NCBI GenBank assembly: GCA_964472395.1
Contig: CAYYMM010000007.1
Location: 1,911-65,910 of the forward strand
Direction: 5' to 3'
Source of the DNA: an uncultured bacterium
Lineage (GTDB): Bacteria > CSSED10-310 > CALFER01
DNA: 64,000 nucleotides
This document shows positions 1-64,000 of this stretch, one piece after another; the first letter of the stretch is position 1; each line of letters opens with the position of its first letter. A model generated the notes under the pieces. The model was given only the letters and a program-made list of their open reading frames with translations. It searched no databases and had not been told where the DNA came from. The position numbers and the translations under genes were made by a program.

Positions 1-2829
1 GAACGGGCAGCGGAACTGGCGGCGGAGTATGCCGAGATTGAAACTGTACGGCGCGAGATCGCTCATCAAACCGCCTTGAAACAGGAGCTGGAATCAGGAT
101 TGCCTGCTTCCGAGACCAAGCTGGCGGAAAAAATCGATGCACTCGAAACGGCACAAAGCTCGTTGAAAGGAACGGAAACCGCGCATGCGAAACTGCTCGA
201 AACACTGCGACTCGTGAGGCCGATCGACCAGGAAATCGAGTCGATCGGAAAGAAGCTGGAATCGAGCCGGGCAGCGCTGACAAAAATCGAAAAGGATCGG
301 GCGGATCTCGGTTGTAAGATCGCAAATCTGGAGCGGGAAGCGGATCGTGAGGAGCGCGGGAGAACGGATGTCGATGCGTATCTGACGGCGCATTCGATCG
401 ACGGGACGCTGGGCGAGGATCTCAAGGCGATCGAACTGAAATCCCGGGACTGGAAGGATTGTGTCCAATCTCGCTCATCACAGGTTGACAAACGGGACAG
501 GCAGATCAGAGAACTCGAGGTGCTCGACACGCAGCAACGCGCCGCTGAACAGTCCATCGCTGTCGCCCGGATGCAATTGGATGAGCTGAACGATACGATC
601 AAGCGCATGGATGAGGAATTCGATGCGGTGTCGGCAGGTCATGGCCGGGACGATTGGGATAGGATGCGTGATTCGATCCGTGAGAGTATCCGCGGGATCG
701 AGTTGCTCCGGGAGTCGCTGAAACGAGCCGGGGAACGAACCGACGAGATCGCCCGTGAAGAACGGCTTATTGAGGAGCTTTTATCCCGCCGATCGGTGCT
801 CAACAGGCAGATCGAGGATCAGCGGGATCATCTCGAGTGGCAGGATAAAAACGTCGGGGAACTGGAACAACGACATGAACACGCGACCCGGATGCACAAT
901 CTGGATGACGAGCGCGCGCTTTTGAAGGAAGGCGATCCGTGCCCGCTGTGCGGCTCGACTCATCATCCGTTCGCGGACGGACGGATTCCGGAACCAACCG
1001 AGATCCGAAAGGCGCTGGACGAGGCCCGCAGACAGCGGGACGAAACCCGGAGGAATCTTGAGAAAACAAAAGTTGACGTGGTGCGGGTGGACGGTGAGAT
1101 TCATCATCACAAGCGGCTCATCGACGATATCAGGAACAAAGCGCTCGTGGAACCCGAGTCATTCGCGTCGCTGGCCGTGTCGCTCGAACCGGAAACTCCT
1201 CCTGACGCGTGGACACCCGAGATGATCGACGCACGGGCCGATGACCTGCTGCAGAAACGGAATGAAACCGAAACGGTGCTCCAGAGGATCGACGCGATCG
1301 AACGCGATCGGAAAACGGCTCAGAACGCAAAAATCGACCGGATGGGCGAATTACAGAACGCGCAGATGCGGGGGCATTCCGCTCAAACAGAGCATCAAGC
1401 GCTCCAGGAGCGCATCCGGAGACTCGGCGATGACATCACCGCGAGCGATGCGCGCGTGATGGTGCTCAGCGACGAGTTGACTCATCTGCTTGTTCCGTAC
1501 GGGCTTGTTATCGAGTTCGATCGGCTCGACGCAAATCTGGCGGATGCCCGGACACGCTGGGTCCGGTGGCAGGCGGCCAGCCGATCGAAGCAGGAGATCG
1601 AAGCCCGCATCGGGGCGTTGGCCGAGCAGCGTGCGAATCTCAGGGGAGGGATCGAAAAGCTGGACGAACTGATCCCGGAATCCCGGCGTCAGATCGACAC
1701 GCTGAACGGAGATGAGACACGCGTAAAGGCTCGGAGGGAGGATCTCTTCGGCGCACGGAATTGCGATTGCGAAGAGCGCGTTTCCGTTGAGGCAGTCGAA
1801 TCGGGGAAGCGGGAAGTCGAACAGCGGCGCACGGACAGCGAGGCAGCAAAAGACAGTCTGCTTAAGCGCCGGGAAGCCATCGCGACACACGCGAAAAGTC
1901 TCGTGCTGGCCCGCGAGCGTCTCGAGCGGATCGAACCGCAATTCATGGAAAAACTCATCGCGAGGGGATTCCCCAATGAACAGGCCTATCGTGAGGCGCG
2001 ACTCAATGATGCGACTTTGAAACAGCTTAGGGGGCAATCCGAAGCGTTGAAGAAACGGCGCAACGAACTCGATGCGCGCATGGTGGATCTCGAAGGCAGA
2101 CTCGCTGAAACGAAGGCACGGAATCTGACGGAACGTTCGCGCGAAGAGGTTGTCGCCGAGCAGAAACTGGTTCAGGAGATCATCGGCGACATCCAGCAGG
2201 AAATCGGCGGATTGCGCGGCAAACTGACGGAGGACGAGGCGGGGCGGGCCGAGCAGGCGGAGCGGATTGCGGCGCGCGATCGTCAGAAGATGGTCTGCGA
2301 CCGCTGGAATCGCCTGCATGAGCTGATCGGATCCGAAAGCGGCAAGAGGTATCGGAATTTTGCGCAGGGACTGACCTTCGACATTCTACTCACGCATGCC
2401 AACGCGCAGCTCGTCCGGTTGACCGACCGCTACCTTCTCAAGCGGGAAGAGCAATATGATCTGGAGTTGGTGGTGATCGACAATTATCAGGGCGGGATCG
2501 AGCGGACCTCGAAGAACCTGTCGGGCGGCGAGAGTTTTCTCGTGAGTCTGGCTCTGGCGCTCGGATTGTCCCGGATGGCGGGCCGGCAAGTGCGGATCGA
2601 TTCGCTCTTTCTGGATGAGGGATTCGGGACGCTGGACGACGATACCCTGGAAAGCGCGCTTCAGTCGCTGGCGGGGTTGAGGCGGGACGGGAAAATGATC
2701 GGGATCATATCGCACATTCAGGCGCTCAAGGACCGAATCGGCGCGCAGATCGAAGCGGAGCCGATGCCGGGAGGATTCAGCCGCCTGATCGGACCGGGAT
2801 GCCGGGAGTTGAAGGGAGTATCAACATGA
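1..2829 (+). CDS. sbcC: Exonuclease SbcC (Rad50-like SMC ATPase), 5'-truncated at window edge
   Basis: Frame 1 is open from nt 1 (the ORF track starts at TTG 76). The protein is a long coiled coil with a central zinc-hook CPLCGSTHHP. The C-terminus carries the ABC-ATPase signature LSGGESFLVSLALALGLS, Walker B LFLDEGFGTLDDD and D-loop/H-loop (GIISHI). Confidence 0.85.
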   Translation, partial: ERAAELAAEYAEIETVRREIAHQTALKQELESGLPASETKLAEKIDALETAQSSLKGTETAHAKLLETLRLVRPIDQEIESIGKKLESSRAALTKIEKDRADLGCKIANLEREADREERGRTDVDAYLTAHSIDGTLGEDLKAIELKSRDWKDCVQSRSSQVDKRDRQIRELEVLDTQQRAAEQSIAVARMQLDELNDTIKRMDEEFDAVSAGHGRDDWDRMRDSIRESIRGIELLRESLKRAGERTDEIAREERLIEELLSRRSVLNRQIEDQRDHLEWQDKNVGELEQRHEHATRMHNLDDERALLKEGDPCPLCGSTHHPFADGRIPEPTEIRKALDEARRQRDETRRNLEKTKVDVVRVDGEIHHHKRLIDDIRNKALVEPESFASLAVSLEPETPPDAWTPEMIDARADDLLQKRNETETVLQRIDAIERDRKTAQNAKIDRMGELQNAQMRGHSAQTEHQALQERIRRLGDDITASDARVMVLSDELTHLLVPYGLVIEFDRLDANLADARTRWVRWQAASRSKQEIEARIGALAEQRANLRGGIEKLDELIPESRRQIDTLNGDETRVKARREDLFGARNCDCEERVSVEAVESGKREVEQRRTDSEAAKDSLLKRREAIATHAKSLVLARERLERIEPQFMEKLIARGFPNEQAYREARLNDATLKQLRGQSEALKKRRNELDARMVDLEGRLAETKARNLTERSREEVVAEQKLVQEIIGDIQQEIGGLRGKLTEDEAGRAEQAERIAARDRQKMVCDRWNRLHELIGSESGKRYRNFAQGLTFDILLTHANAQLVRLTDRYLLKREEQYDLELVVIDNYQGGIERTSKNLSGGESFLVSLALALGLSRMAGRQVRIDSLFLDEGFGTLDDDTLESALQSLAGLRRDGKMIGIISHIQALKDRIGAQIEAEPMPGGFSRLIGPGCRELKGVST

Positions 2830-3125
2830 ATATCGAGCCTTATGACCGATTCGAGTCGGAACGATTGATCCTTCGGGACGAACTGGCGATCGATCGGACG
2901 ATTCTGGCGAACGAACGGACGCTGCTGGCGTACGCCCGGACCGGATTGGCGATGATCCTGGCCGGGGTCACGTTCATTCATTTTTCCAATGCGATCTGGT
3001 TCACGGTGTTCGGCGCGGTCAGCATGGTGACGGGTACGATTCTGGCCCTCTGGGGAGGTCTCAGATATCGGAAAATGAAGCAATCGCTGGCCTCGATCAG
3101 GGCGAAACGGAACACCTCACATTGA
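2826..3125 (+). CDS. DUF202 (YidH-like) small membrane protein
   Basis: Motif ERTLLAYARTGLA followed by two hydrophobic helices. ATG 2826 overlaps the sbcC stop (ATGA), indicating translational coupling. Confidence 0.6.
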   Translation: MNIEPYDRFESERLILRDELAIDRTILANERTLLAYARTGLAMILAGVTFIHFSNAIWFTVFGAVSMVTGTILALWGGLRYRKMKQSLASIRAKRNTSH

Positions 3126-3185
3126 CTTTAACGGAAATCTCGTCATGATGTTCGGATGATCTCTTCAAGGAAAGGAAACCCGATC

Positions 3186-3644
3186 ATGATCAACCTCCAG
3201 TTCTCAAAAGACGAACTCAAACTGCTTCTCGGCCTGCTGAGTACCGCCGGTTATGTTCTGCATGCATATGCGGATGAAGAACTTGTCGATGAAGAACGGA
3301 TTGAAAAGGAATCCGACCTGATCCAGAAAATACTGAAAACAGCCCAGAGTGCGGGACTCAAGGATCTGGTTGAGATGGACGATTGCGGCGAGCATCTCGC
3401 GGTTTCGATGGAAGACGAGGAATTGAGTGAGATACCGGAACGGATCGGATCTTTCGAGGAAACCGTTTTCTGGGGAAAACTGATTTCGTCGCTGGCCAGC
3501 CGGGACATGATCGATGCGATCGGAGAGGATGTGGCCGATAAACTGACGGAAGAGGAGCATTCCGAGAAACATCAGGAGTTCTGCGGAAAGTACGAAACCG
3601 AGTTTTCGAACTTTGGTCTCAACCGTCTGAAGATCGCGGAATGA
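3186..3644 (+). CDS. Hypothetical acidic protein
   Basis: ORF in frame with 3156..3644; ATG 3186 is preceded by the AAGGAAAGGA Shine-Dalgarno. Composition is Glu/Asp-rich with no recognisable motif. Confidence 0.4.
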   Translation: MINLQFSKDELKLLLGLLSTAGYVLHAYADEELVDEERIEKESDLIQKILKTAQSAGLKDLVEMDDCGEHLAVSMEDEELSEIPERIGSFEETVFWGKLISSLASRDMIDAIGEDVADKLTEEEHSEKHQEFCGKYETEFSNFGLNRLKIAE

Positions 3645-3683
3645 TCGAACCGGAGTGATCCGAAACAGAAGAAAGGAACGGTC

Positions 3684-5174
3684 ATGAAACACGCGTTCGC
3701 GCTGAGTTGTATACTTGTTCTGACCCTCGCGACCATCGGATTGGCGAAGGAATACACCATTGCTGAATTCAAGCAGAGCATGTCGCAGCAGACGGACTCG
3801 GCGTCGGTTATAATGCTGTGCAAGGACTACATCGAAAACGCGACCGATCTTGAGGTGATCGAGGTTGCCGCTCGAATCCTTCGACGGGAAGACGAAGCGG
3901 TGCTTGACCAGTTCATCAAGACGAAAGCCGCAGAAAACCCGAAATCGGTCACCTTCCGGTATCTGGCCGGATCACGTCTCGAAGATCCCCTCGCCATGGT
4001 GTCGGCCGGGCGTGAACTGATCGCGCTTGAGCCCAAGAATGCCGCGGGCTACATTGTGCTCGGAAGGGGTTATTCGATGGGACTTTTGGCCTCTCGCATG
4101 AGCAATTCGAAAAAAGTTCCGGAACTCGAAACGACACTGGCGAAAGATGCACCGTATTTTGATGCCATGATTGGGATGCAATCTCCCCGTGATGAACTCA
4201 AACTCGTCTTGACACTCCTCAAGATCCATTCGAAGAAATTCGATGAAGCGCTCAAGGATCTCGAAGTCGGCATCGCCGAGAAGCAGCCGTGGGCGGATCC
4301 ATCCCTGCTGCCTCTGATTCATTCCGGTGCAGGCAATTACGACAAGGCTCGTTCCGCTGTCGAATCGTATGTTCAGAGCGGGATTGAACGAGGGCAGTAC
4401 AAAGCGGCGGACAAGGATCGCATTTCGGAATCGATGTTCTGCACGACATTGCTGATAGTCGGAGCGTACGACGAAGCGATCAAAATCTATGCGGCCACTC
4501 CGGATCTCGATACCCGAAGCGACACACTTTACAATCTCGCATGCGCTTATGCGCTCAAGGGTGACGCTGACAAAGCCTTCGAATCCCTCAACAAGGCAGC
4601 TGCGGCGGGTTATGACGATCATGAAGGTGCCGCCGAGGATTCGGATCTTGAAGCACTGCAGAAAGATGCGCGATGGGCGTCAACGATCGAGGCCATGAAG
4701 GCCGCACATTCGAAGGGTGCAGCGAAACGGAAGGACGCCGCGCTCCTGACGAAAGTGACCAAGGACGCCCCGGATTGGGAACTCAAGACGCCCGTCGGAA
4801 AATCCGTCAAGCTGTCGGATCTCAAAGGCAAAATCGTCATTCTCGATTTCTGGGCCACCTGGTGCGGCCCCTGCATGATGGCCATGCCAGCGCTCGATCA
4901 GTGGTGCAAGACGAAGAAACCCGAAAATGTCGAGGTAATATCGATCAATGTCTGGGAGCAGAATCCGAAGAAAGCCCAGGCGCTATTCGAACAGAAGAAG
5001 TTCGCCATGACACTGCTGCTGGGTACCGAAGAGGTGGCAAAGTCGTATGGAATCACCGGGATTCCGTATATCTGCGCAATCGACAAGACCGGCAAGATCC
5101 GATATGAGCAGAACGGGTTCAGCCGCGAATTTGAAGAAACCCTCGGATTCTGGGTCGAAGATCTGAATCGATAA
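3684..5174 (+). CDS. Secreted TPR-repeat / TlpA-like thioredoxin-fold thiol-disulfide oxidoreductase fusion
   Basis: N-terminal signal peptide, TPR-like helical repeats, and a C-terminal thioredoxin fold with WATWCGPC redox motif and GIPYICAIDKTGKI. SD AAAGGAA lies upstream. Confidence 0.75.
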   Translation: MKHAFALSCILVLTLATIGLAKEYTIAEFKQSMSQQTDSASVIMLCKDYIENATDLEVIEVAARILRREDEAVLDQFIKTKAAENPKSVTFRYLAGSRLEDPLAMVSAGRELIALEPKNAAGYIVLGRGYSMGLLASRMSNSKKVPELETTLAKDAPYFDAMIGMQSPRDELKLVLTLLKIHSKKFDEALKDLEVGIAEKQPWADPSLLPLIHSGAGNYDKARSAVESYVQSGIERGQYKAADKDRISESMFCTTLLIVGAYDEAIKIYAATPDLDTRSDTLYNLACAYALKGDADKAFESLNKAAAAGYDDHEGAAEDSDLEALQKDARWASTIEAMKAAHSKGAAKRKDAALLTKVTKDAPDWELKTPVGKSVKLSDLKGKIVILDFWATWCGPCMMAMPALDQWCKTKKPENVEVISINVWEQNPKKAQALFEQKKFAMTLLLGTEEVAKSYGITGIPYICAIDKTGKIRYEQNGFSREFEETLGFWVEDLNR

Positions 5175-5195
5175 TATACATAAAACTTATATGTC

Positions 5196-5221
5196 GGGCG
5201 GATTGCGATCCGCCCTTTTTG
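5196..5221 (+). terminator. Rho-independent terminator hairpin GGGCGGAT-TGCG-ATCCGCCC plus T5
   Basis: Perfect 8-bp GC-rich stem followed by TTTTT, 22 nt after the stop of the 3684..5174 gene. Confidence 0.7.
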
Positions 5222-5234
5222 TTGGTACCTGTTC

Positions 5235-5258
5235 GGGCGGATCGAAATCCGCCCTTTT
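5235..5258. terminator. Second copy of the GGGCGGAT-N4-ATCCGCCC hairpin between convergent genes
   Basis: GGGCGGAT-CGAA-ATCCGCCC followed by TTTT, immediately 3' of the minus-strand gene ending at 5258. Likely a bidirectional terminator. Confidence 0.55.
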
Positions 5259-6931
5259 CAACGATTCTCCCAAAAAAGTGCCACTGTCATGAACCTGCTG
5301 ATCTGTTGCGCGTCTCGTCGGGACAATCTCTTTTGACGCCATGTTTTCCGTATTCGAGGAATCGATACGATCGCATCCAGATCCTCCCGTTTGGAATAGA
5401 GGATCTCTTCCACAAAACGGCGACTGTTTCGCAACAACCGGATATAATTCTGCGCCGGCAGGAGCATCCCGGGGACCATCCTCCGAAGAAATCTCGACAT
5501 TAACCAGAGCTTCGATGGTTTGAATCCGTTCGCCGGTATGTTACCCGAAGGCTCCAATCGGATGCTTGCCAGTTTCGGCGCACCGGCATCGAGAATCTTT
5601 GCATGAACACTCGGTAACTGACGATTCGCAGCCGGAAGTCTGCGGATCGCTGCGAGATAAGAGGGTTCGAGGAATGGCAAGATAACATGAAAATATCGAC
5701 CCCAGATCAACGAACCGAAAATGGTAAAGGTTCGAATGCGATTGAACAGATAAAACTCATCGAGAACTGTCGTCTTCGATGCGGATAATGACTGCTTCGC
5801 AGCGTTCATGAAACCATCAAGATACTCCTCCTCCATCGTTTGTAATGCGTCTTCATAATGGAGAATCGATCCCTGGATGCATTTCGGGTCAAGCCTGTTT
5901 TCCTTCGCGAAAATGATCCGTCCAAGTGCTTCTTGATCGTCGCCGGACTCATCGTCCGATCCGCTGATCTTCCAGAAATTACGACCGTATTCACCCCCGA
6001 TCCCCGGGATGACGGTTTGTGCTCCTCGGTCACGAAGTGTATCGCACGGGTACATCGCATGACTGTCGTCGATGGAGATCGAGCCACCGGTTGATCGAAT
6101 GATTCTCTGCGAAAACTCCTCAAGATAATTCCGCGGAAATTCGAAGTGATAATGCGGCAAGGACATTACACCAGCGGCTTGTGCGGCGATTCCAGCCTCG
6201 TCCGACCGTCGAGATCCCCTTGTGTAGCTTACGATGCCCGGACGAGACACACATGACAGCACAGCACGGGAATCGAGTCCTCCGGACAGCGGAATCCATG
6301 TCCCACCGGTCGGGGATTCCAGGCGATGATCGAGAGCCTTCCGGAAACGAGCCGCGCACAGACAGACATCCGCCTTAATGGGATCACCAATCGGCAATCG
6401 CTCTTCAATGAAGGATTCGATGCATTCGCGTCTGATGATATGGACGTTTCCTTCCGGCAATCTGCGGATTTCCTGGCAGAGCGTGCGATTGCCGACGATG
6501 CGTCCGAGGCCGATGAGGGAAGCTGTTGCGATTGGATCCGGCGTTCCCTGCCCGAGGAGCTTCCGAAGCTCAAACAGATCGGTGGAATAGACAAACAGGG
6601 ATTGCTTCCGGAAGTAGTAGATCGGACGAAGACCAGGGGCAGCCGATTCGATACGCATCAAATTATTGAGCGAGCTGAAACGAAATGTGAAATCGAAAGG
6701 ATGAGAAGGATTCCGTTCCGAGTCATGACAGATTCGGATTGCAGCATCGCTCGCTTTAACTCTTTCAATGGCGGGTCCGGACCACTCGGGATGATGGAAG
6801 GCGATGAAAATATGGCGTGAAGCTGGGTCGAGTTGCTGGTACAAGGTAAAAGCAACTCGTTTCCAATAATCTAGAAAAAAGCGGAGTCGATCTGATTGAT
6901 CGAATTCAATCGCGCCTGAAACATGGATCAT
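5258..6931 (-). CDS. Asparagine synthetase (AsnB)-family protein lacking the N-terminal Cys nucleophile (lasso-cyclase-like / amidotransferase-like)
   Basis: PP-loop SGGLDS(RAV) ATP-pyrophosphatase motif, and an AsnB-like RPIYYF...LFVYSTDLFELRKL segment. The N-terminus is MIHVSG with no Cys2. Confidence 0.75.
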   Translation of the reverse strand: MIHVSGAIEFDQSDRLRFFLDYWKRVAFTLYQQLDPASRHIFIAFHHPEWSGPAIERVKASDAAIRICHDSERNPSHPFDFTFRFSSLNNLMRIESAAPGLRPIYYFRKQSLFVYSTDLFELRKLLGQGTPDPIATASLIGLGRIVGNRTLCQEIRRLPEGNVHIIRRECIESFIEERLPIGDPIKADVCLCAARFRKALDHRLESPTGGTWIPLSGGLDSRAVLSCVSRPGIVSYTRGSRRSDEAGIAAQAAGVMSLPHYHFEFPRNYLEEFSQRIIRSTGGSISIDDSHAMYPCDTLRDRGAQTVIPGIGGEYGRNFWKISGSDDESGDDQEALGRIIFAKENRLDPKCIQGSILHYEDALQTMEEEYLDGFMNAAKQSLSASKTTVLDEFYLFNRIRTFTIFGSLIWGRYFHVILPFLEPSYLAAIRRLPAANRQLPSVHAKILDAGAPKLASIRLEPSGNIPANGFKPSKLWLMSRFLRRMVPGMLLPAQNYIRLLRNSRRFVEEILYSKREDLDAIVSIPRIRKTWRQKRLSRRDAQQISRFMTVALFWENR

Positions 6932-7079
6932 GACACAAAATCCCAGTCAGCCGGAGAAGAATGGTCAATTGAATCAGTCTGAAAGTCAAGAAGCGGCTTC
7001 AAATTTTTATTTTTACTAAACCTATCGTCCATTTCGACATTATGTTTTGAAGCCCACATCCAATGAAAGGAGGCCGTCG

Positions 7080-7154
7080 ATGATGTTCCAACTTATCCGA
7101 TTGCAGCTCACGATCAACTCATCGTTCTGCGTCTCCTGCAGCAATCCTCGCTAA
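7080..7154 (+). CDS. Candidate small ORF (24 aa, MMFQLIRLQLTINSSFCVSCSNPR) with canonical Shine-Dalgarno
   Basis: AAAGGAGG, a 6-nt spacer, then ATGATG. It sits in the divergent intergenic region between the AsnB-like gene and the ABC exporter genes. No homology could be recognised. Confidence 0.3.
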   Translation: MMFQLIRLQLTINSSFCVSCSNPR

Positions 7155-7217
7155 CAAAAAAACCAATACCCCTTTATAGCAGGATCACCGTACGGGCGGT
7201 TCGTGAACCACCCCCGG

Positions 7218-7345
7218 ATGGGCGCATGGGCGGATGGGCGCATGGGCGGATGGGCGCATGGGCGCATGGGCGGATGGGCGCATGGGCGGATCGCGATCCG
7301 CCCAGACAGCCCAGACAGCCCAGACAGCCCAGACAGCCCAGACAC
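7218..7345. repeat. Compound simple-sequence repeat: (ATGGGCGS)x9, an embedded GGGCGGAT-CGCG-ATCCGCCC palindrome, then (CCCAGACAG)x5
   Basis: Direct reading: 9 tandem 8-mers at 7218-7289, palindrome at 7284-7303, and five 9-mers at 7301-7345. It lies 40 nt upstream of the ABC exporter start. Confidence 0.9.
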
Positions 7346-7382
7346 GAACCCCCCTTGCCAGTCGATACCCCTGGAGGATTAC

Positions 7383-9176
7383 ATGTTTCCCATATTGAAA
7401 CGATTTTATTTTTTGCTCGGCTCCCACAAACCAACCTATCTCTGCGCAGCCCTCTCACTCCTGCTCGCCACCTCTTTCCAGCTGACCGTTCCCTGGCTGA
7501 TACGCGGAGCCATCGATACGCTCGAAACCGGCATCGCCACACGACGCGGTCTCATCATGACAGCGCTTGCCATCGTTGCCCTGACAGCGCTCGAAGCGTT
7601 ATTCACTTTCTTCAAGGGAAGGCTCTCGGCGTCAGCCTCCGAGGGCACCGTGCGCGATCTCCGCAACGCGGTTTTTAAACGGCTGATGCATATCCCGATG
7701 GGTGTTCATGCGACACTCCAGACCGGTGACGTCATTCAACGAGCGACCTCGGACATCGGCACGATCGGCCGGTTTCTCGGTTTGCAGGTTGCGGAAGTCG
7801 CCCGCACGTTGTGTCTGTTGATCGGCATCAGCGTGCTGCTTGCGGCACTCAATCCGGGTCTGGCGCTCTATGTGCTCGCCGTCGTCCCGCCCATCTTCAT
7901 CTTCTCGGCCTTCTTCTTCTCGAAAATTCATTCCCGTTTCGAGCAGTATGATGAGGCGGAGGCAGCGCTGTCGTCGCGCGTACAGGAACACCTCAGCGGA
8001 ATTCGGGTAGTGAAGGCATTCGCACGCGAAACGTACGAACTGGGGCTGTTCGATACCGCCAATGAAAACCTCGCCAGACAGGACACGCACCTCATCCGCC
8101 TCCACTCGATCTTCTGGCCTACATCGGATCTGATGTGCATGATGCAGGCCGTGATCGTGCTGCTGATCGGCGGGGTGAAGACGATCTCGGGCGACATGAC
8201 GCTCGGGGCATTCGTCGCCTTCAACAGCTACGTGATGTATCTCATCTGGCCTGTCCGGCACGTCGGACGGCTCCTGGGCGAGATGGGCCGGGCAACGGTT
8301 TCGATCGGACGGGTGCAGGAACTGCTCGATCTTCCGGTTGAGGAGGATGCTTCCGGGTTTGTTGACAGGAATACTTGCGGTGGGAGTATCGAGTTCGAAG
8401 ATGTCTCACTCGTGTTCGGAAGCAACGAAGTCCTGTCGAATGTGTCACTGGCCATCGAACCGGGGCAGACACTGGCGATTCTCGGCGCGACCGGTTCAGG
8501 GAAGACGACTCTGGTCAGTCTGCTCGGATTGTTCCATGACCATTACAGCGGAAGCATCCGGATCGATGGGATCGAGTTGCGTGACATGCCAAGACAGGCC
8601 CTTCGGAGAAGGGTCGGGTTCGTGATGCAGGAGGCCTGTCTGTTTTCGCGATCGATCCGGGACAACATCGCGTTCGGGCCGGGGGAGCACTCGGAGACCG
8701 ACATCCGCCGGGCGGCTCGAACGGCTTCCGCCGATCGGTTCATCGAAACGTTTCCGGACGGATACGAGACGCTGGTCGGCGAACGCGGCATCACGCTGTC
8801 GGGCGGTCAGAAGCAGAGACTCTCGCTGGCGCGCACACTGGTCAACGATCCGCCGATCCTCGTGCTGGACGACACGACCTCGGCGCTCGATACGCAGACT
8901 GAATCCGAGATCTGCTCGGCGGTCAGGAAGGGTGCAGCCGGACGAACGACGATCATCGTTACGCACCGGCTCAGCACGGCGGCGGGCGCTGATCGGATCG
9001 CCGTCATGGAGCGAGGCCGGATCGTTCAGATCGGAACGCATGAGGAACTAGTCGCTCGGGATGGTGCGTATCGAAATCTCTTGAACATTCAGAACACGCG
9101 CATGAATCGGTTGCGTATGGAGATCGAGAATGCAAGCAATGAAATACAGCGAAGTCGAATTCAGCAAGCGGTTTGA
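7383..9176 (+). CDS. ABC transporter permease/ATP-binding protein (type I exporter, MsbA/MdlB-like), subunit 1
   Basis: Six-TM domain followed by an NBD with Walker A GATGSGKTT, signature LSGGQKQRLSLAR and Walker B ILVLDD. ATG 7383 is preceded by GGAGG. The upstream in-frame extension from 7203 runs through the repeats and is considered non-coding. Confidence 0.85.
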   Translation: MFPILKRFYFLLGSHKPTYLCAALSLLLATSFQLTVPWLIRGAIDTLETGIATRRGLIMTALAIVALTALEALFTFFKGRLSASASEGTVRDLRNAVFKRLMHIPMGVHATLQTGDVIQRATSDIGTIGRFLGLQVAEVARTLCLLIGISVLLAALNPGLALYVLAVVPPIFIFSAFFFSKIHSRFEQYDEAEAALSSRVQEHLSGIRVVKAFARETYELGLFDTANENLARQDTHLIRLHSIFWPTSDLMCMMQAVIVLLIGGVKTISGDMTLGAFVAFNSYVMYLIWPVRHVGRLLGEMGRATVSIGRVQELLDLPVEEDASGFVDRNTCGGSIEFEDVSLVFGSNEVLSNVSLAIEPGQTLAILGATGSGKTTLVSLLGLFHDHYSGSIRIDGIELRDMPRQALRRRVGFVMQEACLFSRSIRDNIAFGPGEHSETDIRRAARTASADRFIETFPDGYETLVGERGITLSGGQKQRLSLARTLVNDPPILVLDDTTSALDTQTESEICSAVRKGAAGRTTIIVTHRLSTAAGADRIAVMERGRIVQIGTHEELVARDGAYRNLLNIQNTRMNRLRMEIENASNEIQRSRIQQAV

Positions 9177-10944
9177 TGCTGCCTTGTGGCGTCATCTGTT
9201 TCGCTTGCTCAAGCCTTACTGGAAAACCTATCTCGTTGTCGGATGTATCACGGCAATGCTTTCCGGAGTCGATGTTCTGATGCCGCTCGCGATCCGTCAT
9301 GCGATCGACCGCGGGATTGCCGTCAAAGATATGACCGAAATCTATTTCGCATCATCGGTTTATATCCTATTGATCGCGATGCAGTCGTTGCTGGTCTGGG
9401 GATTCATCCGCAAGAGCGGCAAGGTGGGCGTGCGTTTCGTGGCGGATCTGCGTCGCAAACTGTTCACGCATCTCCAGACGTTATCGGTTTCGTTTTTCGA
9501 TGAAACTCCTGCAGGTTGGCTGTTGACGAGAGTCATGAGCGACACGCAGCGGGTTGGTGAGACCGTCACGTGGGCGGCAGTCGATTTCCTCTGGGGGATC
9601 ATGATGATGATTTTCATGGCCGTTACCATGTTCATCGTCGACTGGAGGCTTGCACTGGCGTCGATGGTACTCATGCCGGCGATGATCCTCGTGTCGGTGT
9701 TTTTCCAGAAATCGATCCTGGAGTTGGCGCGTAAAGTCCGGAAAATCAATTCGGAAATCACGGCCGGTTACAGTGAGAGCATCACCGGGCTGCGTGTCAT
9801 CAAGTCTCTGGCGCGTGAGGATCGATCGAACGACGAGTTTCGTGAGATGACCGGTTCGATGTATCGGGCGGCCGTGCATTCCGCATCGGTTTCATCGATT
9901 TATCTTCCCATCATTCATGTGATCGGCGCGGTCGGGAGCGCATTCGTCATCGCATTGGGAGGTTCGGGCTCGATCGCGGGCATCATCTCGCTCGGTACAC
10001 TCGTCGCTTTCATCTCGTATTCCAGACGATTTTTCGAACCTGCCATGGATATCGCGCGAATCTTCGGACAGTTTCAGGAAACGCAGGCCTGTGCGGAACG
10101 CCTCTTCCGGCTGCTCGAGATGCAGCCGACGGTAAGGGATGCACCGAAGATCGTGCCGATCCGGCGTTTGGCGGGTCGGGTCGAATTCGATGAAGTGGGT
10201 TTCTCGTATGATGGCCGCGTAGATGTGCTCACGCAGGTCAACCTGACCATTCAGCCCGGGTGGAAAGTAGCGCTTGTCGGGCCGACCGGCGGCGGCAAGA
10301 CGACTCTGGCAAACCTTCTGATGCGCTTCCATGATCCAACCTCGGGTGTCGTGCGAATCGACGGTGTGGATCTCAGGCATTATCCAGTCGAGTCGATTCG
10401 GTCGCAGATGGGGATCGTGCTGCAGACACCCTATCTGTTCAGCGGGACGATCCTGGAAAACATCCGGTACGGGAAGCTGGATGCCTCGGAGCATGAGATT
10501 GAAGAAGCGGCGCGTTCCGCCGGTGCGCATGAGTTTATCAGCGTGTTGCCGGAGGGGTATGAAACGCGATTGGAGGAGAACGGAGAGCCTCTGTCGACGG
10601 GGCAGAAACAGATGATATCGATTGCCAGGGCGATTCTGGCGGATCCGGCGATCTGCATACTAGATGAGGCGACCGCATCGGTAGACATTGAGACTGAATT
10701 TGCGATTCAGGGCGCGATGGATGTGTTACTGAGGGGCCGGACGAGTGTGATCATTGCACATCGACTGGCCACGATCCGTCAGGCTGATCGGATTCTGGTG
10801 ATTCGGGAGGGGCGGATTGCGGAGGCAGGGACGCATGCCGAGTTACTGGCGATGCGGGGGCATTATCATGAGCTGTATTGTCAGCAATTCGTGAGCAGCG
10901 ACCGAGAAGGTCTGTTGCGGCCGATGTTTGGTACTGCCGTATAA
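9130..10944 (+). CDS. ABC transporter permease/ATP-binding protein, subunit 2 (heterodimer partner)
   Basis: TMD plus an NBD with Walker A GPTGGGKTT, signature LSTGQKQMISIAR and Walker B ILDEATASVD. It overlaps the upstream gene by ~45 nt, indicating coupled translation. Confidence 0.85.
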   Translation: MQAMKYSEVEFSKRFDAALWRHLFRLLKPYWKTYLVVGCITAMLSGVDVLMPLAIRHAIDRGIAVKDMTEIYFASSVYILLIAMQSLLVWGFIRKSGKVGVRFVADLRRKLFTHLQTLSVSFFDETPAGWLLTRVMSDTQRVGETVTWAAVDFLWGIMMMIFMAVTMFIVDWRLALASMVLMPAMILVSVFFQKSILELARKVRKINSEITAGYSESITGLRVIKSLAREDRSNDEFREMTGSMYRAAVHSASVSSIYLPIIHVIGAVGSAFVIALGGSGSIAGIISLGTLVAFISYSRRFFEPAMDIARIFGQFQETQACAERLFRLLEMQPTVRDAPKIVPIRRLAGRVEFDEVGFSYDGRVDVLTQVNLTIQPGWKVALVGPTGGGKTTLANLLMRFHDPTSGVVRIDGVDLRHYPVESIRSQMGIVLQTPYLFSGTILENIRYGKLDASEHEIEEAARSAGAHEFISVLPEGYETRLEENGEPLSTGQKQMISIARAILADPAICILDEATASVDIETEFAIQGAMDVLLRGRTSVIIAHRLATIRQADRILVIREGRIAEAGTHAELLAMRGHYHELYCQQFVSSDREGLLRPMFGTAV

Positions 10945-11011
10945 CACCGGAAATCCCGCGACGAGAAGACACGGAGTTACGGAATCTATGCGCATATCAG
11001 AATCAACTCGT

Positions 11012-11359
11012 TCAATTTGACAACTCCTCCAGATACCACATCACCCCTTCCAGATCCTTCAAAACGTTCATCGCCCTGAGATGCACAACCTGCAAGCCAA
11101 GGGATCGCATGTACTTATCGCGCTTCTGGTCGTACTCTTTTTTATTGTCGTGACTTCTGCCGTCGATTTCAATCACGAGGCATTTACTGGCGCAATAAAA
11201 ATCCACAATGTAGTTCCCAATGATCTTCTGCCGGTCGAAGTCGAGACCATGGAGTTGTTTATTTCTGAGTCGCTTCCATAACAGGACTTCATGCAACATG
11301 CCGGCTTTGCGGAGTCGGCGGACACGCTCACGAAGTGCGGAGTTATAGGGAAGTGACAT
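11012..11359 (-). CDS. DUF559 endonuclease-domain protein (Vsr/REase-like fold)
   Basis: LLWKRLR...GLDFDRQKIIGNYIVDFYCASKCLVIEIDGRSHD...QKRDKYMRSLGLQVVHL is typical of DUF559. The start is chosen at MSLPYN (ORF track extends to 11419). Confidence 0.55.
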   Translation of the reverse strand: MSLPYNSALRERVRRLRKAGMLHEVLLWKRLRNKQLHGLDFDRQKIIGNYIVDFYCASKCLVIEIDGRSHDNKKEYDQKRDKYMRSLGLQVVHLRAMNVLKDLEGVMWYLEELSN

Positions 11360-11410
11360 ATAGGCTTTGGTATCGCGTTTTTGCACCCCCCCGTCAGTCT
11401 GCGCCTGACA

Positions 11411-11467
11411 CCCCTCCACGGGAGGGGTGGCGCGAAGCGCCGGGGTGGTCGTGGCGCGAAGCGCCGG
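11411..11467. repeat. Hairpin array: CCCCTCC-ACG-GGAGGGG plus two tandem GTGGCGCGAAGCGCCGG palindromes (GCGAAGC mini-hairpin core) spaced 24 nt apart
   Basis: Read directly from the sequence. It lies between the arsC stop (11516) and the DUF559 start. Confidence 0.85.
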
Positions 11468-11515
11468 TGTTGCTCTCTCGTATCCTCACAACACTGAATA
11501 TACCACCAGCTTATA

Positions 11516-11947
11516 CTACATCTCCAGTGCCCCCACCCAGGCCTCCACCTGTTTGCGGATCTCATCCCGGATCCACGCGATCGCCTCACGTTTCTCGTCA
11601 TCCGTCCCATCGAGCTGTGCCGGATCGGGAAAACTCCAGTGCAACCGCCGGGTCACTCCTGTAAAAATCGGACAGCGTTCCGCGGACGCCTGATCGCAGA
11701 CCGTGATCACATGGCTGTACAATCTGCCGGCCTTGACCAGATCAAAGACGCTTTTCGTTCTCTTGTTCGAGATATCGATCCCGACTTCACTCATCGAGCG
11801 CACAATCAGTGGATTCAGTGTCCCCGGTTCCAGTCCGGCGCTCTCCGCTTCGATCCGATCTCCGAAGAGCGCATTCGTCCACGCTTCCGCCATCTGACTC
11901 CGCGCGCTGTTATGCACGCAGACGAACAATACCCTGAGTTTTTTCAT
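11516..11947 (-). CDS. arsC: Arsenate reductase, LMW-PTP family (thioredoxin-coupled ArsC)
   Basis: P-loop [18 protein letters not shown] (CX5R) and downstream Cys residues ([14 protein letters not shown]). Start chosen at [10 protein letters not shown]. Confidence 0.8.
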
Positions 11948-12299
11948 GCGATTCCCTTCCCGTGTCTGACCGGTACTCAACCGGGCAGCTTCGTCATTCA
12001 AATCTACGGAAGCTCGAGAGTGGAACTCAAGAGTTGTGCCGCGATTCACGAAGAACTCATGTTATACTGATATAGTCTGAATCCACCCTTCGCGCGTTTC
12101 AAAAGGTTTAAAACGAATCGATAACAGTAATCGGCTCTCAATCAGGAGTGACTGATGAAGCATATTATCCTAAAATGCATGAATCATCGTTAAACTGGAT
12201 CAGAACATAAACTCTGAGTCTCAAGAGAAGCGTTACGTATCAAAATGTTGACTGTTCCAGATGCGTTTGAATACAATAAACTAAACGAACGGAGGTAGA

Positions 12300-14009
12300 A
12301 TGAAATCATTTCGTATTGTTTCGATCTTGATTTTATCAGTTCACTGTTATTATAGCTCTAATGCCCAAGAGTGGTTCATCTATCCTATTGTTCCGACAAC
12401 TAACAAAGATCTCACCGCAGTATGTGTCCCTTCCGAAGGAATTTTTAAGAATCAACCATGGGTCGTCCTTGATACATTTGCTGCACCCAGCTTTATTCAT
12501 GTGATTTCTCCAGAAACGATTTCGGTTGAAACAGCGTATGGTTTACACGGTAAAGTTTCTCAGTTGATGCACAACCCGGATGGCAACTTGCTGTTTTTCT
12601 GTGTCAGCGATTGGGAAGGCGCATGGATTTACAGAAGAGAACAAAACAACCTTTGGCAGCAGGTTTTCAGCTATGAGATGGTTGAGACAGAGAGACAAGC
12701 AACGATTTTCTGGAATCGAGATTCCAGACACTGGGATCTGCACGTTTCCAAAATTCAAGATTATAGGGAATATGAGATGGCTATTTTATGGAACCACGCG
12801 ATCTGGCATCTCGAACTCGCGCCATCGAATTTCCTGATCCTGTCTCAGGAATGCGAGTTGCTCTATCCATGCACCATTCGAACGACTCCGGGAGGGTCGA
12901 TCATCTGGGCGGAAATCTACGAAATGTACTATCCATCTTCAAGCCTCCATATGTTGATGTGGAAGTACTGCGAACCGCCCGACTGGGAAACAGACACGTC
13001 GATCGTCCCTATTCCCGGTGCGACGTTCTATGAACAGGAACAGTCACAACCATCCGAGACATCGTTTCGAATGCTTCAGGATGTCGATCCGGGACATTCC
13101 TGGATTGCAGCCTGGAATTTTAGAAGTCACTATTTTGCAAAGTCCAAGTTGGGGCCTATGATACTTTTAGAACCCGGCCAAACCGTTTTTGACACTTTGG
13201 TTGTAGATGATTTAACTACAGCAATTCTCTACGGAGGTCCCGGTCTTTTTTTGCGGGAATGCCGATCCGGAGTCTGGATGGATCCGATACTGATCAGTGA
13301 GGATCCGGCCTTTCAGGCACAGATGGATTATGCATCGGAGAAATATTGGATCGCATATCGCTCAGCTCAGACATTGTATTTCGTTTTTCAGGATGAGATC
13401 CCTGCGACACCTACCACAGGCCCCTCATACACTCCAACCAGCACAGCTACTCCCACTGCAACCAAGACGTTCACACCGACACGAACTCCAACACGAACAC
13501 CGACACGGACACCAACGCCAACTTTCTCCGCAACCGTAACTGAAACTCCAAGTTCAACACAAACTCCGGTGCCAAGCCCTACGATGACAACAACTCCGAC
13601 TCTGACTCCAACCCCTTCCTTGACACCTTCGCATACACCCACTCCAAATTGCTCATACCTTGGCGTGACCCTGACAATGCCATTCCATGAGTTTACATCG
13701 GGAACCGTGTGCTTTCTTAACGCAAGCATCTGTAATTCGTTTACAGAAGACATTCATGACATTGCATTTTTCTGCCTTCTGGATGTCGCTGGTTCATATT
13801 GGTATTTTCCCGATTGGGAACAGTCTCCAGGCTGGTACTCGATTGCAGTTTTACCGACTGGCACATCCGAGATTCATGTGATTGATTCTTTTCTCTGGCC
13901 GTCTGGATCCGGAGCATGCTCCAATGCCCGATTCGTTTCGGCGATCATGGACATTGAATCGAATACAATCCAAGGATCCATCCATGAATGGCCGTTTTCC
14001 TTTCATTGA
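12300..14009 (+). CDS. Secreted hypothetical protein with a Pro/Thr-rich linker and a conserved C-terminal domain; low-GC gene
   Basis: Strong SD GGAGGTAGA-ATG and an N-terminal signal peptide. The linker reads [17 protein letters not shown].... The C-terminal ~120 aa ([17 protein letters not shown]...) resembles the C-terminus of the 41281..45825 protein. The region is markedly AT-richer than its flanks. Confidence 0.6.
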
Positions 14010-14384
14010 CACCCGAAGCTCGACATATCAGATCGAAATCCCCTGTTTGAACAAACCTGTGCGTTGCGTCGGTTGTTTCGTCTCTCCGTGCGTCCCAACA
14101 TCATGCCAGGAAAATCGAAAACTGCGAATTTCGGATAGCAACGCGCCAGCGTCTTGAATCGGGATCTCGACGGCAAAATCGGCACGAAGCACTCATGGGA
14201 TCGCAGTAATCGTTGACTCTCCCTGCATTCTGATCTATAAGAATTCGGCCGAAATGCGGCATTTTTTCATGACTTCCGACCCGGACGACCTACCGCACTA
14301 CGCCATGGCATCCGGGCCCGAGCCTGACGGCTCAAGGGCTGAAGCGGAAACACTTCAACCTCCCATTACGGAAAGGAATTCAGT

Positions 14385-16382
14385 ATGCTCCGGATCATTT
14401 TATCTCTTGTAACCCTCACATTCTTCATTCTAAACCCGGCCTTGTCGATCGCCGCTGATCCTCCGGACGAAGACACATCGACTCCTCTCGTCTTCGATAT
14501 GGGCCAGATCCACGTCACCGGCTCGGTACTTCCGGAAGAACCCCCTGCCAAAACCACCATCACGACCGAGACCTTCGATCAGAATCTTGAACAAAGCGTC
14601 GTCGAAACGGTCGAACGCGCCCCGGGAATTTCGGTTTCCACGGGATCCAAGAACGAACCTAAAATCTACATGCGCGGTCTGGCACAGGAACGGATTCTGG
14701 TGCTCTATGACGGCGTACCCATGGCTGCCCCATACTACGGCGATCTCGACACCTCCGAATTGCCCCTCGAAAATCTTTCGGAAGTCAGTATCCTCCGTGG
14801 CAACTCGTCGGTGCTCTTCGGCGCCAACGCTCTCGGCGGCGTCGTCAGCCTGATCTCGGCGAAACCCTCCTCAAAACCCAACCTCAATCTCCTCGCAAGC
14901 GTCGATCAGGAAGGCAATTTCATGGCCCGTGCTGCGCATGGAATGCGGATCGGTCCCTGGTACTATCAGGTGTCGGCCGGCGTGCGCGATTCCGACGGCT
15001 GGCCGATGTCGGACGATTTCAAACCGGTCTATGACAGCAAGGGCAACCTGCTCGAAGACGGCGACATCCGGGATAACTCGGATTACTCTCAGTGGAGCCT
15101 CGGCATGAAGGCCGGATTTGAATGGGAAACGGGCGAACTGAGTGTCTCCGGCAATTACATGGATGCGGAAAAAGGCATCCCGCCGACCACGGATCCGAAT
15201 TCAAAGGCACAGTGGTGGGAATTCCCGACCTGGAAGAAATCCGGGATCGTGCTGGCCGGCCGTCAGGCCGCGGGGGATTCGATGGATTTCCGCGCGAACT
15301 TCTTCTATCACACCTACGACAACACGCTGAAAAACTGGAAGGATGCCGAGCGGACCGAACTCAATTACCAGAGCACCTACGACGATTTCAACATGGGCGG
15401 CAATTTCCGGTTCGAGTGGGAAGCTTCGGAGCAATTCGTGCTGCGGAGTGCCCTGAGCGCTGTTTTGGATAACCACAAAGCTCAGGACAATCCTGGCGAA
15501 CCATGGTCGGAATACAAGGCGATGACCACGACGATCGGAGCCGAAGGCGAATGGCGGCCGCTGGAAGTCTTCACCCTTCAGGTTGGTGCGGGGTGGGAAG
15601 TCTACAATTTCGACACCATCACCAATACCAGCGCTTCGTCCTCATCGATTTCGACCCGCGCACCCGATATCGACGCACCAACCTTCAATCTTCTCGCGTC
15701 CTGGCGACCCATCGAATCACACCAGATCTCTGCGGCCATCGGCCTGCGCAACCGTTTCCCGACAATGCATCAGCTCTTCAGCAACATCGAGGAATTCCAA
15801 CCCGAGGACGTCGACACACTCGATCCGGAAAAATCGATGCAGTATTCGCTGGGATATTCGTTCATCCGGGATGCGATCGAACTGGGAGCTTCCGCGTTCT
15901 ATTACGATGTCGATGATTTGATCGAACGACCCGACCGGGATGCGCTCTATGAAAACATACAGACCGCCACATTCTCCGGTATCGAACTGTGGGGTGGATA
16001 TCAGCCGAAAACCGGTCCGCAGGGTCTGTTCAACTACACGTTCCTCGATGCGAAAAACAAGACTTCCGGTCAGCCCGAACAGGATCTGGCCTACACTCCG
16101 GAACACACCGTCCGTCTCGATGCCGGCTATGCGTTCGAATTCGGCACCACACTCCTCGCCAACCTCACCTACCGGGACAACGTCATTCAGTACGACCGCG
16201 ACGGCAATCCGCTGGATGTCCCCTCCTACTCGATCTACGGTCTCCAGATCCTCCATACCTTCGACTTCGGTCTTTCGCTGAACGTCAAGGCCGATAACCT
16301 TCTGGACGAGGATTACTATCAGGAAATCGGGTTCGAACAACCCGGCCGCGTGATTTCCTTCGGTGTGCAGTACAAGCTGTAA
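14385..16382 (+). CDS. TonB-dependent outer-membrane receptor
   Basis: Signal peptide; plug domain (IYMRGLAQERILVLYDGVPM, NLSEVSILRGNSSVLFGANALGGVVSL); long beta-barrel region; C-terminal aromatic-rich end FGVQYKL. Confidence 0.75.
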   Translation: MLRIILSLVTLTFFILNPALSIAADPPDEDTSTPLVFDMGQIHVTGSVLPEEPPAKTTITTETFDQNLEQSVVETVERAPGISVSTGSKNEPKIYMRGLAQERILVLYDGVPMAAPYYGDLDTSELPLENLSEVSILRGNSSVLFGANALGGVVSLISAKPSSKPNLNLLASVDQEGNFMARAAHGMRIGPWYYQVSAGVRDSDGWPMSDDFKPVYDSKGNLLEDGDIRDNSDYSQWSLGMKAGFEWETGELSVSGNYMDAEKGIPPTTDPNSKAQWWEFPTWKKSGIVLAGRQAAGDSMDFRANFFYHTYDNTLKNWKDAERTELNYQSTYDDFNMGGNFRFEWEASEQFVLRSALSAVLDNHKAQDNPGEPWSEYKAMTTTIGAEGEWRPLEVFTLQVGAGWEVYNFDTITNTSASSSSISTRAPDIDAPTFNLLASWRPIESHQISAAIGLRNRFPTMHQLFSNIEEFQPEDVDTLDPEKSMQYSLGYSFIRDAIELGASAFYYDVDDLIERPDRDALYENIQTATFSGIELWGGYQPKTGPQGLFNYTFLDAKNKTSGQPEQDLAYTPEHTVRLDAGYAFEFGTTLLANLTYRDNVIQYDRDGNPLDVPSYSIYGLQILHTFDFGLSLNVKADNLLDEDYYQEIGFEQPGRVISFGVQYKL

Positions 16383-16493
16383 CCGGTGATATGAAGCGTA
16401 CGATCGGTCGGGTCGAATCGCTCGACCCGACCAATCCGGGGCTATTTCTAACCAATGAACGGATCAGGCAGACAGTCTTGGGGAGGAAACGTG

Positions 16494-17672
16494 ATGACGA
16501 CATTGAGGCAGATGATAAATTTGACAATTATTGCCGGGTTGATGCTGTGGCCCGTGATGAGTCCGACATTCGCCGCTGACCCGACGGCATCCGACGGCCA
16601 TCCGACACCGAATTCGAAACCACGCGATGTCTCCCATGCCTATCCGGGACATGGATTCAACCAGGACCTCGAAAACACTCTGCATGTGTATCCGGACAAA
16701 GCCGGCACGAGGATCGACGACTGCCGGCTCTGCCATATCGAAGGCGTCCGGAACAACCGCCGGATCAACAATTGCGATTTCTGCCACATGGTATACGAAA
16801 AAGAGGGCTATGCGGTGACCCTGAACGCATACGGCATCGACTTCAATCAGGCAGGCCGGTCGAAGGAAGCGGTCGAATCGATCCGCGAAACCGATTCGGA
16901 CAAAGATGGTGTGACCAATGATGCCGAGATCAAAGCGCTCTGTTATCCGGGTGAGGCATCGAGCAAACCGGGACTGCCGGATTCCAAATCAAAAAATCTC
17001 TCGGCAGCCGATCTGAAAAAAATGCCGGGTCATACCCAGTTCCTGCTCATGAATGCCTCGAAACACACCGACTACTACGCGACTTACGGAGGCTGGACCA
17101 TCGAATCGATCCTGAAATCCGCCGGAATCCCACTGGACGGCGTCACCGGTATCACGGTTTTTTCGGTGGATGGATATCGAAAGGATATTTCGATTGACGA
17201 GATCCGCCAGACCTTCCCCGCGGGCGTTTTTCATACGAAAGAGACGCTCAAGGTTCCCGAAAACTGTCCGGAGTTGATCCGTGCTCCCGAGGTTCTTCCG
17301 GACGGCGTCAAACCGGGTGAGGGGATCCTGAATCCTCTCCGCGTCATGCTGGCGAGTGATCGCGACGGCATTCCGATGAAGAAGCTCGGTCGCAACGAAC
17401 AGGGTAAACTCGAGGGCGAAGGCAATTACCGCCTCATCCTGCCGGAACGCAACCCGTCTCCTCCCGATCAATCCTCGAAAAATCCGCCGAGCGACTGCCC
17501 GTACCCCTACACCTATGCGCTCCATCACAATGCGGGCGATTGCGCGCGCGGCGTCGTGGCGATCCGGATCGATCCGGTTCCGGAGGGTTTCAACGAGACC
17601 GATTGGCTGCCGAAGGCACAGGGTCTGCTTGATTCCCAGACCATCCTCCTGTTCGGACACGGTCAGGATTGA
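16494..17672 (+). CDS. Secreted protein with two CxxCH heme-binding motifs (putative c-type cytochrome-like protein) and an Asp-rich Ca-binding-like segment
   Basis: Signal peptide ...SPTFA-ADP; CRLCH and CDFCH motifs 18 residues apart; DSDKDGVTNDAEI. It lies immediately downstream of the TonB-dependent receptor. Confidence 0.5.
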   Translation: MTTLRQMINLTIIAGLMLWPVMSPTFAADPTASDGHPTPNSKPRDVSHAYPGHGFNQDLENTLHVYPDKAGTRIDDCRLCHIEGVRNNRRINNCDFCHMVYEKEGYAVTLNAYGIDFNQAGRSKEAVESIRETDSDKDGVTNDAEIKALCYPGEASSKPGLPDSKSKNLSAADLKKMPGHTQFLLMNASKHTDYYATYGGWTIESILKSAGIPLDGVTGITVFSVDGYRKDISIDEIRQTFPAGVFHTKETLKVPENCPELIRAPEVLPDGVKPGEGILNPLRVMLASDRDGIPMKKLGRNEQGKLEGEGNYRLILPERNPSPPDQSSKNPPSDCPYPYTYALHHNAGDCARGVVAIRIDPVPEGFNETDWLPKAQGLLDSQTILLFGHGQD

Positions 17673-17821
17673 ATTTTAATATTCCGGACACTTCGACAGG
17701 CTCAGTGTATGGGGCTGCGCATCAAGCGGGAATCCAGCCTGCAGGCTACGGGGTTTTGTGTTGTGATTTTTCCCCATAGTTGATATTGGTTCGCGAGGGA
17801 ACCAAGGAGGGGCTGATTTCC

Positions 17822-18496
17822 GTGACCTCGCACGACACGGACCATATCTGCGAACTGGTCATCCAGATTCTCGCGAAAAGCAACCAGATCAAACCGCCGG
17901 TCGATCTGGCGCTGGTTGCGGAATCGCTCGGAATCGAAATCATCCTCTCCGACCTGACTCCCGATGTGACGGTTCTCACTGATGCCGAAGACCGCACGAT
18001 CATCCTCAACGAAAATCAGCCCGAGGAGGTCCGGACGTACGGGATCGCGCATGGTATCGCCGAGTTTCTGTGCGTGGACGACCTCGATGACAGCGCGCGC
18101 CGCGAATGGATTTCACTGATGGCGACCGAACTGCTCCTCCCGACGGACTGGTTCCGCCCGATCGGATTCATCTACAACTGGAATCTGATCAATCTCAAGT
18201 GCTTGTTTCCCAACGTGAGCTATGAGCTGCTCGCCCGGCGCATCATCGACTTCCATCCGAGTCTCGTCACGATCGTCTCGGACGGTCGCATTCTTTCCCG
18301 CCAGGCCTTCCAGGGCATCCGTTTTCCGACCGAACTGATTCCGGAAGAGGGGGCAGCATACCGCAACACGCATGTATCGCGACGTCCTGATGAAGTTTCG
18401 GGGAGGAATTGCCGTGTGCGCGCATGGCCGATCGACGGTCACAACGATCGCTGTATTTTACTGACGGAAGTCTTCCCGACTACGGCATCGAAATAA
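17822..18496 (+). CDS. Hypothetical protein (weak ImmA/IrrE-like N-terminal region, no HExxH)
   Basis: ORF 17780..18496. GTG 17822 is preceded by AGGAGG. Confidence 0.35.
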   Translation: MTSHDTDHICELVIQILAKSNQIKPPVDLALVAESLGIEIILSDLTPDVTVLTDAEDRTIILNENQPEEVRTYGIAHGIAEFLCVDDLDDSARREWISLMATELLLPTDWFRPIGFIYNWNLINLKCLFPNVSYELLARRIIDFHPSLVTIVSDGRILSRQAFQGIRFPTELIPEEGAAYRNTHVSRRPDEVSGRNCRVRAWPIDGHNDRCILLTEVFPTTASK

Positions 18497-18548
18497 CCCG
18501 ACGCATAGTGTAAAATACCTCCGATGTCGAATTAATCGGGTAAATCAG

Positions 18549-19031
18549 ATGATCACCTTGAAGAGTTTATCTCGCCCGGCAGCGCTTCTCGGCTGGGTCG
18601 TCGTTCTCGGCGCATTCTTCGCTCAGGTCGAAATCCAGATCGAAGGTTCGGCGGGCTGGGCCGCGAATCTGCCCACCTGGCGTATCGACGACTCGTGGCT
18701 CAATGCGCTCTGGGGAGGCAAAACCATCACGGGATACCATGTCTGGGTCTTCGCCTTCGTCGCTCTCGCGTTTCACCTCCCGGTCTTCATGCTCAGCACC
18801 TGGTCCGCGAAACTGGAAGCCCGGATCATCGGCTCGATCATGGTATTCTGGATTGCGGAAGACTTCCTATGGTTCGTGTTCAACCCCTCATTCGGACTGA
18901 CTCTCTTCTCCCCCGCTCATGTTCCATGGCACAAATTCTGGTTCTTCGGGATCCCGATCGATTACATTCTCTCCCTGTTGTTCGGATTTATATTACTCAC
19001 CTGGTCCTACAGGAAAGGAATTCCGTCATGA
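18549..19031 (+). CDS. Small integral membrane protein (4 predicted TM helices)
   Basis: Hydrophobic segments LLGWVVVLGAFFA, HVWVFAFVALAFHLPVFMLS, IIGSIMVFWIAEDFLWFVF and LSLLFGFILLTW. It ends 1-3 nt from the GT28 gene start. Confidence 0.45.
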   Translation: MITLKSLSRPAALLGWVVVLGAFFAQVEIQIEGSAGWAANLPTWRIDDSWLNALWGGKTITGYHVWVFAFVALAFHLPVFMLSTWSAKLEARIIGSIMVFWIAEDFLWFVFNPSFGLTLFSPAHVPWHKFWFFGIPIDYILSLLFGFILLTWSYRKGIPS

Positions 19032-20140
19032 AAATCATGCTGCTGCATGCCTCTGCGGGAGCGGGCCATAAACGCGCGGCTGAAGCACTGGCCTCCGCAT
19101 TCCGGCTCCTGCGGCCCGATGCGGAAACCCGAATCTGCGATATCCTCGATTTCACACCCGCGCTTTTCCGTAAAACCTACGCCGACGGATATCTCGATCT
19201 GGTCCGTAAAATGCCGGAACTCTGGGGCTATATCTACAGTCAGACAGATCGGAACGCGCATGTTCCCTGGCGCCGCGAGGTGCGCTCGGTGTTCAATAAA
19301 ATCAGCACGGTCAAGTTTCAGAAGTATTACCGTCAATTCGACCCGGATATCGTTGTGTGCACTCATTTCATGCCGCTTCAACTGCTCACCACCGGTGCGC
19401 TCCACGAGAATCGCTTCGCGCGGGTTTTCTGCCAGGTCACCGATTTTGCCGTCCACGCGCTCTGGATCTTCGAAGGAGTCGAAACATACTATGTCGCGAT
19501 TGAGGAAGCTCGGCGGCACCTGATCCGCGCCGGCCAGTCACCGGATCGTGTCAAAGCGCTCGGGATCCCCATCGATCCCGTTTTCGAAACCTGCCTGTCG
19601 CGAACCGAAGCACTCACCCGGCTCGACCTGCCTGCCGATCTGCCCGCCGTTTTGATTCTCAGCGGCGGCTGCGGCATCGGCCCAACGCTCGAACTGATCC
19701 GCTCTTTCGAACGCGAAAAACCATTCTGCCGGCTGCTCGTCGTCGCCGGCGCAAACGAACAACTCAGACACGACGCCGAAGAACTCGCTGCCCGGATTGA
19801 AACTCCCGTGTCCGTATACGGATTTGTCCGGAACATCGATGTCATGATGGACGCCTGTGAACTGATCGTCACGAAACCAGGCGGTCTGACCTCTTCGGAA
19901 GCACTCGCTAAATCGAAACCGATGCTGGTCGTCAACCCGATTCCGGGTCAGGAACAGCGGAATTGCGAAGTGCTGCTCGAATCCGGCGCAGCGGCTCGTC
20001 TGTTTGAGGTGGATGATGCCTGTTATAAAATCCGCACCCTGCTGTCAGACCCGCCGAGGCTGCAGCGTATGAGCCGACACGCACGCGACTTGTCCCGCCC
20101 GTCCGCGGCCCGCACGATCGCCGCCGACATCCTGTCCTGA
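19028..20140 (+). CDS. GT28-family glycosyltransferase, monogalactosyldiacylglycerol (MGDG) synthase / processive diacylglycerol glycosyltransferase-like
   Basis: N-terminal MKIMLLHASAGAGHKRAAEALA, typical of the MGDG synthase/MurG superfamily. The C-terminal half carries the GT-B nucleotide-binding region (ELIVTKPGGLTSSEALAKSKPMLVVNPIPGQEQRN). Start chosen at the internal ATG of ORF 18695..20140. Confidence 0.75.
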   Translation: MKIMLLHASAGAGHKRAAEALASAFRLLRPDAETRICDILDFTPALFRKTYADGYLDLVRKMPELWGYIYSQTDRNAHVPWRREVRSVFNKISTVKFQKYYRQFDPDIVVCTHFMPLQLLTTGALHENRFARVFCQVTDFAVHALWIFEGVETYYVAIEEARRHLIRAGQSPDRVKALGIPIDPVFETCLSRTEALTRLDLPADLPAVLILSGGCGIGPTLELIRSFEREKPFCRLLVVAGANEQLRHDAEELAARIETPVSVYGFVRNIDVMMDACELIVTKPGGLTSSEALAKSKPMLVVNPIPGQEQRNCEVLLESGAAARLFEVDDACYKIRTLLSDPPRLQRMSRHARDLSRPSAARTIAADILS

Positions 20141-20155
20141 TTGCCCGACGTGCTG

Positions 20156-20725
20156 TCAGATCCGCTTCATGAGCCACGCGAGATTGCGGCTGAGCGTTTT
20201 CATCGTTTCGACGCCCTCTTCGTCCCGTTCCACATCCCCCGGCCCCATTCCGATCGCCATGTTCCAGTAACTGGATCCAACCACAATCATCTGTCCGATC
20301 AGGAAGAAATGGTTCATCGTATCGAACGCGTGCGTCGACCCGGCTCTCCGTACCGCCACGACACCCGCGGCCGGTTTGCGCGCAAACAATTCCCCATTCG
20401 CTTTCGCCACCATGCCCGTCCGGTCGATGAACGCCTTCATCTCGGGGGTCACATCAGCGAAATACGTCGGAGACCCCAGCAGGATCGCATCGGCGGAAAC
20501 CATCCGCTCGATCCAGTCGTTCAGATCATCGGTCGCGAGGATGCACCGACGGTCGCGCGTTTCGAAGCATTTTCCGCAGGCGGTGCAGCCATGCAGTGGT
20601 TTTCCACCGATCTGAACGATCTCGGATTCGATCCCCTCTCCCCGGAGTTCCTCGCACACGATCGCCAGCATCCGTGAAGTGTTGCCCGTTCGTTTCGGGC
20701 TGCCGTTGAACGCAATGACTTTCAT
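20156..20725 (-). CDS. Iron-sulfur flavoprotein (Isf) / NADPH-dependent FMN reductase family
   Basis: Flavodoxin-like N-terminus MKVIAFNGSPKRTGNTS and the compact Cys cluster GCTACGKCF characteristic of Isf. Confidence 0.75.
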   Translation of the reverse strand: MKVIAFNGSPKRTGNTSRMLAIVCEELRGEGIESEIVQIGGKPLHGCTACGKCFETRDRRCILATDDLNDWIERMVSADAILLGSPTYFADVTPEMKAFIDRTGMVAKANGELFARKPAAGVVAVRRAGSTHAFDTMNHFFLIGQMIVVGSSYWNMAIGMGPGDVERDEEGVETMKTLSRNLAWLMKRI

Positions 20726-22774
20726 TTACATCGTCCTTTTCGGATCCAGAGCATCCCGCAAACCATCGCCCAGAAAGTTGAGTCCCATGACGACGAGCAT
20801 GATTGCGAGCCCTGGGAAGAGGGTCATGTGGGGACCTTCCCGGAAGTAATCCACACCCGAATTCAGAATCCCGCCCCAACTCGGTGTCGGCGGCTGAACG
20901 CCTAGTCCCAGAAATGACAGACCGGCTTCTGCGAGAATCACGCCCGCCATCCCCAGTGTCGCCTGAACGATAACCGGAGCGCTGATGTTGGGAAGAATGT
21001 GTTTAAAAATCAAATGTCCGAAGGAAGCACCCAGCGATCGCGCGGCCATCACGTAGTCTTCTTCCCGGACAGCCAGCACCTGCCCCCTCGCAAGACGGGC
21101 ATACCCGACCCAGCCCATCAGGCACAGCGCCAGAATCACATTATTGATGTCCGGTCCCATCACGGCCACCAGACCGATCGCCAGCAGAATCCCGGGAAAC
21201 GCCAGAAGTATATCCACGATCCGCATGACAAGTTCGTCGACCCAACCGCCTGCAAGCCCCGCGGATACGCCGATCAGAACACCCGATATCATTGAAATGA
21301 TCGTCACAACGGAGCCGACATATATCGAAATCCGCGCGCCGGCCAGCACCCGGCTGAAAAGGTCTCGTCCCATGTCATCCGTCCCGAACCAGTGTGTCGA
21401 ATCAGGCTGTTTGAGGCGGTTTTTCAAAGCTTGCGCCACGGGATCGAGGGGCGTGAGATACGGTCCGATCACGGCAATCAGCAGAAAAACATAGGCGATG
21501 ACGAGTCCCACAATCGCTGGCCGGTTCCTTAAAAACCGCCTCCAGCTTCGCGCATCCACTCGCCGCCAGTACCAACCCGCGCCGAATGGCATCAGTCCGA
21601 TCGCCGCAACGATCAGCCACCGCAGCCAGACCAGATCAATCCCCGCGATCTTCTTCCAGGTTGAGGAGATCCAACCGATACTCCATGCGCCGGAGCGAAG
21701 GATTTCACCGCGCACTCCGGCTGATGCCCCGATCACGATCACCGCCGCGATGACCACAACCCAGAGGATTCTTCCCCGGCGAGTCAGGCGCATCGGCATC
21801 GCGACCGCCCTGCGGAAAAAGCGGGACAGAGACGCGAAAAATCCGGTCGATCCGCTCGAATACTGAATGCGCGGATCGAGGATTCCGTAGACCAGATCGG
21901 TGAGCAGATTGATGAAGACGTAGGTGAACGAAATCAGGAGCACACAGCCCTGAACGAGCGGATAATCACGCCCCTGAATCGCCAGGATCAACTCGCGCCC
22001 GATGCCGGGCCACGAAAAAATCGTTTCGGTGATGATCGATCCGCCAAGCAGCGATCCAAACTGGAGCCCGACGATGGTCGTGACCGGAATCAGGGCGTTT
22101 CTGAGCGCATGTTTGAGAATGACTTTCGCGGGATGAACACCCTTGGCATGTGCCGTCGTAATGTATTGCGCGCGGATGACTTCGAGCAGACTCGAACGAA
22201 TCATCCGCGTCAGAATCGCGCTCAGTGCGGTCCCGAGTGTCAACGCCGGCAGAATATACGACGCCGGGGAACTCCTTCCCGAAACCGGCAGCAGATCCAG
22301 GCGGATCGAAAACAGCAGGATCATCATTGGACCGAGCCAGAAATGCGGGATCGATACACCGAGTAGCGCGAAGAAGCGCGATGCCGTATCGAGAGGTGTG
22401 TTCGCTCGGACCGCCGACAGGATGCCGAGGGGAAACGCGATCAGAAGTGCGGTCGCAAGGCTGATCAGTGCAAGTTCGAGGGTCGCGGGAAAACGAGCCG
22501 CCAGAATCGACACGACGGGTGTCCTGCGGTGCAGCGAACGTCCGAGATCGCCGCGGGCCAGATTGATGAAAAATTCGACTAGTTGCGTCGAGAGTGGTTT
22601 ATCGAGTCCCAGATCCTGCCGCATCTTCTGCACATCCGCGGGTTGGGCGGTTTCGCCGAGCATAAGCGTGACCGGATCGCCCGGGATGAGATGGATCAGG
22701 AAAAACACCAGCAGCGACACGCCGAGAATGACCGGGATGGTCAGCAAAACACGCCGGATAATGAAGTGGATCAA
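20726..22774 (-). CDS. Fused DppB-DppC-type peptide/nickel ABC transporter permease (two permease domains in one polypeptide)
   Basis: The N-terminal half is OppB/DppB-like (MIHFIIRRVLLTIPVILGVSLLVFFLIHLIPGDPV ... EAA-loop TAHAKGV). The C-terminal half is OppC/DppC-like (WFGTDDMGRDLFSRVLAGARISI ... ARSLGAS). Confidence 0.8.
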   Translation of the reverse strand: MIHFIIRRVLLTIPVILGVSLLVFFLIHLIPGDPVTLMLGETAQPADVQKMRQDLGLDKPLSTQLVEFFINLARGDLGRSLHRRTPVVSILAARFPATLELALISLATALLIAFPLGILSAVRANTPLDTASRFFALLGVSIPHFWLGPMMILLFSIRLDLLPVSGRSSPASYILPALTLGTALSAILTRMIRSSLLEVIRAQYITTAHAKGVHPAKVILKHALRNALIPVTTIVGLQFGSLLGGSIITETIFSWPGIGRELILAIQGRDYPLVQGCVLLISFTYVFINLLTDLVYGILDPRIQYSSGSTGFFASLSRFFRRAVAMPMRLTRRGRILWVVVIAAVIVIGASAGVRGEILRSGAWSIGWISSTWKKIAGIDLVWLRWLIVAAIGLMPFGAGWYWRRVDARSWRRFLRNRPAIVGLVIAYVFLLIAVIGPYLTPLDPVAQALKNRLKQPDSTHWFGTDDMGRDLFSRVLAGARISIYVGSVVTIISMISGVLIGVSAGLAGGWVDELVMRIVDILLAFPGILLAIGLVAVMGPDINNVILALCLMGWVGYARLARGQVLAVREEDYVMAARSLGASFGHLIFKHILPNISAPVIVQATLGMAGVILAEAGLSFLGLGVQPPTPSWGGILNSGVDYFREGPHMTLFPGLAIMLVVMGLNFLGDGLRDALDPKRTM

Positions 22775-22775
22775 C

Positions 22776-24350
22776 TCATTCCTTCCGGATCTCGCGACTC
22801 ACCTTCGCGAACGAATCGAACTCACCCGCAGGATACAATTCATATCCCACGATGTTCCGCTTCATCACAGCTATGTTGTGAGTATGCCACAAACTGATGC
22901 ACGGGAGTTCCTCTGCGATCAGCCGCTGCGCCTCACGGTAAATCCCGGCACGCTTGCCGGTATCGAGTTCGGTTCGGCCCTCGACGAGCAACCTATCGAG
23001 CGGTTCGGATTTGAACCAGCCCCGATTCCTGCCATTCGGCGGGACGTTGTCGGAATGATAGATGCTGAACAGAATGTCCGGATCGGTCACGCCGACCCAG
23101 CTCAGCACGTACGTTTCGAAGTTGCCCTTGACGATATCATCGTAGAATGTCCCCCATTCGAGTGACTGGATCTCCATCTGCACACCCGCTTCGGCCCATT
23201 GCGCCTGAATCACCTCCGCCAATCGCTGACTCTGTTTGTTCTGGGGGCATTTGAATTTGATCCTGAGCCGCACGCCGTCATCGCCCGCGGTCAAACCGGC
23301 CTCGCCAAGCAACGCACGGGCCCCCTCCGGATCGTACGGAATCTGATCGATGTCGGGATTGTACGCCCAGTGCCCCCGCGGAATCACACCCGTCGCTTTT
23401 GACGCCAGCCCGCCCAGCAAGTGTTCGATCAGGGAATCCCGATTGAGCGCCATCGCGAGCGCTTTCCGCACCCGCACATCCCGCAGCGGCGTGTCCATCC
23501 GGAAATTGAATCCGATGTAATAATACGACGTCCCCGGCCCGGTCATGACCTTGAGCGTCTCGATGCGGTTGAGGCGTTCCAGCGAATCGATCGGGACGTT
23601 GTTCTGCAGAAAATCGAGATCGCCCTTTTCGAGTTCCATCGTGCGGATCGTGTCGTCCGGAATGATCCGGAACCGGATACCGGTGAGCCCCGGTGTGCCC
23701 TCGAAATAGGAGTCGAACCGAGCCAGCCGGATCTCATCGTCCCCTTCACGGCTCTCGAAGCGAAACGGTCCCGTCCCGATTGGCAGAATTCCATGCCCGT
23801 CATCCGGTTTCTCAATTTCCGATCTGGGCAGGATCCCCATCACCATGTTGATCAGAAACGGCGCGAACGGTTCACGTGTCTGGAACACGATCGTATACTC
23901 ATCTTCGACAGTGATCGAACTGAGCTTCTCATAGGCGGATTTTTTGGGCGATGCGAGCGCGTCGTTCAGGATCGAATCGAAGGTCGCTTTGACATCATAC
24001 GCAGTCAGAGTCTCACCGTTGTGAAACTGCACGTTCTTCTTCAGAAAAAAGCGGTACGTCGTGTTGTTGACGATGTCCCACTTTTCGGCCAGGTCGCCCA
24101 CGAGATTCGAGTCGACGGTTTTTTTGACGAGCGAATTGTAGAGGAGTTGCTGAACGCGGGCCGACGAGACATCCGTTCCGAGCCGGGGATCCAGACTTTG
24201 AGGCGCGGATCCGAGGCCGATCACGATGCCGGTATCTGACGAGTCGAACGCCACGGGAGCTGGACGTCCGCCACATCCCCAATACGCCACACAGAGTGCC
24301 AGAGCGCAAACCAGCGTGCCTTTTTTGTAACCTGTCGATCGTTCTTTCAT
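22776..24350 (-). CDS. ABC transporter substrate-binding protein, family 5 (peptide/nickel/opine type), lipoprotein-like
   Basis: Signal/lipobox-like N-terminus ...LVCALALCVAYWGCGG, with SBP_bac_5 hallmarks across the length. Start chosen at MKERST (ORF track extends to 24404). Confidence 0.75.
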   Translation of the reverse strand: MKERSTGYKKGTLVCALALCVAYWGCGGRPAPVAFDSSDTGIVIGLGSAPQSLDPRLGTDVSSARVQQLLYNSLVKKTVDSNLVGDLAEKWDIVNNTTYRFFLKKNVQFHNGETLTAYDVKATFDSILNDALASPKKSAYEKLSSITVEDEYTIVFQTREPFAPFLINMVMGILPRSEIEKPDDGHGILPIGTGPFRFESREGDDEIRLARFDSYFEGTPGLTGIRFRIIPDDTIRTMELEKGDLDFLQNNVPIDSLERLNRIETLKVMTGPGTSYYYIGFNFRMDTPLRDVRVRKALAMALNRDSLIEHLLGGLASKATGVIPRGHWAYNPDIDQIPYDPEGARALLGEAGLTAGDDGVRLRIKFKCPQNKQSQRLAEVIQAQWAEAGVQMEIQSLEWGTFYDDIVKGNFETYVLSWVGVTDPDILFSIYHSDNVPPNGRNRGWFKSEPLDRLLVEGRTELDTGKRAGIYREAQRLIAEELPCISLWHTHNIAVMKRNIVGYELYPAGEFDSFAKVSREIRKE

Positions 24351-24413
24351 CTCAGAACCCCCGGCGGTCAAGTATACCGGGATCGGTCGTCCGGATAAAG
24401 ACATTTCAGGATT

Positions 24414-25745
24414 CTAGTTCTTATAAGCAAGGAGTTCGATATCCGCCCGAAGGAATCCCAGCCACATACGCGCGGTGTATTTGTTGACAGCTAATCGTGC
24501 CAATCCGAGCCTTCGCATCCATTCGATGCTTCGACCCAGTCGCCGACTCCCGACCATCTCCTCCGTCGCCTCGCGGAACGGAACTGTCTCATCGATCCGA
24601 AACCCCTCATCATGCAACCGTCTTCTCAACCCCCAATAGGTCGGGATCCGGTACAACTCGTATGTCGAACTCGTTTTCTTCCACCGGGTCACCCACCACT
24701 TCGCCATGGCGCGCGGCATCAGAGCGATTCCGGGCAAACCATAGTGAGGTTCTCGCCGGATGGTCCCGATCGACAACCGGTTAGGCACTGAGATGTAGAA
24801 AAAGCCACCCGGCCGCAGTACCCGACGGATCTCGTTCAGAATCAATCCGGGCTCCGGAACATGCTCGAACACATCCGCCATGATCACGCCGTCCAGCCGC
24901 CCCGACCGGAACGGCAGCGAATACCCGCTCCCCCTCACCAGGCGCACATCGGCGCTCTCCCCCACGGCCCGCAACCGGCTCAACTCGATCGAAACCGCGT
25001 CGGGTTCCAATCCGATGACGCGAGCGCCCGAGAATGCGTAGCCGCAGGTCGCTCCACCCGTCGCACAACCGAGATCCAGGATGAGCCGATTCTCAAAGTC
25101 AGTCGATTCAGCGATCCATGTCGCAATCCGTCGGCCTCGAGCTACGCCGAGAAGATTAAAGTTCTTGTTGTCGATGTAGGACCTGGACAATGGGTTGAGG
25201 TGCTTCGAGTCCAGCACTTTTAGATACTCTGAGCCAGCGAGACGATCCAGAATGAAGCGATCGACGTGAGCGCCCCATAACCGGGTCTCTGTGCGCATGT
25301 CGAACAGACCGGCTTCGATCCGGTACCGCGCATCGTTTTTATAATCGATTCGCGATTCCAATTCGAGACTGACCGGCGACCTCCCCGCAGCCTCCCAGAT
25401 CGCACGCTCGCCATCAATCCGCACGGCTGACTCGGCATCCCACCCGTCTACCGGAGGCTCCGTGTGCCAGCACCACAAACTCTTATTGATCGAATGGAGC
25501 GGACTGATCCGGATATACAGTTTGAGACGGGCGTGAACGGGGATCGGGACAGGCGGAAGGCGCAGGGCGATCCGGGCACCGATGAAATCCGATAGCGTCA
25601 GATCGGTATCGGGACCGGGGGATTGCAAGTCGAGAGTGATGAGATCAGATGACATCGAGCCGCCTTGGGAGGAGTCCTGCTTCGGATGAACCAGCTGCAA
25701 TCTAAACAGGAGATTAATTATAGACACGGCTTTTTCGCACTGCAA
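24414..25745 (-). CDS. Class I SAM-dependent methyltransferase with a ~200-aa N-terminal domain of unknown function
   Basis: Motif I LILDLGCATGGATCGYAFSGARVIGLEPD; motif post-I/II DGVIMADVFEHV; RPGGFFYISVPN. The start is uncertain (TTG 25745 or ATG 25655). Confidence 0.7.
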   Translation of the reverse strand: MQCEKAVSIINLLFRLQLVHPKQDSSQGGSMSSDLITLDLQSPGPDTDLTLSDFIGARIALRLPPVPIPVHARLKLYIRISPLHSINKSLWCWHTEPPVDGWDAESAVRIDGERAIWEAAGRSPVSLELESRIDYKNDARYRIEAGLFDMRTETRLWGAHVDRFILDRLAGSEYLKVLDSKHLNPLSRSYIDNKNFNLLGVARGRRIATWIAESTDFENRLILDLGCATGGATCGYAFSGARVIGLEPDAVSIELSRLRAVGESADVRLVRGSGYSLPFRSGRLDGVIMADVFEHVPEPGLILNEIRRVLRPGGFFYISVPNRLSIGTIRREPHYGLPGIALMPRAMAKWWVTRWKKTSSTYELYRIPTYWGLRRRLHDEGFRIDETVPFREATEEMVGSRRLGRSIEWMRRLGLARLAVNKYTARMWLGFLRADIELLAYKN

Positions 25746-25862
25746 GCGATCGGTTTTTTGATGCGCCGGAGCGGCGATTGTGATAGTGTTTGGCTCCGTT
25801 CGGAAACCCCGGACAGTTCCCTGAGTTGAATCTCATCGCATCAGACTCTACGAGGAGGCATC

Positions 25863-26948
25863 ATGGCAGTCGTAACCGCTCTCCAATTCAGTCCCGTTTC
25901 CGGGGCGATGATCTGTGACGAAGAATATTGGTATCTCCGGCGCAGACGCTCTTATTTCACCGATAACATCCGAAACCTGATCCCGGAAGACGTCGCAGAA
26001 GCGCTGGGTATCGAAGCAGCATACGGCGGATACGGACATCCCGGTTTCCACGAGGAAGTGATCCGTCGGACGCGCGAGAAGATCACGAAGATCTTCCAGG
26101 AATCAACGGGTGACAAAGCTGCCGGGCAACTCGGCGATATCGAAAACATCGCGATGATCGTGCGCCAGGCGATGCAGGATACGCGACGCCGCAAGGTCGA
26201 TGACATGCTGAAATACCTCTACGGATTCAACATGGACGAACTGAACCAAGGCGTCTTCGAAGAGAACGGCACGAAGTACGACATCAAACAGGAAAATGTC
26301 GTGACGGACGCCAAGAAGATCGTCACCTACGAGAAGAAAACCGGGTTGACCGATCCGATCTTCAAAAACAAGGCTGTCGTGATCGGTTATGATCGGTCCT
26401 TTGGATATCGTGGATTCCACGTGAACGCTGAAAACACAGTATGTTCGCTGATCTCGGGAGGCTTCGAAGCCATCGGAGCCGGTCTGTACGGCGCTGGCGT
26501 CGAATTCTCGCGAATCATGAACCGCCTGACGTTGGATGAGCGCCGCAACGGGTTCGACCGTGTCTGGGGAGTCATCGCCCTGATCGAAGCGACCCTGAAG
26601 GCGTACGATCATTTCCACGAAGTCGGCGGCGGACTCAATTTCATCTATATCAACGGCGAAGCCTCCTCCCCTGCCGATCGCTATATCGAACTCCACGACA
26701 ACATCACACGGCTCGCACACGAAATGGTCAAAGCCGCTCAGTATTCTCTCGTTGGCTACGCGCAGATCTACCCCCTCATCAACGACTTGATTTTCAATCG
26801 TGCGGATCGTCGGAAGGTCGAGAAGAAATTTTTCCAGAGTGTGAAGGACCAGAAATCACTGAACAAACTCCTCCGAGGCTACAAGTTTCATCCGTATCCG
26901 CCCGCGCCGGCTCAAAAAGAAACCAAAACCACCGGAACGGCATCATAA
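25863..26948 (+). CDS. Hypothetical protein, paralog A of a tandem pair (N-terminal FSPVSGAMICDE motif)
   Basis: SD GGAGG upstream. It shares the N-terminal FS.xSGAM[IV]CDE, IPEDV and several Gly-rich blocks with the next gene. No recognisable family. Confidence 0.5.
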   Translation: MAVVTALQFSPVSGAMICDEEYWYLRRRRSYFTDNIRNLIPEDVAEALGIEAAYGGYGHPGFHEEVIRRTREKITKIFQESTGDKAAGQLGDIENIAMIVRQAMQDTRRRKVDDMLKYLYGFNMDELNQGVFEENGTKYDIKQENVVTDAKKIVTYEKKTGLTDPIFKNKAVVIGYDRSFGYRGFHVNAENTVCSLISGGFEAIGAGLYGAGVEFSRIMNRLTLDERRNGFDRVWGVIALIEATLKAYDHFHEVGGGLNFIYINGEASSPADRYIELHDNITRLAHEMVKAAQYSLVGYAQIYPLINDLIFNRADRRKVEKKFFQSVKDQKSLNKLLRGYKFHPYPPAPAQKETKTTGTAS

Positions 26949-26960
26949 GGAGACTTTGAC

Positions 26961-28010
26961 ATGACATCCATCAACGCAATTCGATTCAATGAGTTCTCCG
27001 GTGCCATGGTGTGTGACGAGCAACGCGGATGGAATCCGGAAAACATGATCATCAACTCTGCCGATAAGATTAAACCGGTCATTCCCGAAGACATCGTCCG
27101 GGAACAGGGCATCGTGGCCTGCTACGGCAACACAGGAACATCGACGATCGGTGACGAATTGAAATTCAACATCCGCAAGCGTGTCCGCCTGGAATACGAC
27201 GGACTTAAAAAGAAGAAGGACAAGACGCCCGAAAAGTTCATCACGATGGAGGAACTCGCGAAATGGGCGTTCGAAGCACAAACGAAACTCAAACGCGACC
27301 ATATCAATCAGACGATCGAGGGACGGTACGGGTTCTCGGTCAATGATTTCATCCGGGGGTATTACGAAGCGGACGGCAAGAAGATCGAAATCAAGGACAA
27401 GGCCGTGATCAGTGCGATTCAGGATGCAATCACATGGAGCACTCGATCGGGCGAAATGACGTCGGTCTTCCTGAACGCCGGTATCATCGCAGGATTTGAT
27501 CCCCAGCAGGGGTTCCGCATCTTCAGCCTGTCCATGATCGAATACGGCTATCACCCGGTTCAGGAGATTTTTCTGTGCGACGGATCCGGCCGTGACATGG
27601 CTTCGGTGTACATGACCGAATACAGCAATCGCAAGACGGTGCCGGAACGCCGAGGTGCGATCGACCGCGTCGAGGGGCTCTTCGAGATGATTCTGGCAGT
27701 CAACGCCGCCTGCCGCCATGACATCGGCTGCGAAGGATATCTCAATATCATGCTGTTCGACGGCCACGAGCCGAATGAAAAGAGATTGAGGACGATCAAC
27801 GACGACCGGTCCAAACTCGCGGCCGAAATCGTCCACGCATGGGAAGCCCGGTTCCTCAACCGGAAAATCGCCTGCGACCTTCTGGATGAACTGATGTGGG
27901 GCGGTGGCACGTGGGAGACAGTCGACGAGAAGTTCTGCAAGGCATCGACCCACTATGAAGCAATGCTCGACTTTCTTCGAGGTTACCCCGAAGGCGGAGT
28001 CGCGTGCTGA
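26961..28010 (+). CDS. Hypothetical protein, paralog B of the tandem pair (N-terminal FNEFSGAMVCDE motif)
   Basis: AGGAGACTTTGAC-ATG upstream. It is a diverged homolog of 25863..26948. Its stop overlaps the GTG start of the polyprenyl synthase. Confidence 0.5.
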   Translation: MTSINAIRFNEFSGAMVCDEQRGWNPENMIINSADKIKPVIPEDIVREQGIVACYGNTGTSTIGDELKFNIRKRVRLEYDGLKKKKDKTPEKFITMEELAKWAFEAQTKLKRDHINQTIEGRYGFSVNDFIRGYYEADGKKIEIKDKAVISAIQDAITWSTRSGEMTSVFLNAGIIAGFDPQQGFRIFSLSMIEYGYHPVQEIFLCDGSGRDMASVYMTEYSNRKTVPERRGAIDRVEGLFEMILAVNAACRHDIGCEGYLNIMLFDGHEPNEKRLRTINDDRSKLAAEIVHAWEARFLNRKIACDLLDELMWGGGTWETVDEKFCKASTHYEAMLDFLRGYPEGGVAC

Positions 28011-29104
28011 GCAAGCATGATATCCAAGTGCTCTCGATGTTTCTCAAGGACATCGGAGACAAGGTCATCCATGAATTGACGGACAGCGCATTCATCGGGA
28101 ATCTCCCCGGAGGTCTGATCAGGGATCGCATCCTCGATTATTCTCTCCGGGGAGGCAAACATCTCCGTCCCGGTCTGATGGTCGCAGCCTGTGGTGCGGT
28201 TGGCGGTAACCCCGATCCTGTTCTTCCGATCGCCGTGGCCACGGAAATGTTCCATACATGGACGCTTGTCCACGATGATATCATTGACCGTGACGATCAC
28301 CGGCGCGGTGGATTGACCATGCACGCCAGGATTCTCAAGGATTTCCGAGACTGCGGGGATCTCCCTCCCGGCGTCTCGTGTGAACACCTCTCCCATTCCA
28401 TGGCACTCCTGATCGGCGACGCCCAGCATGGGATGGTCGTGGACATGATGGCGCAGGCAGGGCTCACGGGCGGGATCGCTGCAGAACTGGTTCTCCACCT
28501 CATCACGTGTCTCGAAGGCAAGGTCCTGCCGGCACTGCTCACAGGCGAAGTCAGCGATGTGTTGCAAAGTCATGAACCTCTGGATCGGATTTCGATCGAT
28601 GACATCGAACTGATGCTCAGACGGAAAACCGGCGCGCTGCTCACATTCGCAGTCTGCGCGGGTGCGATGATCGGCTTGAACACGCACGAACAGACCCACC
28701 CCTGGATCAAAGCACTATGCAGTTATGGCGACAACCTGGGACTGGCCTTCCAGATGCGCGACGACGTTCTCGGTATCATCGGCGACGCGGAAACTCTCGG
28801 GAAACCCATCGGTTCGGATTTTCGCGAAGGCAAACGCACGCTGGCCGTCAAATTCGCGTTCGATCACGCGTCACTGACAGGACGAGCCCGCATCGAAGCG
28901 CTGCTGGGTAAGCCGGATATGTCCGAATCGGAAGTCGATGAAATCCGGAACCTGGTTCTGGAAAACGGCGGTGTGAAACATGTCGAATCTCTGGCCGAAC
29001 GATTGATCGCGGCCTCTCTGGCCGCACTCGATGCACTACCGGAATCCAATTCCCGGGACATTCTCAGAATCATCGCGGAATATACGATCTACCGGAAAAA
29101 ATAA
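28004..29104 (+). CDS. trans-Polyprenyl diphosphate synthase (FPP/GGPP synthase family)
   Basis: First Asp-rich motif LVHDDIIDRDDHRRGG, second motif FQMRDDVLGIIGD and K..GKPIGSDFREGK. GTG 28004 overlaps the upstream stop (alternative ATG at 28037). Confidence 0.8.
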   Translation: MLSKHDIQVLSMFLKDIGDKVIHELTDSAFIGNLPGGLIRDRILDYSLRGGKHLRPGLMVAACGAVGGNPDPVLPIAVATEMFHTWTLVHDDIIDRDDHRRGGLTMHARILKDFRDCGDLPPGVSCEHLSHSMALLIGDAQHGMVVDMMAQAGLTGGIAAELVLHLITCLEGKVLPALLTGEVSDVLQSHEPLDRISIDDIELMLRRKTGALLTFAVCAGAMIGLNTHEQTHPWIKALCSYGDNLGLAFQMRDDVLGIIGDAETLGKPIGSDFREGKRTLAVKFAFDHASLTGRARIEALLGKPDMSESEVDEIRNLVLENGGVKHVESLAERLIAASLAALDALPESNSRDILRIIAEYTIYRKK

Positions 29105-29130
29105 TCTGGTAAGCGCCGGACTGTGAGTGA

Positions 29131-30858
29131 TCAGACAGGTCGTACAGTCGAGGAGTGCGCGGCATCCATGAGCGATTGTGCATGTCGCAACGCTTCGGGG
29201 TCGTCGTCCGATCCAGTCAGCATCCGTGCGATTTCGCGAAGCCGCGCATCCGGATCGAGTGCTTCGACTTGAACCTGCGTCGACTCTTCGTGCAGCGTTT
29301 TTCGCACGACAATGTGCCGGTCAGCTGCGACGGCGAGTTGCGGGAGGTGGGTGACGCAGAGAATCTGACGGTCGCGTGCGAGGCGCTTGAGTTGACGGGC
29401 CACCGCAACGGCTGTCTGTCCACCGATTCCCGAATCCACTTCGTCGAATACGACCGTATCGGCATCGTGCGATGACAGCAGGTGTTGTTTCAGCGCAAGC
29501 GTGATCCGACTCAGTTCGCCTCCTGATGCCACCCGCACGAGGGGTTTGAGCGGAATACCGGGGTTAGCGGAAAGCATGAACTCAAGAGTGTCGGTCCCGA
29601 ATGGACCAAAGCATGCGGGAATGCGGAATCCCTCAGGCGGTGATTCCGAACCGCGCACAGGTCCGAACGCAACCTCGAACCGCGATTTCTCCATACCCAG
29701 TTCGGTAAGCTCACCTTCGATCCGGCGGCAGAGTCCGGGAGCCAGACGGCGGCGGGACTCACTAAGTGACCGATCGGCGGATAGATATTCCGCAAAAATA
29801 TCAGACCATTCGGTCTGAAGCACCCGGAGCTGCACATCGAGATCACCCATCGACTGCTGTTCTGTTGCAATCTGACGACGATACTCGATGATTCCGTCGA
29901 TACTATTCCGGTATCGGCCTTCCATGCTCTGGAGAAAATGAAGCCGCTCGTTGACCTCTTCGAGACGCTCCGGAGATACCGAAACGCGATCACGATACCG
30001 ACGGATGGCATCCGACAGGTCTTCAATCATCACCGAAAGCGATTCGGCCTGTTCGGTGAGTGCCTGGATTTCCGGATCACGCGTCGATGCCTTCTGGAGC
30101 GATCGGATCATCGGACCGGTCCGCGACGATAGCCCCTCATCCGAGTCACCCAGCGCAAGCTCCGCTTCACGCAATGCCCGGATGATCTCCTCGGCATATC
30201 GAAGCCGCTGTTGCTCGGTGATGAGTTCCTCCTTCTCGCCCTCTTTCAATCCTGCCTGATCGATCTCGTTCATCTGAAACCGGATCAGATCGCTTCTCTG
30301 GCGGACGGATTCGAGGTGTTGAACGAGATGCTCGATCGATTGAGTAATCTCAGAAAGATGGGAATGAATTCGGGCAATGGATTCGACCGGGCCATCGAGA
30401 TGAACAGCGTGATCGAACAGGGTGAGATGATTGCGGGGTTGAAGCAAAGCCTGGTGTTCATGCTGACTGTTGATTTCGATAAGCGGCAGTGTGACCTTCA
30501 GAAAATCCTGACGGGATACGGCATGATCATTAATCAAGAAACGATTGCGGCCCTTTTTGTTGATTTCACGACGCACTGTCAGGATCTGATCAGAGGCAGG
30601 CTCGATGTCCAAACTCTGCAAGGTCCGGGTGATCTCCATCGGATCGGCCGGTGTGCATTCCGCTTCGATCACGGCGACCAAAGCGCCTTCGCGGATCGTG
30701 TTCTGGTCAGCGGATTCTCCGAGCAGCATGGCGAGAGATTGAACGAGAATCGATTTACCGGAACCGGTTTCGCCGGTGACCGCCGTGAGGCCTTCGTCGA
30801 ACGGGATGTCGATCGAAGCGATCAGAGCAACATTTTCGATGTGAAGCATTCGGATCAT
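29131..30858 (-). CDS. recN: DNA repair protein RecN
   Basis: N-terminal MIRMLHIENVALIASIDIPFDEGLTAVTGETGSGKSIL (Walker A); long coiled coil; C-terminal VFDEVDSGIGG. Confidence 0.9.
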   Translation of the reverse strand: MIRMLHIENVALIASIDIPFDEGLTAVTGETGSGKSILVQSLAMLLGESADQNTIREGALVAVIEAECTPADPMEITRTLQSLDIEPASDQILTVRREINKKGRNRFLINDHAVSRQDFLKVTLPLIEINSQHEHQALLQPRNHLTLFDHAVHLDGPVESIARIHSHLSEITQSIEHLVQHLESVRQRSDLIRFQMNEIDQAGLKEGEKEELITEQQRLRYAEEIIRALREAELALGDSDEGLSSRTGPMIRSLQKASTRDPEIQALTEQAESLSVMIEDLSDAIRRYRDRVSVSPERLEEVNERLHFLQSMEGRYRNSIDGIIEYRRQIATEQQSMGDLDVQLRVLQTEWSDIFAEYLSADRSLSESRRRLAPGLCRRIEGELTELGMEKSRFEVAFGPVRGSESPPEGFRIPACFGPFGTDTLEFMLSANPGIPLKPLVRVASGGELSRITLALKQHLLSSHDADTVVFDEVDSGIGGQTAVAVARQLKRLARDRQILCVTHLPQLAVAADRHIVVRKTLHEESTQVQVEALDPDARLREIARMLTGSDDDPEALRHAQSLMDAAHSSTVRPV

Positions 30859-30862
30859 GCCG

Positions 30863-31720
30863 TTACCGCTGCCCCCATTTCAGTTTGTGGCATAGCACTT
30901 TATAAAATGAGGTATTGGGATTTTCGATCAGGGAAATCGATTTGGTCGATCGACGGATTTCGACGCGATCAAGATTTTCGAGCGGGAACCAGAGTTGGCC
31001 GTCGAGAGTGAGTGTGACCTCACTGTCCTGCGAGAGCAGTTCGAATTCGATGACCTGATCCGCACTCATCACGATCGGCCTGTTTGTAAGCGTATGCGGG
31101 CAAATCGGCGTCAGGACGATCGCATCGAGCGAGGGACTGATGATCGGGCCTCCGGCTGCGAGAGAGTAGGCGGTGGAACCGGTTGGTGTTGAGACGATCA
31201 CGCCGTCGCTGAAGAAGGTTGTCAGTGGCTTGTGGTCGACTTTGGCTGAAATCTGAACGATTCTCGCCAGTGTCGCCTTGTTGATCACAACATCGTTCAG
31301 AACTGAATTGCGATGCACGAGCGTCTCACCCCGGATCTGCGTAGCGTCCAGCATCAGGCGGCGCGAGACGGAGAATTCACCATCCATGATCCGGTTGAGT
31401 GAATCGTACATTTCGGTGAGAGTGAACGCGGACAGGAACCCGAGGCTTCCCATGTTGACGGCCATTACCGGAATATCGAAGCGCTTGAGCGCGCGGGCGA
31501 CGCGCAACAAGGTCCCGTCCCCGCCCAAAACGATCACCAGCCCGCAGTCCTCCGGAATCGTTTCGGAAAAGCGAGCAGCACTGCTTTCGCTGATCGACTC
31601 GAATGATTCGGCTTCGATCGAGACTCGAACGTTACGCGCCGCGAAGTATCGCAACAGGTCACGCCCGACCTCCTGTAAATTCTGCGCATGCGGTTTTCCG
31701 AACAGTGCAACGTGTTCCAT
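30863..31720 (-). CDS. nadK: NAD(+) kinase
   Basis: GGDGTLL motif and NDVVI...; ~285 aa. Confidence 0.85.
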   Translation of the reverse strand: MEHVALFGKPHAQNLQEVGRDLLRYFAARNVRVSIEAESFESISESSAARFSETIPEDCGLVIVLGGDGTLLRVARALKRFDIPVMAVNMGSLGFLSAFTLTEMYDSLNRIMDGEFSVSRRLMLDATQIRGETLVHRNSVLNDVVINKATLARIVQISAKVDHKPLTTFFSDGVIVSTPTGSTAYSLAAGGPIISPSLDAIVLTPICPHTLTNRPIVMSADQVIEFELLSQDSEVTLTLDGQLWFPLENLDRVEIRRSTKSISLIENPNTSFYKVLCHKLKWGQR

Positions 31721-31731
31721 GTGTTTCTCCG

Positions 31732-32520
31732 TCAGTCTTCGACGCAGCTGCGTATCCAGGATTCATACCTCTCAGAAGTTGTCGGATCACCCCGATCGAG
31801 GTGGAAAAAAAACTCACGGTTGCCGCTCGGCCCGAGCAGTGGCGATGGAACCATGCTGCGCAGCCGCCAGCCGCTCTCCGAAACATGTGCCGCCATTGAC
31901 CTCAGAACTTGTTCGTGTACGCGTCGATCGCGAACGACTCCGCCCGAACCGACAGCCTCGCGGCCAGCCTCGAATTGCGGTTTAATCAATGCAATGATTT
32001 CTGCACAATTATCCAACAGCGCGACCAGATTGTCAAAAATCAACGTCAAGGAAATGAACGACATGTCCAAAGTGACGACTTGAATCCGATCAGGGATCGA
32101 CGACGGATCGAGGTGTCTGAGATTGACGCGTTCCATCACGACTACGCGGGGATCCTGGCGGAGTTTCCAGTGGAGCTGTCCGTACCCCACATCGATCGCA
32201 TAAACTTTCCGCACACCTGCTTTCAACAGGCAATCCGTGAAGCCACCGGTCGAAGCGCCGCAATCGAGTGCCGTTTTCCCCTCAACATCGATCCGGAATG
32301 CATCGAGAGCGCCTCTAAGTTTCAAACCGCCCCGACTGACGAAGGAATCGACCGGCAGGTCGAGAGCGATGTGACCGGAGCGGAGCACAAGCGTTGACGG
32401 TTTGGACACAGGTTTTCCGTCGATGGTGACCCACCCGTTGCGGATGTACTCCGCCGCCTGAGATCTACTCTCGGTGACGCCGCGGTGGGTGAGTAGAAGA
32501 TCGGCGCGTATGAAGTCCAT
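31732..32520 (-). CDS. tlyA: TlyA-family rRNA 2'-O-methyltransferase (S4 domain + FtsJ-like MTase)
   Basis: [38 protein letters not shown] (S4 domain); ALDCGASTGGFTDCLL (SAM motif). Start chosen at [10 protein letters not shown] (ORF extends to 32745). Confidence 0.8.
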   Translation of the reverse strand: MDFIRADLLLTHRGVTESRSQAAEYIRNGWVTIDGKPVSKPSTLVLRSGHIALDLPVDSFVSRGGLKLRGALDAFRIDVEGKTALDCGASTGGFTDCLLKAGVRKVYAIDVGYGQLHWKLRQDPRVVVMERVNLRHLDPSSIPDRIQVVTLDMSFISLTLIFDNLVALLDNCAEIIALIKPQFEAGREAVGSGGVVRDRRVHEQVLRSMAAHVSESGWRLRSMVPSPLLGPSGNREFFFHLDRGDPTTSERYESWIRSCVED

Positions 32521-34483
32521 GGGTCTGCTGAGCGGATTCATCCCGGAACGGCAGGCCCGCAGGATGTCGAGACACGAGCAGACGAATCCTGCGGATGATG
32601 TCCTCCCGGCACAATCCCAATTCCTTGCGTAGTTCCTTCGGAGTTCCCAGACCGACGAACTGATCTGGAATGCCCATGCGGTCGATCTGTTCAAGACTGA
32701 CGGCATGACCTTCGAGCAATTCGAGTACCGCACTCCCCATTCCACCGGCCAGTGAACTCTCCTCGATTGTCAGCAGCCGGCCGGTTTTCCGGATGGATTC
32801 GAGAATCTTGGCGCTGTCGAGGGGTTTTATGAAGCGGGCATCGATGACTTCGACATGGATGGCTTCTGCTTCGAGATCCTCGGCAGCCGCCAAGGCTTCG
32901 TAGACAAGCGGTCCGACAGCGACAATCGTCAGATCGGATCCCGTACGCAGAACTTCGGCTTCCCCGAGCGCGAAAGTCAGCGGATTCATGACAACGGGAA
33001 CACCCACTCCGGAACCTCGCGGATAGCGGATTGCGACCGGCATGTTGAACGTCACGGAACTGAACATCGCTCGGCGGAGTTCATTTTCATCACGCGGCGC
33101 GATCACGACGAGGCGCGGCAAGTGTCTGAGATAAGCCGGATCGAAGATTCCGTGATGTGTCGGCCCGTCTTCTCCGACAACACCGCCTCGGTCTATCGCG
33201 AAAACAACCGGTAGATTCTGCAGACAGATATCATGGAAAATTTGATCATATGCACGCTGAAGAAATGTTGAGTAAATCGCGACGATCGGCAGCTTTCCCT
33301 GACTCGATAAACCGCCTGCAAACGTCACCGCGTGCTGTTCAGCGATCCCGACATCATAGAAACGTTTCGGAAATTCACGAGCGAACTGGGTCAGACCGGT
33401 TCCGAGAGTCATGGCAGCAGTGATTGCGACGATTCGATCATCCGCATGCGCCAGATCGCAGACAGCCTTCCCGAATACCGACGTGTAACTCGGCGGACCC
33501 GATTTCTCCTCAAATGCTCCGGTTTGCACGTTGAACGGCGGAGCGCCATGAAAGCGCTCGGGCTCCGATTCAGCCGGTTTATACCCGAAACCCTTGCGGG
33601 TCAGTACGTGAACCAGCAAAGGACCGGGTATCGTCCGGATGTTATCGAACAACTCGACCAATCCCTGTAGACGATGTCCATCAAAGGGGCCGAGATACTG
33701 GAACCCGAGTTCTTCGAACAGAAGCCCGGGTTGTATTAAATCCTTGACCGAGCGTTCGATCTTTTGTACGAGTCGAATCAGGTCCGTACCGGCGCGAGGA
33801 ATTGATTGCAGGAGATTTTTCACCATCTTCCGCAATTGTGCTGGCCGCCGGGAAACCATTCGCCGGCTGATATATTCCGCCAGTCCGCCGACATTGGGAG
33901 ATATCGACCTTTCGTTGTCATTGAGGATAACGATGAGATTTTCGTTCTTGAGATGTCCGGTTTGATTGAGGGCTTCGAACGCAACTCCCGATGTCATGCT
34001 CCCGTCGCCGATGATCGCGACCACACGGTTCGACGCACCAGTCGATCGTAATGCTTCGGCCATACCGAGAGCGAAGGAGATGGACGTGCCGCTGTGTCCG
34101 GTATCATAGTGGTCGTGAGAACTTTCGTCCTTCTTTGGGAAACCGGCTGTGCCGCCTTTCTTCCTCAGCCCGTCGATAAACGGATCGAGTCGTCCTGTGA
34201 GCAGTTTATGTGTGTATACCTGATGGCCGACGTCCCAGACGAATTTGTCATAAGGAGAGTTGAAGGCATAGTGAATCGCGATCGTCAGTTCGACGACACC
34301 CAGGTTCGATGCGAGATGACCGCCATGGCGAGCAACGGCATCAACAATGGCCGAACGGATTTCTGCCGCAAGACTGTCCAAATCACCTAACGGCAGCTTC
34401 CGAAGATCGTCCGGTGTTCTGATCTGACTCAACAAAGGATATCTCAAAAGAGTATCCGACCGATTATCGTGCATATTCCACAC
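32465..34483 (-). CDS. dxs: 1-deoxy-D-xylulose-5-phosphate synthase
   Basis: [17 protein letters not shown], the TPP-binding [17 protein letters not shown], and transketolase-like C-terminal domains. It has an unusual ~40-aa basic C-terminal tail that overlaps the tlyA start. Confidence 0.9.
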
Positions 34484-36044
34484 ACCTGGTTTCTCGAATA
34501 GCCGTCACACGAATCTCACCGGGATACTCTAACTCATGTTCAATGCGCTGGGCAATCTCCCGGGCGAGCAGGGCCATCTCCTGGTCCGAAATATCTTCTG
34601 GCTTGAAGATGATTCGGATTTCACGGCCGGCTTGAATCGCGAACGATTTTTCGACGCCCTGGAATGATTGGGCGATATCTTCGAGTTTTTCGAGTCGTTT
34701 GAGATAGGTTTCAAGGATTTCCCGTCGAGCGCCTGGGCGTGCAGCTGACAGGGCATCAGCAGCCTGAATGAGAACCGCTTCGACACTGGAAGGGGGTTCA
34801 TCGCCGTGATGCGATGCCATCGCGCGCACGACTTCCTTCGATTCGTTGAATTTCTTCGCCAGATCCGCGCCGATGATCGCATGCGATCCCTCGATTTCAT
34901 GATCCACCGCTTTGCCGATATCGTGAAGTAAGCCGGCACGTTTCGCAAACTTAACGTTGACACCCAGTTCGGATGCCATCATCCCGGCGATGAATGCCAC
35001 CTCCTTGGAGTGTTGCAGAACATTCTGTCCATAACTCGTGCGATAGCGCAGGCGTCCAAGAAGTTTGACGAGATCCTGATGGAGGCCCTGGACACCGACT
35101 TCGAACGCAGCCTGCTCACCGCTTTCACGTACGGTCTTGTCAACTTCCTTCTGAACTTTTTTAACGATCTCTTCGATCCGCCCGGGATGGATCCGGCCAT
35201 CTGAAATCAGACGTTTGAGCGAGATGGCGGCAACTTCCCTGCGGATCGGGTCGAACCCGGAGAGAATAACGGCTTCAGGAGTATCGTCGATGATCAGATC
35301 GATTCCGGTTGCGGCTTCCAGTGCGCGGATGTTGCGTCCTTCGCGTCCGATGATGCGACCCTTCATTTCGTCACTAGGCAAATCGACCACGCTCACGGTT
35401 GCCTCGGCGACATAATCCGAAGCGATGCGTTGAATCGATGTCGAAATGATTTCACGAGCCTGGGATTCGGCCTTCTCTTCAGCTTCATCGATGATTCGTT
35501 TGATGCGATCCGCCGCTTCCTTTCGGGCTTCGTTTTCCATTCTTTCGACAATAATTTTCTGAGCTTCCTGCATGGACATCCCGGCGATGCGCTGTAAAAC
35601 TTTATCCTGTTCCGCGATCAACTCTTTTTTCTTGTCTTCAAGAACCTGGAGATCATCCTCTTTCTGCTGGAGCGTTTTGACACGTTGATTGAAAATGCGC
35701 TCTTTTTTATCAAATTCAGAATGTTTACGATCCAGGTTTTCTTCTCGTTTGAGAAGTCGGTGTTCGAGTCTCTGAAGTTCGTCGCGGCGTTCTTTCGTTT
35801 TCGCTTCGAACTCGTTGACTTTGGCGTAGTATTTTTCTTTGGATTCGACTTCAGCCTGTTTTCGGAGTGTCTGCGCTTGCTCTTCTGCTTTGGCAAGAAT
35901 TTCGGATGCCTTCGCCTCGGCTTCCTGCATGCGCTTACGTGCAGCCGATGATGCGATGAACCGTTGCGCGCCAAAACCGACGATTCCGGACAACAGTGCT
36001 ATCAGCCCGCAGATCAGATAATTCAGACCAGAAATGGCACTCAC
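34464..36044 (-). CDS. rny: Ribonuclease Y
   Basis: N-terminal TM helix, coiled coil, KH domain ([26 protein letters not shown]) and HD domain ([12 protein letters not shown]...[29 protein letters not shown]). Confidence 0.9.
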
Positions 36045-36511
36045 CTCCCAATATTACCCTGCCGTGCCTACACGCGCAGGGAATCATGGAATCGGAAGGA
36101 GGTATCAGTCCGAGGCGAGCGCAGCGGAGATCGGAAACCTGAGAATAAATCCCTCCCATGAAATGCCGTGTGGTGAGGATGCTTTGAACCTGCTTAGACA
36201 GGTGGGAGCCTTGTCCGGCGGGTCGTTCGTCCCGTTGCCGGGCATGAATCCACCGCAGGAACGCAGACCCCCTTTTTCAAAGTGTTGGCTCAAACAGTTC
36301 CACGCCATCACGAACACCACAGGAGGGACATTCAATATGAACAGAACAACCGATAACTCAAGCGGACATGCCGCCCATAAATGATAATCGAACCGTTGCA
36401 TCGACGGCAGCAGGCAGACAAGGCAAGCTGTTGTGATGCAGATCATCCAAAGCGCTGCGATCACTCGAAGTAACTGAAGATTTCCCTTCCGTTCCAAGGT
36501 CAAATTGTTCC

Positions 36512-37144
36512 TCATTCTTCAATCACCCGTTCGAGTTCGAGCAGGAGGCGTTTTTCGGAATCCTGAAGATTCAGGAGTGTTTCGCGGGTTCTGACGAGAT
36601 CATCCGAGATGTTCAATGCCGCCAGTATCGCGACTTTCAACGCCGACATACCCTTGCTCGTCCGAGCAATTTCATTCATTCGATCGTCAACTAAGCGCGC
36701 CAGATATCGGACACGCTCAGCATCGTCTTCACCTATTATATTATAGAATTGGCCAAATATTTCAACCTCCACACGATGCATCTCACCGTTGTGTCGGCTG
36801 GAGGTTGATGAGTTTGACGGATTTATTGATCGCTCAGGGGCAGAGAATCGATCATGGACAGGAGATGCGTGATTTTTGCTCCGATGTTCATCTTCAGGCT
36901 TTCGTATTCCTGAATCTGCCTTCCACCGCTCTGCCTCCTGTGCAGCGGTCGATGCCGCATCGACCGCCGAGTTCAACTCCTGGATATGTCGTCGCAACTC
37001 GTCAAGTTCGGACTTAAGACGTTCGTTTTCATCGCGCAGGCTATGAATAACCTGTACAGCCCGCAGAACCTTGGCTTCAAGTGCGCTGAATTGCGATATG
37101 AAAACATCGTCACCCTGGACCATGGCAGAGTCTATCAAATCCAT
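36512..37144 (-). CDS. zapA: ZapA-domain cell-division protein with extended N-terminal coiled-coil region
   Basis: C-terminal VEVEIFGQFYNIIGEDDAERVRYLARLVDDRMNEIARTS matches the ZapA fold. The N-terminal ~100 aa are coiled coil. Confidence 0.65.
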   Translation of the reverse strand: MDLIDSAMVQGDDVFISQFSALEAKVLRAVQVIHSLRDENERLKSELDELRRHIQELNSAVDAASTAAQEAERWKADSGIRKPEDEHRSKNHASPVHDRFSAPERSINPSNSSTSSRHNGEMHRVEVEIFGQFYNIIGEDDAERVRYLARLVDDRMNEIARTSKGMSALKVAILAALNISDDLVRTRETLLNLQDSEKRLLLELERVIEE

Positions 37145-37162
37145 CTCCTCAATGCAAAAACC

Positions 37163-37516
37163 TTAAAGGTTTTCTTTAGCTACCGCAACGAGTTTGTTGA
37201 ATGCCGCTGGATCGCTGATGGCCAGTTCCGCAAGAACTTTTCGATCGATGCGCACGCCGGCTTTATCAAGACCGTGGATCAACTTGTTGTACGGAATCCC
37301 CTGCAATCTGGACGCGGCATTGATCCGCTGGATCCAGAGCGCTCGAAAATCACCCTTCTTCTTGCGTCGATCCGCGAACGCATGCCGGCCCGCCTTTGAG
37401 ACCGCTTCCATAGCAGGACGTATCCGCGCACTCTGCGAACCCCGATAGCCTTTGGCCAGTTTCAATATACGATTGCGTCGTTGACGCGTTTTAAATCCAC
37501 CCTTTGCTCTCGGCAT
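37163..37516 (-). CDS. rplT: 50S ribosomal protein L20
   Basis: MPRAKGGFKTRQRRNRILKLAKGYRG... Confidence 0.95.
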   Translation of the reverse strand: MPRAKGGFKTRQRRNRILKLAKGYRGSQSARIRPAMEAVSKAGRHAFADRRKKKGDFRALWIQRINAASRLQGIPYNKLIHGLDKAGVRIDRKVLAELAISDPAAFNKLVAVAKENL

Positions 37517-37537
37517 GACTGATAAACCTCCTGAAGA

Positions 37538-37735
37538 CTATAGATAGGGCACGAGCCGACGAGTCTGTCGTAAATCCGCACCATCCACATAACCGCCTTT
37601 TCGAAGCTGGCGCAAGCGCTTGGTCGTCTTTTTCGTCAGAATGTGTCGGGCGAATGCGTGTTTTCTCTTTAACTTACCGTTTGCGGTTCCGCCGAACCGT
37701 TTCGCAGCGCCTCGATGTGTTTTTAATTTCGGCAT
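37538..37735 (-). CDS. rpmI: 50S ribosomal protein L35
   Basis: [14 protein letters not shown]... Confidence 0.9.
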
Positions 37736-37776
37736 ATTCAACCTCTTTGTTTCTTCAGCCCGCTGTAACGCATCCG

Positions 37777-38319
37777 TTACTTCGGGGAAAGTATCATGCT
37801 CATGTTGCGGCCTTCAAGACGACCCGGGCTGTCGACTCGCGAAAAATCGGCCATTTCAGCAGCAATCCGATCCAGAATCTCCTGCCCCTTGTCCGTGTGC
37901 GCAATCTCTCGCCCTCGAAACATGATCGTTACACGAACCTTCGCACCCGACTTCAGAAAGCGTTCAACATGATTGCGTTTGAAATTGTAATCATGCTCGT
38001 CGATTTTTGGACGGAATTTGACTTCTTTTAATGTCGCACCCTTCTGCTTTTTCTTCGAAGCATCGCGTTTCGATCGCTGATACTTGAACTTGCCATAATC
38101 CATGATCCGGCAGACAGGAGGGTCCGAATTGGGAGAAACTTCAACTAGGTCGAGGTCGGATTCAGATGCATATGCCAACCCCTGTTCAATGCTGATGATT
38201 CCGGCTTGAGTTCCATCCGCCAAAATGCAGCGAATGTTCTTCACACGAATCTCGTCGTTGATCCGACACTCTTCCTTTTTCTTCGGATCTTTTTCGGGTA
38301 CGAATGGTTTTCGCCTCAA
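37777..38319 (-). CDS. infC: Translation initiation factor IF-3
   Basis: [25 protein letters not shown]...; C-terminal domain [14 protein letters not shown]. The true start is probably a non-ATG codon near the PKKKEE segment. Confidence 0.85.
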
Positions 38320-38365
38320 ACAGCCTCCTTTTCAGTTTCGATTCATCGGGTTATGCACACCGGAC

Positions 38366-40288
38366 TCAATCCATCACCCGATCCTGAACCTCTGAACATG
38401 CCCGTTCCATGAATGCGGCAACGGGCATTGCACCGAGATCCCCATGTTTGCGATGACGGACCGAAACCTGTTCAGTCTCCGATTCACGATCCCCGATGAC
38501 CAACATGTATGGAACCTTCTGCACCTGCGCTTCTCTGATCTTGTAACCCATTTTTTCGTTACGTTCATCATTGCGAACCCGCAGACCGGCGGTCTGCAGC
38601 CGTGCAGTCAATTTTCGCGCATACTCGTGATGTCGCTCCGCAATCGGTATCGTCACGATCTGAAGTGGAGCGAGCCACATCGGGAAAGCACCTCCGACAT
38701 GCTCGATCAATCCCCCCACGAATCGCTCCATTGAGCCCAATACTGCGCGATGGATCATAATCACTTCATGGTCGGAATTGTCTTCTCCAACGTAATTCAC
38801 CTTGAATCGCTTGGGAAGATTCAAATCCACTTGAATGGTGGGGCCCTGCCATTCTCTTCCCAAAGCATCCGTGAGCTTGATATCTATCTTCGGTGCATAA
38901 AACACTCCACCGCCTTCATCGATATCATACGGTTTTCCCCAACGCTCCAGGGCGGATTTCAGCGCATTGGTCGACCATTCCCATTCCGCCTCGGAGCCGA
39001 GATACTTCTCGGGACGAGTGGCCAGGAAGATCCGATACGTATAACCGAATGCGCGCATCAGCGTATCCACCAGATCGATGATCTGAAATACCTCTTCCGC
39101 CATTTGCTGCGGCGTACAGAAAACGTGCGCATCATCCTGTGTAAATCCGCGTACACGCAGCATGCCGTGCAGCGTTCCACTGCGCTCGAATCGGTAGACG
39201 GTTCCAAGTTCACAGTAGCGGATCGGCAGATCGCGATAACTTCTGAGCTGTGATTGGAAAATCTTAATATGCCCCGGGCAGTTCATCGGCTTCAACCGGT
39301 AGGGTTGCTCGTCGATCAACAACGGTGCATACATACTGTCTGCATAGTTTTGTAGGTGACCACTGATCTCATAAATCCGCTCACGCGCGATATGTGGCGT
39401 GTAAACCATCTGGTAACCCCGCCGGAAATGCTCGGCCCGCCAAAATTCCTCGATGAGATGCCGGACAGTGGCACCGTTGGGATGCCAGAAAATCAAACCG
39501 GCGCCGACATCTTCATGGATTGAGAACAGATCGAGTTCCTTACCGAGTTTTCGGTGGTCACGGAGACGGATTTTTTCGCGAAGTTCGAGATAGGCGTCGA
39601 GATCCTGCTGGGAATAGAAGGCGGTCGCGTAGATCCGCTGCAGGATATCGTTGTGTTCGTCACCCCTCCAATACGCGCTCGCCGAAGACAGCACCTTGAA
39701 TGCCCGAATAAAGCGGGTGTTCAGGACATGCGGCCCACGGCAGAGATCCATGAAGGAGCCTTGCTGATAAATCGATACCCTGGCGTCGGGAATCTCAGCC
39801 AGAAGTTCGACTTTGTATGTTTCGCCCTTCTTCGAGAACAGCTCGATCGCCTCTTCCTTCGTCATCTCCCGCTTCTCGAACGATGCGTTCTCCTTGACGA
39901 TCCGGTTCATCTCTTCTTCGATCCGCGCCAGGTCATCGGGCTCGAACGGTCGGCTGACCGCGAAATCATAGTAAAAACCGTCCTGCGTGGCCGGACCGAT
40001 CCCGAATTTCACGCCGTCGAACAGATTCATGACCGCCTGGGCCATGACGTGCGCAGCGCTGTGTCGCACCACATCCAACCCTCTCGCGTCTCCTTCACAC
40101 ACAATGTCCGCTTCGCCCAACATCGTTACTGGAGAATGCAGATCGATCAACCGATCGTTCATCTGGATGGCGAGGGGATTTTTAAACTTCATCCCGGTCG
40201 TTTTCTCGACATGCTTCACGAACTCCAGTCCGGAGATGCCTTCGGGAACAGAAAGCGACCCATGATCTTTCAGGATAATGACCAACAT
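38366..40288 (-). CDS. thrS: Threonine--tRNA ligase
   Basis: TGS N-terminus MLVIILKDHGSL; class II motifs (HRDLGKELDLF; FRAEH; GPTIQVD). Start chosen at ATG 40288 (ORF track extends to 40384). Confidence 0.9.
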   Translation of the reverse strand: MLVIILKDHGSLSVPEGISGLEFVKHVEKTTGMKFKNPLAIQMNDRLIDLHSPVTMLGEADIVCEGDARGLDVVRHSAAHVMAQAVMNLFDGVKFGIGPATQDGFYYDFAVSRPFEPDDLARIEEEMNRIVKENASFEKREMTKEEAIELFSKKGETYKVELLAEIPDARVSIYQQGSFMDLCRGPHVLNTRFIRAFKVLSSASAYWRGDEHNDILQRIYATAFYSQQDLDAYLELREKIRLRDHRKLGKELDLFSIHEDVGAGLIFWHPNGATVRHLIEEFWRAEHFRRGYQMVYTPHIARERIYEISGHLQNYADSMYAPLLIDEQPYRLKPMNCPGHIKIFQSQLRSYRDLPIRYCELGTVYRFERSGTLHGMLRVRGFTQDDAHVFCTPQQMAEEVFQIIDLVDTLMRAFGYTYRIFLATRPEKYLGSEAEWEWSTNALKSALERWGKPYDIDEGGGVFYAPKIDIKLTDALGREWQGPTIQVDLNLPKRFKVNYVGEDNSDHEVIMIHRAVLGSMERFVGGLIEHVGGAFPMWLAPLQIVTIPIAERHHEYARKLTARLQTAGLRVRNDERNEKMGYKIREAQVQKVPYMLVIGDRESETEQVSVRHRKHGDLGAMPVAAFMERACSEVQDRVMD

Positions 40289-40421
40289 GATCTCAAATCG
40301 GCGAAGCCGGCTCCTTTTCTCACCTTCAACAAACGGGGCATTGCCTGATCCAATCTCGGCTCTGCCCCGGCGACGTCGTTTCAATTTTCGGCCGAAAGCC
40401 CAGGTTGGGCTTCAAAATCAA

Positions 40422-40493
40422 TAGGCGCGAGGGGAATTGAACCCCTGGCCCCTTCCGCGTCAAGGAAGTGCTCTCCCCCTGAGCTACGCGCCT
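40422..40493 (-). tRNA. tRNA-Val (anticodon GAC)
   Basis: The reverse complement folds as a cloverleaf: acceptor AGGCGCG/CGCGCCT, D-arm GCTC-AGGGGGA-GAGC, anticodon arm CTTCC-TTGACGC-GGAAG, T-arm AGGGG-TTCAATT-CCCCT. CCA is not encoded. Confidence 0.75.
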
Positions 40494-40691
40494 GAAGCCT
40501 CCCGACCCTTTCGAATCGAGATCCACCTCTTTTACCCGGCACGCACATGATTGTCAAGTATTTTCGATGAAGCAGCGCGTTCAGGTCCGGTTCAGTCTGT
40601 AACGGTTGTCTTTGTAGATCCTCTAATTATATGATTTATGGATGGATCCGCCGAGTCCGCGGATCGAGATTCCCACGAAAGGAGCATAGAA

Positions 40692-41162
40692 ATGATTCAT
40701 CGATATCTGATCGGGCTTGCAGTCGCCGCCGTTCTGGCAGGCTGCGCGACGACTCCCCCGGTTCCTCTTCCCGATCGCGTGTCACGCATCGATCCGTCTG
40801 CATCTTGCGAGTGCGAGCCGCAAGCCGGCACCTGGGATGTCCGCGCACAGTTGACGGAAGATGGCGAAAGGGCGTATCTGGCGGTGTATCTGGACAGTCC
40901 GTTCGACACCATCCGGGAGCCCCAGATCAAAACCACCGGTATCGCGATCTACAAAGGTAAATCCGGCAAGACCTATTTCTATGATCTCGGACAAATCACC
41001 CGATCACGAACCGTTGGGACCCTGTTCATCGAGGATCCTTCCAAGTCCCGAGTGGGATCCGAAGTCATGTATCAAGCGTTCAAGATGGAGCGCCGCGAAG
41101 GCTCCGATTGTCTCAGATTGGACGACCGGGGTATGCATCGAGGAGCACTTGGAATACCCTGA
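40692..41162 (+). CDS. Hypothetical lipoprotein
   Basis: SD AAAGGAG; lipobox LAGCATT after a hydrophobic h-region. Confidence 0.5.
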   Translation: MIHRYLIGLAVAAVLAGCATTPPVPLPDRVSRIDPSASCECEPQAGTWDVRAQLTEDGERAYLAVYLDSPFDTIREPQIKTTGIAIYKGKSGKTYFYDLGQITRSRTVGTLFIEDPSKSRVGSEVMYQAFKMERREGSDCLRLDDRGMHRGALGIP

Positions 41163-41280
41163 TTCAGATCTACCAATGAACCTGAAGGCATGGACCGAAT
41201 CTTGCATCATTGTGTTTCCCGGAATCCGCGTGTACCGCGATCCGATGCATGCAGCACTTTCTTCCTCATAAGGAGTTGAT

Positions 41281-44200
41281 ATGAACCGTTCCGTTCGACA
41301 GTCGCCAGCAGGATTTCTTCGAGGCATTTTGCTCGCCATGAGCCTGCTCTCGGTTTTCCTGCCCAACCTTCATGCATTTACCGAAGCCGAACCCAGTGTG
41401 CTGGAGCGTGATCTTCTGATTCCTCCAGATGCCTCCATCCTCGTTTCCCCTTCTCTTTCTCCCTTCTTCCTCTCCGGCAACAATCCGCCTTCAAATCCGC
41501 GCATTCTGAATTTCATGACTCGCTACGGTGCGCAATGGGATGTGCAGTGGGATCTGCGATCCGATCGGCCGGATCTGATCTCGGGACAAGGCATCCCGCT
41601 GATCCCAGGCCCCGGCAACTCGCTAACGCTCAGCGATGTGACTGTCATGGGGAAACCGATCCAGACACTCGATCGCACCGCCATGTCGGAACTCGCGATC
41701 CAGTTCATCGAAGATCAGTTCGACGTGCTTCGGGTCGAACCCGCCGATCTCAAACTCGATGAACTCGCGACAGAAACCTTCGGGAACAACCGGCTATGGT
41801 TCGTGGTCTTCAACCAGGTGCATCGCGGGATCCCGGTCAAGCACGCGCAGGTGTTCGTGCGGGTGAACTCGGGAAACGTCACGCAATTCGGCGCTCATCG
41901 GTATTTTCCGGTTGATCCGTCTTTGAATACGGTTCCGACGATCCGCGCCGAAAAAGCGCTCGAAATAGCCACGGCCCACGCCGACCGTCTCGCATTCGGC
42001 GACCTCGACATCGTCGATCCTCCTGAACTACTCTGGATTCAGACTTTCACTGAGACCGACGACCTGATTCCCGGTGAGCCATTCACCGGAACGCCCGGAC
42101 AGGGCTATTCACATCGGCTCGTTTGGGAAACGCGCTTTCGGCTCGATCCCAATCCTGAAACATGGTTTGCCGTCATCGATGCGCAATCGGGAGAGATCCT
42201 GTCGTTTCGCAATGACAATCGCACCGCTGCCGTTTCCGGAGGTGTCTATCCGGTCACCAACATCGATACGGAAGTGAACCTGCCGTTTTCGTTTGCGAGC
42301 ACCTCACAGGGAACCGCGACGAGCGGCGGTCGATATACGTACACGGGTGGTACGGCTTCCTGCACCATGAATGGTCAATATGTCCGGATCAGCGACAACT
42401 GCGGATCGATCAACCTGTCAACCTCGGCGGATCCCGGAGATTTGAACTTCGGCGGCAGCGCCGGGCAGGATTGTACAACACCTGGGTTCGGCGGTTCGGG
42501 TAATACACACGCCTCCCGATCCTGTTACTTCCATGTCAACGACATCAAGATGAAGGCACGAGGGTATCTGCCGTCCAACTCGTGGCTGCAGCAGAATATG
42601 ACAGCCAATGTCAATATCAACGATACCTGCAACGCCTACTGGAACGGCAGCACGATCAATTTCTATCGATCCGGTGGGGGCTGTTCGAACACCGGTGAAA
42701 TTTCTTCGGTATTTCTGCATGAGTGGGGTCATGGGCTGGATGACAACACCGCTACCGGATCGCCGGACATGGCATCCGCGGAAGCACTCGCCGACAGCAT
42801 GAGCTTCCTGCATACTCAGGTGTCGTGCATCGGCCACAACTTTCAGCCCGGATCGCCCTGCAGTTTCGGGTGCGATTCGACCTGTACCGGTGTTCGTGAC
42901 GCCGGTGTGAGACCGTTTGTTCGGCCGTCCAACATCACGTCGGCACCGGCGAATTGCGACCGCTGGAGCTGCCCGTATTACGGGTACGACGGGATCATGG
43001 GATACGAGGGACACTGCGAAGCCCTCATCGCCGCAGGCGCCATCTGGGATGCCGCCAATAAACTCGCCACTCAGATGGGAGGAAAGGCCGGATGGGAACA
43101 CGCCAATCGTCTGTTCTTCGAAACGATGGGAAGCGCAGGAGCAGCCTACCAGATCCAGTCCGGCGGGACGTGTAATCCGAGCGCCACGATCAATGGTTGC
43201 GGGAGTACGAACTATTATCAGACCTGGATCTTTGCGGACGACGACAATGGAAATCTCGCAGACGGAACGCCTCATGGATGCGAACTGTGGAACGCCTTCA
43301 ACGACCATGGCATTGCATGCGGCACACAACCGGCCTGTTACACGACCTGCCCGACGATCTCGACACCCACACTTGCCGTCATCCCCGGTGATGACTCGGC
43401 CACCGTTTCCTGGTCATCCGTACCGAACGCCTCTACCTACCGGGTTTTTCGAAACACTGTCGGCTGCAATTTCGGGATGACTCTGATCGGAACGAGTTCG
43501 ACCACGCAATATGTCGACAGTTCCGTCGCGAATGACTTTACTTACTACTACGCCGTCCAGGCTGTCGGTTCGAACGACGCCTGTGTTTCGGCTTTTTCGA
43601 CCTGTCAGGCCGTCGAGATCACGGGATGCGCCAACCCGCCGCTGGTCGATGCCGGAGGCAACCAGGAGACCTGTCCGGGACAGGCGGTGACAATCGGAGG
43701 CAATCCGACGGCATCGAGCGGTACACCACCTTTCACCTATCTGTGGACACCAGGCAACTATTCAAGTTCCAATCCGTCGGTCAGTCCGAACCAGACGACA
43801 ACCTACACGGTGTTTGTGACCGACGGCATCGGCTGTGTGGGATCGGATACCGTCACCGTCACCATCGATTCGCCCCCGACGAATGCCGGATTCGACCAGT
43901 TCACGTGTGCGGGGCACTGCGTCCAGATCGGAGCCGCTCCGGTATCGGGATACACCTATCAATGGTCTCCAACGACTGGCCTTGACAATCCGACCATCGC
44001 CAATCCGATGGCGTGTGTCTCGCAGACCACGACCTATACGTTGACAGTCAATGCCTCCGGGTATCTCTGCCAGGGACGCGACACCGTCGTCGTGACAGTC
44101 GCTCAACCGTCTCTGTCCTTCGATAACGCCGATGTCATTTCGGATTCCGGTGATTCGGACGGATCGCCAGAATCCGGCGAACGGATCCAGATCAGAATCA

Positions 44201-45825
44201 CGATCCGGAACAGCTCCCCGATTACCGCATACGACGTCACAGCGAACCTGAGTTCACCGGATAATCTCATTCATGTTGTCTCCAGCCCGCAATCCCTTGG
44301 CGATCTCGGTTTCAACGCAACGGCTGCCGCAACATTCGAATTCATCGTGGACATGACGCATGAATGCCCCGATCTGACATCGCTGACTCTGAACCCCTCC
44401 GCATGCGGAGGCCCGACGAGTGCGCTGCTGATTCCTTTGCAACTCGGTCAGTCCGGGGGGATCGAAACATTCTATTCGACCGGATTCGAAGGCACATCGG
44501 ACGAGGGATGGACCCACGTCCAGGTCTCGACGCAGGACGATTGGCAACGAGGATCCTGCACCGGCACGAGTGAATATGATCCATCTAACGCATTTGAAGG
44601 AGTGAATGTCTGGGGCAATGATCTCGGATACGAAGGGTATGACGGCAACTACAAGAACAATGTGAACAACTATCTGCTGTCCCCGGTAATCAATTGCACG
44701 GGAAAGGCCGGAGTCCGGTTGCAGTTCCACCGCTGGTTGAGTGTCGAAGCCGGCATATACGATCAGGCGACGGTATATGTGAACAATCAGCAGATCTGGC
44801 AGAACGCGCAGAACAACGACCAGGTGGATACCGCGTGGGTCCCGGTCGATTACGACATCTCAGCGATTGCCGACAACAATCCATCGGTACAGATCAAGTT
44901 TGAACTGATATCGGATGGAGGAGTCACCTTTGGCGGATGGAATATCGATAACTTCAAGCTGGTTTCCGATTCTCCACCGGAATGCGATTCCTTCGAATGC
45001 TCAGGCCCCTATGCAAATGCCGGCCAGGATGTCACCTCACCCGCAGGAAGCGCGGTCGTACTCAATGGCGCAGGATCATCAATCGTCAACTGCGTAGCCG
45101 GTATTCAGTATCGCTGGCGAGGTGGCGAACTCGGAGCCGGTGCATGGTTATCCGGACCGACGGTAACGGTTTACCCGACGGAAGCCACGACCTATACATT
45201 GGAGATCCGATGCTCGGGGAGTCCGGATTATGCCGGCTGTTCCGCTTCGGACACGATGTCGGTATACATGTCCGGACAGCCGACGCCGACGGCTCCGCCT
45301 CCCACTGCGACTTTCCCGCCTTCGACGGCGACACCGACCCAAGTTCCTCCCACATTCACCCCTCCTCCTCCACCGACAGCGACTCCGACAACTGCCCCGG
45401 GAGAACCCACCAACACACCGGTTCCTCCGACACCCACACCGACCACGATGCTGCCGTCTCCGACACCCACATCATCATCCGGAGGACTCACCGTCAATCT
45501 GCTGCTTTCGCGAACCGAGTTTCACGCGGGCGATCCATTCCTGCTTGCAACGCAGGTCGACAATCCCGGCGCGGCCATTCTGGTCGACGAATACCTCCTT
45601 CTGGAAGTCTACGGAAACTTCTGGTTTTATCCGTCCTGGCAGCAGGATCTCGATCGGATGCAACGCGTGATCGAACCGGGTCAGTCGGTGACAACGATTT
45701 TCAACTTCCTCTGGCCTCAGGTCGACGGACAGGCTGAGGGGATACTCTTCCATTACATCCTGTGTCAACCGCAGACGTACCAGTTGCTGAGCAACTATGT
45801 GTTTGTGGAGTTCAGCTATCGCTGA
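41281..45825 (+). CDS. Giant secreted multidomain protein (1514 aa) with HExxH zinc-metallopeptidase motif, FN3/Ig-like beta-sandwich repeats, Pro/Thr-rich linker and conserved C-terminal domain
   Basis: Strong SD AAGGAG; signal peptide; VFLHEWGHGLDDN; FN3-like TVSWSSVPNASTYRVFRN; PT linker PTPTAPPPTATFPPSTATPTQVPP...; C-terminal LLEVYGNFWFYPSWQQD... homologous to the C-terminus of 12300..14009. Confidence 0.7.
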   Translation: MNRSVRQSPAGFLRGILLAMSLLSVFLPNLHAFTEAEPSVLERDLLIPPDASILVSPSLSPFFLSGNNPPSNPRILNFMTRYGAQWDVQWDLRSDRPDLISGQGIPLIPGPGNSLTLSDVTVMGKPIQTLDRTAMSELAIQFIEDQFDVLRVEPADLKLDELATETFGNNRLWFVVFNQVHRGIPVKHAQVFVRVNSGNVTQFGAHRYFPVDPSLNTVPTIRAEKALEIATAHADRLAFGDLDIVDPPELLWIQTFTETDDLIPGEPFTGTPGQGYSHRLVWETRFRLDPNPETWFAVIDAQSGEILSFRNDNRTAAVSGGVYPVTNIDTEVNLPFSFASTSQGTATSGGRYTYTGGTASCTMNGQYVRISDNCGSINLSTSADPGDLNFGGSAGQDCTTPGFGGSGNTHASRSCYFHVNDIKMKARGYLPSNSWLQQNMTANVNINDTCNAYWNGSTINFYRSGGGCSNTGEISSVFLHEWGHGLDDNTATGSPDMASAEALADSMSFLHTQVSCIGHNFQPGSPCSFGCDSTCTGVRDAGVRPFVRPSNITSAPANCDRWSCPYYGYDGIMGYEGHCEALIAAGAIWDAANKLATQMGGKAGWEHANRLFFETMGSAGAAYQIQSGGTCNPSATINGCGSTNYYQTWIFADDDNGNLADGTPHGCELWNAFNDHGIACGTQPACYTTCPTISTPTLAVIPGDDSATVSWSSVPNASTYRVFRNTVGCNFGMTLIGTSSTTQYVDSSVANDFTYYYAVQAVGSNDACVSAFSTCQAVEITGCANPPLVDAGGNQETCPGQAVTIGGNPTASSGTPPFTYLWTPGNYSSSNPSVSPNQTTTYTVFVTDGIGCVGSDTVTVTIDSPPTNAGFDQFTCAGHCVQIGAAPVSGYTYQWSPTTGLDNPTIANPMACVSQTTTYTLTVNASGYLCQGRDTVVVTVAQPSLSFDNADVISDSGDSDGSPESGERIQIRITIRNSSPITAYDVTANLSSPDNLIHVVSSPQSLGDLGFNATAAATFEFIVDMTHECPDLTSLTLNPSACGGPTSALLIPLQLGQSGGIETFYSTGFEGTSDEGWTHVQVSTQDDWQRGSCTGTSEYDPSNAFEGVNVWGNDLGYEGYDGNYKNNVNNYLLSPVINCTGKAGVRLQFHRWLSVEAGIYDQATVYVNNQQIWQNAQNNDQVDTAWVPVDYDISAIADNNPSVQIKFELISDGGVTFGGWNIDNFKLVSDSPPECDSFECSGPYANAGQDVTSPAGSAVVLNGAGSSIVNCVAGIQYRWRGGELGAGAWLSGPTVTVYPTEATTYTLEIRCSGSPDYAGCSASDTMSVYMSGQPTPTAPPPTATFPPSTATPTQVPPTFTPPPPPTATPTTAPGEPTNTPVPPTPTPTTMLPSPTPTSSSGGLTVNLLLSRTEFHAGDPFLLATQVDNPGAAILVDEYLLLEVYGNFWFYPSWQQDLDRMQRVIEPGQSVTTIFNFLWPQVDGQAEGILFHYILCQPQTYQLLSNYVFVEFSYR

Positions 45826-45868
45826 TTCTCGGGGTGATTCACCCTGATTCGTTTTCCTCCTTGTGTTT

Positions 45869-45899
45869 CCGGGGATGCAAGCATCCCCGGATTTTTTTT
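45869..45899 (+). terminator. Rho-independent terminator CCGGGGATGC-AA-GCATCCCCGG plus T8
   Basis: Perfect 10-bp stem and a T-run, 44 nt after the stop of the giant secreted-protein gene. Confidence 0.8.
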
Positions 45900-45946
45900 C
45901 AGGTTTGTCATTGCGGAGCGGCCGGGGGGGGAGTAGAATTCAGAGT

Positions 45947-46129
45947 ATGTGGAGACCATCATTCGGCGAAATCTTACTGATACTGGCAATCGTGATCATG
46001 ATCTTCGGAGTCAAACGGTTACCCGAAATCGGAACCAGCATCGGGCAGGCATTTAAAAACCTGAAAAAATCTCTTTCGGAAGACGATAAACCCAAGCTCC
46101 CGCCTTCCGATGAACAGCCGAAGCAGTAA
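45947..46129 (+). CDS. tatA: Twin-arginine translocase subunit TatA/E
   Basis: MWRPSFGEILLILAIVIMIFGVKRLPEIGTSIGQAFKNLKKS (TM helix + amphipathic helix with FG hinge). Confidence 0.8.
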   Translation: MWRPSFGEILLILAIVIMIFGVKRLPEIGTSIGQAFKNLKKSLSEDDKPKLPPSDEQPKQ

Positions 46130-46179
46130 TCGCCCATCTTCGCCTGTCCGGCACGACATGATGTGCGAAGTCTGTCAAC

Positions 46180-46893
46180 TCATTTGAGGGTTTGTTTGAT
46201 CTGCTGGAGTTCTTTGTGCAGCTGAATCATTCCCAGAATGGTGCGATAGACGGCCGAGGGTTTGACAGTAGTCTGACCGGCATGACGCGGCAGGTGCGTG
46301 ACACCGATTTCTTTGACTCTGAATCCATACACGACCGCCTTGGCCATGATTTCCGTATCCACCATGAAGTGCTCCGACTTGATCTTGATCCTGTCGAACA
46401 CTTCCCTGCGGAAAAATTTGAACGCACAATCCACATCCCGAACCGTGAATTTAAACACCGCGTGAGACATCAGATTGAAACAACGGGAGACGAATTTACG
46501 GATCCATGGATCCTGGCGATCTTTCCGATATCCCACCACCAGATCGAAATCCCGAGTGTACGGCAACAATAGATCGATCTCATCCAGCTTGAACTGGCAG
46601 TCGGAATCCGAGTAAAAGATCAGGGATTTTTTTGCGTTCGTGAAACCGGTCCGCAGAGCTGCCGTATAGCCGCGGTTGGGTGTATGCGTATAGACGACAA
46701 GATTGGCGTATTGCGTCTGAAGTCGCCTCAACACGTTCGCTGTGTCATCCAGCGAGCCATCATCCACGACGATGATCTCGTAATCGGACGAAACCTTGCG
46801 AACCGCCGCATCGGCCTCGGCAAGCAATCGATCCAGGTTGTCCTGTTCGTTGTATGCCGGAAAAACCATTGAGATCGAGTAATCAGAGTTCAT
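46180..46893 (-). CDS. GT2-family glycosyltransferase, polyprenol-phosphate sugar synthase (DPM1/GtrB-like, soluble)
   Basis: ISMVFPAYNEQDNLDRLL...YEIIVVDDGSLDDT (DxD region) and a typical GT-A core. Start chosen at MNSDYS (ORF track extends to 47004). Confidence 0.75.
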   Translation of the reverse strand: MNSDYSISMVFPAYNEQDNLDRLLAEADAAVRKVSSDYEIIVVDDGSLDDTANVLRRLQTQYANLVVYTHTPNRGYTAALRTGFTNAKKSLIFYSDSDCQFKLDEIDLLLPYTRDFDLVVGYRKDRQDPWIRKFVSRCFNLMSHAVFKFTVRDVDCAFKFFRREVFDRIKIKSEHFMVDTEIMAKAVVYGFRVKEIGVTHLPRHAGQTTVKPSAVYRTILGMIQLHKELQQIKQTLK

Positions 46894-46970
46894 AAACACC
46901 TCGTTGTGAATGTCTCTGGCTCCTTCATTATACATCTTTCGGCGTGGCGAACCATAGAAATCTCCCGGAT

Positions 46971-47579
46971 TCAGTCCTTTTTCCGGCAAACCACCATTGT
47001 CCATGGAAACGGTCTGAGCACCACCGCGATACGGAAGTATTCGTCGAGCAACCGGAGAATTCCGCGGCGGGACCAGTGCTGGACATGTCCGGGTGTGTTA
47101 CCAAGATCCCGGATATAGCGCCCCGAGATCACATTACCGATCCTCCAGACCGGTTCCCATGGTACGCTGATGATAAAATCCCGGCGACCAACACGCGCGA
47201 GCTCCTCCAAACCGGCTCGGATATCCGTGAGATGTTCGAGCACTTCGAGTGCCAGAACCAGGTCGTAACTCCTGTCGCGAAACGGGACAGCCCCGCACGA
47301 TGCCTGAGTAAAACACGATGCCTGCGCCCGATTCATGGCCCGTTTCAGTTCCTCAAATCCCAGATCCAACCCGCATGCGACAGGCATCGGCTTCCATCTC
47401 CGCCTCACACGCTCCAGCATGACTCCGTCTCCACATCCGATCTCAAGGACGGAACGCGGAGGCGCGATGACATGCGTCGCCTGGTCGAACGCGTTGAGAA
47501 ATCCGGTCATGAGCCATTTCGTCACCGGGTTATTCGAATCGTATTTATTGTATTGATTGCCCAAAGGAACCCGGTTCAT
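46971..47579 (-). CDS. Class I SAM-dependent methyltransferase
   Basis: VLEIGCGDGVMLERV (motif I); YDLVLALEVLEHL. Confidence 0.7.
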   Translation of the reverse strand: MNRVPLGNQYNKYDSNNPVTKWLMTGFLNAFDQATHVIAPPRSVLEIGCGDGVMLERVRRRWKPMPVACGLDLGFEELKRAMNRAQASCFTQASCGAVPFRDRSYDLVLALEVLEHLTDIRAGLEELARVGRRDFIISVPWEPVWRIGNVISGRYIRDLGNTPGHVQHWSRRGILRLLDEYFRIAVVLRPFPWTMVVCRKKD

Positions 47580-49087
47580 CCCGTGTGCCCCCCTTCCCCA
47601 TCAGTCGATCTATCACAACACGTTTCAGGAAGATCCGCACTGGAGTGAAGCATGGCACGAATACCGAAAAGATGCCTCCAGGCGATTTCCTTCGTGATGA
47701 TCAACACGAGACTGTACACCATCACCATGAGCGGTACGGCCGCCGCAAGCTTCAGATAACCCCTCAACGGCAGAAAGAATCCCACCGCATAGACAGACGC
47801 ACCTGCCATACAGGTGTTGATCCACGTCGAGAACCTGACGAGTGTGAAACCGGAATTTCTGAGATCTCGGAAGGCCATCATCATACCGATCAACCAGAAC
47901 ACACCCGCACCGATCGCCGCGCCTTCGATGCCGTACTCCGGAACCAGGACCGTCAACCCGCCGACTTCCAATCCGATCGTCAGAAGGGCTGTGCGGATGG
48001 ATCGTGACGGCAGGCCGCTTCCGGTTAGAAGGATGAACGAGATAAACATCATCGAGTAGAACACCTCGCCGATTGGCAGGATTCTGAGCGCGTACCGTCC
48101 CTCCCAGTACGCGTGCGGATAGACCAGTTGAAGCAACTCGGGTGCAAGCGCTGCGATTCCGGTCGCGATCAGGCAACTGTACAACAAGGTGACTCTCAGA
48201 ATCCGCTCGGCACGCAGTGCTGTTTTCCGGGTATCCCTTTCCATTCGACTTGATGAAATGAGAGGGAAGGCCACAAGTCCAATTGCGACGACGCAGATAT
48301 ATGGGATTCTGGAAAAAGTCTGAGCCGCCGTGTAAAAACCTGCCGATTCTCCCGAATACGCCGCCGGCATCAGGGCTTTGACTGCAAATAGATCGAGATT
48401 GAGCAGCAGATTGTTGAACAGTGTGATCAGCATCGTCGCACACTGAAAGTTGATCAGAATCCGGCAGGAGAACATACTCCCGATGGTGCGCGCCGGTACC
48501 TTTGATAACACCATGAATCCGATGCTGATGATGACCAGGGATGCGATCAGGTATCCCAGAAATGCCCCGGGCACTCCTTCGCCGAAAAACGCGAATGCCA
48601 GAACAAGAATCGTTTTCAGGAGTGCAAACGAAACATCCAGCGCTGACTGACGAGCAAACAGCCTCCGACCGTTTAACTCCCCCATCACGACACCATACAA
48701 TGCATACACGCATGGCAATAATGCACCGATCCGGATCAGACGTACCAGGCCGGGATCCTTCAAAACACCCGCGATCCAAGGTGCGGTCAGAATGATGGCG
48801 GCACAGAGAACCCAACCGAATCCGAATTGGAAGAACAACGCCGTACGGCGAATACTGGATTCCGAATACTCACCGGACGACACGAATCGCGAAATCGCCT
48901 GGATCGTGCCAACGATGACGGTCATGTTGAAAACATTGAGATATCCGAGAGCGACACCGAACTGACCAAATGCCGATGGTTCGTTCAGAATCCGAGGAAG
49001 GAAAAAGTAGATGGCGTATCCGGAAAGCATGAAGGCCAGTTTGGCCGCGGATAATGCGAGGAACCCGGAAGCTGCCGATTTCATCAT
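47576..49087 (-). CDS. Polysaccharide biosynthesis protein / MOP-superfamily (Wzx/MurJ-like) flippase
   Basis: 503 aa with ~12-14 hydrophobic helices and a MOP-like N-terminus. Confidence 0.65.
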   Translation of the reverse strand: MMKSAASGFLALSAAKLAFMLSGYAIYFFLPRILNEPSAFGQFGVALGYLNVFNMTVIVGTIQAISRFVSSGEYSESSIRRTALFFQFGFGWVLCAAIILTAPWIAGVLKDPGLVRLIRIGALLPCVYALYGVVMGELNGRRLFARQSALDVSFALLKTILVLAFAFFGEGVPGAFLGYLIASLVIISIGFMVLSKVPARTIGSMFSCRILINFQCATMLITLFNNLLLNLDLFAVKALMPAAYSGESAGFYTAAQTFSRIPYICVVAIGLVAFPLISSSRMERDTRKTALRAERILRVTLLYSCLIATGIAALAPELLQLVYPHAYWEGRYALRILPIGEVFYSMMFISFILLTGSGLPSRSIRTALLTIGLEVGGLTVLVPEYGIEGAAIGAGVFWLIGMMMAFRDLRNSGFTLVRFSTWINTCMAGASVYAVGFFLPLRGYLKLAAAVPLMVMVYSLVLIITKEIAWRHLFGIRAMLHSSADLPETCCDRSTDGEGGHTG

Positions 49088-49124
49088 TCAGTCAGCGGAT
49101 CCAACTCGATTCGAGGGCATCCGG

Positions 49125-51755
49125 TCATTGGGAAAACGATGACGGGAAGAGATGAAAACAACTCTCCGGCGCTCCGTCGAGAACAACCATGCACAGTTCG
49201 AGTGGTCCTTTCACCGGGAGACGACCCGGTTCGATCTCGAGCAGAAAACTTCCCGGCACCGATGGCGAATCATCCTCCGGGATAAACACAAGCTGTGCCC
49301 CGTCACCTTTCCATGTCGATTGTGTCGGCACCTGTTTATAATTGATCGGAATGCTGATCCGACCATTCACCCAGAGTTCAGCCGAGAGTTCGGTCCCGGA
49401 GAATGCCCCGGAAAACGTGATTTTCGCAGTGGCATTCGCCTCGATGTTCTCTGTTTTCCAACAGAACGTATCGACATCGTCGCCCTGACAAACCCGGTGC
49501 TCCGTTATGAGTTTCTGATCATCTCCGCCTGCATCGCTCGCATCGGGTTGTGTTGCCCTGCCGGCTATTGCACGAATCCGGGTCAGATCGAAATCCGCCG
49601 GTTGATGGCTCTGCTGGTGCTCCAACTCGATGCTTCTGCCTTCCGTGTCGATCAGGCGGAGCGTGAAGTACCAATCTCCGACCCCCTCACATGATCTCAC
49701 GAATACCTGATTCCACCCTTCCACAAGGACACAATCCCTTGTATCGACACGTGTCGACTGGAGGACGGTCTTTTCAAGAACCACTTGCCCGTTGATGGTG
49801 ATTTCGAATGGGTCGGGTGACCCGAAGACTTCAATCCGCGCGTGCTGAGTCTGCGAACTCTGGATATATGTGCAGGCCTTGCCGCAGCATTCCTCGGGAT
49901 TGTTCTGCGTTTGCGGGTCCTTTCGGGCAAAGAAACCGTTCAAATCCACGTTGATGAACTGATTGTCCATTCGCTGCCATTGGATCGGCCCATGCATTCC
50001 GTCATACTTCCGATCGGGATCGGTTGAATAATCTGGTTCCGATTGCACGAAAAATTCCTCGCGCGGGGTTCCGAACAACCCGAGAGCGCTCCATTCCGTC
50101 AGGAACTGTTTTCTCTTTTTCAGATCGATGATGACAAACTCGGTGACTCCATCGGGACCGATGATTTCCTTCTTGACGTCATACTCCTCGAAGTAATTCA
50201 CCTCATTGGGTCGAACTGCGAACAGAGTGGGTTTTTCGACATCATATCGTCTGAATTCATCCGGTTTGAACTCCTGATAGCCGGTTCTGCGACCGTTGAC
50301 CCAATCATTTGGATCTTTCCGGGTGTAGAACAGCGCAAAGATGTACGGCATGTTGACATCGGTGGCAGTCAGGAAGCGTTGAGGATAGTCATCCTTTACA
50401 GATTCCATGTATTCATACAGTTCGCGATACCCATACTGGAAGCCGTAAATACCTCGGGCGGATTGTTTATAGTAACTGCCGTAATACCGAGTCTGGTACG
50501 CTCGTACGTCGCGCACGACGCAGACCAGAAGGAAGCCGGTCAGAGACAAACCGATGAGGATTGCGAGCCATCGCCAGCGGATGCGCATGATCCAGGACAA
50601 CGCGGTTACACAGGTGAATGCACCCAGAATTGCGGGCAGGGGGCTGCCGATGATCGAACGGGTCGCCGACATTTCCTCGTGCATCAGCGCCGCCCCTATG
50701 GGAAATGTCATCAGCCACCATAGCATCATCAATCGGAAACGAGACGGCGTCCAGGAAATCAGTCCGAGACCGCCAAGGATAAGTGGAAAGAATGACCAGT
50801 ACAGCTCCCCATGACCACTGACTGAATGACGGATCAGCGGATCACCCGTACGAAAAAGAAAATCAACCCCGTAGTAACCCTGGTAGTTTTTCAGGAAGAT
50901 GTCTGCTTTTTCCTTGAGGGGTTTGTCTTGAATGACCCACGAGTTCCGTTTGAAATACTGGTCTGTGCGAGGTTTTGTCAGGTTGAAGTGGACGAATGGG
51001 GCCACAGTAAGAAGGATGATCACGATTCCGGAGAAAAAGCTGAGTTTATGTTTGAGGATATCCTTGAAAAATAGAACGAAAACTCCTCCTAGGAAAAGCG
51101 GCACAAAGAGATTCGCGATCGCGTAACTGTATGGAGTCAACCCGAAAAGGAACATGGCAACTGCCCAGTTGAAGCCTCCCCGACGAATGGCACGAACTAG
51201 AAAAACCATTCCGATCATGAACAGACATGGAAACGAGATCAACTCAAAGGCGATGCGACTCATATGGATATGCCAAGGGGTTACAGCCAGAAAAAAACTG
51301 CCGAAAAGGGCTGCTGTCGCGCCCCACAACTCATTGATCATCCAGAATAGCGCCAGGACTGTGATCCATCCGAACAACACGCTCGTGAGTCGAAGCGACA
51401 TTTCAGATAGACCAAACACCTTGATCGGGAACATCGCGGCATATATAAAAACCGGGTTCTTGTAGCTGACGAACGACCATGAGAACAACGGCCATCGAAC
51501 ACCGTTCTCATCGATTCCGTAGTTTGCGAGTGCAAATGCGTTGTACCCCAGTCCGGCTTCATCGCAATACAATCCGGCGGGGACATCACCGACTCTGTAG
51601 AAGCGAATGCCGAAGGCGAGTGCGGCAATCAGGATCAAGAAGAACCAGTGACATGGCCGAAGACGACGACTGAAAATCAGACTCGCATCCGCGTCAACGT
51701 CCGCACCGAGCTGATCGAGATATTCTTGCGGAGGAGTTGTATCGATCGCTTGCAT
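49125..51755 (-). CDS. GT-C-fold glycosyltransferase (ArnT/PMT, GT39/GT83-like) with large C-terminal periplasmic domain
   Basis: First-loop motif FYRVGDVPAGLYCDEAGLGYNAFALANYGIDENG; multi-TM N-terminal half; ~450-aa soluble C-terminus. Start chosen at MQAIDT (ORF track extends to 51872). Confidence 0.65.
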   Translation of the reverse strand: MQAIDTTPPQEYLDQLGADVDADASLIFSRRLRPCHWFFLILIAALAFGIRFYRVGDVPAGLYCDEAGLGYNAFALANYGIDENGVRWPLFSWSFVSYKNPVFIYAAMFPIKVFGLSEMSLRLTSVLFGWITVLALFWMINELWGATAALFGSFFLAVTPWHIHMSRIAFELISFPCLFMIGMVFLVRAIRRGGFNWAVAMFLFGLTPYSYAIANLFVPLFLGGVFVLFFKDILKHKLSFFSGIVIILLTVAPFVHFNLTKPRTDQYFKRNSWVIQDKPLKEKADIFLKNYQGYYGVDFLFRTGDPLIRHSVSGHGELYWSFFPLILGGLGLISWTPSRFRLMMLWWLMTFPIGAALMHEEMSATRSIIGSPLPAILGAFTCVTALSWIMRIRWRWLAILIGLSLTGFLLVCVVRDVRAYQTRYYGSYYKQSARGIYGFQYGYRELYEYMESVKDDYPQRFLTATDVNMPYIFALFYTRKDPNDWVNGRRTGYQEFKPDEFRRYDVEKPTLFAVRPNEVNYFEEYDVKKEIIGPDGVTEFVIIDLKKRKQFLTEWSALGLFGTPREEFFVQSEPDYSTDPDRKYDGMHGPIQWQRMDNQFINVDLNGFFARKDPQTQNNPEECCGKACTYIQSSQTQHARIEVFGSPDPFEITINGQVVLEKTVLQSTRVDTRDCVLVEGWNQVFVRSCEGVGDWYFTLRLIDTEGRSIELEHQQSHQPADFDLTRIRAIAGRATQPDASDAGGDDQKLITEHRVCQGDDVDTFCWKTENIEANATAKITFSGAFSGTELSAELWVNGRISIPINYKQVPTQSTWKGDGAQLVFIPEDDSPSVPGSFLLEIEPGRLPVKGPLELCMVVLDGAPESCFHLFPSSFSQ

Positions 51756-51970
51756 CTTTGTTTGAGTCTCCACTGTTGTCCTTGATGACCTCCTCAATCG
51801 AAGCAGTAAAAAGCTCGTTAGAATAGCGTACCATACATTTGCTTCGCAATCGACAGCAACGGTATACATCATGTCATTGTTCCGAACTCCGGATTTTTAC
51901 GGCACAAATCCGATGGTTATGCTATTGTGGAATGTCGTCAATGTCTGACTGGAACGCCGAGGGCATTTTC

Positions 51971-52921
51971 ATGAAACTCGTGATCCAAATCCCCTGCTTC
52001 AATGAAGAAGCCAACCTCGCACGCACCATACGCGATCTTCCGGATCGGATCGATGGGATCGATTCGATCGAGATTCTGGTGATCGATGATGGATCGACAG
52101 ATCGCACGATTTCGGTTGCGCGCGAGTCAGGTGTGCATCACGTCCTCCCACTCAACTCACATCTCGGACTCGCCCGTGCATTTTCGGAGGGAATCCGGTA
52201 TAGCATCTATCAACTTCAGGCCGACATCATCGTCAACACCGACGCCGACAACCAGTATCAGGCAAGCTTCATTCCGGATCTGATCCGGCCCATCATGGAC
52301 AACATCGCGGATATCGCAGTCGGATGTCGACCGATTCATCGAATCCCGCATTTTTCAACCAGCAAAAAGCTCCTTCAGAAAACCGGAAGTGCCCTGGTCC
52401 GATTCCTGACCGGTTTCAAGGTAGATGATGCGGCCTCGGGATTTCGGGCTTACAACCGTCGCGCGGCACGACGCATCAAGATCGTTTCGGATTTCACTTA
52501 CACGATCGAATCGCTGATTCAGGCCAGCCGAAGTGGCTTTCGCTTGAGGTCCGTTCCGATCGAGATCAATCCGCCCGTTCGCCCGAGCCGCTTGTTTCGA
52601 GGAGCATTTGGATACATTACCCGGCAGATCATGACCATGTTACGAATTTGGGCACTTTACAGCCCTGTCAAGCTGTTCGTCCGCACCGGTGTTCTCAGCC
52701 TGGTATTGGGAAGCGGGCTTCTCCTTCGCTTTGTCTATTATTACCTCATTTCCTGGCCGGAACCATCCGGCAAAGTTCAATCGCTCATCATCTCCAGTGT
52801 GTTTTTGATGTTTGGGCTGTTCCTGGTCCTGATCGGAGTCATTGCCGATCTGCTCGCGGTCAATCGCAGACTGACCGAGGAAGTGATTGATCGGCTGGAC
52901 GAGATTGATTTCAAGGAATGA
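51971..52921 (+). CDS. GT2-family polyprenol-phosphate glycosyltransferase (ArnC/GtrB-like, with 2 C-terminal TM helices)
   Basis: MKLVIQIPCFNEEANLARTI...ILVIDDGSTDRT...DADNQY, and C-terminal TM helices (VLSLVLGSGLLL..., FLMFGLFLVLIGVIADLLAV). Confidence 0.8.
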   Translation: MKLVIQIPCFNEEANLARTIRDLPDRIDGIDSIEILVIDDGSTDRTISVARESGVHHVLPLNSHLGLARAFSEGIRYSIYQLQADIIVNTDADNQYQASFIPDLIRPIMDNIADIAVGCRPIHRIPHFSTSKKLLQKTGSALVRFLTGFKVDDAASGFRAYNRRAARRIKIVSDFTYTIESLIQASRSGFRLRSVPIEINPPVRPSRLFRGAFGYITRQIMTMLRIWALYSPVKLFVRTGVLSLVLGSGLLLRFVYYYLISWPEPSGKVQSLIISSVFLMFGLFLVLIGVIADLLAVNRRLTEEVIDRLDEIDFKE

Positions 52922-55899
52922 TATCGATGAAGACGCTTTCCCGAGCTATGTCCCTTTATCTACTGATCGTCATCCTGACGGCATGCAATACCTCCCCCGA
53001 ACTTCGGAAAATCCAGAACCGTCAATTGCAGCAGATCGGATCAGCCGGATCCGAACCGGGTGAGTTTCAGGAACCCCGTGGGCTTCATGCCGGACCGGAT
53101 CAAACACTTATCGTAACAGACTTCCGGAACTATCGGATTCAGCAAATCGATCGGAACGGGAAAGCGTTGCATTCGTGGGGGAGCAAGGGAAACGGCCCCG
53201 GAGAATTGAACGATCCGGCTGACGCTGTGATGGATTCGGAGGGGAATCTATATGTCGTCGACACGTGGAATCATCGTATTCAGAAGTGTCTGGCGAACGG
53301 AGAATGGCAACTGAATTGGGCTTCCGGAACGGATTTTTACGCGCCTCGCGGCATCGCGGTCGACTCGAATAAAAAGGTCTATGTTGCGAATACCAGCCAA
53401 CACAATATCAAAGTGTTCAACTCGACCGGAAAACTCCTTGCGACCTGGGGATCCAAGGGAACAGCGCGGGAGCAATTTCATGATCCGGTCGGCCTGGCTA
53501 TTGGCCCCGACGGCAATCTCTATGTCGCCGACACCGGGAACCATCGACTCAAAGTTATCGGACCGGGTGGGCAGGTGCTCAGTGTCTTTCCAATTCCGGA
53601 TCTTGATGGAGAGGCGTTCAACGAGACATTTGTTTCGGTCGGACCGGATGGAAAGATCTTCCTGTCTGTGCCCCAGCTCAATCACATTCTCGTCCTGAAC
53701 ACCGACGGATCGATTTTCAGTCGTTTTGGGAAGAAGGGAGGAGGACCGGAAGAGCTTTTCTATCCGACAGGAATCCTGGTCGACGAGAGTCAGTCCATCT
53801 ATATCTCGGATTCACTGAACCATCGGATAGTCAAATACACCTATCCATCCCCATTGGTTGCTCAGACACCCACGAAGCAGTCCACTCTACATCGGATTCT
53901 CTCAATCACCCGAATCGTCCTGGATCTCATCGCCCTGATTATTGTAATCGTCGCGCTGACCCGGAAACTACGCTCACGAAATAGGCATGTTTTATCACTC
54001 GAGAAAACACGAGAACCGTCAAAGATTCAGTTAAAAATCCGGAAGATGTCTGGATACCCCAAAACACTTCTGATGCTGTTTCTGTCAGGATCGACAGCTG
54101 TCGGAGTGTCACTTTGGCTATATTCGATCGATAAGCCCGGATTGGCATCGATTATCGCAGTTGTCGGGCTTGTTCTGATTGCTCTGCAGGAGATGCCGCG
54201 GACAAATAGCGAGTCTTTTCCTCGTGAATCACGGGACATGACCCGAAATCGTGTTCTGATGCTCACGTTGATTCTATTGTGCATCACGGTGCTGTTACGG
54301 GTTTACCGGTTTGACGAGATCCCTTGGGGAATAAACAACGACGCGGCTTGGAATGGCACGTTTGCACGTCTGTTTCTGGACGGGAAAGAACCGTACACCC
54401 CATTCACCGATCAGGCATGGGGCAAGGAAACCATGTACTTCTATCTCGTGGCACTGAGTTTTAAGTTATTCGGGATCAGTCGCACAACATTGCTTCTCCC
54501 CGGCCTCGTGATCAGCATTCTGACCGTTCCAGTACTGCTCCTGTTTTTAAAAAAATTATTCGGATGGCGGTTTGCATTCATTACGGCGTTTGTATTTTCT
54601 GCAACTGCCTGGAACATCGTGTTTTCCAGGACCGGGTACCGCGCAGTCCAGGCTCCGCTGTACCTGTTGCTGACACTCGGGTTTTTCTATCTCGCCGCCG
54701 ACACCTCTCGTTGGTATCACAAACTTCTTTACTATAGTGCCGCAGGATCATCACTCGGAATCGGATTGAATACTTACTTTTCATTCAGAGGCATCCCCAT
54801 TCTGATGATCGTGATCGGAATCTTCACCTGGATTGAACACCGACACTTCATGCGCAAAAACTGGTGGGGCCTGGTATTGTTCCTGCTCTTCGCAATTCTA
54901 TTCTTTACACCTCTGGCCATTTATGCATACCACAACTACTCGACATTCATGGCGCGTTCCAATTTCCTGTTTGTTGGGAAGAAGATTCAGGAGTCCGGAT
55001 CACTCACCCCGCTATTCGACAACATCTACAGAAATTTTCTGGTGTTCACGTACAAGGCGAAAGTCGGCAACTTCTTCAACAATGACTGGCCCATCATCAC
55101 TCGGTTTCTGGCCTTCTTCGCGCTGATCGGCAGTGCGGTCCACGTGCGGCATTGTTTCTGTCGCGGATCGTTCACGACCTTGATGATTTTCTGTTTCGGC
55201 ATTCTTCCAGCTGTTTTATCGGAACCCGATGCTGCACGGGGGATCATGAGTCCCATCGCGATCGCCATTTTCGCAGCAACCGGAATCGTCAGCATGCTGA
55301 GACTTTTACCGCGTTCGACCCCGAATCTGCTTCAGAACTCTGTGCTTGCCATGATTGTACTCGCAATCATGTGCTTTGAGAGTCACTTTTACTTCGTCAG
55401 GCTTGGGACGAATTACTTCGCTCAGTACGGATATGCCTGTAAAAACACTCAGATTGGCATAACGGCTTCGGAACTCGCAAAGAACAACCAGATTTACATA
55501 TCCCAGGCACACTTTATCGACACACCCAAATTCCTCTGTTATGGAATCCCTGGAGACATTTTTGGGATTACGAATGGTGAGGTCATCGAGGTTGTGTCGG
55601 ATGACACACTTATGAAAAACCTGCAGCGTATATTAAATACACCGGTTCCAAAGGGGAAAGGTCTGGCATTCATTCTCGAGAGTCATCACAAGAACGACCC
55701 CATATTTGAGGCGATCCGTGAATCCCAACCGGACGGTGAGTACAAGGTGTTTCGCGATAAAAGACTCGGGATCGAGCCAATTTACTATACATACGTCGTT
55801 CCAGCAGACAAAGTCCGTCGTATAGGGAGCGAATCAATCGATCCGGCTAATGAGCAGGACTCTGAAAATCCTACCGAGGTGGATTCGGAATCTTTGTGA
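52918..55899 (+). CDS. Lipoprotein with N-terminal NHL-repeat beta-propeller fused to a C-terminal GT-C-like polytopic membrane domain (993 aa)
   Basis: Lipobox LTACNT; NHL repeats (VVDTWNHRIQK, YVANTSQHNIKVF, YVADTGNHRLKVI, YISDSLNHRIVKY); then >=10 TM helices with an ArnT-like first loop (RVYRFDEIPWGINNDAAWN). ATG overlaps the upstream GT2 stop. Confidence 0.7.
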   Translation: MISMKTLSRAMSLYLLIVILTACNTSPELRKIQNRQLQQIGSAGSEPGEFQEPRGLHAGPDQTLIVTDFRNYRIQQIDRNGKALHSWGSKGNGPGELNDPADAVMDSEGNLYVVDTWNHRIQKCLANGEWQLNWASGTDFYAPRGIAVDSNKKVYVANTSQHNIKVFNSTGKLLATWGSKGTAREQFHDPVGLAIGPDGNLYVADTGNHRLKVIGPGGQVLSVFPIPDLDGEAFNETFVSVGPDGKIFLSVPQLNHILVLNTDGSIFSRFGKKGGGPEELFYPTGILVDESQSIYISDSLNHRIVKYTYPSPLVAQTPTKQSTLHRILSITRIVLDLIALIIVIVALTRKLRSRNRHVLSLEKTREPSKIQLKIRKMSGYPKTLLMLFLSGSTAVGVSLWLYSIDKPGLASIIAVVGLVLIALQEMPRTNSESFPRESRDMTRNRVLMLTLILLCITVLLRVYRFDEIPWGINNDAAWNGTFARLFLDGKEPYTPFTDQAWGKETMYFYLVALSFKLFGISRTTLLLPGLVISILTVPVLLLFLKKLFGWRFAFITAFVFSATAWNIVFSRTGYRAVQAPLYLLLTLGFFYLAADTSRWYHKLLYYSAAGSSLGIGLNTYFSFRGIPILMIVIGIFTWIEHRHFMRKNWWGLVLFLLFAILFFTPLAIYAYHNYSTFMARSNFLFVGKKIQESGSLTPLFDNIYRNFLVFTYKAKVGNFFNNDWPIITRFLAFFALIGSAVHVRHCFCRGSFTTLMIFCFGILPAVLSEPDAARGIMSPIAIAIFAATGIVSMLRLLPRSTPNLLQNSVLAMIVLAIMCFESHFYFVRLGTNYFAQYGYACKNTQIGITASELAKNNQIYISQAHFIDTPKFLCYGIPGDIFGITNGEVIEVVSDDTLMKNLQRILNTPVPKGKGLAFILESHHKNDPIFEAIRESQPDGEYKVFRDKRLGIEPIYYTYVVPADKVRRIGSESIDPANEQDSENPTEVDSESL

Positions 55900-58800
55900 T
55901 CATGTGGCGGTGTGTTTCGACGACTAGGATAGACCCGTCAGGCAGAACCGAGAGTCCCATGGGAAGTGTCAGGCGACGTCCATCCGGTCGCTGATCGACC
56001 GTTTTCAGCAGAGTTCCGTTCCGATCTGTGACATACAAGCGATTGGCGTTGGGATCAGATATCCAAACCTGATCTTGCTGATCGACGACGATGTATGGTT
56101 CGACGAACACGTTTCCCTCCCAACCATTAACAGGCCATTCCCGGAGGTAGTTCAATTCCGAATCGAACACTTGAACACGTCTGTTCTTTGCGTCATTCAC
56201 GAACACCTCACCTTTACTCACACAAATACCGATCGGTTCGACAAACTGGGACGGTCCCTTTCCCAGGGTTCCGATACTTTTAACGAGCTTACCCTGAGTG
56301 GTGAGTTTGACGATTCGGTTGCGTCCTGAATCCGCGACATACAAAAAGCCGTTTCCGTCGGCTGTCAATCCTCTCGGATAGAAGAAAGCGCCGTCGGCAT
56401 CACGCCATTCGCTTATATACTGACCATCATGATCGTATTTCTGGATTCGATTGTTAAATGTATCAAGAACATAAACACCAGCCTTGTCGACGGCAATATC
56501 ACACAGATCGTTGAATCCTTTGTCCTCTTCCGATATCGGACTTTCCCATAAGAAGAGAAAGTTACCCAGATTATCGAATTTCTGCACGCGGTGATTTCGG
56601 AAATCTGCGATGTAAACGAATCCTTCGGAGTCGACATCGAGCGATCGGGGTTCACGGAACTGACCTCTCGCTTCTCCCTCACCACCTTGATACATCGTTC
56701 GCGGCGGGCTGTTTCGGATCTGTTCGATCCGGGCGAGTTCCGCCTGTCGTTCCTGCTCGATACGATCGGCCTCCTCCTGGATCAGACGCTGTTGCAGTTC
56801 GGCAAGTGCGTCATTCCCCGAGGCGACCTTCGCGAAATCCACATTGATACCGTAGTCATTTACCTGATAGATGATCACTTCACTGTTCGCGTAGACCGGA
56901 GTCATGTAGTCGGTCAGTTCACTAAATTTATTCAGTCCGGTCTCCGAGTACTGCTTCCGCTCGGTCTTGCCTACAAAAATCAGGTTGACATTGTAGTTCC
57001 GCAGATGTTCGAGTACCAGAGGGATGTCGAGGCTGTCATAAATTGTCTTGATCCCAATCTTGATGCGACCTGTATCGCGTTTATACTCCCGTTGATCCAC
57101 ATGGCTCCACCAACCGAGCACAGTCGGGATCCCCGTATTTGCCGAAATCCGTCCGAACTCGTACAGGTAATCCGCGCCCGTCGCCTCAAGAATCACTGCA
57201 TCGGATGGAGCATTTCTGCTCAACCACTCGATCGCTCTGTATTCCTGCTGCAATCGCCCAGTTTTCATATAGGCGTGACCATCGAGTGTAAGAGGAAGTT
57301 TCTCACGCGCGTATTCATCATGATGACGTCGGGCATACGGTCCCATAACTGTGAAGATCAGCGCTGAACCTAGAAAGAAAAGAAATACAAGATTCCACGC
57401 CCATCCTGCGGCGCGATGCCGCAAACCGGATCGGGTCGCCGCGAACATTCGCACCCGGCGTCTGACACCAACGAGATATGATGCGACAAGAGCGAAGAAG
57501 AACCAGGCCTGCATGTAGAATTTGAATATCGTGTTGAACCGTCGATGATCACCACCCTGATAGAAATCCTTTATGTAAACGATTTCACATCCGGCGGTAA
57601 TCGCGAATGCCATGAACGATATTAGGTAGACAAATCGTCGATCCCCATCCTGCAGTTCTTTTGAACCGAGATACACGATCAGACCGATCATCCCAAGGCT
57701 GTACAGAAAAACGGAATAGTCGATCTTCAAGAAGAAGAGACCGCCGAGCAACATGACGATCAAAATGGCCACGTACGAGAATCCGATGCCGAACACCCGC
57801 ATCAGCGACCGACCTCGACCTCGTTCATATCCGATCCAGATCTTGATTAGAATTGTAGTCAGAATAAACAGGTAGAAACCGAACATGGTGAAAAAGCCAT
57901 CGAAATTCGTCGTTTGTTTATGCTCGAACAGAAAGCCGATTCCCATGTCCTTGCGGGAGAAATGCATCAGATACGGGAGATACAGAGCAATGCTGACGCC
58001 GATCAGAATCAACCATGGGAGGAGAATCTGAGAAAAATTGCGCTTGATGGGTATTGCACCCAGGAGATGGCTGATCATGGAGACCGTATCACGGAAAAAC
58101 GCAACAGGGAATCGTAATCCGCGACGGGCTTTGGTGGGAACAGGTTGAGGAAACTCCTCGACCGGAGCGAGCGCAAGAATTTCCTGCTCCATTCGATCCG
58201 GAATCTGATCAGACTCCTCGGGTTGATCGGTATCATTAACCGGGTTGACCGGTTCCGTGCCCGGAGCTACGGTAACAATCTCTTGAACCTCAACAGGTTC
58301 GATCGCAAGCGGAATAGCCTCTTCACAAACAGTCTGAGTCCGATTTTCGAGTTCGACTGTCTCAACGGATGCCGGTGTCGCCGCGGTTATGGGTATGATC
58401 TCCTCGACAAGTGAAGATTCAGGTGTTGCTGCAGCAGGAGGCAACTCTTCGGAAGTAACCGGTTCAGGCAGCGGTTCAATCGGAAGTTCGGCGGATTTCC
58501 GATATTCGACTTTCGTGGAACGCGGCCAGAAGAACATGAGAATCAGGAGTACCAGAAGCAGGTAAGTGGGGTAATCCCAGCTGTTCGTTGGAATCATGGC
58601 GCCGAATCCGATACCCGCGACCAGAACGGTACACCAGGCTGTGATTCCGGATCCGAAGATACCGCTTTGATTGATCTTGTTTCTGTAAAAGACGAATACG
58701 AGTGCCAGGCAGAACGTTGCGATGAACGTAGCGATGGTGTGTGCGTGCAGATCCATGAAATTATAGCTCCAGAATGGAAATTCATGGACCGTCGGATTGA

Positions 58801-61486
58801 TTAGCTCATGAGCGGATCTGAAGAAACGGAATTGGGAGGCGGGACGCCCCAGCATGAAAAATAGATCTGTTACCCACTCGAGACCTCGGGCAAGATCCCA
58901 GTAAGGTGTGGTTTTCGCGTTATTCACAAAAATCCGCACAATTTGAACCAGGCCATCGAGATTCCCGACCAGGATCGTGATGATTACACAGAGACATCCG
59001 ATCCACATTCTTCGGGTCAGAGTGATGGCAATCGAGGCGATCGAAAGCGCGACGAACGTCGGGATCGTCGCGAAAAACAGGTTGTAACCGTAACGCGCTT
59101 CGACTCCAGTGAACTTGGTGAGAAAGCCGGCGAGGTACTGACCGAAGTAATAGTAGTTGATTCCCTCCCCCTCGATCCATGGATCGATCGGCGGGAAATA
59201 ATCAGTCCGGAGCACGGCATTCATGAAGCCGAAGTCCATTGAACTTTCGCTCCAGAAGATATCTGGATTGTAGCTTTTCAACAGAAGGAAAATCGTCAGG
59301 ACAGAAAAGAAGAGGAGTTCATACCCGAGAACCGACCACCATCTTTCACGCCAGAATTGCCGGATCTCGCTGCGGTGACGCACCAGAAGCAGTCCATTTA
59401 AGACAGCCACCACAGTGATGACCAGCCAGATTAGTGTCTGGGAAAACGGGAATATTCTCAGGCTCGCAATCAACCAAGTGAGGTAACCCACCACCAGAAG
59501 GCCACCGGCTTTAGCAAGCGGATAGCCGGCATGTGGAAACCGGTGAAAGATGACAAACATGAGTGGGAAGACGACGAAACCAATAAGTTCAACGGCTAGA
59601 ATCCATCGAACAACGGGGAAATTGACTCGTGACCCGATTCGATCCACCGGTTCCATCGTCAGAATGTCTTCATAGGACAACTGCTTGATTTCAGGAGGTG
59701 GAGAAACGAGATATGTCAGGATCTGTTCCTTGGTCAAAACGCTCTGCTTGACAAAAACAGCCACCTTCGGATGCTCATACACCGAAAAACTCTCATCGGC
59801 AGTCTCATCCCGAAACACCATTCGACCCAGTCGTGGCGGATTTGAAAACGAGGCGGCATATCTGAAACCCAATTTTTCGGAGAACAACGCTCGATAGAAG
59901 TTGTTTGATATGGGATATCGGTCTGGTACCCGGAGAACAGACCCATAATGGCGTTTGGACGGCAAGATGATGACATCTCCTTCGGTAAGGATTTCGGCCA
60001 TCTTCGATGCTTTCTGCGCGTTATCCGGTTCCTGGTAAATCTCCAGTTTTTTCTGCTCGCCATATCGCGTCGAGTTACCCTCATCCGTGCCGATCGGCAG
60101 GCTATCATCCCAACCGCTTTCGAGCACGATTCGAGCGCCGGCGGGGATATTCTTGTACACCCAGTTGGAGGCCTCAACCCGAGTATCCGTACGGTTGTAT
60201 ACATTCAGGAACGCCAGTGCCCACAGAGCGGTCAGCCCGACAACAAGGGTCGTTGCAGCTCTGCCCCATACCCTCCCGATCTGTTTGTTGATGCCATGAA
60301 GCCATTTCGCTGCGAATATGCAGAAAAATGGTAACAGCGGCAATGTATATCGGAGAAACTTTACCTCGAACGTGCTATTGAGAATGAACAGAGGAACAAC
60401 CCAGATCAGGATGATTCGATTTCCGATATCGAGCGGCTTTTTGAAAAACCGCGCGATCGCATAAGCGAATCCGACAAATGCAGCGATTCCCAGGGGGATT
60501 CCCACCGACCAAAGCACCATGTTTTCGATCAGATACAGAAAAGGCGTCGTGTGCGCATACTGGATGGTATACGGCAACCGAACCTTTCCCGACACCATGT
60601 TGGCCTGTTCACGCACATCACGCAACCAGGTTCCGTGATCAAGAATCCAATAGGGCATGCATATGGACATGACAACGACGGAAAACACCAGGGCCAGCCC
60701 CCAGTGCATCTGGTGCGATAAACTTCTGCGGCGCTTTTCCAGCATGGCGATGAGGTGAGCGAATCCGTACACGAGATAGATTGGCAGGCTACTGAACTTG
60801 GTCGCCATCGCAAAGCCGATGAACAAAGCCGAGTAATAGTAATCTCGGTACTTTTCACCTAAACTGGCTCGAACCGCATAGTAAATCGCACATGTGATAA
60901 AAAATGTTTGGATTCCGTCCACGATATAGAAGTGAGCCTGCTGGATCGAAAGTACCGTCAGGGCGAAGAGGAGTGCGGCGAGAAGTGCCGTTTTTCGGTT
61001 GTACAAGAGTTGCGCCAAATGAAATATTACAATGATTGTCAATGTCGAAAACAAAGCAGACAAGAAACGCCCCGTCAGAGTCCTTTGCTTCAAATCGTTC
61101 ATGTTCGGAAAGTAATTGCGTATGTCATCCATCCATGCAGGGCTCAACTTCAGTGCACTCGCCAGATTGACCACATTTCGATTCACCCAGCCGACGGTTT
61201 CCGTCGTGCCTCTCAGAAGATAAATCGGCAGCGAACCATAGGCGAAGAAGTGTGGATTCATGTCTGAGAGACTGATATCCCCTGTTTTGTACATGACCTG
61301 TCGTTCGTCTGGATGGAAGTAGTGAGGCATACCCCAGTTTATTCCGTACAGGCGGAAGAACAAGCCGATGCACACGATCAGGAACAATGCCCAGTTGCGG
61401 CCTCGCGGGCGAGAGAAATGGAGTGATGAGCGGTAGGATTCCATCCTCTTAACCCTCCTTGGATGGCCGGTTTTCAGAGAATTCAT
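55871..61486 (-). CDS. Giant 1871-aa membrane protein: ArnT-like GT-C domain + Chlor_Arch_YYY (DUF2298)-like GT-C domain + coiled coil + C-terminal NHL beta-propeller
   Basis: N-terminal first loop GMPHYFHPDERQVMYK; middle domain FGFMNAVLRTDYFPPIDPWIEGEGINYYYFGQY, paralogous to the 784-aa protein; acidic/Pro linker; coiled coil LAELQQRLIQEEADRIEQERQAELARIEQ; NHL repeats (YIADFRNHRVQKF, VLDTFNNRIQKY, YVADSGRNRIVKL). Confidence 0.7.
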   Translation of the reverse strand: MNSLKTGHPRRVKRMESYRSSLHFSRPRGRNWALFLIVCIGLFFRLYGINWGMPHYFHPDERQVMYKTGDISLSDMNPHFFAYGSLPIYLLRGTTETVGWVNRNVVNLASALKLSPAWMDDIRNYFPNMNDLKQRTLTGRFLSALFSTLTIIVIFHLAQLLYNRKTALLAALLFALTVLSIQQAHFYIVDGIQTFFITCAIYYAVRASLGEKYRDYYYSALFIGFAMATKFSSLPIYLVYGFAHLIAMLEKRRRSLSHQMHWGLALVFSVVVMSICMPYWILDHGTWLRDVREQANMVSGKVRLPYTIQYAHTTPFLYLIENMVLWSVGIPLGIAAFVGFAYAIARFFKKPLDIGNRIILIWVVPLFILNSTFEVKFLRYTLPLLPFFCIFAAKWLHGINKQIGRVWGRAATTLVVGLTALWALAFLNVYNRTDTRVEASNWVYKNIPAGARIVLESGWDDSLPIGTDEGNSTRYGEQKKLEIYQEPDNAQKASKMAEILTEGDVIILPSKRHYGSVLRVPDRYPISNNFYRALFSEKLGFRYAASFSNPPRLGRMVFRDETADESFSVYEHPKVAVFVKQSVLTKEQILTYLVSPPPEIKQLSYEDILTMEPVDRIGSRVNFPVVRWILAVELIGFVVFPLMFVIFHRFPHAGYPLAKAGGLLVVGYLTWLIASLRIFPFSQTLIWLVITVVAVLNGLLLVRHRSEIRQFWRERWWSVLGYELLFFSVLTIFLLLKSYNPDIFWSESSMDFGFMNAVLRTDYFPPIDPWIEGEGINYYYFGQYLAGFLTKFTGVEARYGYNLFFATIPTFVALSIASIAITLTRRMWIGCLCVIITILVGNLDGLVQIVRIFVNNAKTTPYWDLARGLEWVTDLFFMLGRPASQFRFFRSAHELINPTVHEFPFWSYNFMDLHAHTIATFIATFCLALVFVFYRNKINQSGIFGSGITAWCTVLVAGIGFGAMIPTNSWDYPTYLLLVLLILMFFWPRSTKVEYRKSAELPIEPLPEPVTSEELPPAAATPESSLVEEIIPITAATPASVETVELENRTQTVCEEAIPLAIEPVEVQEIVTVAPGTEPVNPVNDTDQPEESDQIPDRMEQEILALAPVEEFPQPVPTKARRGLRFPVAFFRDTVSMISHLLGAIPIKRNFSQILLPWLILIGVSIALYLPYLMHFSRKDMGIGFLFEHKQTTNFDGFFTMFGFYLFILTTILIKIWIGYERGRGRSLMRVFGIGFSYVAILIVMLLGGLFFLKIDYSVFLYSLGMIGLIVYLGSKELQDGDRRFVYLISFMAFAITAGCEIVYIKDFYQGGDHRRFNTIFKFYMQAWFFFALVASYLVGVRRRVRMFAATRSGLRHRAAGWAWNLVFLFFLGSALIFTVMGPYARRHHDEYAREKLPLTLDGHAYMKTGRLQQEYRAIEWLSRNAPSDAVILEATGADYLYEFGRISANTGIPTVLGWWSHVDQREYKRDTGRIKIGIKTIYDSLDIPLVLEHLRNYNVNLIFVGKTERKQYSETGLNKFSELTDYMTPVYANSEVIIYQVNDYGINVDFAKVASGNDALAELQQRLIQEEADRIEQERQAELARIEQIRNSPPRTMYQGGEGEARGQFREPRSLDVDSEGFVYIADFRNHRVQKFDNLGNFLFLWESPISEEDKGFNDLCDIAVDKAGVYVLDTFNNRIQKYDHDGQYISEWRDADGAFFYPRGLTADGNGFLYVADSGRNRIVKLTTQGKLVKSIGTLGKGPSQFVEPIGICVSKGEVFVNDAKNRRVQVFDSELNYLREWPVNGWEGNVFVEPYIVVDQQDQVWISDPNANRLYVTDRNGTLLKTVDQRPDGRRLTLPMGLSVLPDGSILVVETHRHMITKIPNPPR

Positions 61487-63803
61487 ACAAAGCGGTCTTT
61501 TTCCCGTCGGCGTCGGTCAATTCGATCACTTTTTTCATGAAACCTTCGAACTTCTGGACATTCGCCTGCGGGTACTGTTCGCGTTCCAATCCTCCGTAAA
61601 AGATATATCGAATACCCCATTTCCGGATGAGCTGTGTTGCCTTCGTGATATCGGTTGTTGTGTAAATCTCTTTGGTATCATTGACCCGCTCACTGATCTG
61701 GTTCCATGCGCCGCGCCGCCAGATGTTTTCATGATTGGCCCATCCCAGCAATGTGCTCATACCGGTCGCAGCCGAAATTCGACCGTAATGTGAAAACGCC
61801 GGTCCGGTTGCCTCGAGTACGGTATCCGACGGCTTCCCGTTTTTTTTCAGATACTGAATCGCCTGGTAATCTCCGGGAAAACGCCACGACATGTAATAAA
61901 TCCCCTCCATCGTGACCTTCGCATACTGATTAGAAGGTTTGAAGGCAGCGAAGTGGTCGCATTTTACGGTAGTTCCCAGGATGGGAAACGCAAGCGTGAA
62001 TAGAAAGAGTATCCGGAAGGAGGTTTCCCAAAGATCCGTCCACCACGCCTTCACATGCTCTCGTATCCAGTACACACCATACAGGGACGACAATCCACAG
62101 AAGATCCATGCCTGATAATAAAACTTGAAGATTGTATTTTGTCGTTCAAGGGTCTTGCCGTAATCATCCTTGAGATAGATGAATTCGCAGCCGAGAAGAA
62201 TGAGCAGAACGACAAACAGCAGCGATAACGCGAAAAACTTGTTCTTCGAATGGATATCGTCATGGTCGAGGGGAACTCGGAGCAACAGAACGAGCAGCAG
62301 GATACATATCGCGATCATCGAGGTTCCAAATGCGACCAGACTGACGATGAAGAGAAAACCGATCGCAGACAGGATCAGGACATTCAATCGGGGCGCGAGC
62401 TCATTGAATCGGGGAACGACGAGAGCGAGAATGAAACTGATCAGACAAAAGAAAAAGAAACCGTAGATGGTGATGAAATCGTCGATGAGAGTTCGCTGCT
62501 CCGGATTGACCAGACGGGGGCCATCGGTCCCTTTAGCATCAAAATTGGCATAGTAGGGGGAGTAGAGCACAAACGAGACGGCGATCAGAGCGACAATGAT
62601 AATCATGGCTGTCGCCCAATTACGCCAGGATTTTTTTAGGGCATTTCCAGGCTTTAGGAGATTCGAGAGTTCGCGGAACGGCGTCAGTAGCATTGCACCG
62701 AATGTCGAAGCGGAAGTTTTAAGAAAAAACTGTCGACCGAACACGAATGTCAGTGTGAGAATGCTATAGTATGTGGGGAGATCCCATGTGTTGGCCGCCG
62801 GGATGGCACCAAGAGCAATCGCAACGAAAAACAGCCGGAAATAGAGATCTCGACCCTTTCCCAAAATGGACAGACCATCCCCCGCGGATCGAAGCACTTC
62901 CAGGGAAATCGCAAGCACAGCGAGAGAAAACGGTACGACATTGACGTGTGCATGTAAATCACCCAGGATGTAACTCCAGAATGGAAACTCATTGATTGTG
63001 ATGTCCACCCCCTCACGCACAATCACTCGAGAACTCATCCACCAGTTGAACCATTGAAACGGATACAACTGACCATTCCCAAACACAACCTTTCCGATTT
63101 GAGTAAACGTCTGAAAGATGGCATCGAGATTTCCGATGAACGCAACGAACATGCCTCCCATGAAAGCGTATCCACGGCGTCCGGTCAGTGCGAACGAAAT
63201 CGAGGTGGCATTTAGAAATGTGATCGCGAACAGAAACGCGATTCCAAGATTGAACGTGAACTCAGGTGCGATTCCCGACAGTTTGCTTAGAAGCGCTATC
63301 TGATAGTGCCCATAGTAGAAATAGTTGATTGTCCCGCCATGATACCAGGTATCTTTCGGCGGAAAATACTCACTGTTCAAAATCGCCGTCAGAAATGCAA
63401 AATCGGGCATCTTCTCTGTCGAGGCGATATCCGGATTGCACATCCGGATGATTCCAAAGAACACAAAACACCCCAGAAATGTCAGTTCAGTGAATAGGAC
63501 ATGTGGGCGGTTTTCTTTGAAATAACGAAGTATCTCCCCGAGGGGTTCCTGCGTCAGGAAATAGGATAGGCAAGCTATAATGACGAGAGTCGTAGCGATC
63601 GAGACAAGAGAGAACGGGAGAATGTGTAAACTGCACAGAATCCAGTTGAAGAAGCAAACTGCCACCAAACCGATCCCTTTTGTCAGAAGATATCCTCGAT
63701 CAGGAAATGACCTGAAAAAGCGTCGGGTCAGAGGCAACGCTAGGAGACCGATGATGCTGATCAACAACCACCAATGAACGATGTACATGATTCCGGAGAT
63801 CAT
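61449..63803 (-). CDS. Chlor_Arch_YYY/DUF2298-like polytopic membrane protein (putative GT-C glycosyltransferase), 784 aa
   Basis: FAFLTAILNSEYFPPKDTWYHGGTINYFYYGHY parallels the middle domain of the 1871-aa protein. There are >15 TM helices, plus a soluble C-terminal domain (YIFYGGLEREQYPQANVQKF) homologous to the corresponding region of the giant protein. Confidence 0.7.
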   Translation of the reverse strand: MISGIMYIVHWWLLISIIGLLALPLTRRFFRSFPDRGYLLTKGIGLVAVCFFNWILCSLHILPFSLVSIATTLVIIACLSYFLTQEPLGEILRYFKENRPHVLFTELTFLGCFVFFGIIRMCNPDIASTEKMPDFAFLTAILNSEYFPPKDTWYHGGTINYFYYGHYQIALLSKLSGIAPEFTFNLGIAFLFAITFLNATSISFALTGRRGYAFMGGMFVAFIGNLDAIFQTFTQIGKVVFGNGQLYPFQWFNWWMSSRVIVREGVDITINEFPFWSYILGDLHAHVNVVPFSLAVLAISLEVLRSAGDGLSILGKGRDLYFRLFFVAIALGAIPAANTWDLPTYYSILTLTFVFGRQFFLKTSASTFGAMLLTPFRELSNLLKPGNALKKSWRNWATAMIIIVALIAVSFVLYSPYYANFDAKGTDGPRLVNPEQRTLIDDFITIYGFFFFCLISFILALVVPRFNELAPRLNVLILSAIGFLFIVSLVAFGTSMIAICILLLVLLLRVPLDHDDIHSKNKFFALSLLFVVLLILLGCEFIYLKDDYGKTLERQNTIFKFYYQAWIFCGLSSLYGVYWIREHVKAWWTDLWETSFRILFLFTLAFPILGTTVKCDHFAAFKPSNQYAKVTMEGIYYMSWRFPGDYQAIQYLKKNGKPSDTVLEATGPAFSHYGRISAATGMSTLLGWANHENIWRRGAWNQISERVNDTKEIYTTTDITKATQLIRKWGIRYIFYGGLEREQYPQANVQKFEGFMKKVIELTDADGKKTALYEFSENRPSKEG

Positions 63804-63863
63804 CGCACCTCCTATGCATCCTGATCGGGTCCGACTGAAGGATCAGAGCGATTCAGAGAAGTC

Positions 63864-64000
63864 TCAGTGCTTTTCTGCGTTGAAAACCTGAACCCGATGA
63901 TTCATCGAATCCACAACGAATACCTTGTTTGACGCGATGGTGACGCCGACCGGATTCTTGAACAGATCCTTTGTCGATCCTTCCTGACCCCAGAACGCCT
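63864..64000 (-). CDS. NHL-repeat protein, C-terminal fragment (gene continues beyond window end)
   Basis: The reverse strand translates ...FVVDSMNHRVQVFNAEKH*, a canonical NHL repeat. Stop at 63864-63866. Confidence 0.55.
   Translation of the reverse strand, partial: AFWGQEGSTKDLFKNPVGVTIASNKVFVVDSMNHRVQVFNAEKH

Follow-up and report, generated by a model that had tools for sequence, protein, structure and literature searches.

The 64,000-nucleotide stretch of DNA analyzed here (the window) encodes two secreted proteins with similar C-termini, which raises the question of whether they share a domain and, if so, what that domain does. The first-pass annotation described a common C-terminal domain behind a Pro/Thr-rich spacer in two otherwise unrelated proteins and proposed that it might be a lineage-specific sorting or attachment tag. 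The two C-termini (~115 aa) align by BLASTP over 92 aa with 29% identity (E = 8e-10), and their Smith-Waterman score of 91 lies far above the shuffled controls that had been called for (26.7 ± 4.6; n = 5000; z = 13.9; no shuffle scored as high). Both match a profile of 60 family sequences over its full length and to the last residue, with E values of ~1e-34 to 1e-39 (5e-39 for the copy in the 1514-aa protein). Linkers of 68 to 84 aa, with 60 to 62% Pro plus Thr, stand directly upstream of both domains, and the N-terminal parts of the two proteins are unrelated (best BLASTP E = 4.1), so that the described architecture holds in each of its parts. A likeness due to chance or composition, with no real shared domain behind it, has nothing in its favor except that low-complexity linkers adjoin the domains; it is refuted by the shuffles, by >1,000 homologues matching over the full length, and by two confident AF2 models, and retains only a negligible probability. 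The two C-termini share a homologous domain, confirming the original observation, and six-frame translation of the window reveals only these two copies.

Table 1. Genes and domain features of the two carrier proteins in the window
Feature	Coordinates	Strand	Basis
Gene of 569-aa secreted protein	12300..14009	+	ORF
Putative Sec signal peptide, 569-aa protein (23 aa)	12300..12368	+	Basic n-region, hydrophobic h-region, hydropathy maximum
Pro/Thr-rich linker, 569-aa protein, aa 367-450	13398..13649	+	P+T composition
Beta-sandwich domain at C-terminus, copy 2 (aa 451-569), Cys-containing subtype (three conserved cysteines)	13650..14006	+	Family profile, AF2
Gene of 1514-aa secreted multidomain protein	41281..45825	+	ORF
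Putative Sec signal peptide, 1514-aa protein (MNRSVRQSPAGFLRGILLAMSLLSVFLPNLHAF)	41281..41379	+	Basic n-region, hydrophobic h-region
Pro/Thr-rich linker, 1514-aa protein, aa 1333-1400	45277..45480	+	P+T composition
Beta-sandwich domain at C-terminus, copy 1 (aa 1401-1514), Cys-free subtype	45481..45822	+	Family profile, AF2

The 1514-aa protein has its hydropathy maximum (ILLAMSLLSV) inside the putative signal peptide and carries a HEWGH zinc-metalloprotease motif (positions 42718 to 42732). Weak Pfam matches to an FTP/PepSY propeptide and to PKD-like and MAM-like domains are followed by the linker, which lies in a P+T-rich run measured at aa 1327 to 1402 (62% P+T), and by the terminal domain. 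The stop codon occupies positions 45823 to 45825, and the interval first assigned to this domain (45475 to 45825) covers both. Orthologues are 56 to 96% identical, and all full-length ones end in the same terminal domain. A small lipoprotein-like ORF upstream of the gene (40638 to 41162) has no counterpart upstream of the Zodletone orthologue. The N-terminal ~365 aa of the 569-aa protein have no match in Pfam, NCBIfam, or PDB. Its linker, within a run measured at aa 364 to 453 (60% P+T), contains a (TPTR)3 repeat (13473 to 13508) and differs by a 4-aa indel from that of a 90% identical protein (P0002).

AF2 models of both copies (pLDDT of 95.5 for copy 1 and 94.6 for copy 2) have 8 strands in the same order and predict an independently folding, eight-strand Ig-like beta-sandwich of ~110 residues that ends in a beta-strand (..VEFSYR in the 1514-aa protein and ..WPFSFH in the 569-aa protein). 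The three conserved cysteines of one subtype would fit disulfide bonds formed outside the cytoplasm. Foldseek matches are generic (TM of 0.5 to 0.6) and spread over CBMs, CARDB, RhoGDI/ML lipid-binding domains, and Spo0M. The best include the porphyran-binding CBM 8wae (E = 4e-4; TM of 0.58), the Wzt O-antigen-binding domain, CARDB, and RhoGDI/ML; RhoGDI and 8wae reach TM values of 0.58 to 0.60, and CARDB structure 3idu, among the best matches of both models, 0.53 to 0.59. Because these matches are generic and scattered, they give no pointer to the ligand. T9SS CTD structures are absent from the top 50 matches of either model.

The first-pass annotation had likened the layout to that of surface sorting or anchoring domains (T9SS CTD, PEP-CTERM, LPXTG) but had recognized no known one in the sequence, and curated models agree. 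T9SS models (TIGR04183/PF18962 for type A and TIGR04131/PF13585 for type B), the PEP-CTERM and LPXTG models of NCBIfam, and dockerin PF00404 matched neither the two window proteins nor any of 60 family members, and PPC (PF04151) and the Pfam CBM models matched none of the 60 members. The transmembrane helix and basic tail of the PEP-CTERM/LPXTG type are missing from the C-termini, which are beta-strands. When the 60 members were scanned against Pfam and NCBIfam at E ≤ 10, single nonsignificant matches were returned and no model recurred. DUF11 matched one of the 60 (E of 0.03 to 0.075), and PF07705, PF01345, and TIGR01451 did not reach significance. Comparison of the domain with a DUF11-like domain inside the 1514-aa protein by hhalign gave a probability of 2%, and the only motif-level match between them among those tested spans 19 columns (..F..GD.F.L....N.G..). 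PDB sequence matches to LRP YWTD repeats (E ≥ 0.01) were discarded as spurious. Judged by these scans, the family has no curated model.

Further members, for which a profile search had been proposed, are abundant: exhaustive HMMER profile searching returned 2,123 cluster representatives at E ≤ 1e-3 and 1,166 at E ≤ 1e-10. A word-indexed search, which is unsuited to a short, fast-diverging domain, returned 1 match with the domain alone and 2 with the 60-sequence alignment. The protein ranked third in the profile search (P0003; 26 stretches) is an artifact of summed weak repeat matches to a 3-sequence profile and does not match the 60-sequence profile; by eye, its C-terminus resembles a T9SS-type tail. 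The domain lies ≤3 residues from the C-terminus or stop in 146 of 152 sequences. Among 76 copies in fetched loci, 64 are C-terminal, 10 (~13%) follow the signal peptide immediately at the N-terminus, and 2 lie inside the protein. The overall preference for the extreme C-terminus (84 to 96%) would be equally expected of a secretion signal. Each protein always carries one copy, never a tandem, and 88 of 130 proteins have a PT-rich stretch (≥40% P+T) ahead of the domain; several N-terminal copies have such a stretch on their downstream side. The invariant Trp, Phe, and Pro positions are concentrated in two motifs close to loops (YWFxPxW and FxWP). The conserved residues L46, F54, P56, W58, F82, W84, P85, G89, and F96 are all kept in N-terminal and internal copies, which indicates a conserved function independent of C-terminal position.

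All named carrier genomes belong to “candidate division CSSED10-310,” reported to be sister to Acidobacteriota (PMC8248873). So far as names allow, the family is confined to this division and to MAGs carrying the same family, and the lineage specificity originally suggested stands to that extent; it is based on one narrow pattern and few named proteins, most metagenomic members being without taxonomy. The genome scan, derived from a 9-sequence alignment, used the single DNA pattern [YF]WF[YFW]P[GST]Wx[QN], so that both the number of copies and the taxonomic spread are minimum values; one MAG contains at least 29 copies in 266 kb, frequently in genes arrayed in tandem. The window also encodes a TonB-dependent receptor, and related loci carry RND/OEP genes; both point to an outer membrane, and CSSED10-310 is taken to be diderm. 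Every named family member seen is annotated as “hypothetical protein” or by its cargo domain.

The carrier proteins look exported, as a crude pattern for putative Sec signal peptides is found in 80 of 111 full-length members. Among 65 proteins scanned, the cargo includes peptidases (Peptidase_S8 in seven, C25 in four, and M14, C1, C11, and astacin), PAD_porph (two), Beta_helix, Chlam_PMP, FG-GAP, and an amidase; CAZymes are rare, with one amylase and one CBM_4_9. The first-pass annotation had also envisaged a cognate machinery, for which clustering of the genes beside cargo genes gave no support: no conserved companion was found, no binding partner, receptor, or machinery gene emerged, and the recurrent neighbors belong to common families (GT2 glycosyltransferases, B12-radical SAM enzymes, and sigma-54 activators). 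When the C-terminal 110 aa of 150 nonfamily ORFs were compared with NCBIfam in a search for T9SS or other sorting signals, sigma-54 regulators dominated among the 25 most frequent families, which were those listed. Local clustering of C-termini over ~670 kb of these genomes turned up no further promiscuous domain at this end.

Outside the family, other modules stand at the same position in homologues of the 1514-aa protease core. In the nearest (53 to 58% identity), a PT linker is followed by Dockerin_1, with or without Cohesin; others have an outer-membrane beta-barrel, PPC or P-domains, or a hydrophobic C-terminal tail. Modules are exchanged at the terminal position of this core, known anchoring modules included. 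The hydrophobic tails of two homologues (P0171 and P0173) resemble IPTL by eye and have no NCBIfam match.

The best explanation, favored tentatively and with a little less than even confidence, is that the domain serves as a common localization module holding secreted proteins at the cell surface of CSSED10-310. It is attached singly to dozens of otherwise unrelated Sec-exported proteins per genome, usually through a flexible Pro/Thr-rich linker at the extreme C-terminus and sometimes right after the signal peptide. After export, it would bind one common envelope component, which may be a surface glycan, LPS or lipid, or a receptor protein, and proteases, adhesin-like proteins, and other exo-enzymes would thereby be held at the surface on a flexible stalk. 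The analysis shows the homology, the predicted fold, the positions, the copy number, the range of cargo, the restriction to one lineage, and the exchange with known anchoring modules in homologues; that the domain binds or anchors, and to what, we infer. Of the two roles first proposed, attachment gains indirect support from the dockerin, beta-barrel, and hydrophobic tail at the same site in homologous proteases; the 10 N-terminal and 2 internal copies are at odds with a sorting signal of the T9SS, PEP-CTERM, or LPXTG type, which must sit at the C-terminus and is cleaved off, and suit a binding or anchoring module better.

The same layout could reflect an export and sorting signal for a dedicated, as yet undescribed outer-membrane secretion or attachment system similar to that served by T9SS CTDs, in which a translocon would recognize the domain and the domain might be cleaved and the cargo covalently attached to a surface polymer. 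Most members have the domain as their very last residues, dozens of cargo proteins occur per genome, the fold is an Ig-like sandwich as in T9SS CTDs (PMC11285876), and the cargo is close to the Porphyromonas T9SS set, with C25 gingipain-like proteases with propeptide, PAD_porph, M14, S8, and PMP/beta-helix adhesins (PMC5445135). Restriction to one lineage would be expected of lineage-specific machinery, and the protease core shows a remote likeness to the “T9SS-dependent M36” family (NF038113; 22 to 25 bits, far under the cutoff, against the core of homologues P0168 and P0176). However, T9SS is described for Bacteroidota/FCB, whereas CSSED10-310 is reported to be sister to Acidobacteriota (PMC8248873, PMC11285876), and T9SS CTDs were found neither by any sequence model nor among the top 50 structural matches. 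No machinery gene recurs beside the cargo genes, and the N-terminal and internal copies (10 and 2 of 76) keep the conserved residues. To our knowledge, no folded secretion signal works directly after a signal peptide. An export signal of this kind is rated as fairly unlikely. It is also rather improbable that the domain addresses proteins to a hitherto undescribed cell-surface system for secretion, attachment, or assembly specific to CSSED10-310. Such a system would be a T9SS-like pathway across the outer membrane, equipped with machinery of its own, or a new plug-and-socket arrangement of the cohesin-dockerin kind by which dozens of proteases and adhesins are organized on the outer surface of a diderm cell.

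A PT-rich linker between a terminal beta-sandwich and a catalytic domain is the classic CBM arrangement, and the domain could likewise be a CBM-like or PPC-like ligand- or substrate-binding module, or a lipid-binding sandwich, directed at an environmental polymer rather than at the cell's own surface. The 8wae, Wzt, CARDB, and RhoGDI/ML structural matches, the invariant aromatic and Pro residues of the loop-proximal motifs, the tolerance of either protein end, and the PPC domains on homologous proteases elsewhere are consistent with such a role. Nevertheless, all fold likenesses are weak and generic, the domain is always single, unlike the many CBMs that occur in tandem, and the cargo consists mainly of proteases, adhesin-like repeats, and proteins of unknown function; with cargo this mixed and CAZymes this rare, a single common environmental substrate is unlikely, and the substrate-binding reading as a whole is given a fairly low probability. 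Far less credible still is a diverged member of a known family (T9SS type A/B CTD, dockerin, or a PEP-CTERM/LPXTG-type signal), which shares with these only the layout of a terminal, postlinker domain on secreted proteins. None of the 60 members matched those families at E ≤ 10, the C-termini (..FSYR, ..FSFH) are strands instead of a helix and basic tail, and an all-beta domain of ~110 aa and 8 strands differs both from the short Ca-binding helices of dockerins and from the 7 strands and ~75 to 80 aa of T9SS CTDs (PMC11285876). The best reading is that the domain is not a T9SS CTD.

Dedicated terminal domains such as the T9SS CTD, dockerin, and SLH have in each case opened the way to a secretion or assembly machine and become practical handles for exoproteome prediction. 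A seemingly large part of the surface and secreted proteins predicted for a rare, uncultured, MAG-only phylum bears the domain described here, which is invisible to current annotation. A curated HMM would annotate >1,000 protein clusters, define the CSSED10-310 exoproteome, and provide a query for a partner or machinery through phylogenetic profiling. The protease-rich exoproteome suggests protein degradation in anoxic sediments.

Several known domains resemble the family in part. Its first half is, in our estimation, reminiscent of the E-set Ig-like domains CARDB (PF07705) and DUF11 (PF01345), but no HMM reaches significance and the second half, with YWFxPxW and FxWP, is specific to the CSSED10-310 family. 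PPC (PF04151) is likewise a small beta-sandwich appended to secreted peptidases, including homologues of the same protease core, but has no sequence match to the domain, which many nonpeptidases also carry. With CBMs and the RhoGDI and ML lipid-binding sandwiches it has in common a PT-linked, aromatic-rich sandwich, a likeness that is only generic, and CAZymes do not dominate the cargo. The type A CTD of the Bacteroidota T9SS (TIGR04183/PF18962, Por_Secre_tail) is also a folded Ig-like sandwich at the extreme C-terminus of Sec-exported proteins, with one copy per protein, dozens of cargo proteins per genome, and strikingly similar cargo (C25, PAD_porph, M14, S8, M36-like, and adhesin-like repeats) (PMC5445135, PMC11285876). 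It is a compact 7-strand (3+4) sandwich (PMC11285876), however, and differs in sequence and length from the CSSED10-310 domain, which typically has a PT linker ahead of it instead of packing on a preceding Ig domain, is not obligately C-terminal, and comes from a lineage outside Bacteroidota/FCB. Dockerin (PF00404), the partner of cohesin, differs in consisting of duplicated Ca-binding helices with no sequence match to this all-beta sandwich, for which no cohesin-like receptor is known. Dockerins nevertheless also occur singly at one end of the protein, in most cases the C-terminus and in some the N-terminus, and are linked through a PT-rich segment to many different secreted enzymes of one genome, and Dockerin_1 occupies exactly the same postlinker position in the nearest out-of-family protease homologues. 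Together with SLH domains and attached T9SS cargo, dockerins provide the model of surface holding for the role proposed here.

The last ~115 residues of the 1514-aa protein, which carries a HEWGH zinc-metalloprotease motif, match those of the 569-aa protein (BLASTP E = 8e-10, 29% identity over 92 aa), and the local alignment score of 91 was reached by none of 5000 shuffles (26.7 ± 4.6; z = 13.9). The two proteins show no relationship in their N-terminal parts (best E = 4.1), and in both the terminal domain lies directly downstream of a Pro/Thr-rich (PT) linker. The C-terminal domain that the first-pass annotation saw shared by otherwise unrelated proteins is therefore present where it was placed, and its alignment stands far above shuffled controls. 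Both N-termini have the basic n-region and hydrophobic h-region of Sec-type signal peptides, as judged from sequence and hydropathy maximum. Six-frame translation of the window revealed no third copy. A (TPTR)3 repeat sits within the linker of the 569-aa protein, and P0002, a homologue with 90% identity, lacks one of the units (a 4-aa indel); close relatives thus differ in linker length.

Coordinates of features in the window and, where a locus is named, in fetched loci of other genomes
Feature	Position	Strand	Remark
Asparagine-synthase-like gene	5258-6931	-	Weak Pfam match
Two tandem ABC exporter genes	7203-9176 and 9130-10944	+	Fused TMD-NBD; adjoin asparagine-synthase-like gene
569-aa protein gene	12300-14009	+	ORF
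PT linker, 569-aa protein	13398-13649	+	aa 367-450; P+T-rich run around linker 60% P+T
(TPTR)3 repeat	13473-13508		Within PT linker
682-aa ORF	20726-22774	-	Two BPD_transp_1 permease domains, OppC_N
SBP_bac_5 binding protein	22776-24404		Adjoins 682-aa ORF
1514-aa protein gene	41281-45825	+	ORF
PT linker, 1514-aa protein	45277-45480	+	aa 1333-1400; P+T-rich run around linker 62% P+T
GT2	46180-47004	-	
Methyltransferase	46971-47579	-	
Polysacc_synt flippase	47576-49087	-	
PMT_2 GT-C enzyme	49125-51872	-	
GT2	51839-52921	+	
NHL-propeller protein fused to PMT_2	52918-55899	+	
1871-aa protein	55871-61486	-	NHL-like C-terminal match
DUF2298	61449-63803	-	
FGE-sulfatase-architecture ORF	L039 9911-11347		
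FGE-sulfatase-architecture ORF	L037 1549-3783		Two FGE-sulfatase-like regions by eye
FGE-sulfatase-architecture ORF	L041 6026-7279		
FGE-sulfatase-architecture ORFs	L042 1989-3308 and 3322-4680		
FGE-sulfatase-architecture ORF	L022 18252-19685	-	
FGE-sulfatase-architecture ORF	L045 1605-5309		
Metalloprotease-core homologue P0168	L046 8001-11786		PT linker, Dockerin_1
Domain-bearing ORF with cohesin-like region	L034 9131-10804		Cohesin-like by eye
Weak Cohesin match	L045 17423-19417	-	Adjoins domain-bearing gene
Group II intron reverse transcriptase	L044 17772-19082	-	RVT_1 + GIIM; 2.97-Mb contig

The terminal domain of both proteins lacks any Pfam or NCBIfam match. A word-indexed search returned a sole relative, P0001, whose ORF is cut off by the end of a short contig and again has a PT linker upstream of the domain. 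Exhaustive HMMER profile searching of 1.84 billion cluster representatives retrieved 2123 proteins at E ≤ 1e-3, of which 1166 reach E ≤ 1e-10, supplying further members of the kind that the first-pass annotation had proposed to seek by HMM, and the match covered the whole domain in the top hits other than P0003. This metagenomic protein (2646 aa; ~19 near-identical ~115-aa repeats plus a tail, T9SS-type CTD-like by eye) was rejected as an artefact: its E value of 1.5e-35 arose with the 3-sequence profile only, from summing many weak partial hits, and it has no match with the 60-sequence family profile. It calls for caution over member counts near the threshold. Among 152 sequences (the top 150 hits and the two window proteins; about 100 to about 1700 aa), the domain ends within 3 residues of the C-terminus in 146, and Pro and Thr make up at least 40% of the 40 upstream residues in 88 of the 130 with enough upstream sequence. 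Where their sources name them, members are called 'hypothetical protein' or take the name of the cargo domain. When 60 members were searched individually against Pfam and NCBIfam (E ≤ 10), only single, nonsignificant matches came up, with none to T9SS, PEP-CTERM, LPXTG, PPC, CARDB, or CBM models, which agrees with the earlier failure to recognize a known sorting or anchoring domain. YWTD-repeat matches, the only ones from a PDB sequence search, were spurious. The terminal domain is a real, large family without a curated model, outside the T9SS CTD, dockerin, PEP-CTERM/LPXTG, PPC, and CARDB families.

AlphaFold2 models of both window copies, based on family alignments (pLDDT 95.5 and 94.6; pTM 0.85), are all-beta, with eight strands in identical order. 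Foldseek searches of the PDB returned only generic Ig-like/E-set sandwiches (TM 0.5-0.6; E about 2e-4 to 1e-3), including a porphyran-binding CBM, CARDB, Spo0M, a GH3-enzyme accessory domain, RbmA, and the Wzt O-antigen-binding domain, as well as RhoGDI and ML-type lipid-binding domains; T9SS CTDs were absent from the top 50 of either model. Lipid-binding beta-sandwiches recur among the weak matches (RhoGDI, NPC2, Der p 2, MD-1, and GM2 activator; TM 0.45-0.60; models m71817f9a1388 and mb699db231a54), a lead from predicted structure toward lipid or LPS binding as a possible anchoring mechanism. Nine positions (L46, F54, P56, W58, F82, W84, P85, G89, and F96) are ≥91% conserved in 192 copies and fall into two motifs, (L)DVYGxYWFxPxW and FxWPxxxG. 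About 30% of copies, including that of the 569-aa protein, make up a subtype with three conserved cysteines, as would be consistent with extracytoplasmic disulfide bonding.

The family seems restricted to a single lineage. A single pattern, [YF]WF[YFW]P[GST]Wx[QN], run against one genome per GTDB species, led to 40 confirmed loci, all from MAGs that bear the label 'candidate division CSSED10-310' (from Zodletone spring and soda-lake sediment [CSSed10_310]) or 'uncultured bacterium', and organism-named members are all CSSED10-310. This phylum is rare, uncultured, Gram-negative by prediction, and reportedly the sister of Acidobacteriota (PMC8248873); a TonB-dependent receptor is encoded in the window. 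The window is 89.4% identical in DNA over 20 kb to one of these MAGs (CALFER01, L003), and the 1514-aa protein has an orthologue with 59% identity in Zod_Metabat.1246, so the window probably belongs to this lineage. In fetched loci, the family profile detected 76 domain-bearing ORFs, of which at least 29 come from 266 kb of CALFER01 MAG sequence, often in tandem gene arrays (up to 5 per 20 kb). In L044, a group II intron reverse transcriptase lies amid domain-bearing genes.

A crude signal-peptide pattern was found in 80 of 111 full-length members. Pfam families in the N-terminal parts of 65 full-length members included Peptidase_S8 (7), Beta_helix (5), Peptidase_C25 (4, three with Propeptide_C25), Chlam_PMP (4), Peptidase_M14 (2), and PAD_porph (2), in addition to FG-GAP, Peptidase_C1, astacin, clostripain, Amidase_3, alpha-amylase, and others. 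The copies in fetched loci are C-terminal in 64 cases, directly after the signal peptide in 10, and internal in 2. Downstream of N-terminal copies, often beyond a PT linker, lie FGE-sulfatase, PEBP, CpeT-like, or unknown domains. Several ORFs share a signal peptide-family domain-PT linker-FGE-sulfatase (SUMF1-like) architecture, and most of their domains have a common signature, ..ALTVGTGDFWF[YF]PSWVQYPPDIDW... All nine conserved residues are kept in N-terminal and internal copies.

For a comparative test, homologues were sought with the 1514-aa protein stripped of its terminal domain. Full-length orthologues (56-96% identity; 1499-1589 aa) all end in the family domain. In the next-closest core homologues (53-58% identity over about 57% of the query), it is replaced by Dockerin_1 above the Pfam gathering score, again after a PT-rich linker (P0168, P0169, P0170, and P0172), and no copy of the family domain turned up in the loci of these homologues. 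P0170 has a Cohesin domain after Dockerin_1 in the same polypeptide, above the gathering score, and P0169 and P0172 have similar tails without a Pfam call, which suggests cohesin-dockerin-type assemblies outside cellulolytic Firmicutes. Other core homologues end, by eye, in a hydrophobic tail preceded by a PIPxxG or IPTL-like motif (no NCBIfam match), or have outer-membrane beta-barrel, PPC, or P-domain/fn3 modules. Known anchoring or sorting modules therefore hold the position of the CSSED10-310 domain across lineages. The core itself scores 22-25 bits, far below the cutoff, against the NCBIfam 'T9SS-dependent M36 metallopeptidase' model. An ORF of L034 combines a region that resembles cohesin by eye with a long linker of PEPTDT repeats, the family domain, and a 154-aa further tail; this region and the weak Cohesin match in L045 could bear on a docking function.

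The 1514-aa gene is followed immediately downstream by a glycosylation-type cluster (46180-63803). In Actinobacteria, O-glycans are added by PMT-type enzymes to Pro/Thr-rich stretches of exported proteins, and by analogy the PT linkers could be substrates of the cluster's PMT-type enzymes. Synteny of the cluster is confined to the close relative L003; the cluster does not lie beside the Zodletone orthologue (L005). In 5 MAGs, domain-bearing genes repeatedly have GT2 genes nearby. Elsewhere in the window, the 682-aa ORF resembles, in its domain content, an OppB-OppC peptide permease fusion and, with the adjoining SBP_bac_5 protein, fits peptide uptake downstream of secreted proteases. The asparagine-synthase-like and ABC exporter genes (5258-10944) may form a peptide-modification and export cluster; L022 has a homologue of the former near domain-bearing genes.

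The best-supported reading, to which we give slightly less than an even chance, is a lineage-specific localization or anchoring module. One folded sandwich on a flexible stalk would bind a single shared envelope component and thereby retain a large and varied set of exported proteins on the cell surface. A serious rival, though an unlikely one, is a T9SS-like export tag with unknown machinery, which draws on the strong C-terminal preference of the domain and on its T9SS-like cargo. What speaks most strongly against a classical secretion signal, C-terminal and cleaved, is the full conservation of N-terminal and internal copies, which suit a binding or anchoring module better. For the lineage-specific sorting or attachment tag first proposed, the lineage restriction holds among named carriers. 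A substrate- or ligand-binding role (CBM-, PPC-, or lipid-binding) is the other rival, about equally unlikely. Clustering of genes neighbouring domain-bearing genes found no conserved partner or machinery, and a dedicated machine or receptor would make the family considerably more interesting.

As an anchoring module, the terminal domain could plausibly organize the exoproteome of an uncultured phylum. Its cargo closely resembles that of the Porphyromonas T9SS, which includes gingipains, PPAD, and CPG70 (PMC5445135, PMC11285876). The family itself lacks a curated model, and terminal localization modules on secreted proteins are of a well-known kind; anchoring would work as it does for SLH domains or dockerins.

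Follow-up and report, generated by a model that had tools for sequence, protein, structure and literature searches.

A gene cluster from an uncultured bacterium that probably encodes an expanded three-component-type system for extracytoplasmic glycosylation

Between tatA and the end of the window, the stretch of 64,000 nucleotides analysed here, lies a cluster encoding two GT2 enzymes, a class I methyltransferase, a MOP/Wzx-type flippase and five polytopic GT-C proteins. The GT-C proteins carry six modules, four of the PMT_2 and two of the DUF2298/Chlor_Arch_YYY family. We consider it probable (roughly 0.72) that these genes form an expanded "three-component"-type system, in which extracytoplasmic glycosylation would draw on lipid-phosphate monosaccharide donors. 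Domains were called by Pfam and NCBIfam profile searches and the protein structures used are predictions throughout; domain matches so strong and so clustered are far beyond chance. The features are the following.

~45947..46129, + strand: tatA, 60 aa (PF02416 7.9e-13; the ORF has an internal ATG)
46180..46893, - strand: GT2a, soluble DPM1/ArnC-like polyprenyl-phosphate sugar synthase candidate, 237 aa (PF00535 7.9e-24)
46971..47579, - strand: class I SAM-dependent methyltransferase, cytoplasmic, 202 aa (Methyltransf_11/25/23, 1e-12 to 1e-14)
47576..49087, - strand: MOP-superfamily (Wzx/PST-type) flippase, 503 aa (Polysacc_synt_3 2.5e-22; Polysacc_synt 3.1e-14)
49125..51872, - strand: GT-C (PMT_2) protein, 915-aa ORF (PMT_2 1.5e-10)
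51971..52921, + strand: GT2b, membrane-anchored GtrB/DPMS/AglJ-like synthase candidate, 316 aa (PF00535 7.4e-24)
52918..55899, + strand: lipoprotein-type signal, NHL and GT-C (PMT_2), 993 aa (NHL 1.5e-35; PMT_2 borderline)
55871..61486, - strand: tandem GT-C fusion with NHL, 1871 aa (PMT_2 2.2e-14, PMT 9e-11, DUF2298 1.9e-86, NHL 3.6e-26)
61449..63803, - strand: stand-alone DUF2298/Chlor_Arch_YYY protein, 784 aa (DUF2298 5e-102; TIGR03662 2.6e-152)
63864..64000, - strand: 3' end of the fifth GT-C gene, cut by the window edge (match to the C-terminus of a 983-aa PMT_2+NHL protein)

The interval delimited by an initial annotation of this DNA (46180-64000) holds every ORF named there, and the giant GT-C proteins, which it had counted as four or more, number five with six modules by Pfam and NCBIfam. 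Its SAM methyltransferase and Wzx/MOP flippase are borne out by the Methyltransf_11/25/23 and Polysacc_synt_3 matches, and the profile searches it had proposed recovered Chlor_Arch_YYY/DUF2298, PMT_2 and NHL. The tatA gene is found upstream, where it had been placed, and is a flank of the cluster, of which it is probably not a member: a 60-aa TatA stands at the matching position in an 88%-identical contig (L001) and was not found at the corresponding position in a more distant relative (L085). At the other end, the minus-strand fragment, whose translation ends ...NPVGVTIASNKVFVVDSMNHRVQVFNAEKH*, aligns to the C-terminus of L001:4632-7583, a 983-aa PMT_2+NHL protein, which gives an identity to the further NHL protein described as leaving the window. 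In L001 this gene ends the cluster and folD adjoins it. Also adjoining the cluster is a gene for a secreted protein of 1514 aa that contains a long linker rich in Pro and Thr. No nucleotide-sugar genes lie in the cluster.

The two synthase candidates, already described as one soluble and one TM-anchored polyprenol-P-sugar GT2, keep these assignments. GT2a is devoid of TM helices and has its best solved relatives in ArnC (9hwj, 2.8e-24), P. furiosus DPMS (5mlz, 2.2e-16) and GtrB (5eke, 1.5e-14), while GT2b bears two C-terminal TM helices and is nearest to DPMS (5mlz, 6.2e-13), followed by ArnC and GtrB. In NCBIfam, GT2b has partial matches to AglJ, PpgS and Dol-P-hexose transferase, the archaeal AglJ model being the best, and all matches of both enzymes fall far below the equivalog cut-offs. 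By homology, the two are putative polyprenyl-phosphate monosaccharide synthases of the GtrB/DPMS/ArnC type. Since the kinship between the two is only distant, each probably makes a donor of its own.

The flippase has at least ten hydrophobic segments, and no ORF for a small GtrA-type flippase was recognised in the cluster. Its substrate is ambiguous, since MOP proteins of the Polysacc_synt type usually flip lipid-PP-oligosaccharides. The 202-aa methyltransferase has no TM helix. Methyltransferases adjoin the fusion gene in Binatia and KSB3 as well, yet they are only ~27% identical to the 202-aa enzyme, and orthology between phyla is therefore not supported.

The PMT_2 modules differ widely in how clearly they score. 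Against a Pfam gathering threshold of 26.1 bits for PMT_2 (PF13231), the 1871-aa protein reaches 54.4 bits (and 42.2 for PF02366), the 915-aa protein 42.0 and the 993-aa protein a borderline 26.2; the 983-aa orthologue on L001 has a precomputed PMT_2 match. No PDB sequence match to the membrane domain was obtained with the family profile of the 915-aa protein or with the 1871-aa fusion searched singly, and the PMT_2 modules of these two proteins are consequently remote members. An acidic motif directly follows the first TM helix in each PMT_2 module (HPDE, CDE, HHDES, NNDAAW). HPDE of the 1871-aa fusion (D60/E61) is 99% conserved among 117 homologues, CDE of the 915-aa protein (D104/E105) is invariant, HHDES of the 983-aa protein is kept in five of six orthologues, and the 993-aa protein has a conserved GINNDAAWN motif in the first outer loop of its GT-C module.

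Around these modules the architectures vary. The ArnT/PMT-like character given earlier to the 915-aa protein holds (PMT_2 1.5e-10), but its length probably does not: the true start is probably M40 at 51755, giving 876 aa, because a homologue has 878 aa and residues 1-42 are predicted with a pLDDT below 50. Its GT-C module is followed by a C-terminal α/β domain and two β-sandwich sugar-binding-like domains. The 993-aa protein, correctly described as NHL plus ArnT-like albeit with that borderline PMT_2 score, opens with a lipobox-compatible N-terminus (...LLIVILTAC) and has a TM helix at 327-345, then a loop with 12 K/R among 37 residues. The 1871-aa protein, with at least 22 hydrophobic segments and 534 homologues at E<=1e-10, contains all three modules ascribed to it, as matched by Pfam and TIGR03662: PMT_2 at ~1-600, DUF2298/YYY at ~620-1540 and, after a helical linker, a C-terminal NHL at ~1590-1871.

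The DUF2298 modules are the more clear-cut by profile. With a curated TIGR03662 (Chlor_Arch_YYY) cut-off of 300.25 bits, the 784-aa protein, previously called YYY-like, scores 509 bits (PF10060, 342.8) and the 1871-aa protein 446.7 bits, 1.8e-133 (PF10060, 291.4). Both have the YYYxG motif, as INYFYYGHY and INYYYFGQY respectively. Y161 is invariant. E130 and D151 are also invariant, and D134 nearly so, in a loop after helix 99-122; this conserved acidic loop is predicted to face outward. For the 784-aa protein the prediction is a GT-C fold followed by a globular, AglB-like domain at the C-terminus. Predicted structures further show polytopic membrane domains with the conserved GT-C helical core, with conserved acidic residues in the loop, predicted to be extracytoplasmic, that follows the first TM helix of the core. 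A literature search found no paper on the function of DUF2298.

Fusion of NHL propellers to the giant transferases had been reported for the cluster as a whole; it holds for only three of the five, NHL being absent from those of 915 and 784 aa. PF01436 matches the 993-aa protein at 1.5e-35 and the 1871-aa protein at 3.6e-26, with multiple repeats that span a whole six-bladed β-propeller. Over ~260 residues the NHL aligns to Brat, Thin, TRIM2 and TRIM71, with E-values as low as 4.9e-42, and likewise to PknD. The propellers lie outside the cytoplasm, as judged from the lipobox signal ahead of NHL in the 993-aa protein and, in the other two, from its position after an AglB-like periplasmic C-terminal domain. 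They are 31-35% identical to one another while the PMT_2 modules can barely be aligned among themselves, a pattern that fits shared targeting with different chemistry. In relatives, TPR repeats take the place of NHL at the same C-terminal position, and NHL is plausibly an acceptor-binding module. The architecture had been thought uncharacterised, and indeed a literature search found no paper on GT-C+NHL fusions.

From these elements a scheme can be proposed. At the cytoplasmic face, soluble GT2a and membrane-anchored GT2b would transfer monosaccharides from nucleotide sugars onto polyprenyl phosphate, as their homologues suggest, and the MOP transporter would carry to the periplasmic face either these loaded lipids or an acceptor glycan that is itself lipid-linked. 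There, the six GT-C modules, four very divergent PMT_2 and two DUF2298, would pass sugars to a shared acceptor, as their fold and acidic motifs imply in silico; the tandem PMT_2-DUF2298 protein may perform two consecutive additions. The co-encoded DPMS/ArnC/GtrB-like GT2s make lipid-phosphate sugars the candidate donors of these modules. The enzymes would be held on the acceptor by the three NHL propellers, which resemble one another, and by the sugar-binding-like β-sandwiches of the 915-aa protein, and the cytoplasmic methyltransferase might, more speculatively, O-methylate one sugar. Periplasmic glycosylation with lipid-linked donors, the function first suggested for the locus, is supported by profiles, GT2 relatives and gene neighbourhood. 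As to the acceptor, one in the envelope (a glycan, a glycolipid or the glycan of a glycoprotein) has somewhat less than even odds, Ser/Thr-rich regions in proteins of the envelope or in secreted ones have about one chance in three, and the rest goes to something else.

The three-component systems (Shigella/Salmonella GtrA/GtrB/Gtr*; Firmicutes CsbB/GtcA/YfhO; C. youngae ORF15/ORF14/ORF12, GT136) have in common with the cluster a polyprenyl-phosphate sugar synthase of the GT2 type, a candidate flippase and an extracytoplasmic GT-C. The C. youngae system resembles the cluster further: besides its synthase it has a flippase of the MOP superfamily (MATE) and a carbohydrate-binding domain (CBM) appended to its GT-C (PMC11127046). 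Unlike these systems, the cluster has two synthases, six GT-C modules in five proteins, a tandem GT-C polypeptide and NHL propellers, with neither a GtrA-type flippase nor an acceptor pathway alongside, and its DUF2298 modules are not known from any characterised system. The S-layer N-glycosylation branch of Haloferax volcanii (AglD, AglR and AglS, with the methyltransferase AglP) likewise combines in a single pathway a GT2 that makes Dol-P-mannose, a protein related to flippases, a methyltransferase and a transferase that faces outward and uses lipid-phosphate-mannose (PMC3871713). That branch, however, adds one terminal sugar to an N-glycan already transferred by AglB, and the cluster contains no oligosaccharyltransferase. 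Mycobacterial Ppm1 and its GT-Cs (PimE, MptA/B/C, EmbA-C, AftA-D; LM/LAM, arabinogalactan) resemble the cluster in having many GT-Cs that build an extracytoplasmic glycan from polyprenyl-phosphate monosaccharide donors, some very large and with carbohydrate-binding domains. AftA, AftB, AftD, PimE and EmbA are among the structural matches of the GT-C modules, at a sequence identity of only 6-12%. The cluster departs from them in that its appended domains are NHL and not CBMs and in its tandem GT-C protein; no DPA pathway (UbiA-type DPPR synthase, DprE1/DprE2) was found in the window or in L001.

The eukaryotic protein O-mannosyltransferases PMT1-4 and TMTC1-4 provide another likeness: they too have a PMT/PMT_2-type GT-C, the first luminal loop of which bears a D-E motif, and their catalytic membrane domain is joined to soluble repeats that would engage the substrate, MIR in PMT and TPR in TMTC. 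Pmt1, Pmt2 and Pmt4 are strong structural matches of the predicted structures, although the cluster differs from both families in its six-bladed NHL, its bacterial origin and its several co-encoded paralogues with DUF2298. A protein O-glycosylation machine of this kind is a tentative alternative, which we regard as possible while favouring others over it taken together. PMT_2 would place the first sugar on Ser/Thr in proteins, periplasmic or secreted, that are unfolded or disordered, DUF2298 would extend it, and NHL would recognise the protein as TPR does in TMTC and MIR in PMT. Such a role agrees with the PMT (PF02366) match of the fusion at 9e-11, with the PMT-like conserved D-E motif, and with an NHL nearest to the protein- and RNA-binding TRIM-NHL domains (4.9e-42 for the 1871-aa protein) and the PknD sensor (3e-13), replaced in relatives by the protein-binding TPR. 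Bacterial GtrB plus GT-C systems, such as streptococcal GtrB/PgtC2 and PgfS/PgfM1, also act on Ser/Thr-rich disordered regions (PMC12041528). The adjoining Pro/Thr-rich protein would fit this reading too, but it has no synteny in other CSSED10-310 genomes; the carbohydrate-binding-like β-sandwiches of the 915-aa enzyme recall the polysaccharide-directed EmbC, AftD and GT136, and six GT-C modules exceed the need of any known protein O-mannosylation system.

The pairing of an ArnC-like GT2a with ArnT-like PMT_2 membrane enzymes recalls ArnC/ArnT; a system of that type would remodel the outer membrane by attaching a sugar to lipid A or to some other membrane lipid. We hold this to be improbable: Ara4N genes (ArnA, ArnB, ArnD or equivalents) are absent from the window and the complete L001 cluster, the transferases are many, and, unlike ArnT, the five GT-C proteins have sizeable periplasmic domains of the propeller and β-sandwich kinds. 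The same gene set moreover occurs in Chloroflexota, many of which have no LPS. It is just as unlikely that some or all GT-C-fold modules are lipid-binding scaffolds like PIG-U and GAB1, with NHL as a lactonase- or lyase-like catalyst on an envelope polymer. The propellers do match the enzyme families SGL lactonase, PAL and Vgb lyase weakly, but their matches to binding-type propellers (4.9e-42) are far stronger, donor-synthase GT2s are co-encoded, and the acidic motifs appear strictly conserved where GT-C catalysts use them. Least likely is a conventional Wzx/Wzy-dependent O-antigen or exopolysaccharide locus, with the MOP protein as repeat-unit flippase and some of the large proteins as polymerase or ligase, which gene content largely refutes: a Polysacc_synt_3 MOP flippase is present and the families of Wzy and of the ligases fall into the same wide class of membrane enzymes, but the cluster has no initiating phosphoglycosyltransferase, Wzy, Wzz, Wza or cytoplasmic GT4/GT1 (Pfam, ~35 larger window ORFs), it has no GTs in the cytoplasm other than the two GT2s of DPMS/ArnC/GtrB type, and the matches of the large proteins are to PMT_2 and GT-C transferases and not to polymerases. 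The same Pfam search of the window's larger ORFs found none of the genes of a standard O-antigen, arabinan or Arn locus; a standard O-antigen or mycobacterial-type arabinan cluster with this exact content had been named as a reason to abandon the initial annotation.

The proposed three-component-type system is also not confined to this genome. Its core set, namely the PMT_2–DUF2298 fusion, a PMT_2–NHL protein and usually a solo DUF2298 protein, recurs in CSSED10-310, Binatia and Chloroflexota, and the neighbourhood, proposed earlier as a check, is conserved across phyla. In Thermoanaerobaculia the fusion and the PMT_2–NHL protein recur; a UbiA gene lies near that locus, beside a phytoene-desaturase-like gene, and is probably unrelated. 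The design of the cluster is widespread among uncultured bacteria.

Between tatA and the end of the window lies a set of genes best read as an expanded glycosylation system of the three-component type. Its gene content, which the initial annotation had read by eye, agrees with the ORF listing, with translation and with Pfam and NCBIfam matches, and tatA was found beside it as described.

Genes of the cluster in the window
about 45947-46129, tatA
46180-46893, minus strand, GT2 glycosyltransferase (GT2a) without TM helices (Pfam, NCBIfam)
46971-47579, minus strand, class I SAM methyltransferase (Pfam, NCBIfam)
47576-49087, minus strand, MOP/Polysacc_synt_3 flippase (Pfam, NCBIfam)
49125-51872, minus strand, PMT_2 protein, 915-aa ORF (Pfam, NCBIfam)
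51971-52921, plus strand, GT2 glycosyltransferase (GT2b) with two C-terminal TM helices
52918-55899, plus strand, NHL+PMT_2 protein, 993 aa (Pfam, NCBIfam)
55871-61486, minus strand, PMT_2+DUF2298+NHL protein, 1871 aa (Pfam, NCBIfam)
61449-63803, minus strand, DUF2298 protein, 784 aa, upstream of the 1871-aa gene
63864-64000, minus strand, 3' end of an NHL protein (translation of the fragment)

The plus-strand genes for GT2b and the 993-aa protein diverge from the minus-strand block running from GT2a to the 915-aa ORF and converge with the 1871-aa gene. The start of the 993-aa gene overlaps GT2b by 4 nt, and its 3' end overlaps that of the 1871-aa gene by 29 nt (55871-55899). The overlap of 38 nt between the 784-aa gene and the start of the 1871-aa gene (61449-61486) suggests either translational coupling or a real start of the 1871-aa protein further downstream; the true start of the 915-aa ORF is probably M40.

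The whole locus was viewed in L001, an 88%-identical ENA contig, where the order is tatA, GT2, methyltransferase, flippase, PMT_2, GT2, NHL-PMT_2, PMT_2-DUF2298-NHL, DUF2298 and PMT_2-NHL (983 aa), followed by folD, purE, engB, clpP and tig. As the fragment at 63864-64000 corresponds to the C-terminal end of that 983-aa protein, the cluster comprises nine genes, with five GT-C proteins carrying six GT-C modules. The fusion of these proteins to NHL propellers, first proposed as a repeated feature, holds for three of the five and fails for the other two. Among named genomes, the closest are MAGs of candidate division CSSED10-310 (52-53% identity in the DUF2298 protein), which have the cluster at the same site by folD, with still more PMT_2-like genes than the window.

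The GC content of the cluster (0.48-0.535 over 46000-64000, against mostly 0.55-0.59 in window positions 1-46000) raised the suspicion of a mobile island. This was rejected because the folD-purE-engB-clpP-tig neighbourhood is kept across the CSSED10-310 phylum, and the low GC probably reflects membrane-protein composition and not recent transfer. The rest of the window holds housekeeping genes and transporters, among them a TonB-dependent receptor (14385-16382), and the host is therefore probably diderm. Just upstream of the receptor is a 569-aa ORF without a Pfam match (12300-14009, plus strand), and the lowest GC of the window (0.459) falls at 12001-14000. A glycolipid glycosyltransferase resembling MGDG synthase (18695-20140, plus strand) and a methyltransferase-domain protein of 443 aa (24414-25745, minus strand) have no link to the cluster.

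By their PMT_2 and PMT matches, four of the modules are remote members of the ArnT/PMT-like group. Of the membrane domains compared with the PDB, that of the 1871-aa fusion gave no match by sequence and that of the 915-aa family none by profile, and for DUF2298 both sequence and profile searches of the PDB returned only noise (TIM, E about 0.2). Since hhalign aligned DUF2298 with the PMT_2 module at a probability of only 16%, kinship between the two rests on fold, and homology at the sequence level is not established. The predicted model of DUF2298, built from 61 sequences, is of high confidence (pLDDT 94.9, pTM 0.95), and two structure-comparison methods place it among GT-C transferases. Foldseek, independently, ranked DPY19 and AglB on top (E 4e-8 to 1e-5) and transporters at a probability below 0.15 only, so that the assignment of the membrane domains to GT-C stood and the alternative that they are transporters was not borne out. 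The structural matches also include PIG-U and GAB1, two non-transferases of GT-C fold, so that the fold is by itself no proof of catalysis.

All PMT_2 modules carry an acidic motif directly after the first TM helix. The fusion protein has it as HPDE, kept in 99% of 117 homologues, and the 915-aa family as CDE, without exception in 56 sequences; the 983-aa type has HHDES and the 993-aa type GINNDAAWN. Eighteen residues of DUF2298 are invariant, including E130, D151 (PPxDPW), the YYY tyrosine Y161, E272 (INEFPF) and D282/H284/H286 (GDLHAH), and D134 is nearly invariant; the first invariant group sits in the loop that follows helix 99-122, and by the positive-inside pattern this loop is predicted to lie outside the cytoplasm. 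In the 993-aa protein, a lipoprotein-type signal (…LLIVILTAC) is followed by NHL, a TM helix and then a loop in which 12 of 37 residues are K/R, an order that makes its propeller periplasmic. The 1871-aa and 983-aa proteins have NHL after the periplasmic C-terminal domain, with no later TM helix.

True six-bladed propellers, the NHL domains most resemble TRIM-NHL (4.9e-42) and also the PknD sensor. They share 31-35% identity with one another, whereas the four PMT_2 modules can hardly be aligned in any pairing; identity between the two DUF2298 modules is 30%. From this difference we read the propellers as a putative common targeting device and the transferase modules as catalysts of different chemistries.

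The best solved relatives of GT2a and GT2b are P. furiosus DPMS, ArnC and GtrB, all makers of lipid-phosphate monosaccharides. NCBIfam matches to ArnC, AglJ, PpgS, Dol-P-hexose transferase and PgfS all score far under the equivalog thresholds, so the donor sugars cannot be named. In Binatia and KSB3, methyltransferase genes recur beside that of the fusion protein; a conserved methyltransferase partner across phyla was considered, and orthology is not claimed, as these enzymes are only about 27% identical to that of the window.

Wzx/Wzy, Arn or arabinan-type systems were weighed as other identities for the cluster, and its gene content speaks against all three. In the expanded three-component reading, the two synthases would make polyprenyl-phosphate sugars on the cytoplasmic face, and the MOP transporter would flip these or a lipid-linked acceptor. 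Six GT-C modules facing the periplasm would then glycosylate one shared acceptor, with the NHL propellers and sugar-binding-like β-sandwiches holding it in place, and the methyltransferase may act on one of the sugars. Precedents for such a lipid-phosphate-donor design are found in C. youngae, where a synthase works with a MATE flippase and a CBM-bearing GT-C protein (PMC11127046), in AglD, AglR, AglS and AglP of Haloferax (PMC3871713) and in streptococcal GtrB/PgtC2 and PgfS/PgfM1, which act on Ser/Thr-rich regions (PMC12041528).

As to the nature of the acceptor, the β-sandwiches favour a glycan, and the NHL or TPR domains together with the PMT-like D-E motif favour a protein. Adjoining tatA and the cluster, a gene at 41281-45825 (plus strand) encodes a 1514-aa secreted protein with a HEWGH metalloprotease-like motif, weak InhA-MAM and PepSY matches and, toward the C-terminus, a long Pro/Thr-rich linker. 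Such linkers are often O-glycosylated. This protein was rejected as a dedicated acceptor, being without synteny in other CSSED10-310 genomes.

Homologues of the tandem PMT_2-DUF2298 architecture number 534 (E<=1e-10), measuring about 1600-2150 aa with NHL and about 1350-1450 aa without it (e.g. KSB3). A Binatia locus holds DUF2298, a methyltransferase, PMT-DUF2298-NHL and PMT_2-NHL, and in Thermoanaerobaculia the genes for the last two architectures are adjacent. A Chloroflexia MAG locus (L074, 12638-19527) contains PMT_2-DUF2298, DUF2298 and PMT_2, then an ECF sigma factor with a zf-HC2 anti-sigma, PMT_2-NHL and, directly downstream, PGM/PMM, which hints at envelope-stress regulation and hexose-phosphate supply. 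Around DUF2298 genes, PMT_2 matches occur in 31 and NHL matches in 24 of 88 loci. A DUF2298 profile search retrieved 11,208 cluster representatives (50% identity) among 1.84 billion. Giant DUF2298 proteins of 2050-2700 aa (P0361, P0363, P0367 and P0408) combine PMT_2 with two DUF2298 modules, two DUF2298 modules with TPR, or PMT_2, DUF2298 and TPR, with TPR at the C-terminal position that NHL has in the window's protein. Close to the Binatia locus are a fragment of the exosortase EpsH and an ABC exporter (L086, 3281-5718), and close to the KSB3 locus is a PEP-CTERM-domain protein (L088, 565-2007). These neighbours may indicate a tie to exosortase-sorted surface proteins, which are often glycosylated.

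GT-C enzymes make or decorate important structures of the cell surface (N-glycans, O-mannose, lipid A modifications, mycobacterial arabinan and teichoic acid sugars), and the logic of a lipid-phosphate donor with a GT-C transferase is well established and is not a new principle. The new elements are the assignment of a fold to DUF2298, a polypeptide with GT-C modules in tandem, the fusions to propellers and a gene set that recurs across phyla. DUF2298 is a large family without, to our knowledge, a known function; a full-text literature search gave two papers that mention it, neither of them evidently about its function judging from title and abstract, and nothing was found on TIGR03662, PF10060 or GT-C proteins with NHL. 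We tentatively propose, at roughly three chances in ten, that DUF2298 is a true glycosyltransferase founding a new CAZy GT-C family and that the conserved set of tandem, PMT_2-NHL and solo DUF2298 proteins forms an unrecognised assembly line for an envelope glycan. If so, this glycan would be built stepwise outside the cytoplasm from polyprenyl-phosphate monosaccharides, with NHL propellers (TPR in relatives) docking the enzymes on one common scaffold, in a system common to Chloroflexota, Binatota, Acidobacteriota, CSSED10-310 and others. It would also provide the first example of a single polypeptide with two catalytic GT-C modules.

The occurrence of the DUF2298-PMT_2 tandem fusion, with NHL or TPR, in several poorly known phyla points to a widespread and unstudied envelope glycoconjugate. 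Its confirmation would add a glycosyltransferase family and a bifunctional GT-C enzyme of a new type, and would open a way into the surface chemistry of Chloroflexota and several candidate phyla.

Follow-up and report, generated by a model that had tools for sequence, protein, structure and literature searches.

We identified, within a 64-kb window (the whole stretch of 64,000 nucleotides analysed), a gene encoding what we consider, with reasonable but not high confidence, to be one long inner-membrane chain with about 27 transmembrane (TM) helices, in which two different GT-C modules are followed by an extracytoplasmic NHL propeller, and which would work outside the membrane as a bifunctional glycosyltransferase that depends on lipid-linked sugars. 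The fusion is genuine, and it is widespread among uncultured bacteria.

Reading frame and topology

The reading frame is open without interruption for 1871 codons plus stop, as the initial annotation had claimed. Translation probably starts at M15 (ATG at 61444), giving 1857 aa, since this codon is preceded by an AAGGAGG Shine-Dalgarno sequence, lies 4 nt beyond the TAA of the upstream gene, and coincides with residue 15, where the alignments of orthologs P0002 (1857 aa) and P0003 (1875 aa) begin. Residue numbers nevertheless refer to the 1871-aa frame throughout. The domain plan (Table 1) was largely as first annotated, with the corrections given below.

TM topology was derived from DSSP helices of the structural models together with loop charges, and agreed with the positive-inside rule; the helix at aa 971-985 is short. 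By this reckoning the N-terminus would be cytoplasmic, the N-module would end outside, and the YYY module would start outside with three extra helices. The conserved residues, globular domains and propeller would thus be periplasmic or exterior, and a Pro/Glu-rich insert cytoplasmic.

Table 1. Features of the fused gene and its neighbours, in window coordinates
Feature	Position	Strand	Basis or remark
Second GT2, polyprenyl-phosphate-sugar-synthase-like	46180..47004	-	Best NCBIfam match ArnC 9.9e-30, then PgfS, PpgS; all under curated cutoffs
Class I SAM methyltransferase, 202 aa	46971..47579	-	Recurring neighbour of the fusion
MOP/Wzx-type flippase, 503 aa	47576..49087	-	Pfam Polysacc_synt_3 2.5e-22; NCBIfam MOP weak
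Further PMT_2 GT-C, ORF 915 aa (ortholog 878 aa)	49125..51872	-	Pfam, ortholog
GT2, polyprenyl-phosphate-sugar-synthase-like	51839..52921	+	Best NCBIfam matches AglJ, PpgS, Dol-P-hexose transferase, ArnC; all under curated cutoffs
NHL + PMT_2 GT-C protein, 993 aa	52918..55899	+	Convergent with target; Pfam
Whole ORF of the fused protein	55871..61486	-	ORF listing; M15 by Shine-Dalgarno, spacing, orthologs
Six-bladed NHL β-propeller, aa 1598-1871	55874..56695	-	Pfam, PDB matches, blade spacing
Charged E/R/Q-rich helical spacer, aa 1546-1597	56696..56851	-	Sequence, heptad score
YYY extracytoplasmic C-terminal globular domain, aa 1389-1545	56852..57322	-	AlphaFold2, Foldseek, invariants
YYY second part, aa 1128-1388, TM10'-16'	57323..58105	-	BLASTP, AlphaFold2, invariants, topology
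Disordered acidic Pro/Glu-rich insert, aa ~990-1127	58106..58519	-	pLDDT, flanks, composition, homologs
YYY first part, aa 621-989, TM1'-9'	58520..59626	-	TIGR03662, PF10060, BLASTP, AlphaFold2
N-module extracytoplasmic α/β domain, aa 435-620	59627..60184	-	AlphaFold2, conservation
N-module membrane part, aa 15-434	60185..61444	-	Pfam, AlphaFold2, Foldseek, profile search, topology
H58-P59-D60-E61, putative catalytic acidic pair	61304..61315	-	Conservation, AlphaFold2 position
Stand-alone YYY/DUF2298 protein, 784 aa	61449..63803	-	Directly upstream, co-oriented; TIGR03662, PF10060

Two different GT-C modules

The N-module (aa ~15-620) has 11 TM helices and a cytoplasmic N-terminus in its model. 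Pfam PMT_2 (PF13231; 2.2e-14, 54.4 bits, gathering score 26.1) and PMT (PF02366; 9.2e-11, 42.2 bits, gathering score 22.7) both matched aa 136-276. The AlphaFold2 model was confident (pLDDT 93.4, pTM 0.92), and all 35 Foldseek matches in the PDB at E<1e-3 were GT-C proteins, including ALG12 (the best, 4e-9), STT3, AglB, Pmt4 (2e-6) and ArnT (2.5e-6). Searched as a single sequence the module had no match among solved members; a profile was needed, which recovered Pmt1 (4e-8), STT3A (2e-5), ArnT (0.012), Pmt4 and PIG-M.

The ArnT/PMT-like first-loop motif described at the N-terminus (HYFHPDERQVMYK) is present in the sequence. H58-P59-D60-E61 was unchanged in 39/39 N-modules, fused and split. In the model these residues come right after TM1 (aa 32-46) and open the first outer-loop helix (59-70). 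They stand opposite D77-E78 of yeast Pmt1 in a sub-alignment so weak (domain i-Evalue 140) that the correspondence is positional only; D77/E78 have been equated with ArnT D55/E56 and the TMTC DD motif (PMC7801869). A PMT-like reading of HPDE fits, and the acidic pair D60-E61 is putatively catalytic. The invariant polar residues of the module are D60/E61, R140, K230 and R379. In its outer domain, modelled as mixed helices and strands (pLDDT >90), W459, E565 and H572 are invariant and D460, D488, K492, R512 and D564 nearly so. Homologs are labelled 'glycosyltransferase family 39' by their sources. Pfam scans of the target found no MIR domain, even at E up to 10, and because the MIR domains of the lumenal loop are missing we rejected membership of GT39 (protein O-mannosyltransferase proper) despite those labels.

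The second module is one complete Chlor_Arch_YYY/DUF2298 unit. It combines 16 TM helices with an outer globular domain, and none of the family invariants is lost. The target scored 446.7 bits against TIGR03662 (Chlor_Arch_YYY; curated cutoff 300.25) and 291 bits against PF10060 (DUF2298; 1.9e-86, cutoff 27.8), and its YYYxG motif reads I-N-Y-Y-Y-F-G (aa 775-781). The initial annotation had correctly recognised a polytopic Chlor_Arch_YYY domain with the motif DYFPPIDPW...INYYYFGQY, but its extent of ~650-1300 was too short. By BLASTP, the adjacent 784-aa protein (TIGR03662, 509 bits; PF10060, 5e-102) aligned with aa 625-1024 and aa 1149-1526 (30% identity at 3e-51 and 29% at 1e-34), so the module reaches ~621-1545, globular domain included. 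The same alignment bears out the paralogy that had been proposed between the middle region and this neighbour. Our literature search found no functional work on DUF2298, a family without a characterized member.

No solved relative of the YYY module was detectable by sequence search. Its AlphaFold2 model had a pLDDT of 84.7 (mostly >90 in the first part), and the 13 best Foldseek matches in the PDB were all GT-C proteins or AglB C-terminal domains, the remainder being noise. DPY19 was the best structural match, alongside AftA, STT3 and AglB, and TM-scores against the STT3/AglB/PglB/DPY19 group were 0.29-0.54. As modelled, then, the YYY module has a GT-C fold. The earlier proposal of two distinct GT-C modules in one chain, as opposed to a single non-GT fold, is upheld by confident models, by significant structural matches to GT-C proteins only, and by invariant residues belonging to each module.

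Two outer loops in the first part of the YYY module carry E747, D751, the YYY motif (N776-G781), E902 and D912-x-H914-x-H916. The invariants of the second part, predicted to face outward, are D1307, R1316, N1318 and K1322, and those of the globular domain (α/β in the model, pLDDT >90) are E1434, T1451, W1459, H1462 and E1509. The conserved polar set comprises E747, D751, E902, D912, H914, H916, D1307, K1322, E1434 and H1462; of these, E747, D751, E902, D912 and D1307 show little or no variation and, judged by helix order and loop charge, would face outward. D912 swaps from Asp to Cys in homologs, beside two invariant His, and the D/C-x-H-x-H triad suggests metal binding at the YYY site. Foldseek matched the globular domain weakly to the AglB C-terminal domains 3vu0 and 3vgp (E 0.2-1.3, prob 0.82-1.0). 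WWDYG is missing from this outer domain, where the conserved motif is G-W-x-x-H-x-x-Q (GWWSHVDQ in the target, with only W1459 and H1462 invariant), and the target has no STT3 Pfam match. We therefore rejected the YYY module as a WWDYG-bearing oligosaccharyltransferase.

Insert, spacer and propeller

The acidic Pro/Glu-rich segment (17% E, 15% P; pLDDT <50) had been described as a linker after the second domain, but it is an insert between two TM helices inside the YYY module, and its K/R-rich flanks point to a cytoplasmic loop. It is 76-416 aa long in the closest clade (P0001-P0014) only; the majority of other homologs have ~0-15 aa at this place. Identity to the insert of an 88%-identical ortholog was 49%, compared with 88-94% in other regions. 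Thus, the insert is fast-evolving, clade-specific and disordered.

The reported heptad coiled coil came down to one short charged helix: a single E/R/Q-rich segment of ~35-40 aa with a weak heptad (64% of a/d positions hydrophobic in the best register), which may pair into a short coiled coil or remain a single α-helix. The ~54-aa spacer is likewise confined to P0001-P0014 and measures 20-30 aa in other homologs.

The C-terminal NHL region was as annotated, and the count of at least five repeats becomes six blades, a complete propeller. Pfam NHL matched at 3.6e-26 (90.3 bits, cutoff 20), and PDB NHL domains at 5e-42 to 1e-26, including Thin (4.9e-42) and TRIM71 (~1e-27); the six-bladed domains of TRIM2/TRIM3 aligned end to end over aa 1601-1862. 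A regular expression located blade motifs at ~1624, 1715, 1761 and 1853, and reading by eye added those at ~1670 and ~1808; successive motifs are 45-47 aa apart. The propeller would lie outside the membrane, because it follows the in-to-out helix TM16' and because the neighbouring 993-aa paralog exports its own N-terminal NHL domain behind a lipoprotein-type signal peptide.

Similarity of the NHL domain to PknD-derived and TRIM NHL domains, and the source annotation 'PknD' on one homolog, could point to a sensor or transporter, in which the propeller would detect an external ligand, a role proposed for PknD, while the membrane-spanning parts signalled or transported. We regard this as very improbable: Pfam and NCBIfam scans found no kinase or other output domain, both membrane parts matched glycosyltransferases only, and the neighbourhood is related to glycosylation.

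Conservation of fused and split modules

A frameshift or assembly chimera would have undone the initial annotation. N and YYY are indeed separate adjacent genes in some lineages, and the target is a singleton in the protein collection, as might be expected had a frameshift, read-through of adjacent genes or chimeric assembly produced the ORF. However, the 120 best homologs (120/120) are colinear with the target, and the 88%-identical ortholog, 1857 aa long and flanked by the same genes, was recovered in both an ENA assembly and an independent Logan assembly. Conservation is good across the junction at aa ~620, and fused YYY clades stand apart from solo YYY clades in a neighbour-joining tree. 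An artefact can accordingly be given almost no weight. From sequence comparison, the 784-aa solo protein is an ancient paralog of the fused module; a solo YYY gene also accompanies the fusion at 29 of the 50 fused loci described next.

Among 80 reference-genome loci, 50 were fused, and in 18 the N and Y modules were encoded by two genes that share a strand. Split neighbouring genes occurred in Ktedonobacteria, CPR bacteria and Methanoperedens, separated by 4-255 nt in most Chloroflexota loci and by ~1.6-2.4 kb in CPR/Methanoperedens, and module order was kept across phyla. This pattern of fusion and fission argues for a joint function of the two modules. The nearest ortholog matches every structured module at 88-94% identity, so no module appears to be decaying, and the rates of evolution of the N- and YYY modules are equal.

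Both modules are probably active, judging by sequence and models. GT-C enzymes can form heteromers whose members play unequal roles, so that one module alone might be catalytic and the other a non-catalytic scaffold, or an acceptor- or donor-binding pseudo-enzyme, fused for stability. We think this improbable, given the equal rates and the invariant acidic, His and Lys residues in both modules across several phyla, fused and split. Equal conservation, intact motifs and the fusion and fission of adjacent genes are our grounds for calling the protein bifunctional.

Gene neighbourhood and proposed mechanism

The cluster contains two GT2s, a MOP flippase, a methyltransferase and three GT-C genes besides the target. 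The GT2 gene on the forward strand probably starts internally, as its ortholog is 316 aa. Recurring neighbours of the fusion were solo YYY, a PMT_2+NHL protein, the methyltransferase, GT2s and the flippase, with a GT2 within ±10 kb in just 6 of 50 fused loci. The methyltransferase also adjoins the fusion in loci L001, L003 (Binatia) and L005 (Vecturithrix); the NHL + PMT_2 gene lies beside it in L001, and a similar gene occurs in L003.

We propose that the two GT2s would attach sugars to polyprenyl phosphate on the cytoplasmic side, that the lipid-linked sugars would then be flipped across the membrane, and that both GT-C modules would draw on lipid-linked donors and each pass a sugar to one shared acceptor outside, physically coupling two successive or complementary glycosylation steps. 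The propeller may keep the acceptor or a partner protein close to the active sites, a role we liken to that of TPR in TMTC, MIR in PMT and CBMs in Emb/AftD. Candidate acceptors are a secreted or surface protein or an envelope glycopolymer. Several points count against this reading: all GT2 matches score below the curated cutoffs, MOP/Wzx-type flippases usually carry diphosphate-linked oligosaccharides, not monophosphate-linked single sugars, and NHL propellers may also be enzymes or sensors. As precedents, cooperation of a GT-A lipid-sugar synthase with extracytoplasmic GT-C enzymes has been described (PMC12041528), as have GT-C enzymes with repeat domains (PMC7801869).

The flippase type also bears on a mixed-donor scheme, in which the YYY module would be oligosaccharyltransferase- or ligase-like and transfer a pre-assembled glycan en bloc from polyprenyl diphosphate, while the N-module added single sugars from polyprenyl monophosphate. 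En bloc transfer from such carriers is carried out by STT3, AglB, PglB and WaaL. Consistent with this scheme, STT3 and AglB are among the fold matches of the YYY module, its C-terminal domain is weakly AglB-like, and its D-x-H-x-H triad is reminiscent of oligosaccharyltransferase metal sites; a PAP2 phosphatase (weak undecaprenyl-diphosphatase similarity) lies between the N and Y genes in five CPR/Methanoperedens loci, and an LCP ligase is nearby at three loci. However, the cluster in the window has no initiating phosphoglycosyltransferase or soluble GT chain, both GT2s resemble monophosphate-sugar synthases (below curated cutoffs), G-W-x-x-H-x-x-Q replaces WWDYG, and the top structural match, DPY19, is a Dol-P-Man enzyme. 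We consider the mixed-donor scheme unlikely.

Comparison with known systems

The N-module resembles TMTC1-4, PMT and ArnT (GT105, GT39, GT83) in its 11 TM helices and cytoplasmic N-terminus, the acidic pair in the first outer loop, the invariant K230 in a later outer loop, and an acceptor-side repeat or globular domain at the lumenal or outer end (PMC7801869). Unlike TMTC and PMT, the target lacks TPR and MIR, and the outer domain of its N-module is a family-specific α/β fold; in contrast to all three groups, its chain runs on into a second, different GT-C module, and its sequence has little similarity to those of solved members.

The middle module is a full Chlor_Arch_YYY/DUF2298 member, above the cutoffs and with YYYxG, but belongs to a separate fused paralog group with the clade-specific disordered cytoplasmic insert. 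It shares conserved outer-loop acidic residues and an outer C-terminal globular domain with STT3, AglB, PglB and DPY19; in DPY19 the catalytic base is a Glu in the first outer loop (PMC10154233). It differs from this group in having three extra N-terminal helices before the acidic loop (16 in total), no detectable sequence similarity and no WWDYG.

With two GT2s, a flippase and several GT-Cs, the cluster recalls three-component systems for extracytoplasmic glycosylation, which consist of a GT2 polyprenyl-P-sugar synthase, a flippase and a GT-C (GtrABV, CsbB/YfhO, and the streptococcal PgfS/PgfM1/PgfM2 and GtrB/PgtC2), and in the Pgf operon two GT-C enzymes act on the same protein substrates (PMC12041528). 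Unlike those systems, the target fuses two GT-Cs of different families with a propeller, the flippase is MOP-type and not GtrA-type, and the GT-Cs are PMT_2 and YYY rather than YfhO. The mycobacterial arabinan/mannan enzymes EmbA/B/C and AftA-D are likewise several GT-Cs encoded together, and AftA was among the structural matches of the YYY module. The Emb and Aft enzymes act sequentially outside the membrane on one polymer, with decaprenyl-P-arabinose as donor and outer acceptor-binding domains. No decaprenyl-P-arabinose pathway genes were found within the 64-kb window, and Emb/Aft chains carry single GT-Cs with CBMs, in contrast to the two GT-Cs and NHL domain of the target. Other accessory domains were seen among relatives: TPR in giant forms and PA14 in a Chloroflexi neighbour.

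Integrity and limits of the fusion gene

The reading frame of the fusion is uninterrupted across 1871 codons, as the initial annotation had it, and curated profiles confirmed all three kinds of domain named there (PMT-like, YYY and NHL). Pfam PMT_2 and PMT matched aa 136-276, the fusion scored 446.7 bits against TIGR03662 (Chlor_Arch_YYY; cutoff 300.25) and 1.9e-86 against PF10060 (DUF2298), and the NHL repeats were C-terminal. An assembly chimera or frameshift was looked for, and both colinear homologs and an independently assembled ortholog speak against an artefact. We searched 5.8 billion protein clusters and obtained 534 relatives at E ≤ 1e-10; per-domain mapping of the best 120 homologs found the order PMT_2-type module, YYY, then NHL where present, in 120/120. 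Two assemblies, one an ENA metagenome assembly and the other an independent Logan assembly, contain an ortholog of 88% identity, and its neighbours are the same.

The true start is probably M15 (ATG at 61444), with a product of 1857 aa, since the alignments of the orthologs P0002 (1857 aa) and P0003 (1875 aa) begin at residue 15. M15 is preceded by an AAGGAGG Shine-Dalgarno sequence and lies 4 nt downstream of the TAA of the preceding gene; a start at the annotated M1 (61486, minus strand) gives an overlap of 38 nt with the upstream YYY gene. Residues are numbered here from M1.

BLASTP aligned the adjacent stand-alone 784-aa YYY protein (solo YYY) with the middle of the fusion, a comparison that had been proposed earlier, giving one block at aa 625-1024 (30% identity, 3e-51) and another at aa 1149-1526 (29% identity, 1e-34). 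The YYY module thus spans aa ~621-1545. What was previously taken for an acidic Pro/Glu linker after the second membrane domain (~990-1127) is an insertion within that module. The structured parts are 88-94% identical to the nearest ortholog throughout, so that all modules are under similar constraint; the insert, at only 49%, varies as a disordered loop would.

Two different GT-C modules in one chain

AlphaFold2 with a family alignment gave a confident model of the N-terminal module (N-module; aa 1-620; pLDDT 93.4, pTM 0.92). A Foldseek search of the PDB with it returned 35 chains at E<1e-3, every one a GT-C glycosyltransferase, including ALG12 (4e-9), STT3, AglB, ALG9, Pmt4 (2e-6), ArnT (2.5e-6), DPY19 and PglB. 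A 39-sequence profile of the module also reached solved structures, namely Pmt1 (4e-8), STT3A (2e-5), Pmt4, PIG-M and ArnT. The tetrad H58-P59-D60-E61 was invariant in 39/39 N-modules, including the split-gene versions of CPR bacteria and Methanoperedens, as were R45, Y83, G84, R140, Q182, K230, R379, Y380, W459, E565 and H572. The model places HPDE directly after TM1, where the first loop helix begins. A profile sub-alignment, very weak (i-Evalue 140) and positional only, sets Pmt1 'RLHGLAWPDSVVF', just before D77-E78, against 'RLYGINWGMPHYF-HP-DE' of the N-module; Pmt1 D77/E78 have been equated with ArnT D55/E56 and with the DD motif of TMTC (PMC7801869).

The YYY module (aa 615-1545) was modelled in the same way (pLDDT 84.7, pTM 0.85) and was disordered only at aa ~996-1125. 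In its predicted structure YYY/DUF2298 is a GT-C fold. Searches of the PDB with a single YYY sequence and with a 44-sequence profile found nothing meaningful, and comparison with Pfam at E up to 10 found no second family. Because the N-module profile reaches solved GT-C enzymes and the YYY profile reaches none, the two modules belong to different GT-C families. Compared profile against profile, they match only weakly (72.7% probability), in a stretch from the last helices to where the outer domain begins, which hints at a distant common ancestry but cannot support a claim of it.

Residues invariant or nearly so in fused and stand-alone YYY sequences are E747, D751, P765, Y778, E902, P904, D912, H914, H916 and W970 ahead of the insert, and D1307, R1316, N1318, K1322, E1434, T1451, W1459, H1462 and E1509 after it. 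The Asp of D-x-H-x-H (D-L-H-A-H) is replaced by Cys (SCFHAH) in 8/44 YYY sequences of our alignment, and both His are fixed. All eight variants (loci L025, L036, L040, L045, L048, L058, L061 and L071) belong to one Ktedonobacteria/Chloroflexia clade; Thermosporothrix keeps the Asp. An Asp/Cys exchange beside two fixed His is the behaviour expected of a metal ligand, and this pattern of conservation suggests that D/C-x-H-x-H is a putative metal-binding triad.

Membrane topology and the C-terminal propeller

Topology was derived from model helices and loop charges, replacing a hydropathy scan that had overlapping segments and missed one short helix. The N-terminus of the fusion would be cytoplasmic (9 K/R in 31 residues), and the N-module would cross the membrane with 11 helices and end outside, the same 11-helix plan with a cytoplasmic N-terminus that has been described elsewhere (PMC7801869). 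The YYY module would start outside, place three extra helices ahead of the conserved acidic loop, reach 16 helices in total and again end outside. Every conserved polar residue would then lie in an outer loop and the insert, with its K/R-rich flanks, in a cytoplasmic one; both globular domains, the spacer helix and the propeller would be outside the membrane. The neighbouring 993-aa protein exports its own N-terminal NHL domain by way of a lipoprotein-type signal peptide (…LTAC), in support of an external location for the NHL domains of this system.

The spacer (aa ~1553-1592) is a single helix found only in the 14 closest homologs. It is E/R/Q-rich with a weak heptad pattern and may form either a short coiled coil, as described earlier, or a lone α-helix. 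The NHL assignment itself was borne out; the count of at least five repeats gives way to six blades at 45-47-aa spacing, and the propeller aligns end to end with the six-bladed NHL domains of TRIM2/TRIM3.

Fused and split forms across distant phyla

At least 522 loci with N-module relatives turned up when one genome per species was scanned. The closest are in candidate division CSSED10-310 (48-56% identity); others occur in KSB3, Binatia, Anaerolineae, Ktedonobacteria (including the cultured Dictyobacter, Ktedonobacter and Thermosporothrix), Acidobacteriota, Myxococcota, several CPR phyla and Methanoperedens. Among the best 80 of these loci, 24 encode an N-YYY-NHL fusion, 20 an N-YYY fusion and six an N-YYY fusion cut by a contig end; separate N and YYY genes on the same strand occur in 18, and N alone in 12. 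The gap between split genes is 4-255 nt in most Chloroflexota and ~1.6-2.4 kb in CPR bacteria and Methanoperedens. That the two are fused in some loci and neighbours in others argues that the N and YYY enzymes work together.

An exhaustive HMMER search found 6,989 YYY clusters at 50% identity, 2,547 of them at E ≤ 1e-30. A neighbour-joining tree without bootstraps placed the fused YYY modules, from five lineages, apart from all stand-alone YYY sequences, which makes the fused module an old paralog of the adjacent 784-aa gene. The solo YYY of split genomes (Ktedonobacteria, CPR and Methanoperedens) clustered with the solo YYY of fusion-bearing genomes, away from the fused modules. This suggests that the fused form is an old paralog in its own right and not a partner gene captured by fusion. 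Origin by recent duplication of the neighbouring gene was ruled out by the tree and the 29-30% identity. Larger relatives of 2,050-2,750 aa (P0126, P0130, P0137 and P0138) include one PMT_2-YYY-YYY protein, and others have two DUF2298 stretches and then C-terminal TPR repeats; multi-GT-C chains with varied acceptor-side domains thus recur in the family.

Gene cluster and partner genes

Coordinates of the fusion and its neighbours in the window
Feature	Position	Strand	Remark
Secreted protein, 1514 aa	41281-45825	+	adjoins cluster
TatA	~45947-46130	+	likewise in L001, the locus of the 88%-identical ortholog
GT2	46180-47004		first in cluster order
SAM methyltransferase	46971-47579
MOP flippase	47576-49087
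PMT_2 protein	49125-51872
Second GT2	51839-52921
NHL+PMT_2 protein, 993 aa	52918-55899	+	followed by fusion, then solo YYY
Fusion, 1871 aa	55871-61486	-
Solo YYY, 784 aa	61449-63803	-

Both GT2s of the cluster had polyprenyl-phosphate-sugar synthases as their best matches (ArnC, PgfS, PpgS, AglJ and Dol-P-hexose transferase), all under curated cutoffs. Solo YYY, a PMT_2+NHL protein and the methyltransferase again adjoin the fusion in Binatia (31% identity), and the methyltransferase also recurs beside it in Vecturithrix. Elsewhere the window carries bacterial housekeeping genes (ThrRS, IF3, RNase Y, DXS, RecN and ZapA).

The 993-aa protein runs from its signal peptide (MISMKTLSRAMSLYLLIVILTAC) through the NHL propeller to a PMT_2 GT-C, the reverse of the fusion. 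At 51839-51872 the 5' ends of the divergent mechanical ORFs for GT2 (360 aa, TTG) and PMT_2 (915 aa) overlap; their true starts are probably internal, since the L001 orthologs have 316 and 878 aa. The cluster probably continues beyond the window edge (63803-64000): an extra PMT_2+NHL protein of 983 aa precedes the solo YYY gene in L001 (4632-7583).

At five split loci of CPR bacteria and Methanoperedens (L043, L064, L079, L081 and L082), the N and YYY genes flank a ~350-aa GalE/HpnA-like SDR epimerase and a ~190-aa PAP2 phosphatase. The PAP2 assignment rests on Pfam for L064 and L043 and only on phmmer to the L064 protein for L081 and L082; the L079 counterpart (~181 aa) had no Pfam match. Similarity to undecaprenyl-diphosphatase was weak and was checked in L064 only. 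No PAP2 or SDR gene of this kind occurs in the window. These genes had prompted the idea of a decaprenyl-P-arabinose-like pathway, which we dropped because the SDR is GalE-like and UbiA/DprE1-type genes were not seen. FemAB genes lie nearby at six loci and LCP ligase genes at three.

A PRK07233 FAD oxidoreductase (HpnE/phytoene-desaturase-like; 394 bits, cutoff 252) is the immediate neighbour of a solo YYY or N gene at seven distant loci, four Binatia-type (L014, L023, L026 and L078) and three split (L033, L068 and L079). Its CPR and Binatia copies are very alike (E ~1e-105 to 1e-139), and it may modify the polyprenyl carrier; the window holds no copy. The sole mention of DUF2298 found in the literature is an appendix that lists, for Chloroflexi bacterium 44-23, DUF2298 beside PMT2/PA14 and PMT2 genes (PMC8756737), the same pairing with carbohydrate-binding PA14 instead of NHL.

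Proposed function

GT-C enzymes make or decorate most cell-surface glycoconjugates, among them N- and O-glycoproteins, lipid A modifications, mycobacterial arabinan and teichoic-acid sugars. The best-supported reading of the fusion is a bifunctional extracytoplasmic glycosyltransferase with two different GT-C modules. Its folds, its invariant residues, the colinear module order and the alternation of fused and split genes are demonstrated, and its topology is predicted. Each module would draw on a lipid-linked sugar donor, both would act on a single acceptor, and the NHL propeller would hold or select that acceptor. The nearest parallel as a GT2-plus-GT-C system is streptococcal PgfS/PgfM1/PgfM2, whose two GT-C enzymes share their protein substrates (PMC12041528); TMTC offers another, as a GT-C enzyme with an acceptor-side repeat domain (PMC7801869). 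A serious variant has YYY using diphosphate-linked oligosaccharide donors, as the MOP flippase of the cluster, the AglB-like outer domain and the PAP2 phosphatases of split loci would fit; yet YYY has no WWDYG motif, the cluster has no initiating transferase, and the best structural match is DPY19.

Extending the bifunctional reading, N-module and YYY might be obligate partners in one two-enzyme machine, a fusion here and a pair of adjacent genes elsewhere, that makes an unrecognized extracytoplasmic glycoconjugate common to CPR, Chloroflexota, Acidobacteriota, Binatia, CSSED10-310 and some archaea. YYY would represent a new GT-C family that depends on metal and has a 16-helix topology of its own; NHL, TPR or PA14 would choose the acceptor; and the PRK07233 flavoprotein, PAP2 phosphatase and epimerase of related loci, with the methyltransferase of the window cluster, would tailor the lipid carrier or sugar. 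Taken as a whole, we consider this extension rather unlikely.

Homologs carry uninformative or misleading database names ('DUF2298 domain-containing', 'YYY domain-containing', 'glycosyltransferase family 39' and 'PknD'). Literature searches found no functional study of the N-module or the YYY family and, for tandem GT-C enzymes, no described single-chain dual GT-C; those on DUF2298, Chlor_Arch_YYY, TIGR03662 and PF10060 brought up brief mentions at most, or else the unrelated Y_Y_Y sensor domain. The architecture is already in databases, and its unusual part is the presence of two different GT-C modules per chain. As the gene in the window is one among hundreds alike in architecture, its value lies in the family rather than the single copy. 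YYY/DUF2298, with ~7,000 clusters at 50% identity, gains from the models a GT-C fold and an invariant acidic/His set that would face outward. It is genetically tied, by fusion or adjacency, to one PMT_2-like subfamily across very distant phyla, which include minimal-genome CPR bacteria and cultured Ktedonobacteria. An anonymous DUF thereby acquires a concrete hypothesis, testable in culturable Ktedonobacter, Thermosporothrix and Dictyobacter, and the fused form is a natural single-chain construct for structural study of two cooperating GT-C active sites.

The secreted 1514-aa protein beside the cluster has an N-terminal signal peptide, is Thr/Gly/Ser/Pro-rich and contains a Thr/Pro/Ser linker near aa 1360 (80% S/T/P across 40 aa). 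Such linkers are the kind of segment that GT-C O-glycosylation systems decorate, which makes this protein a candidate acceptor.
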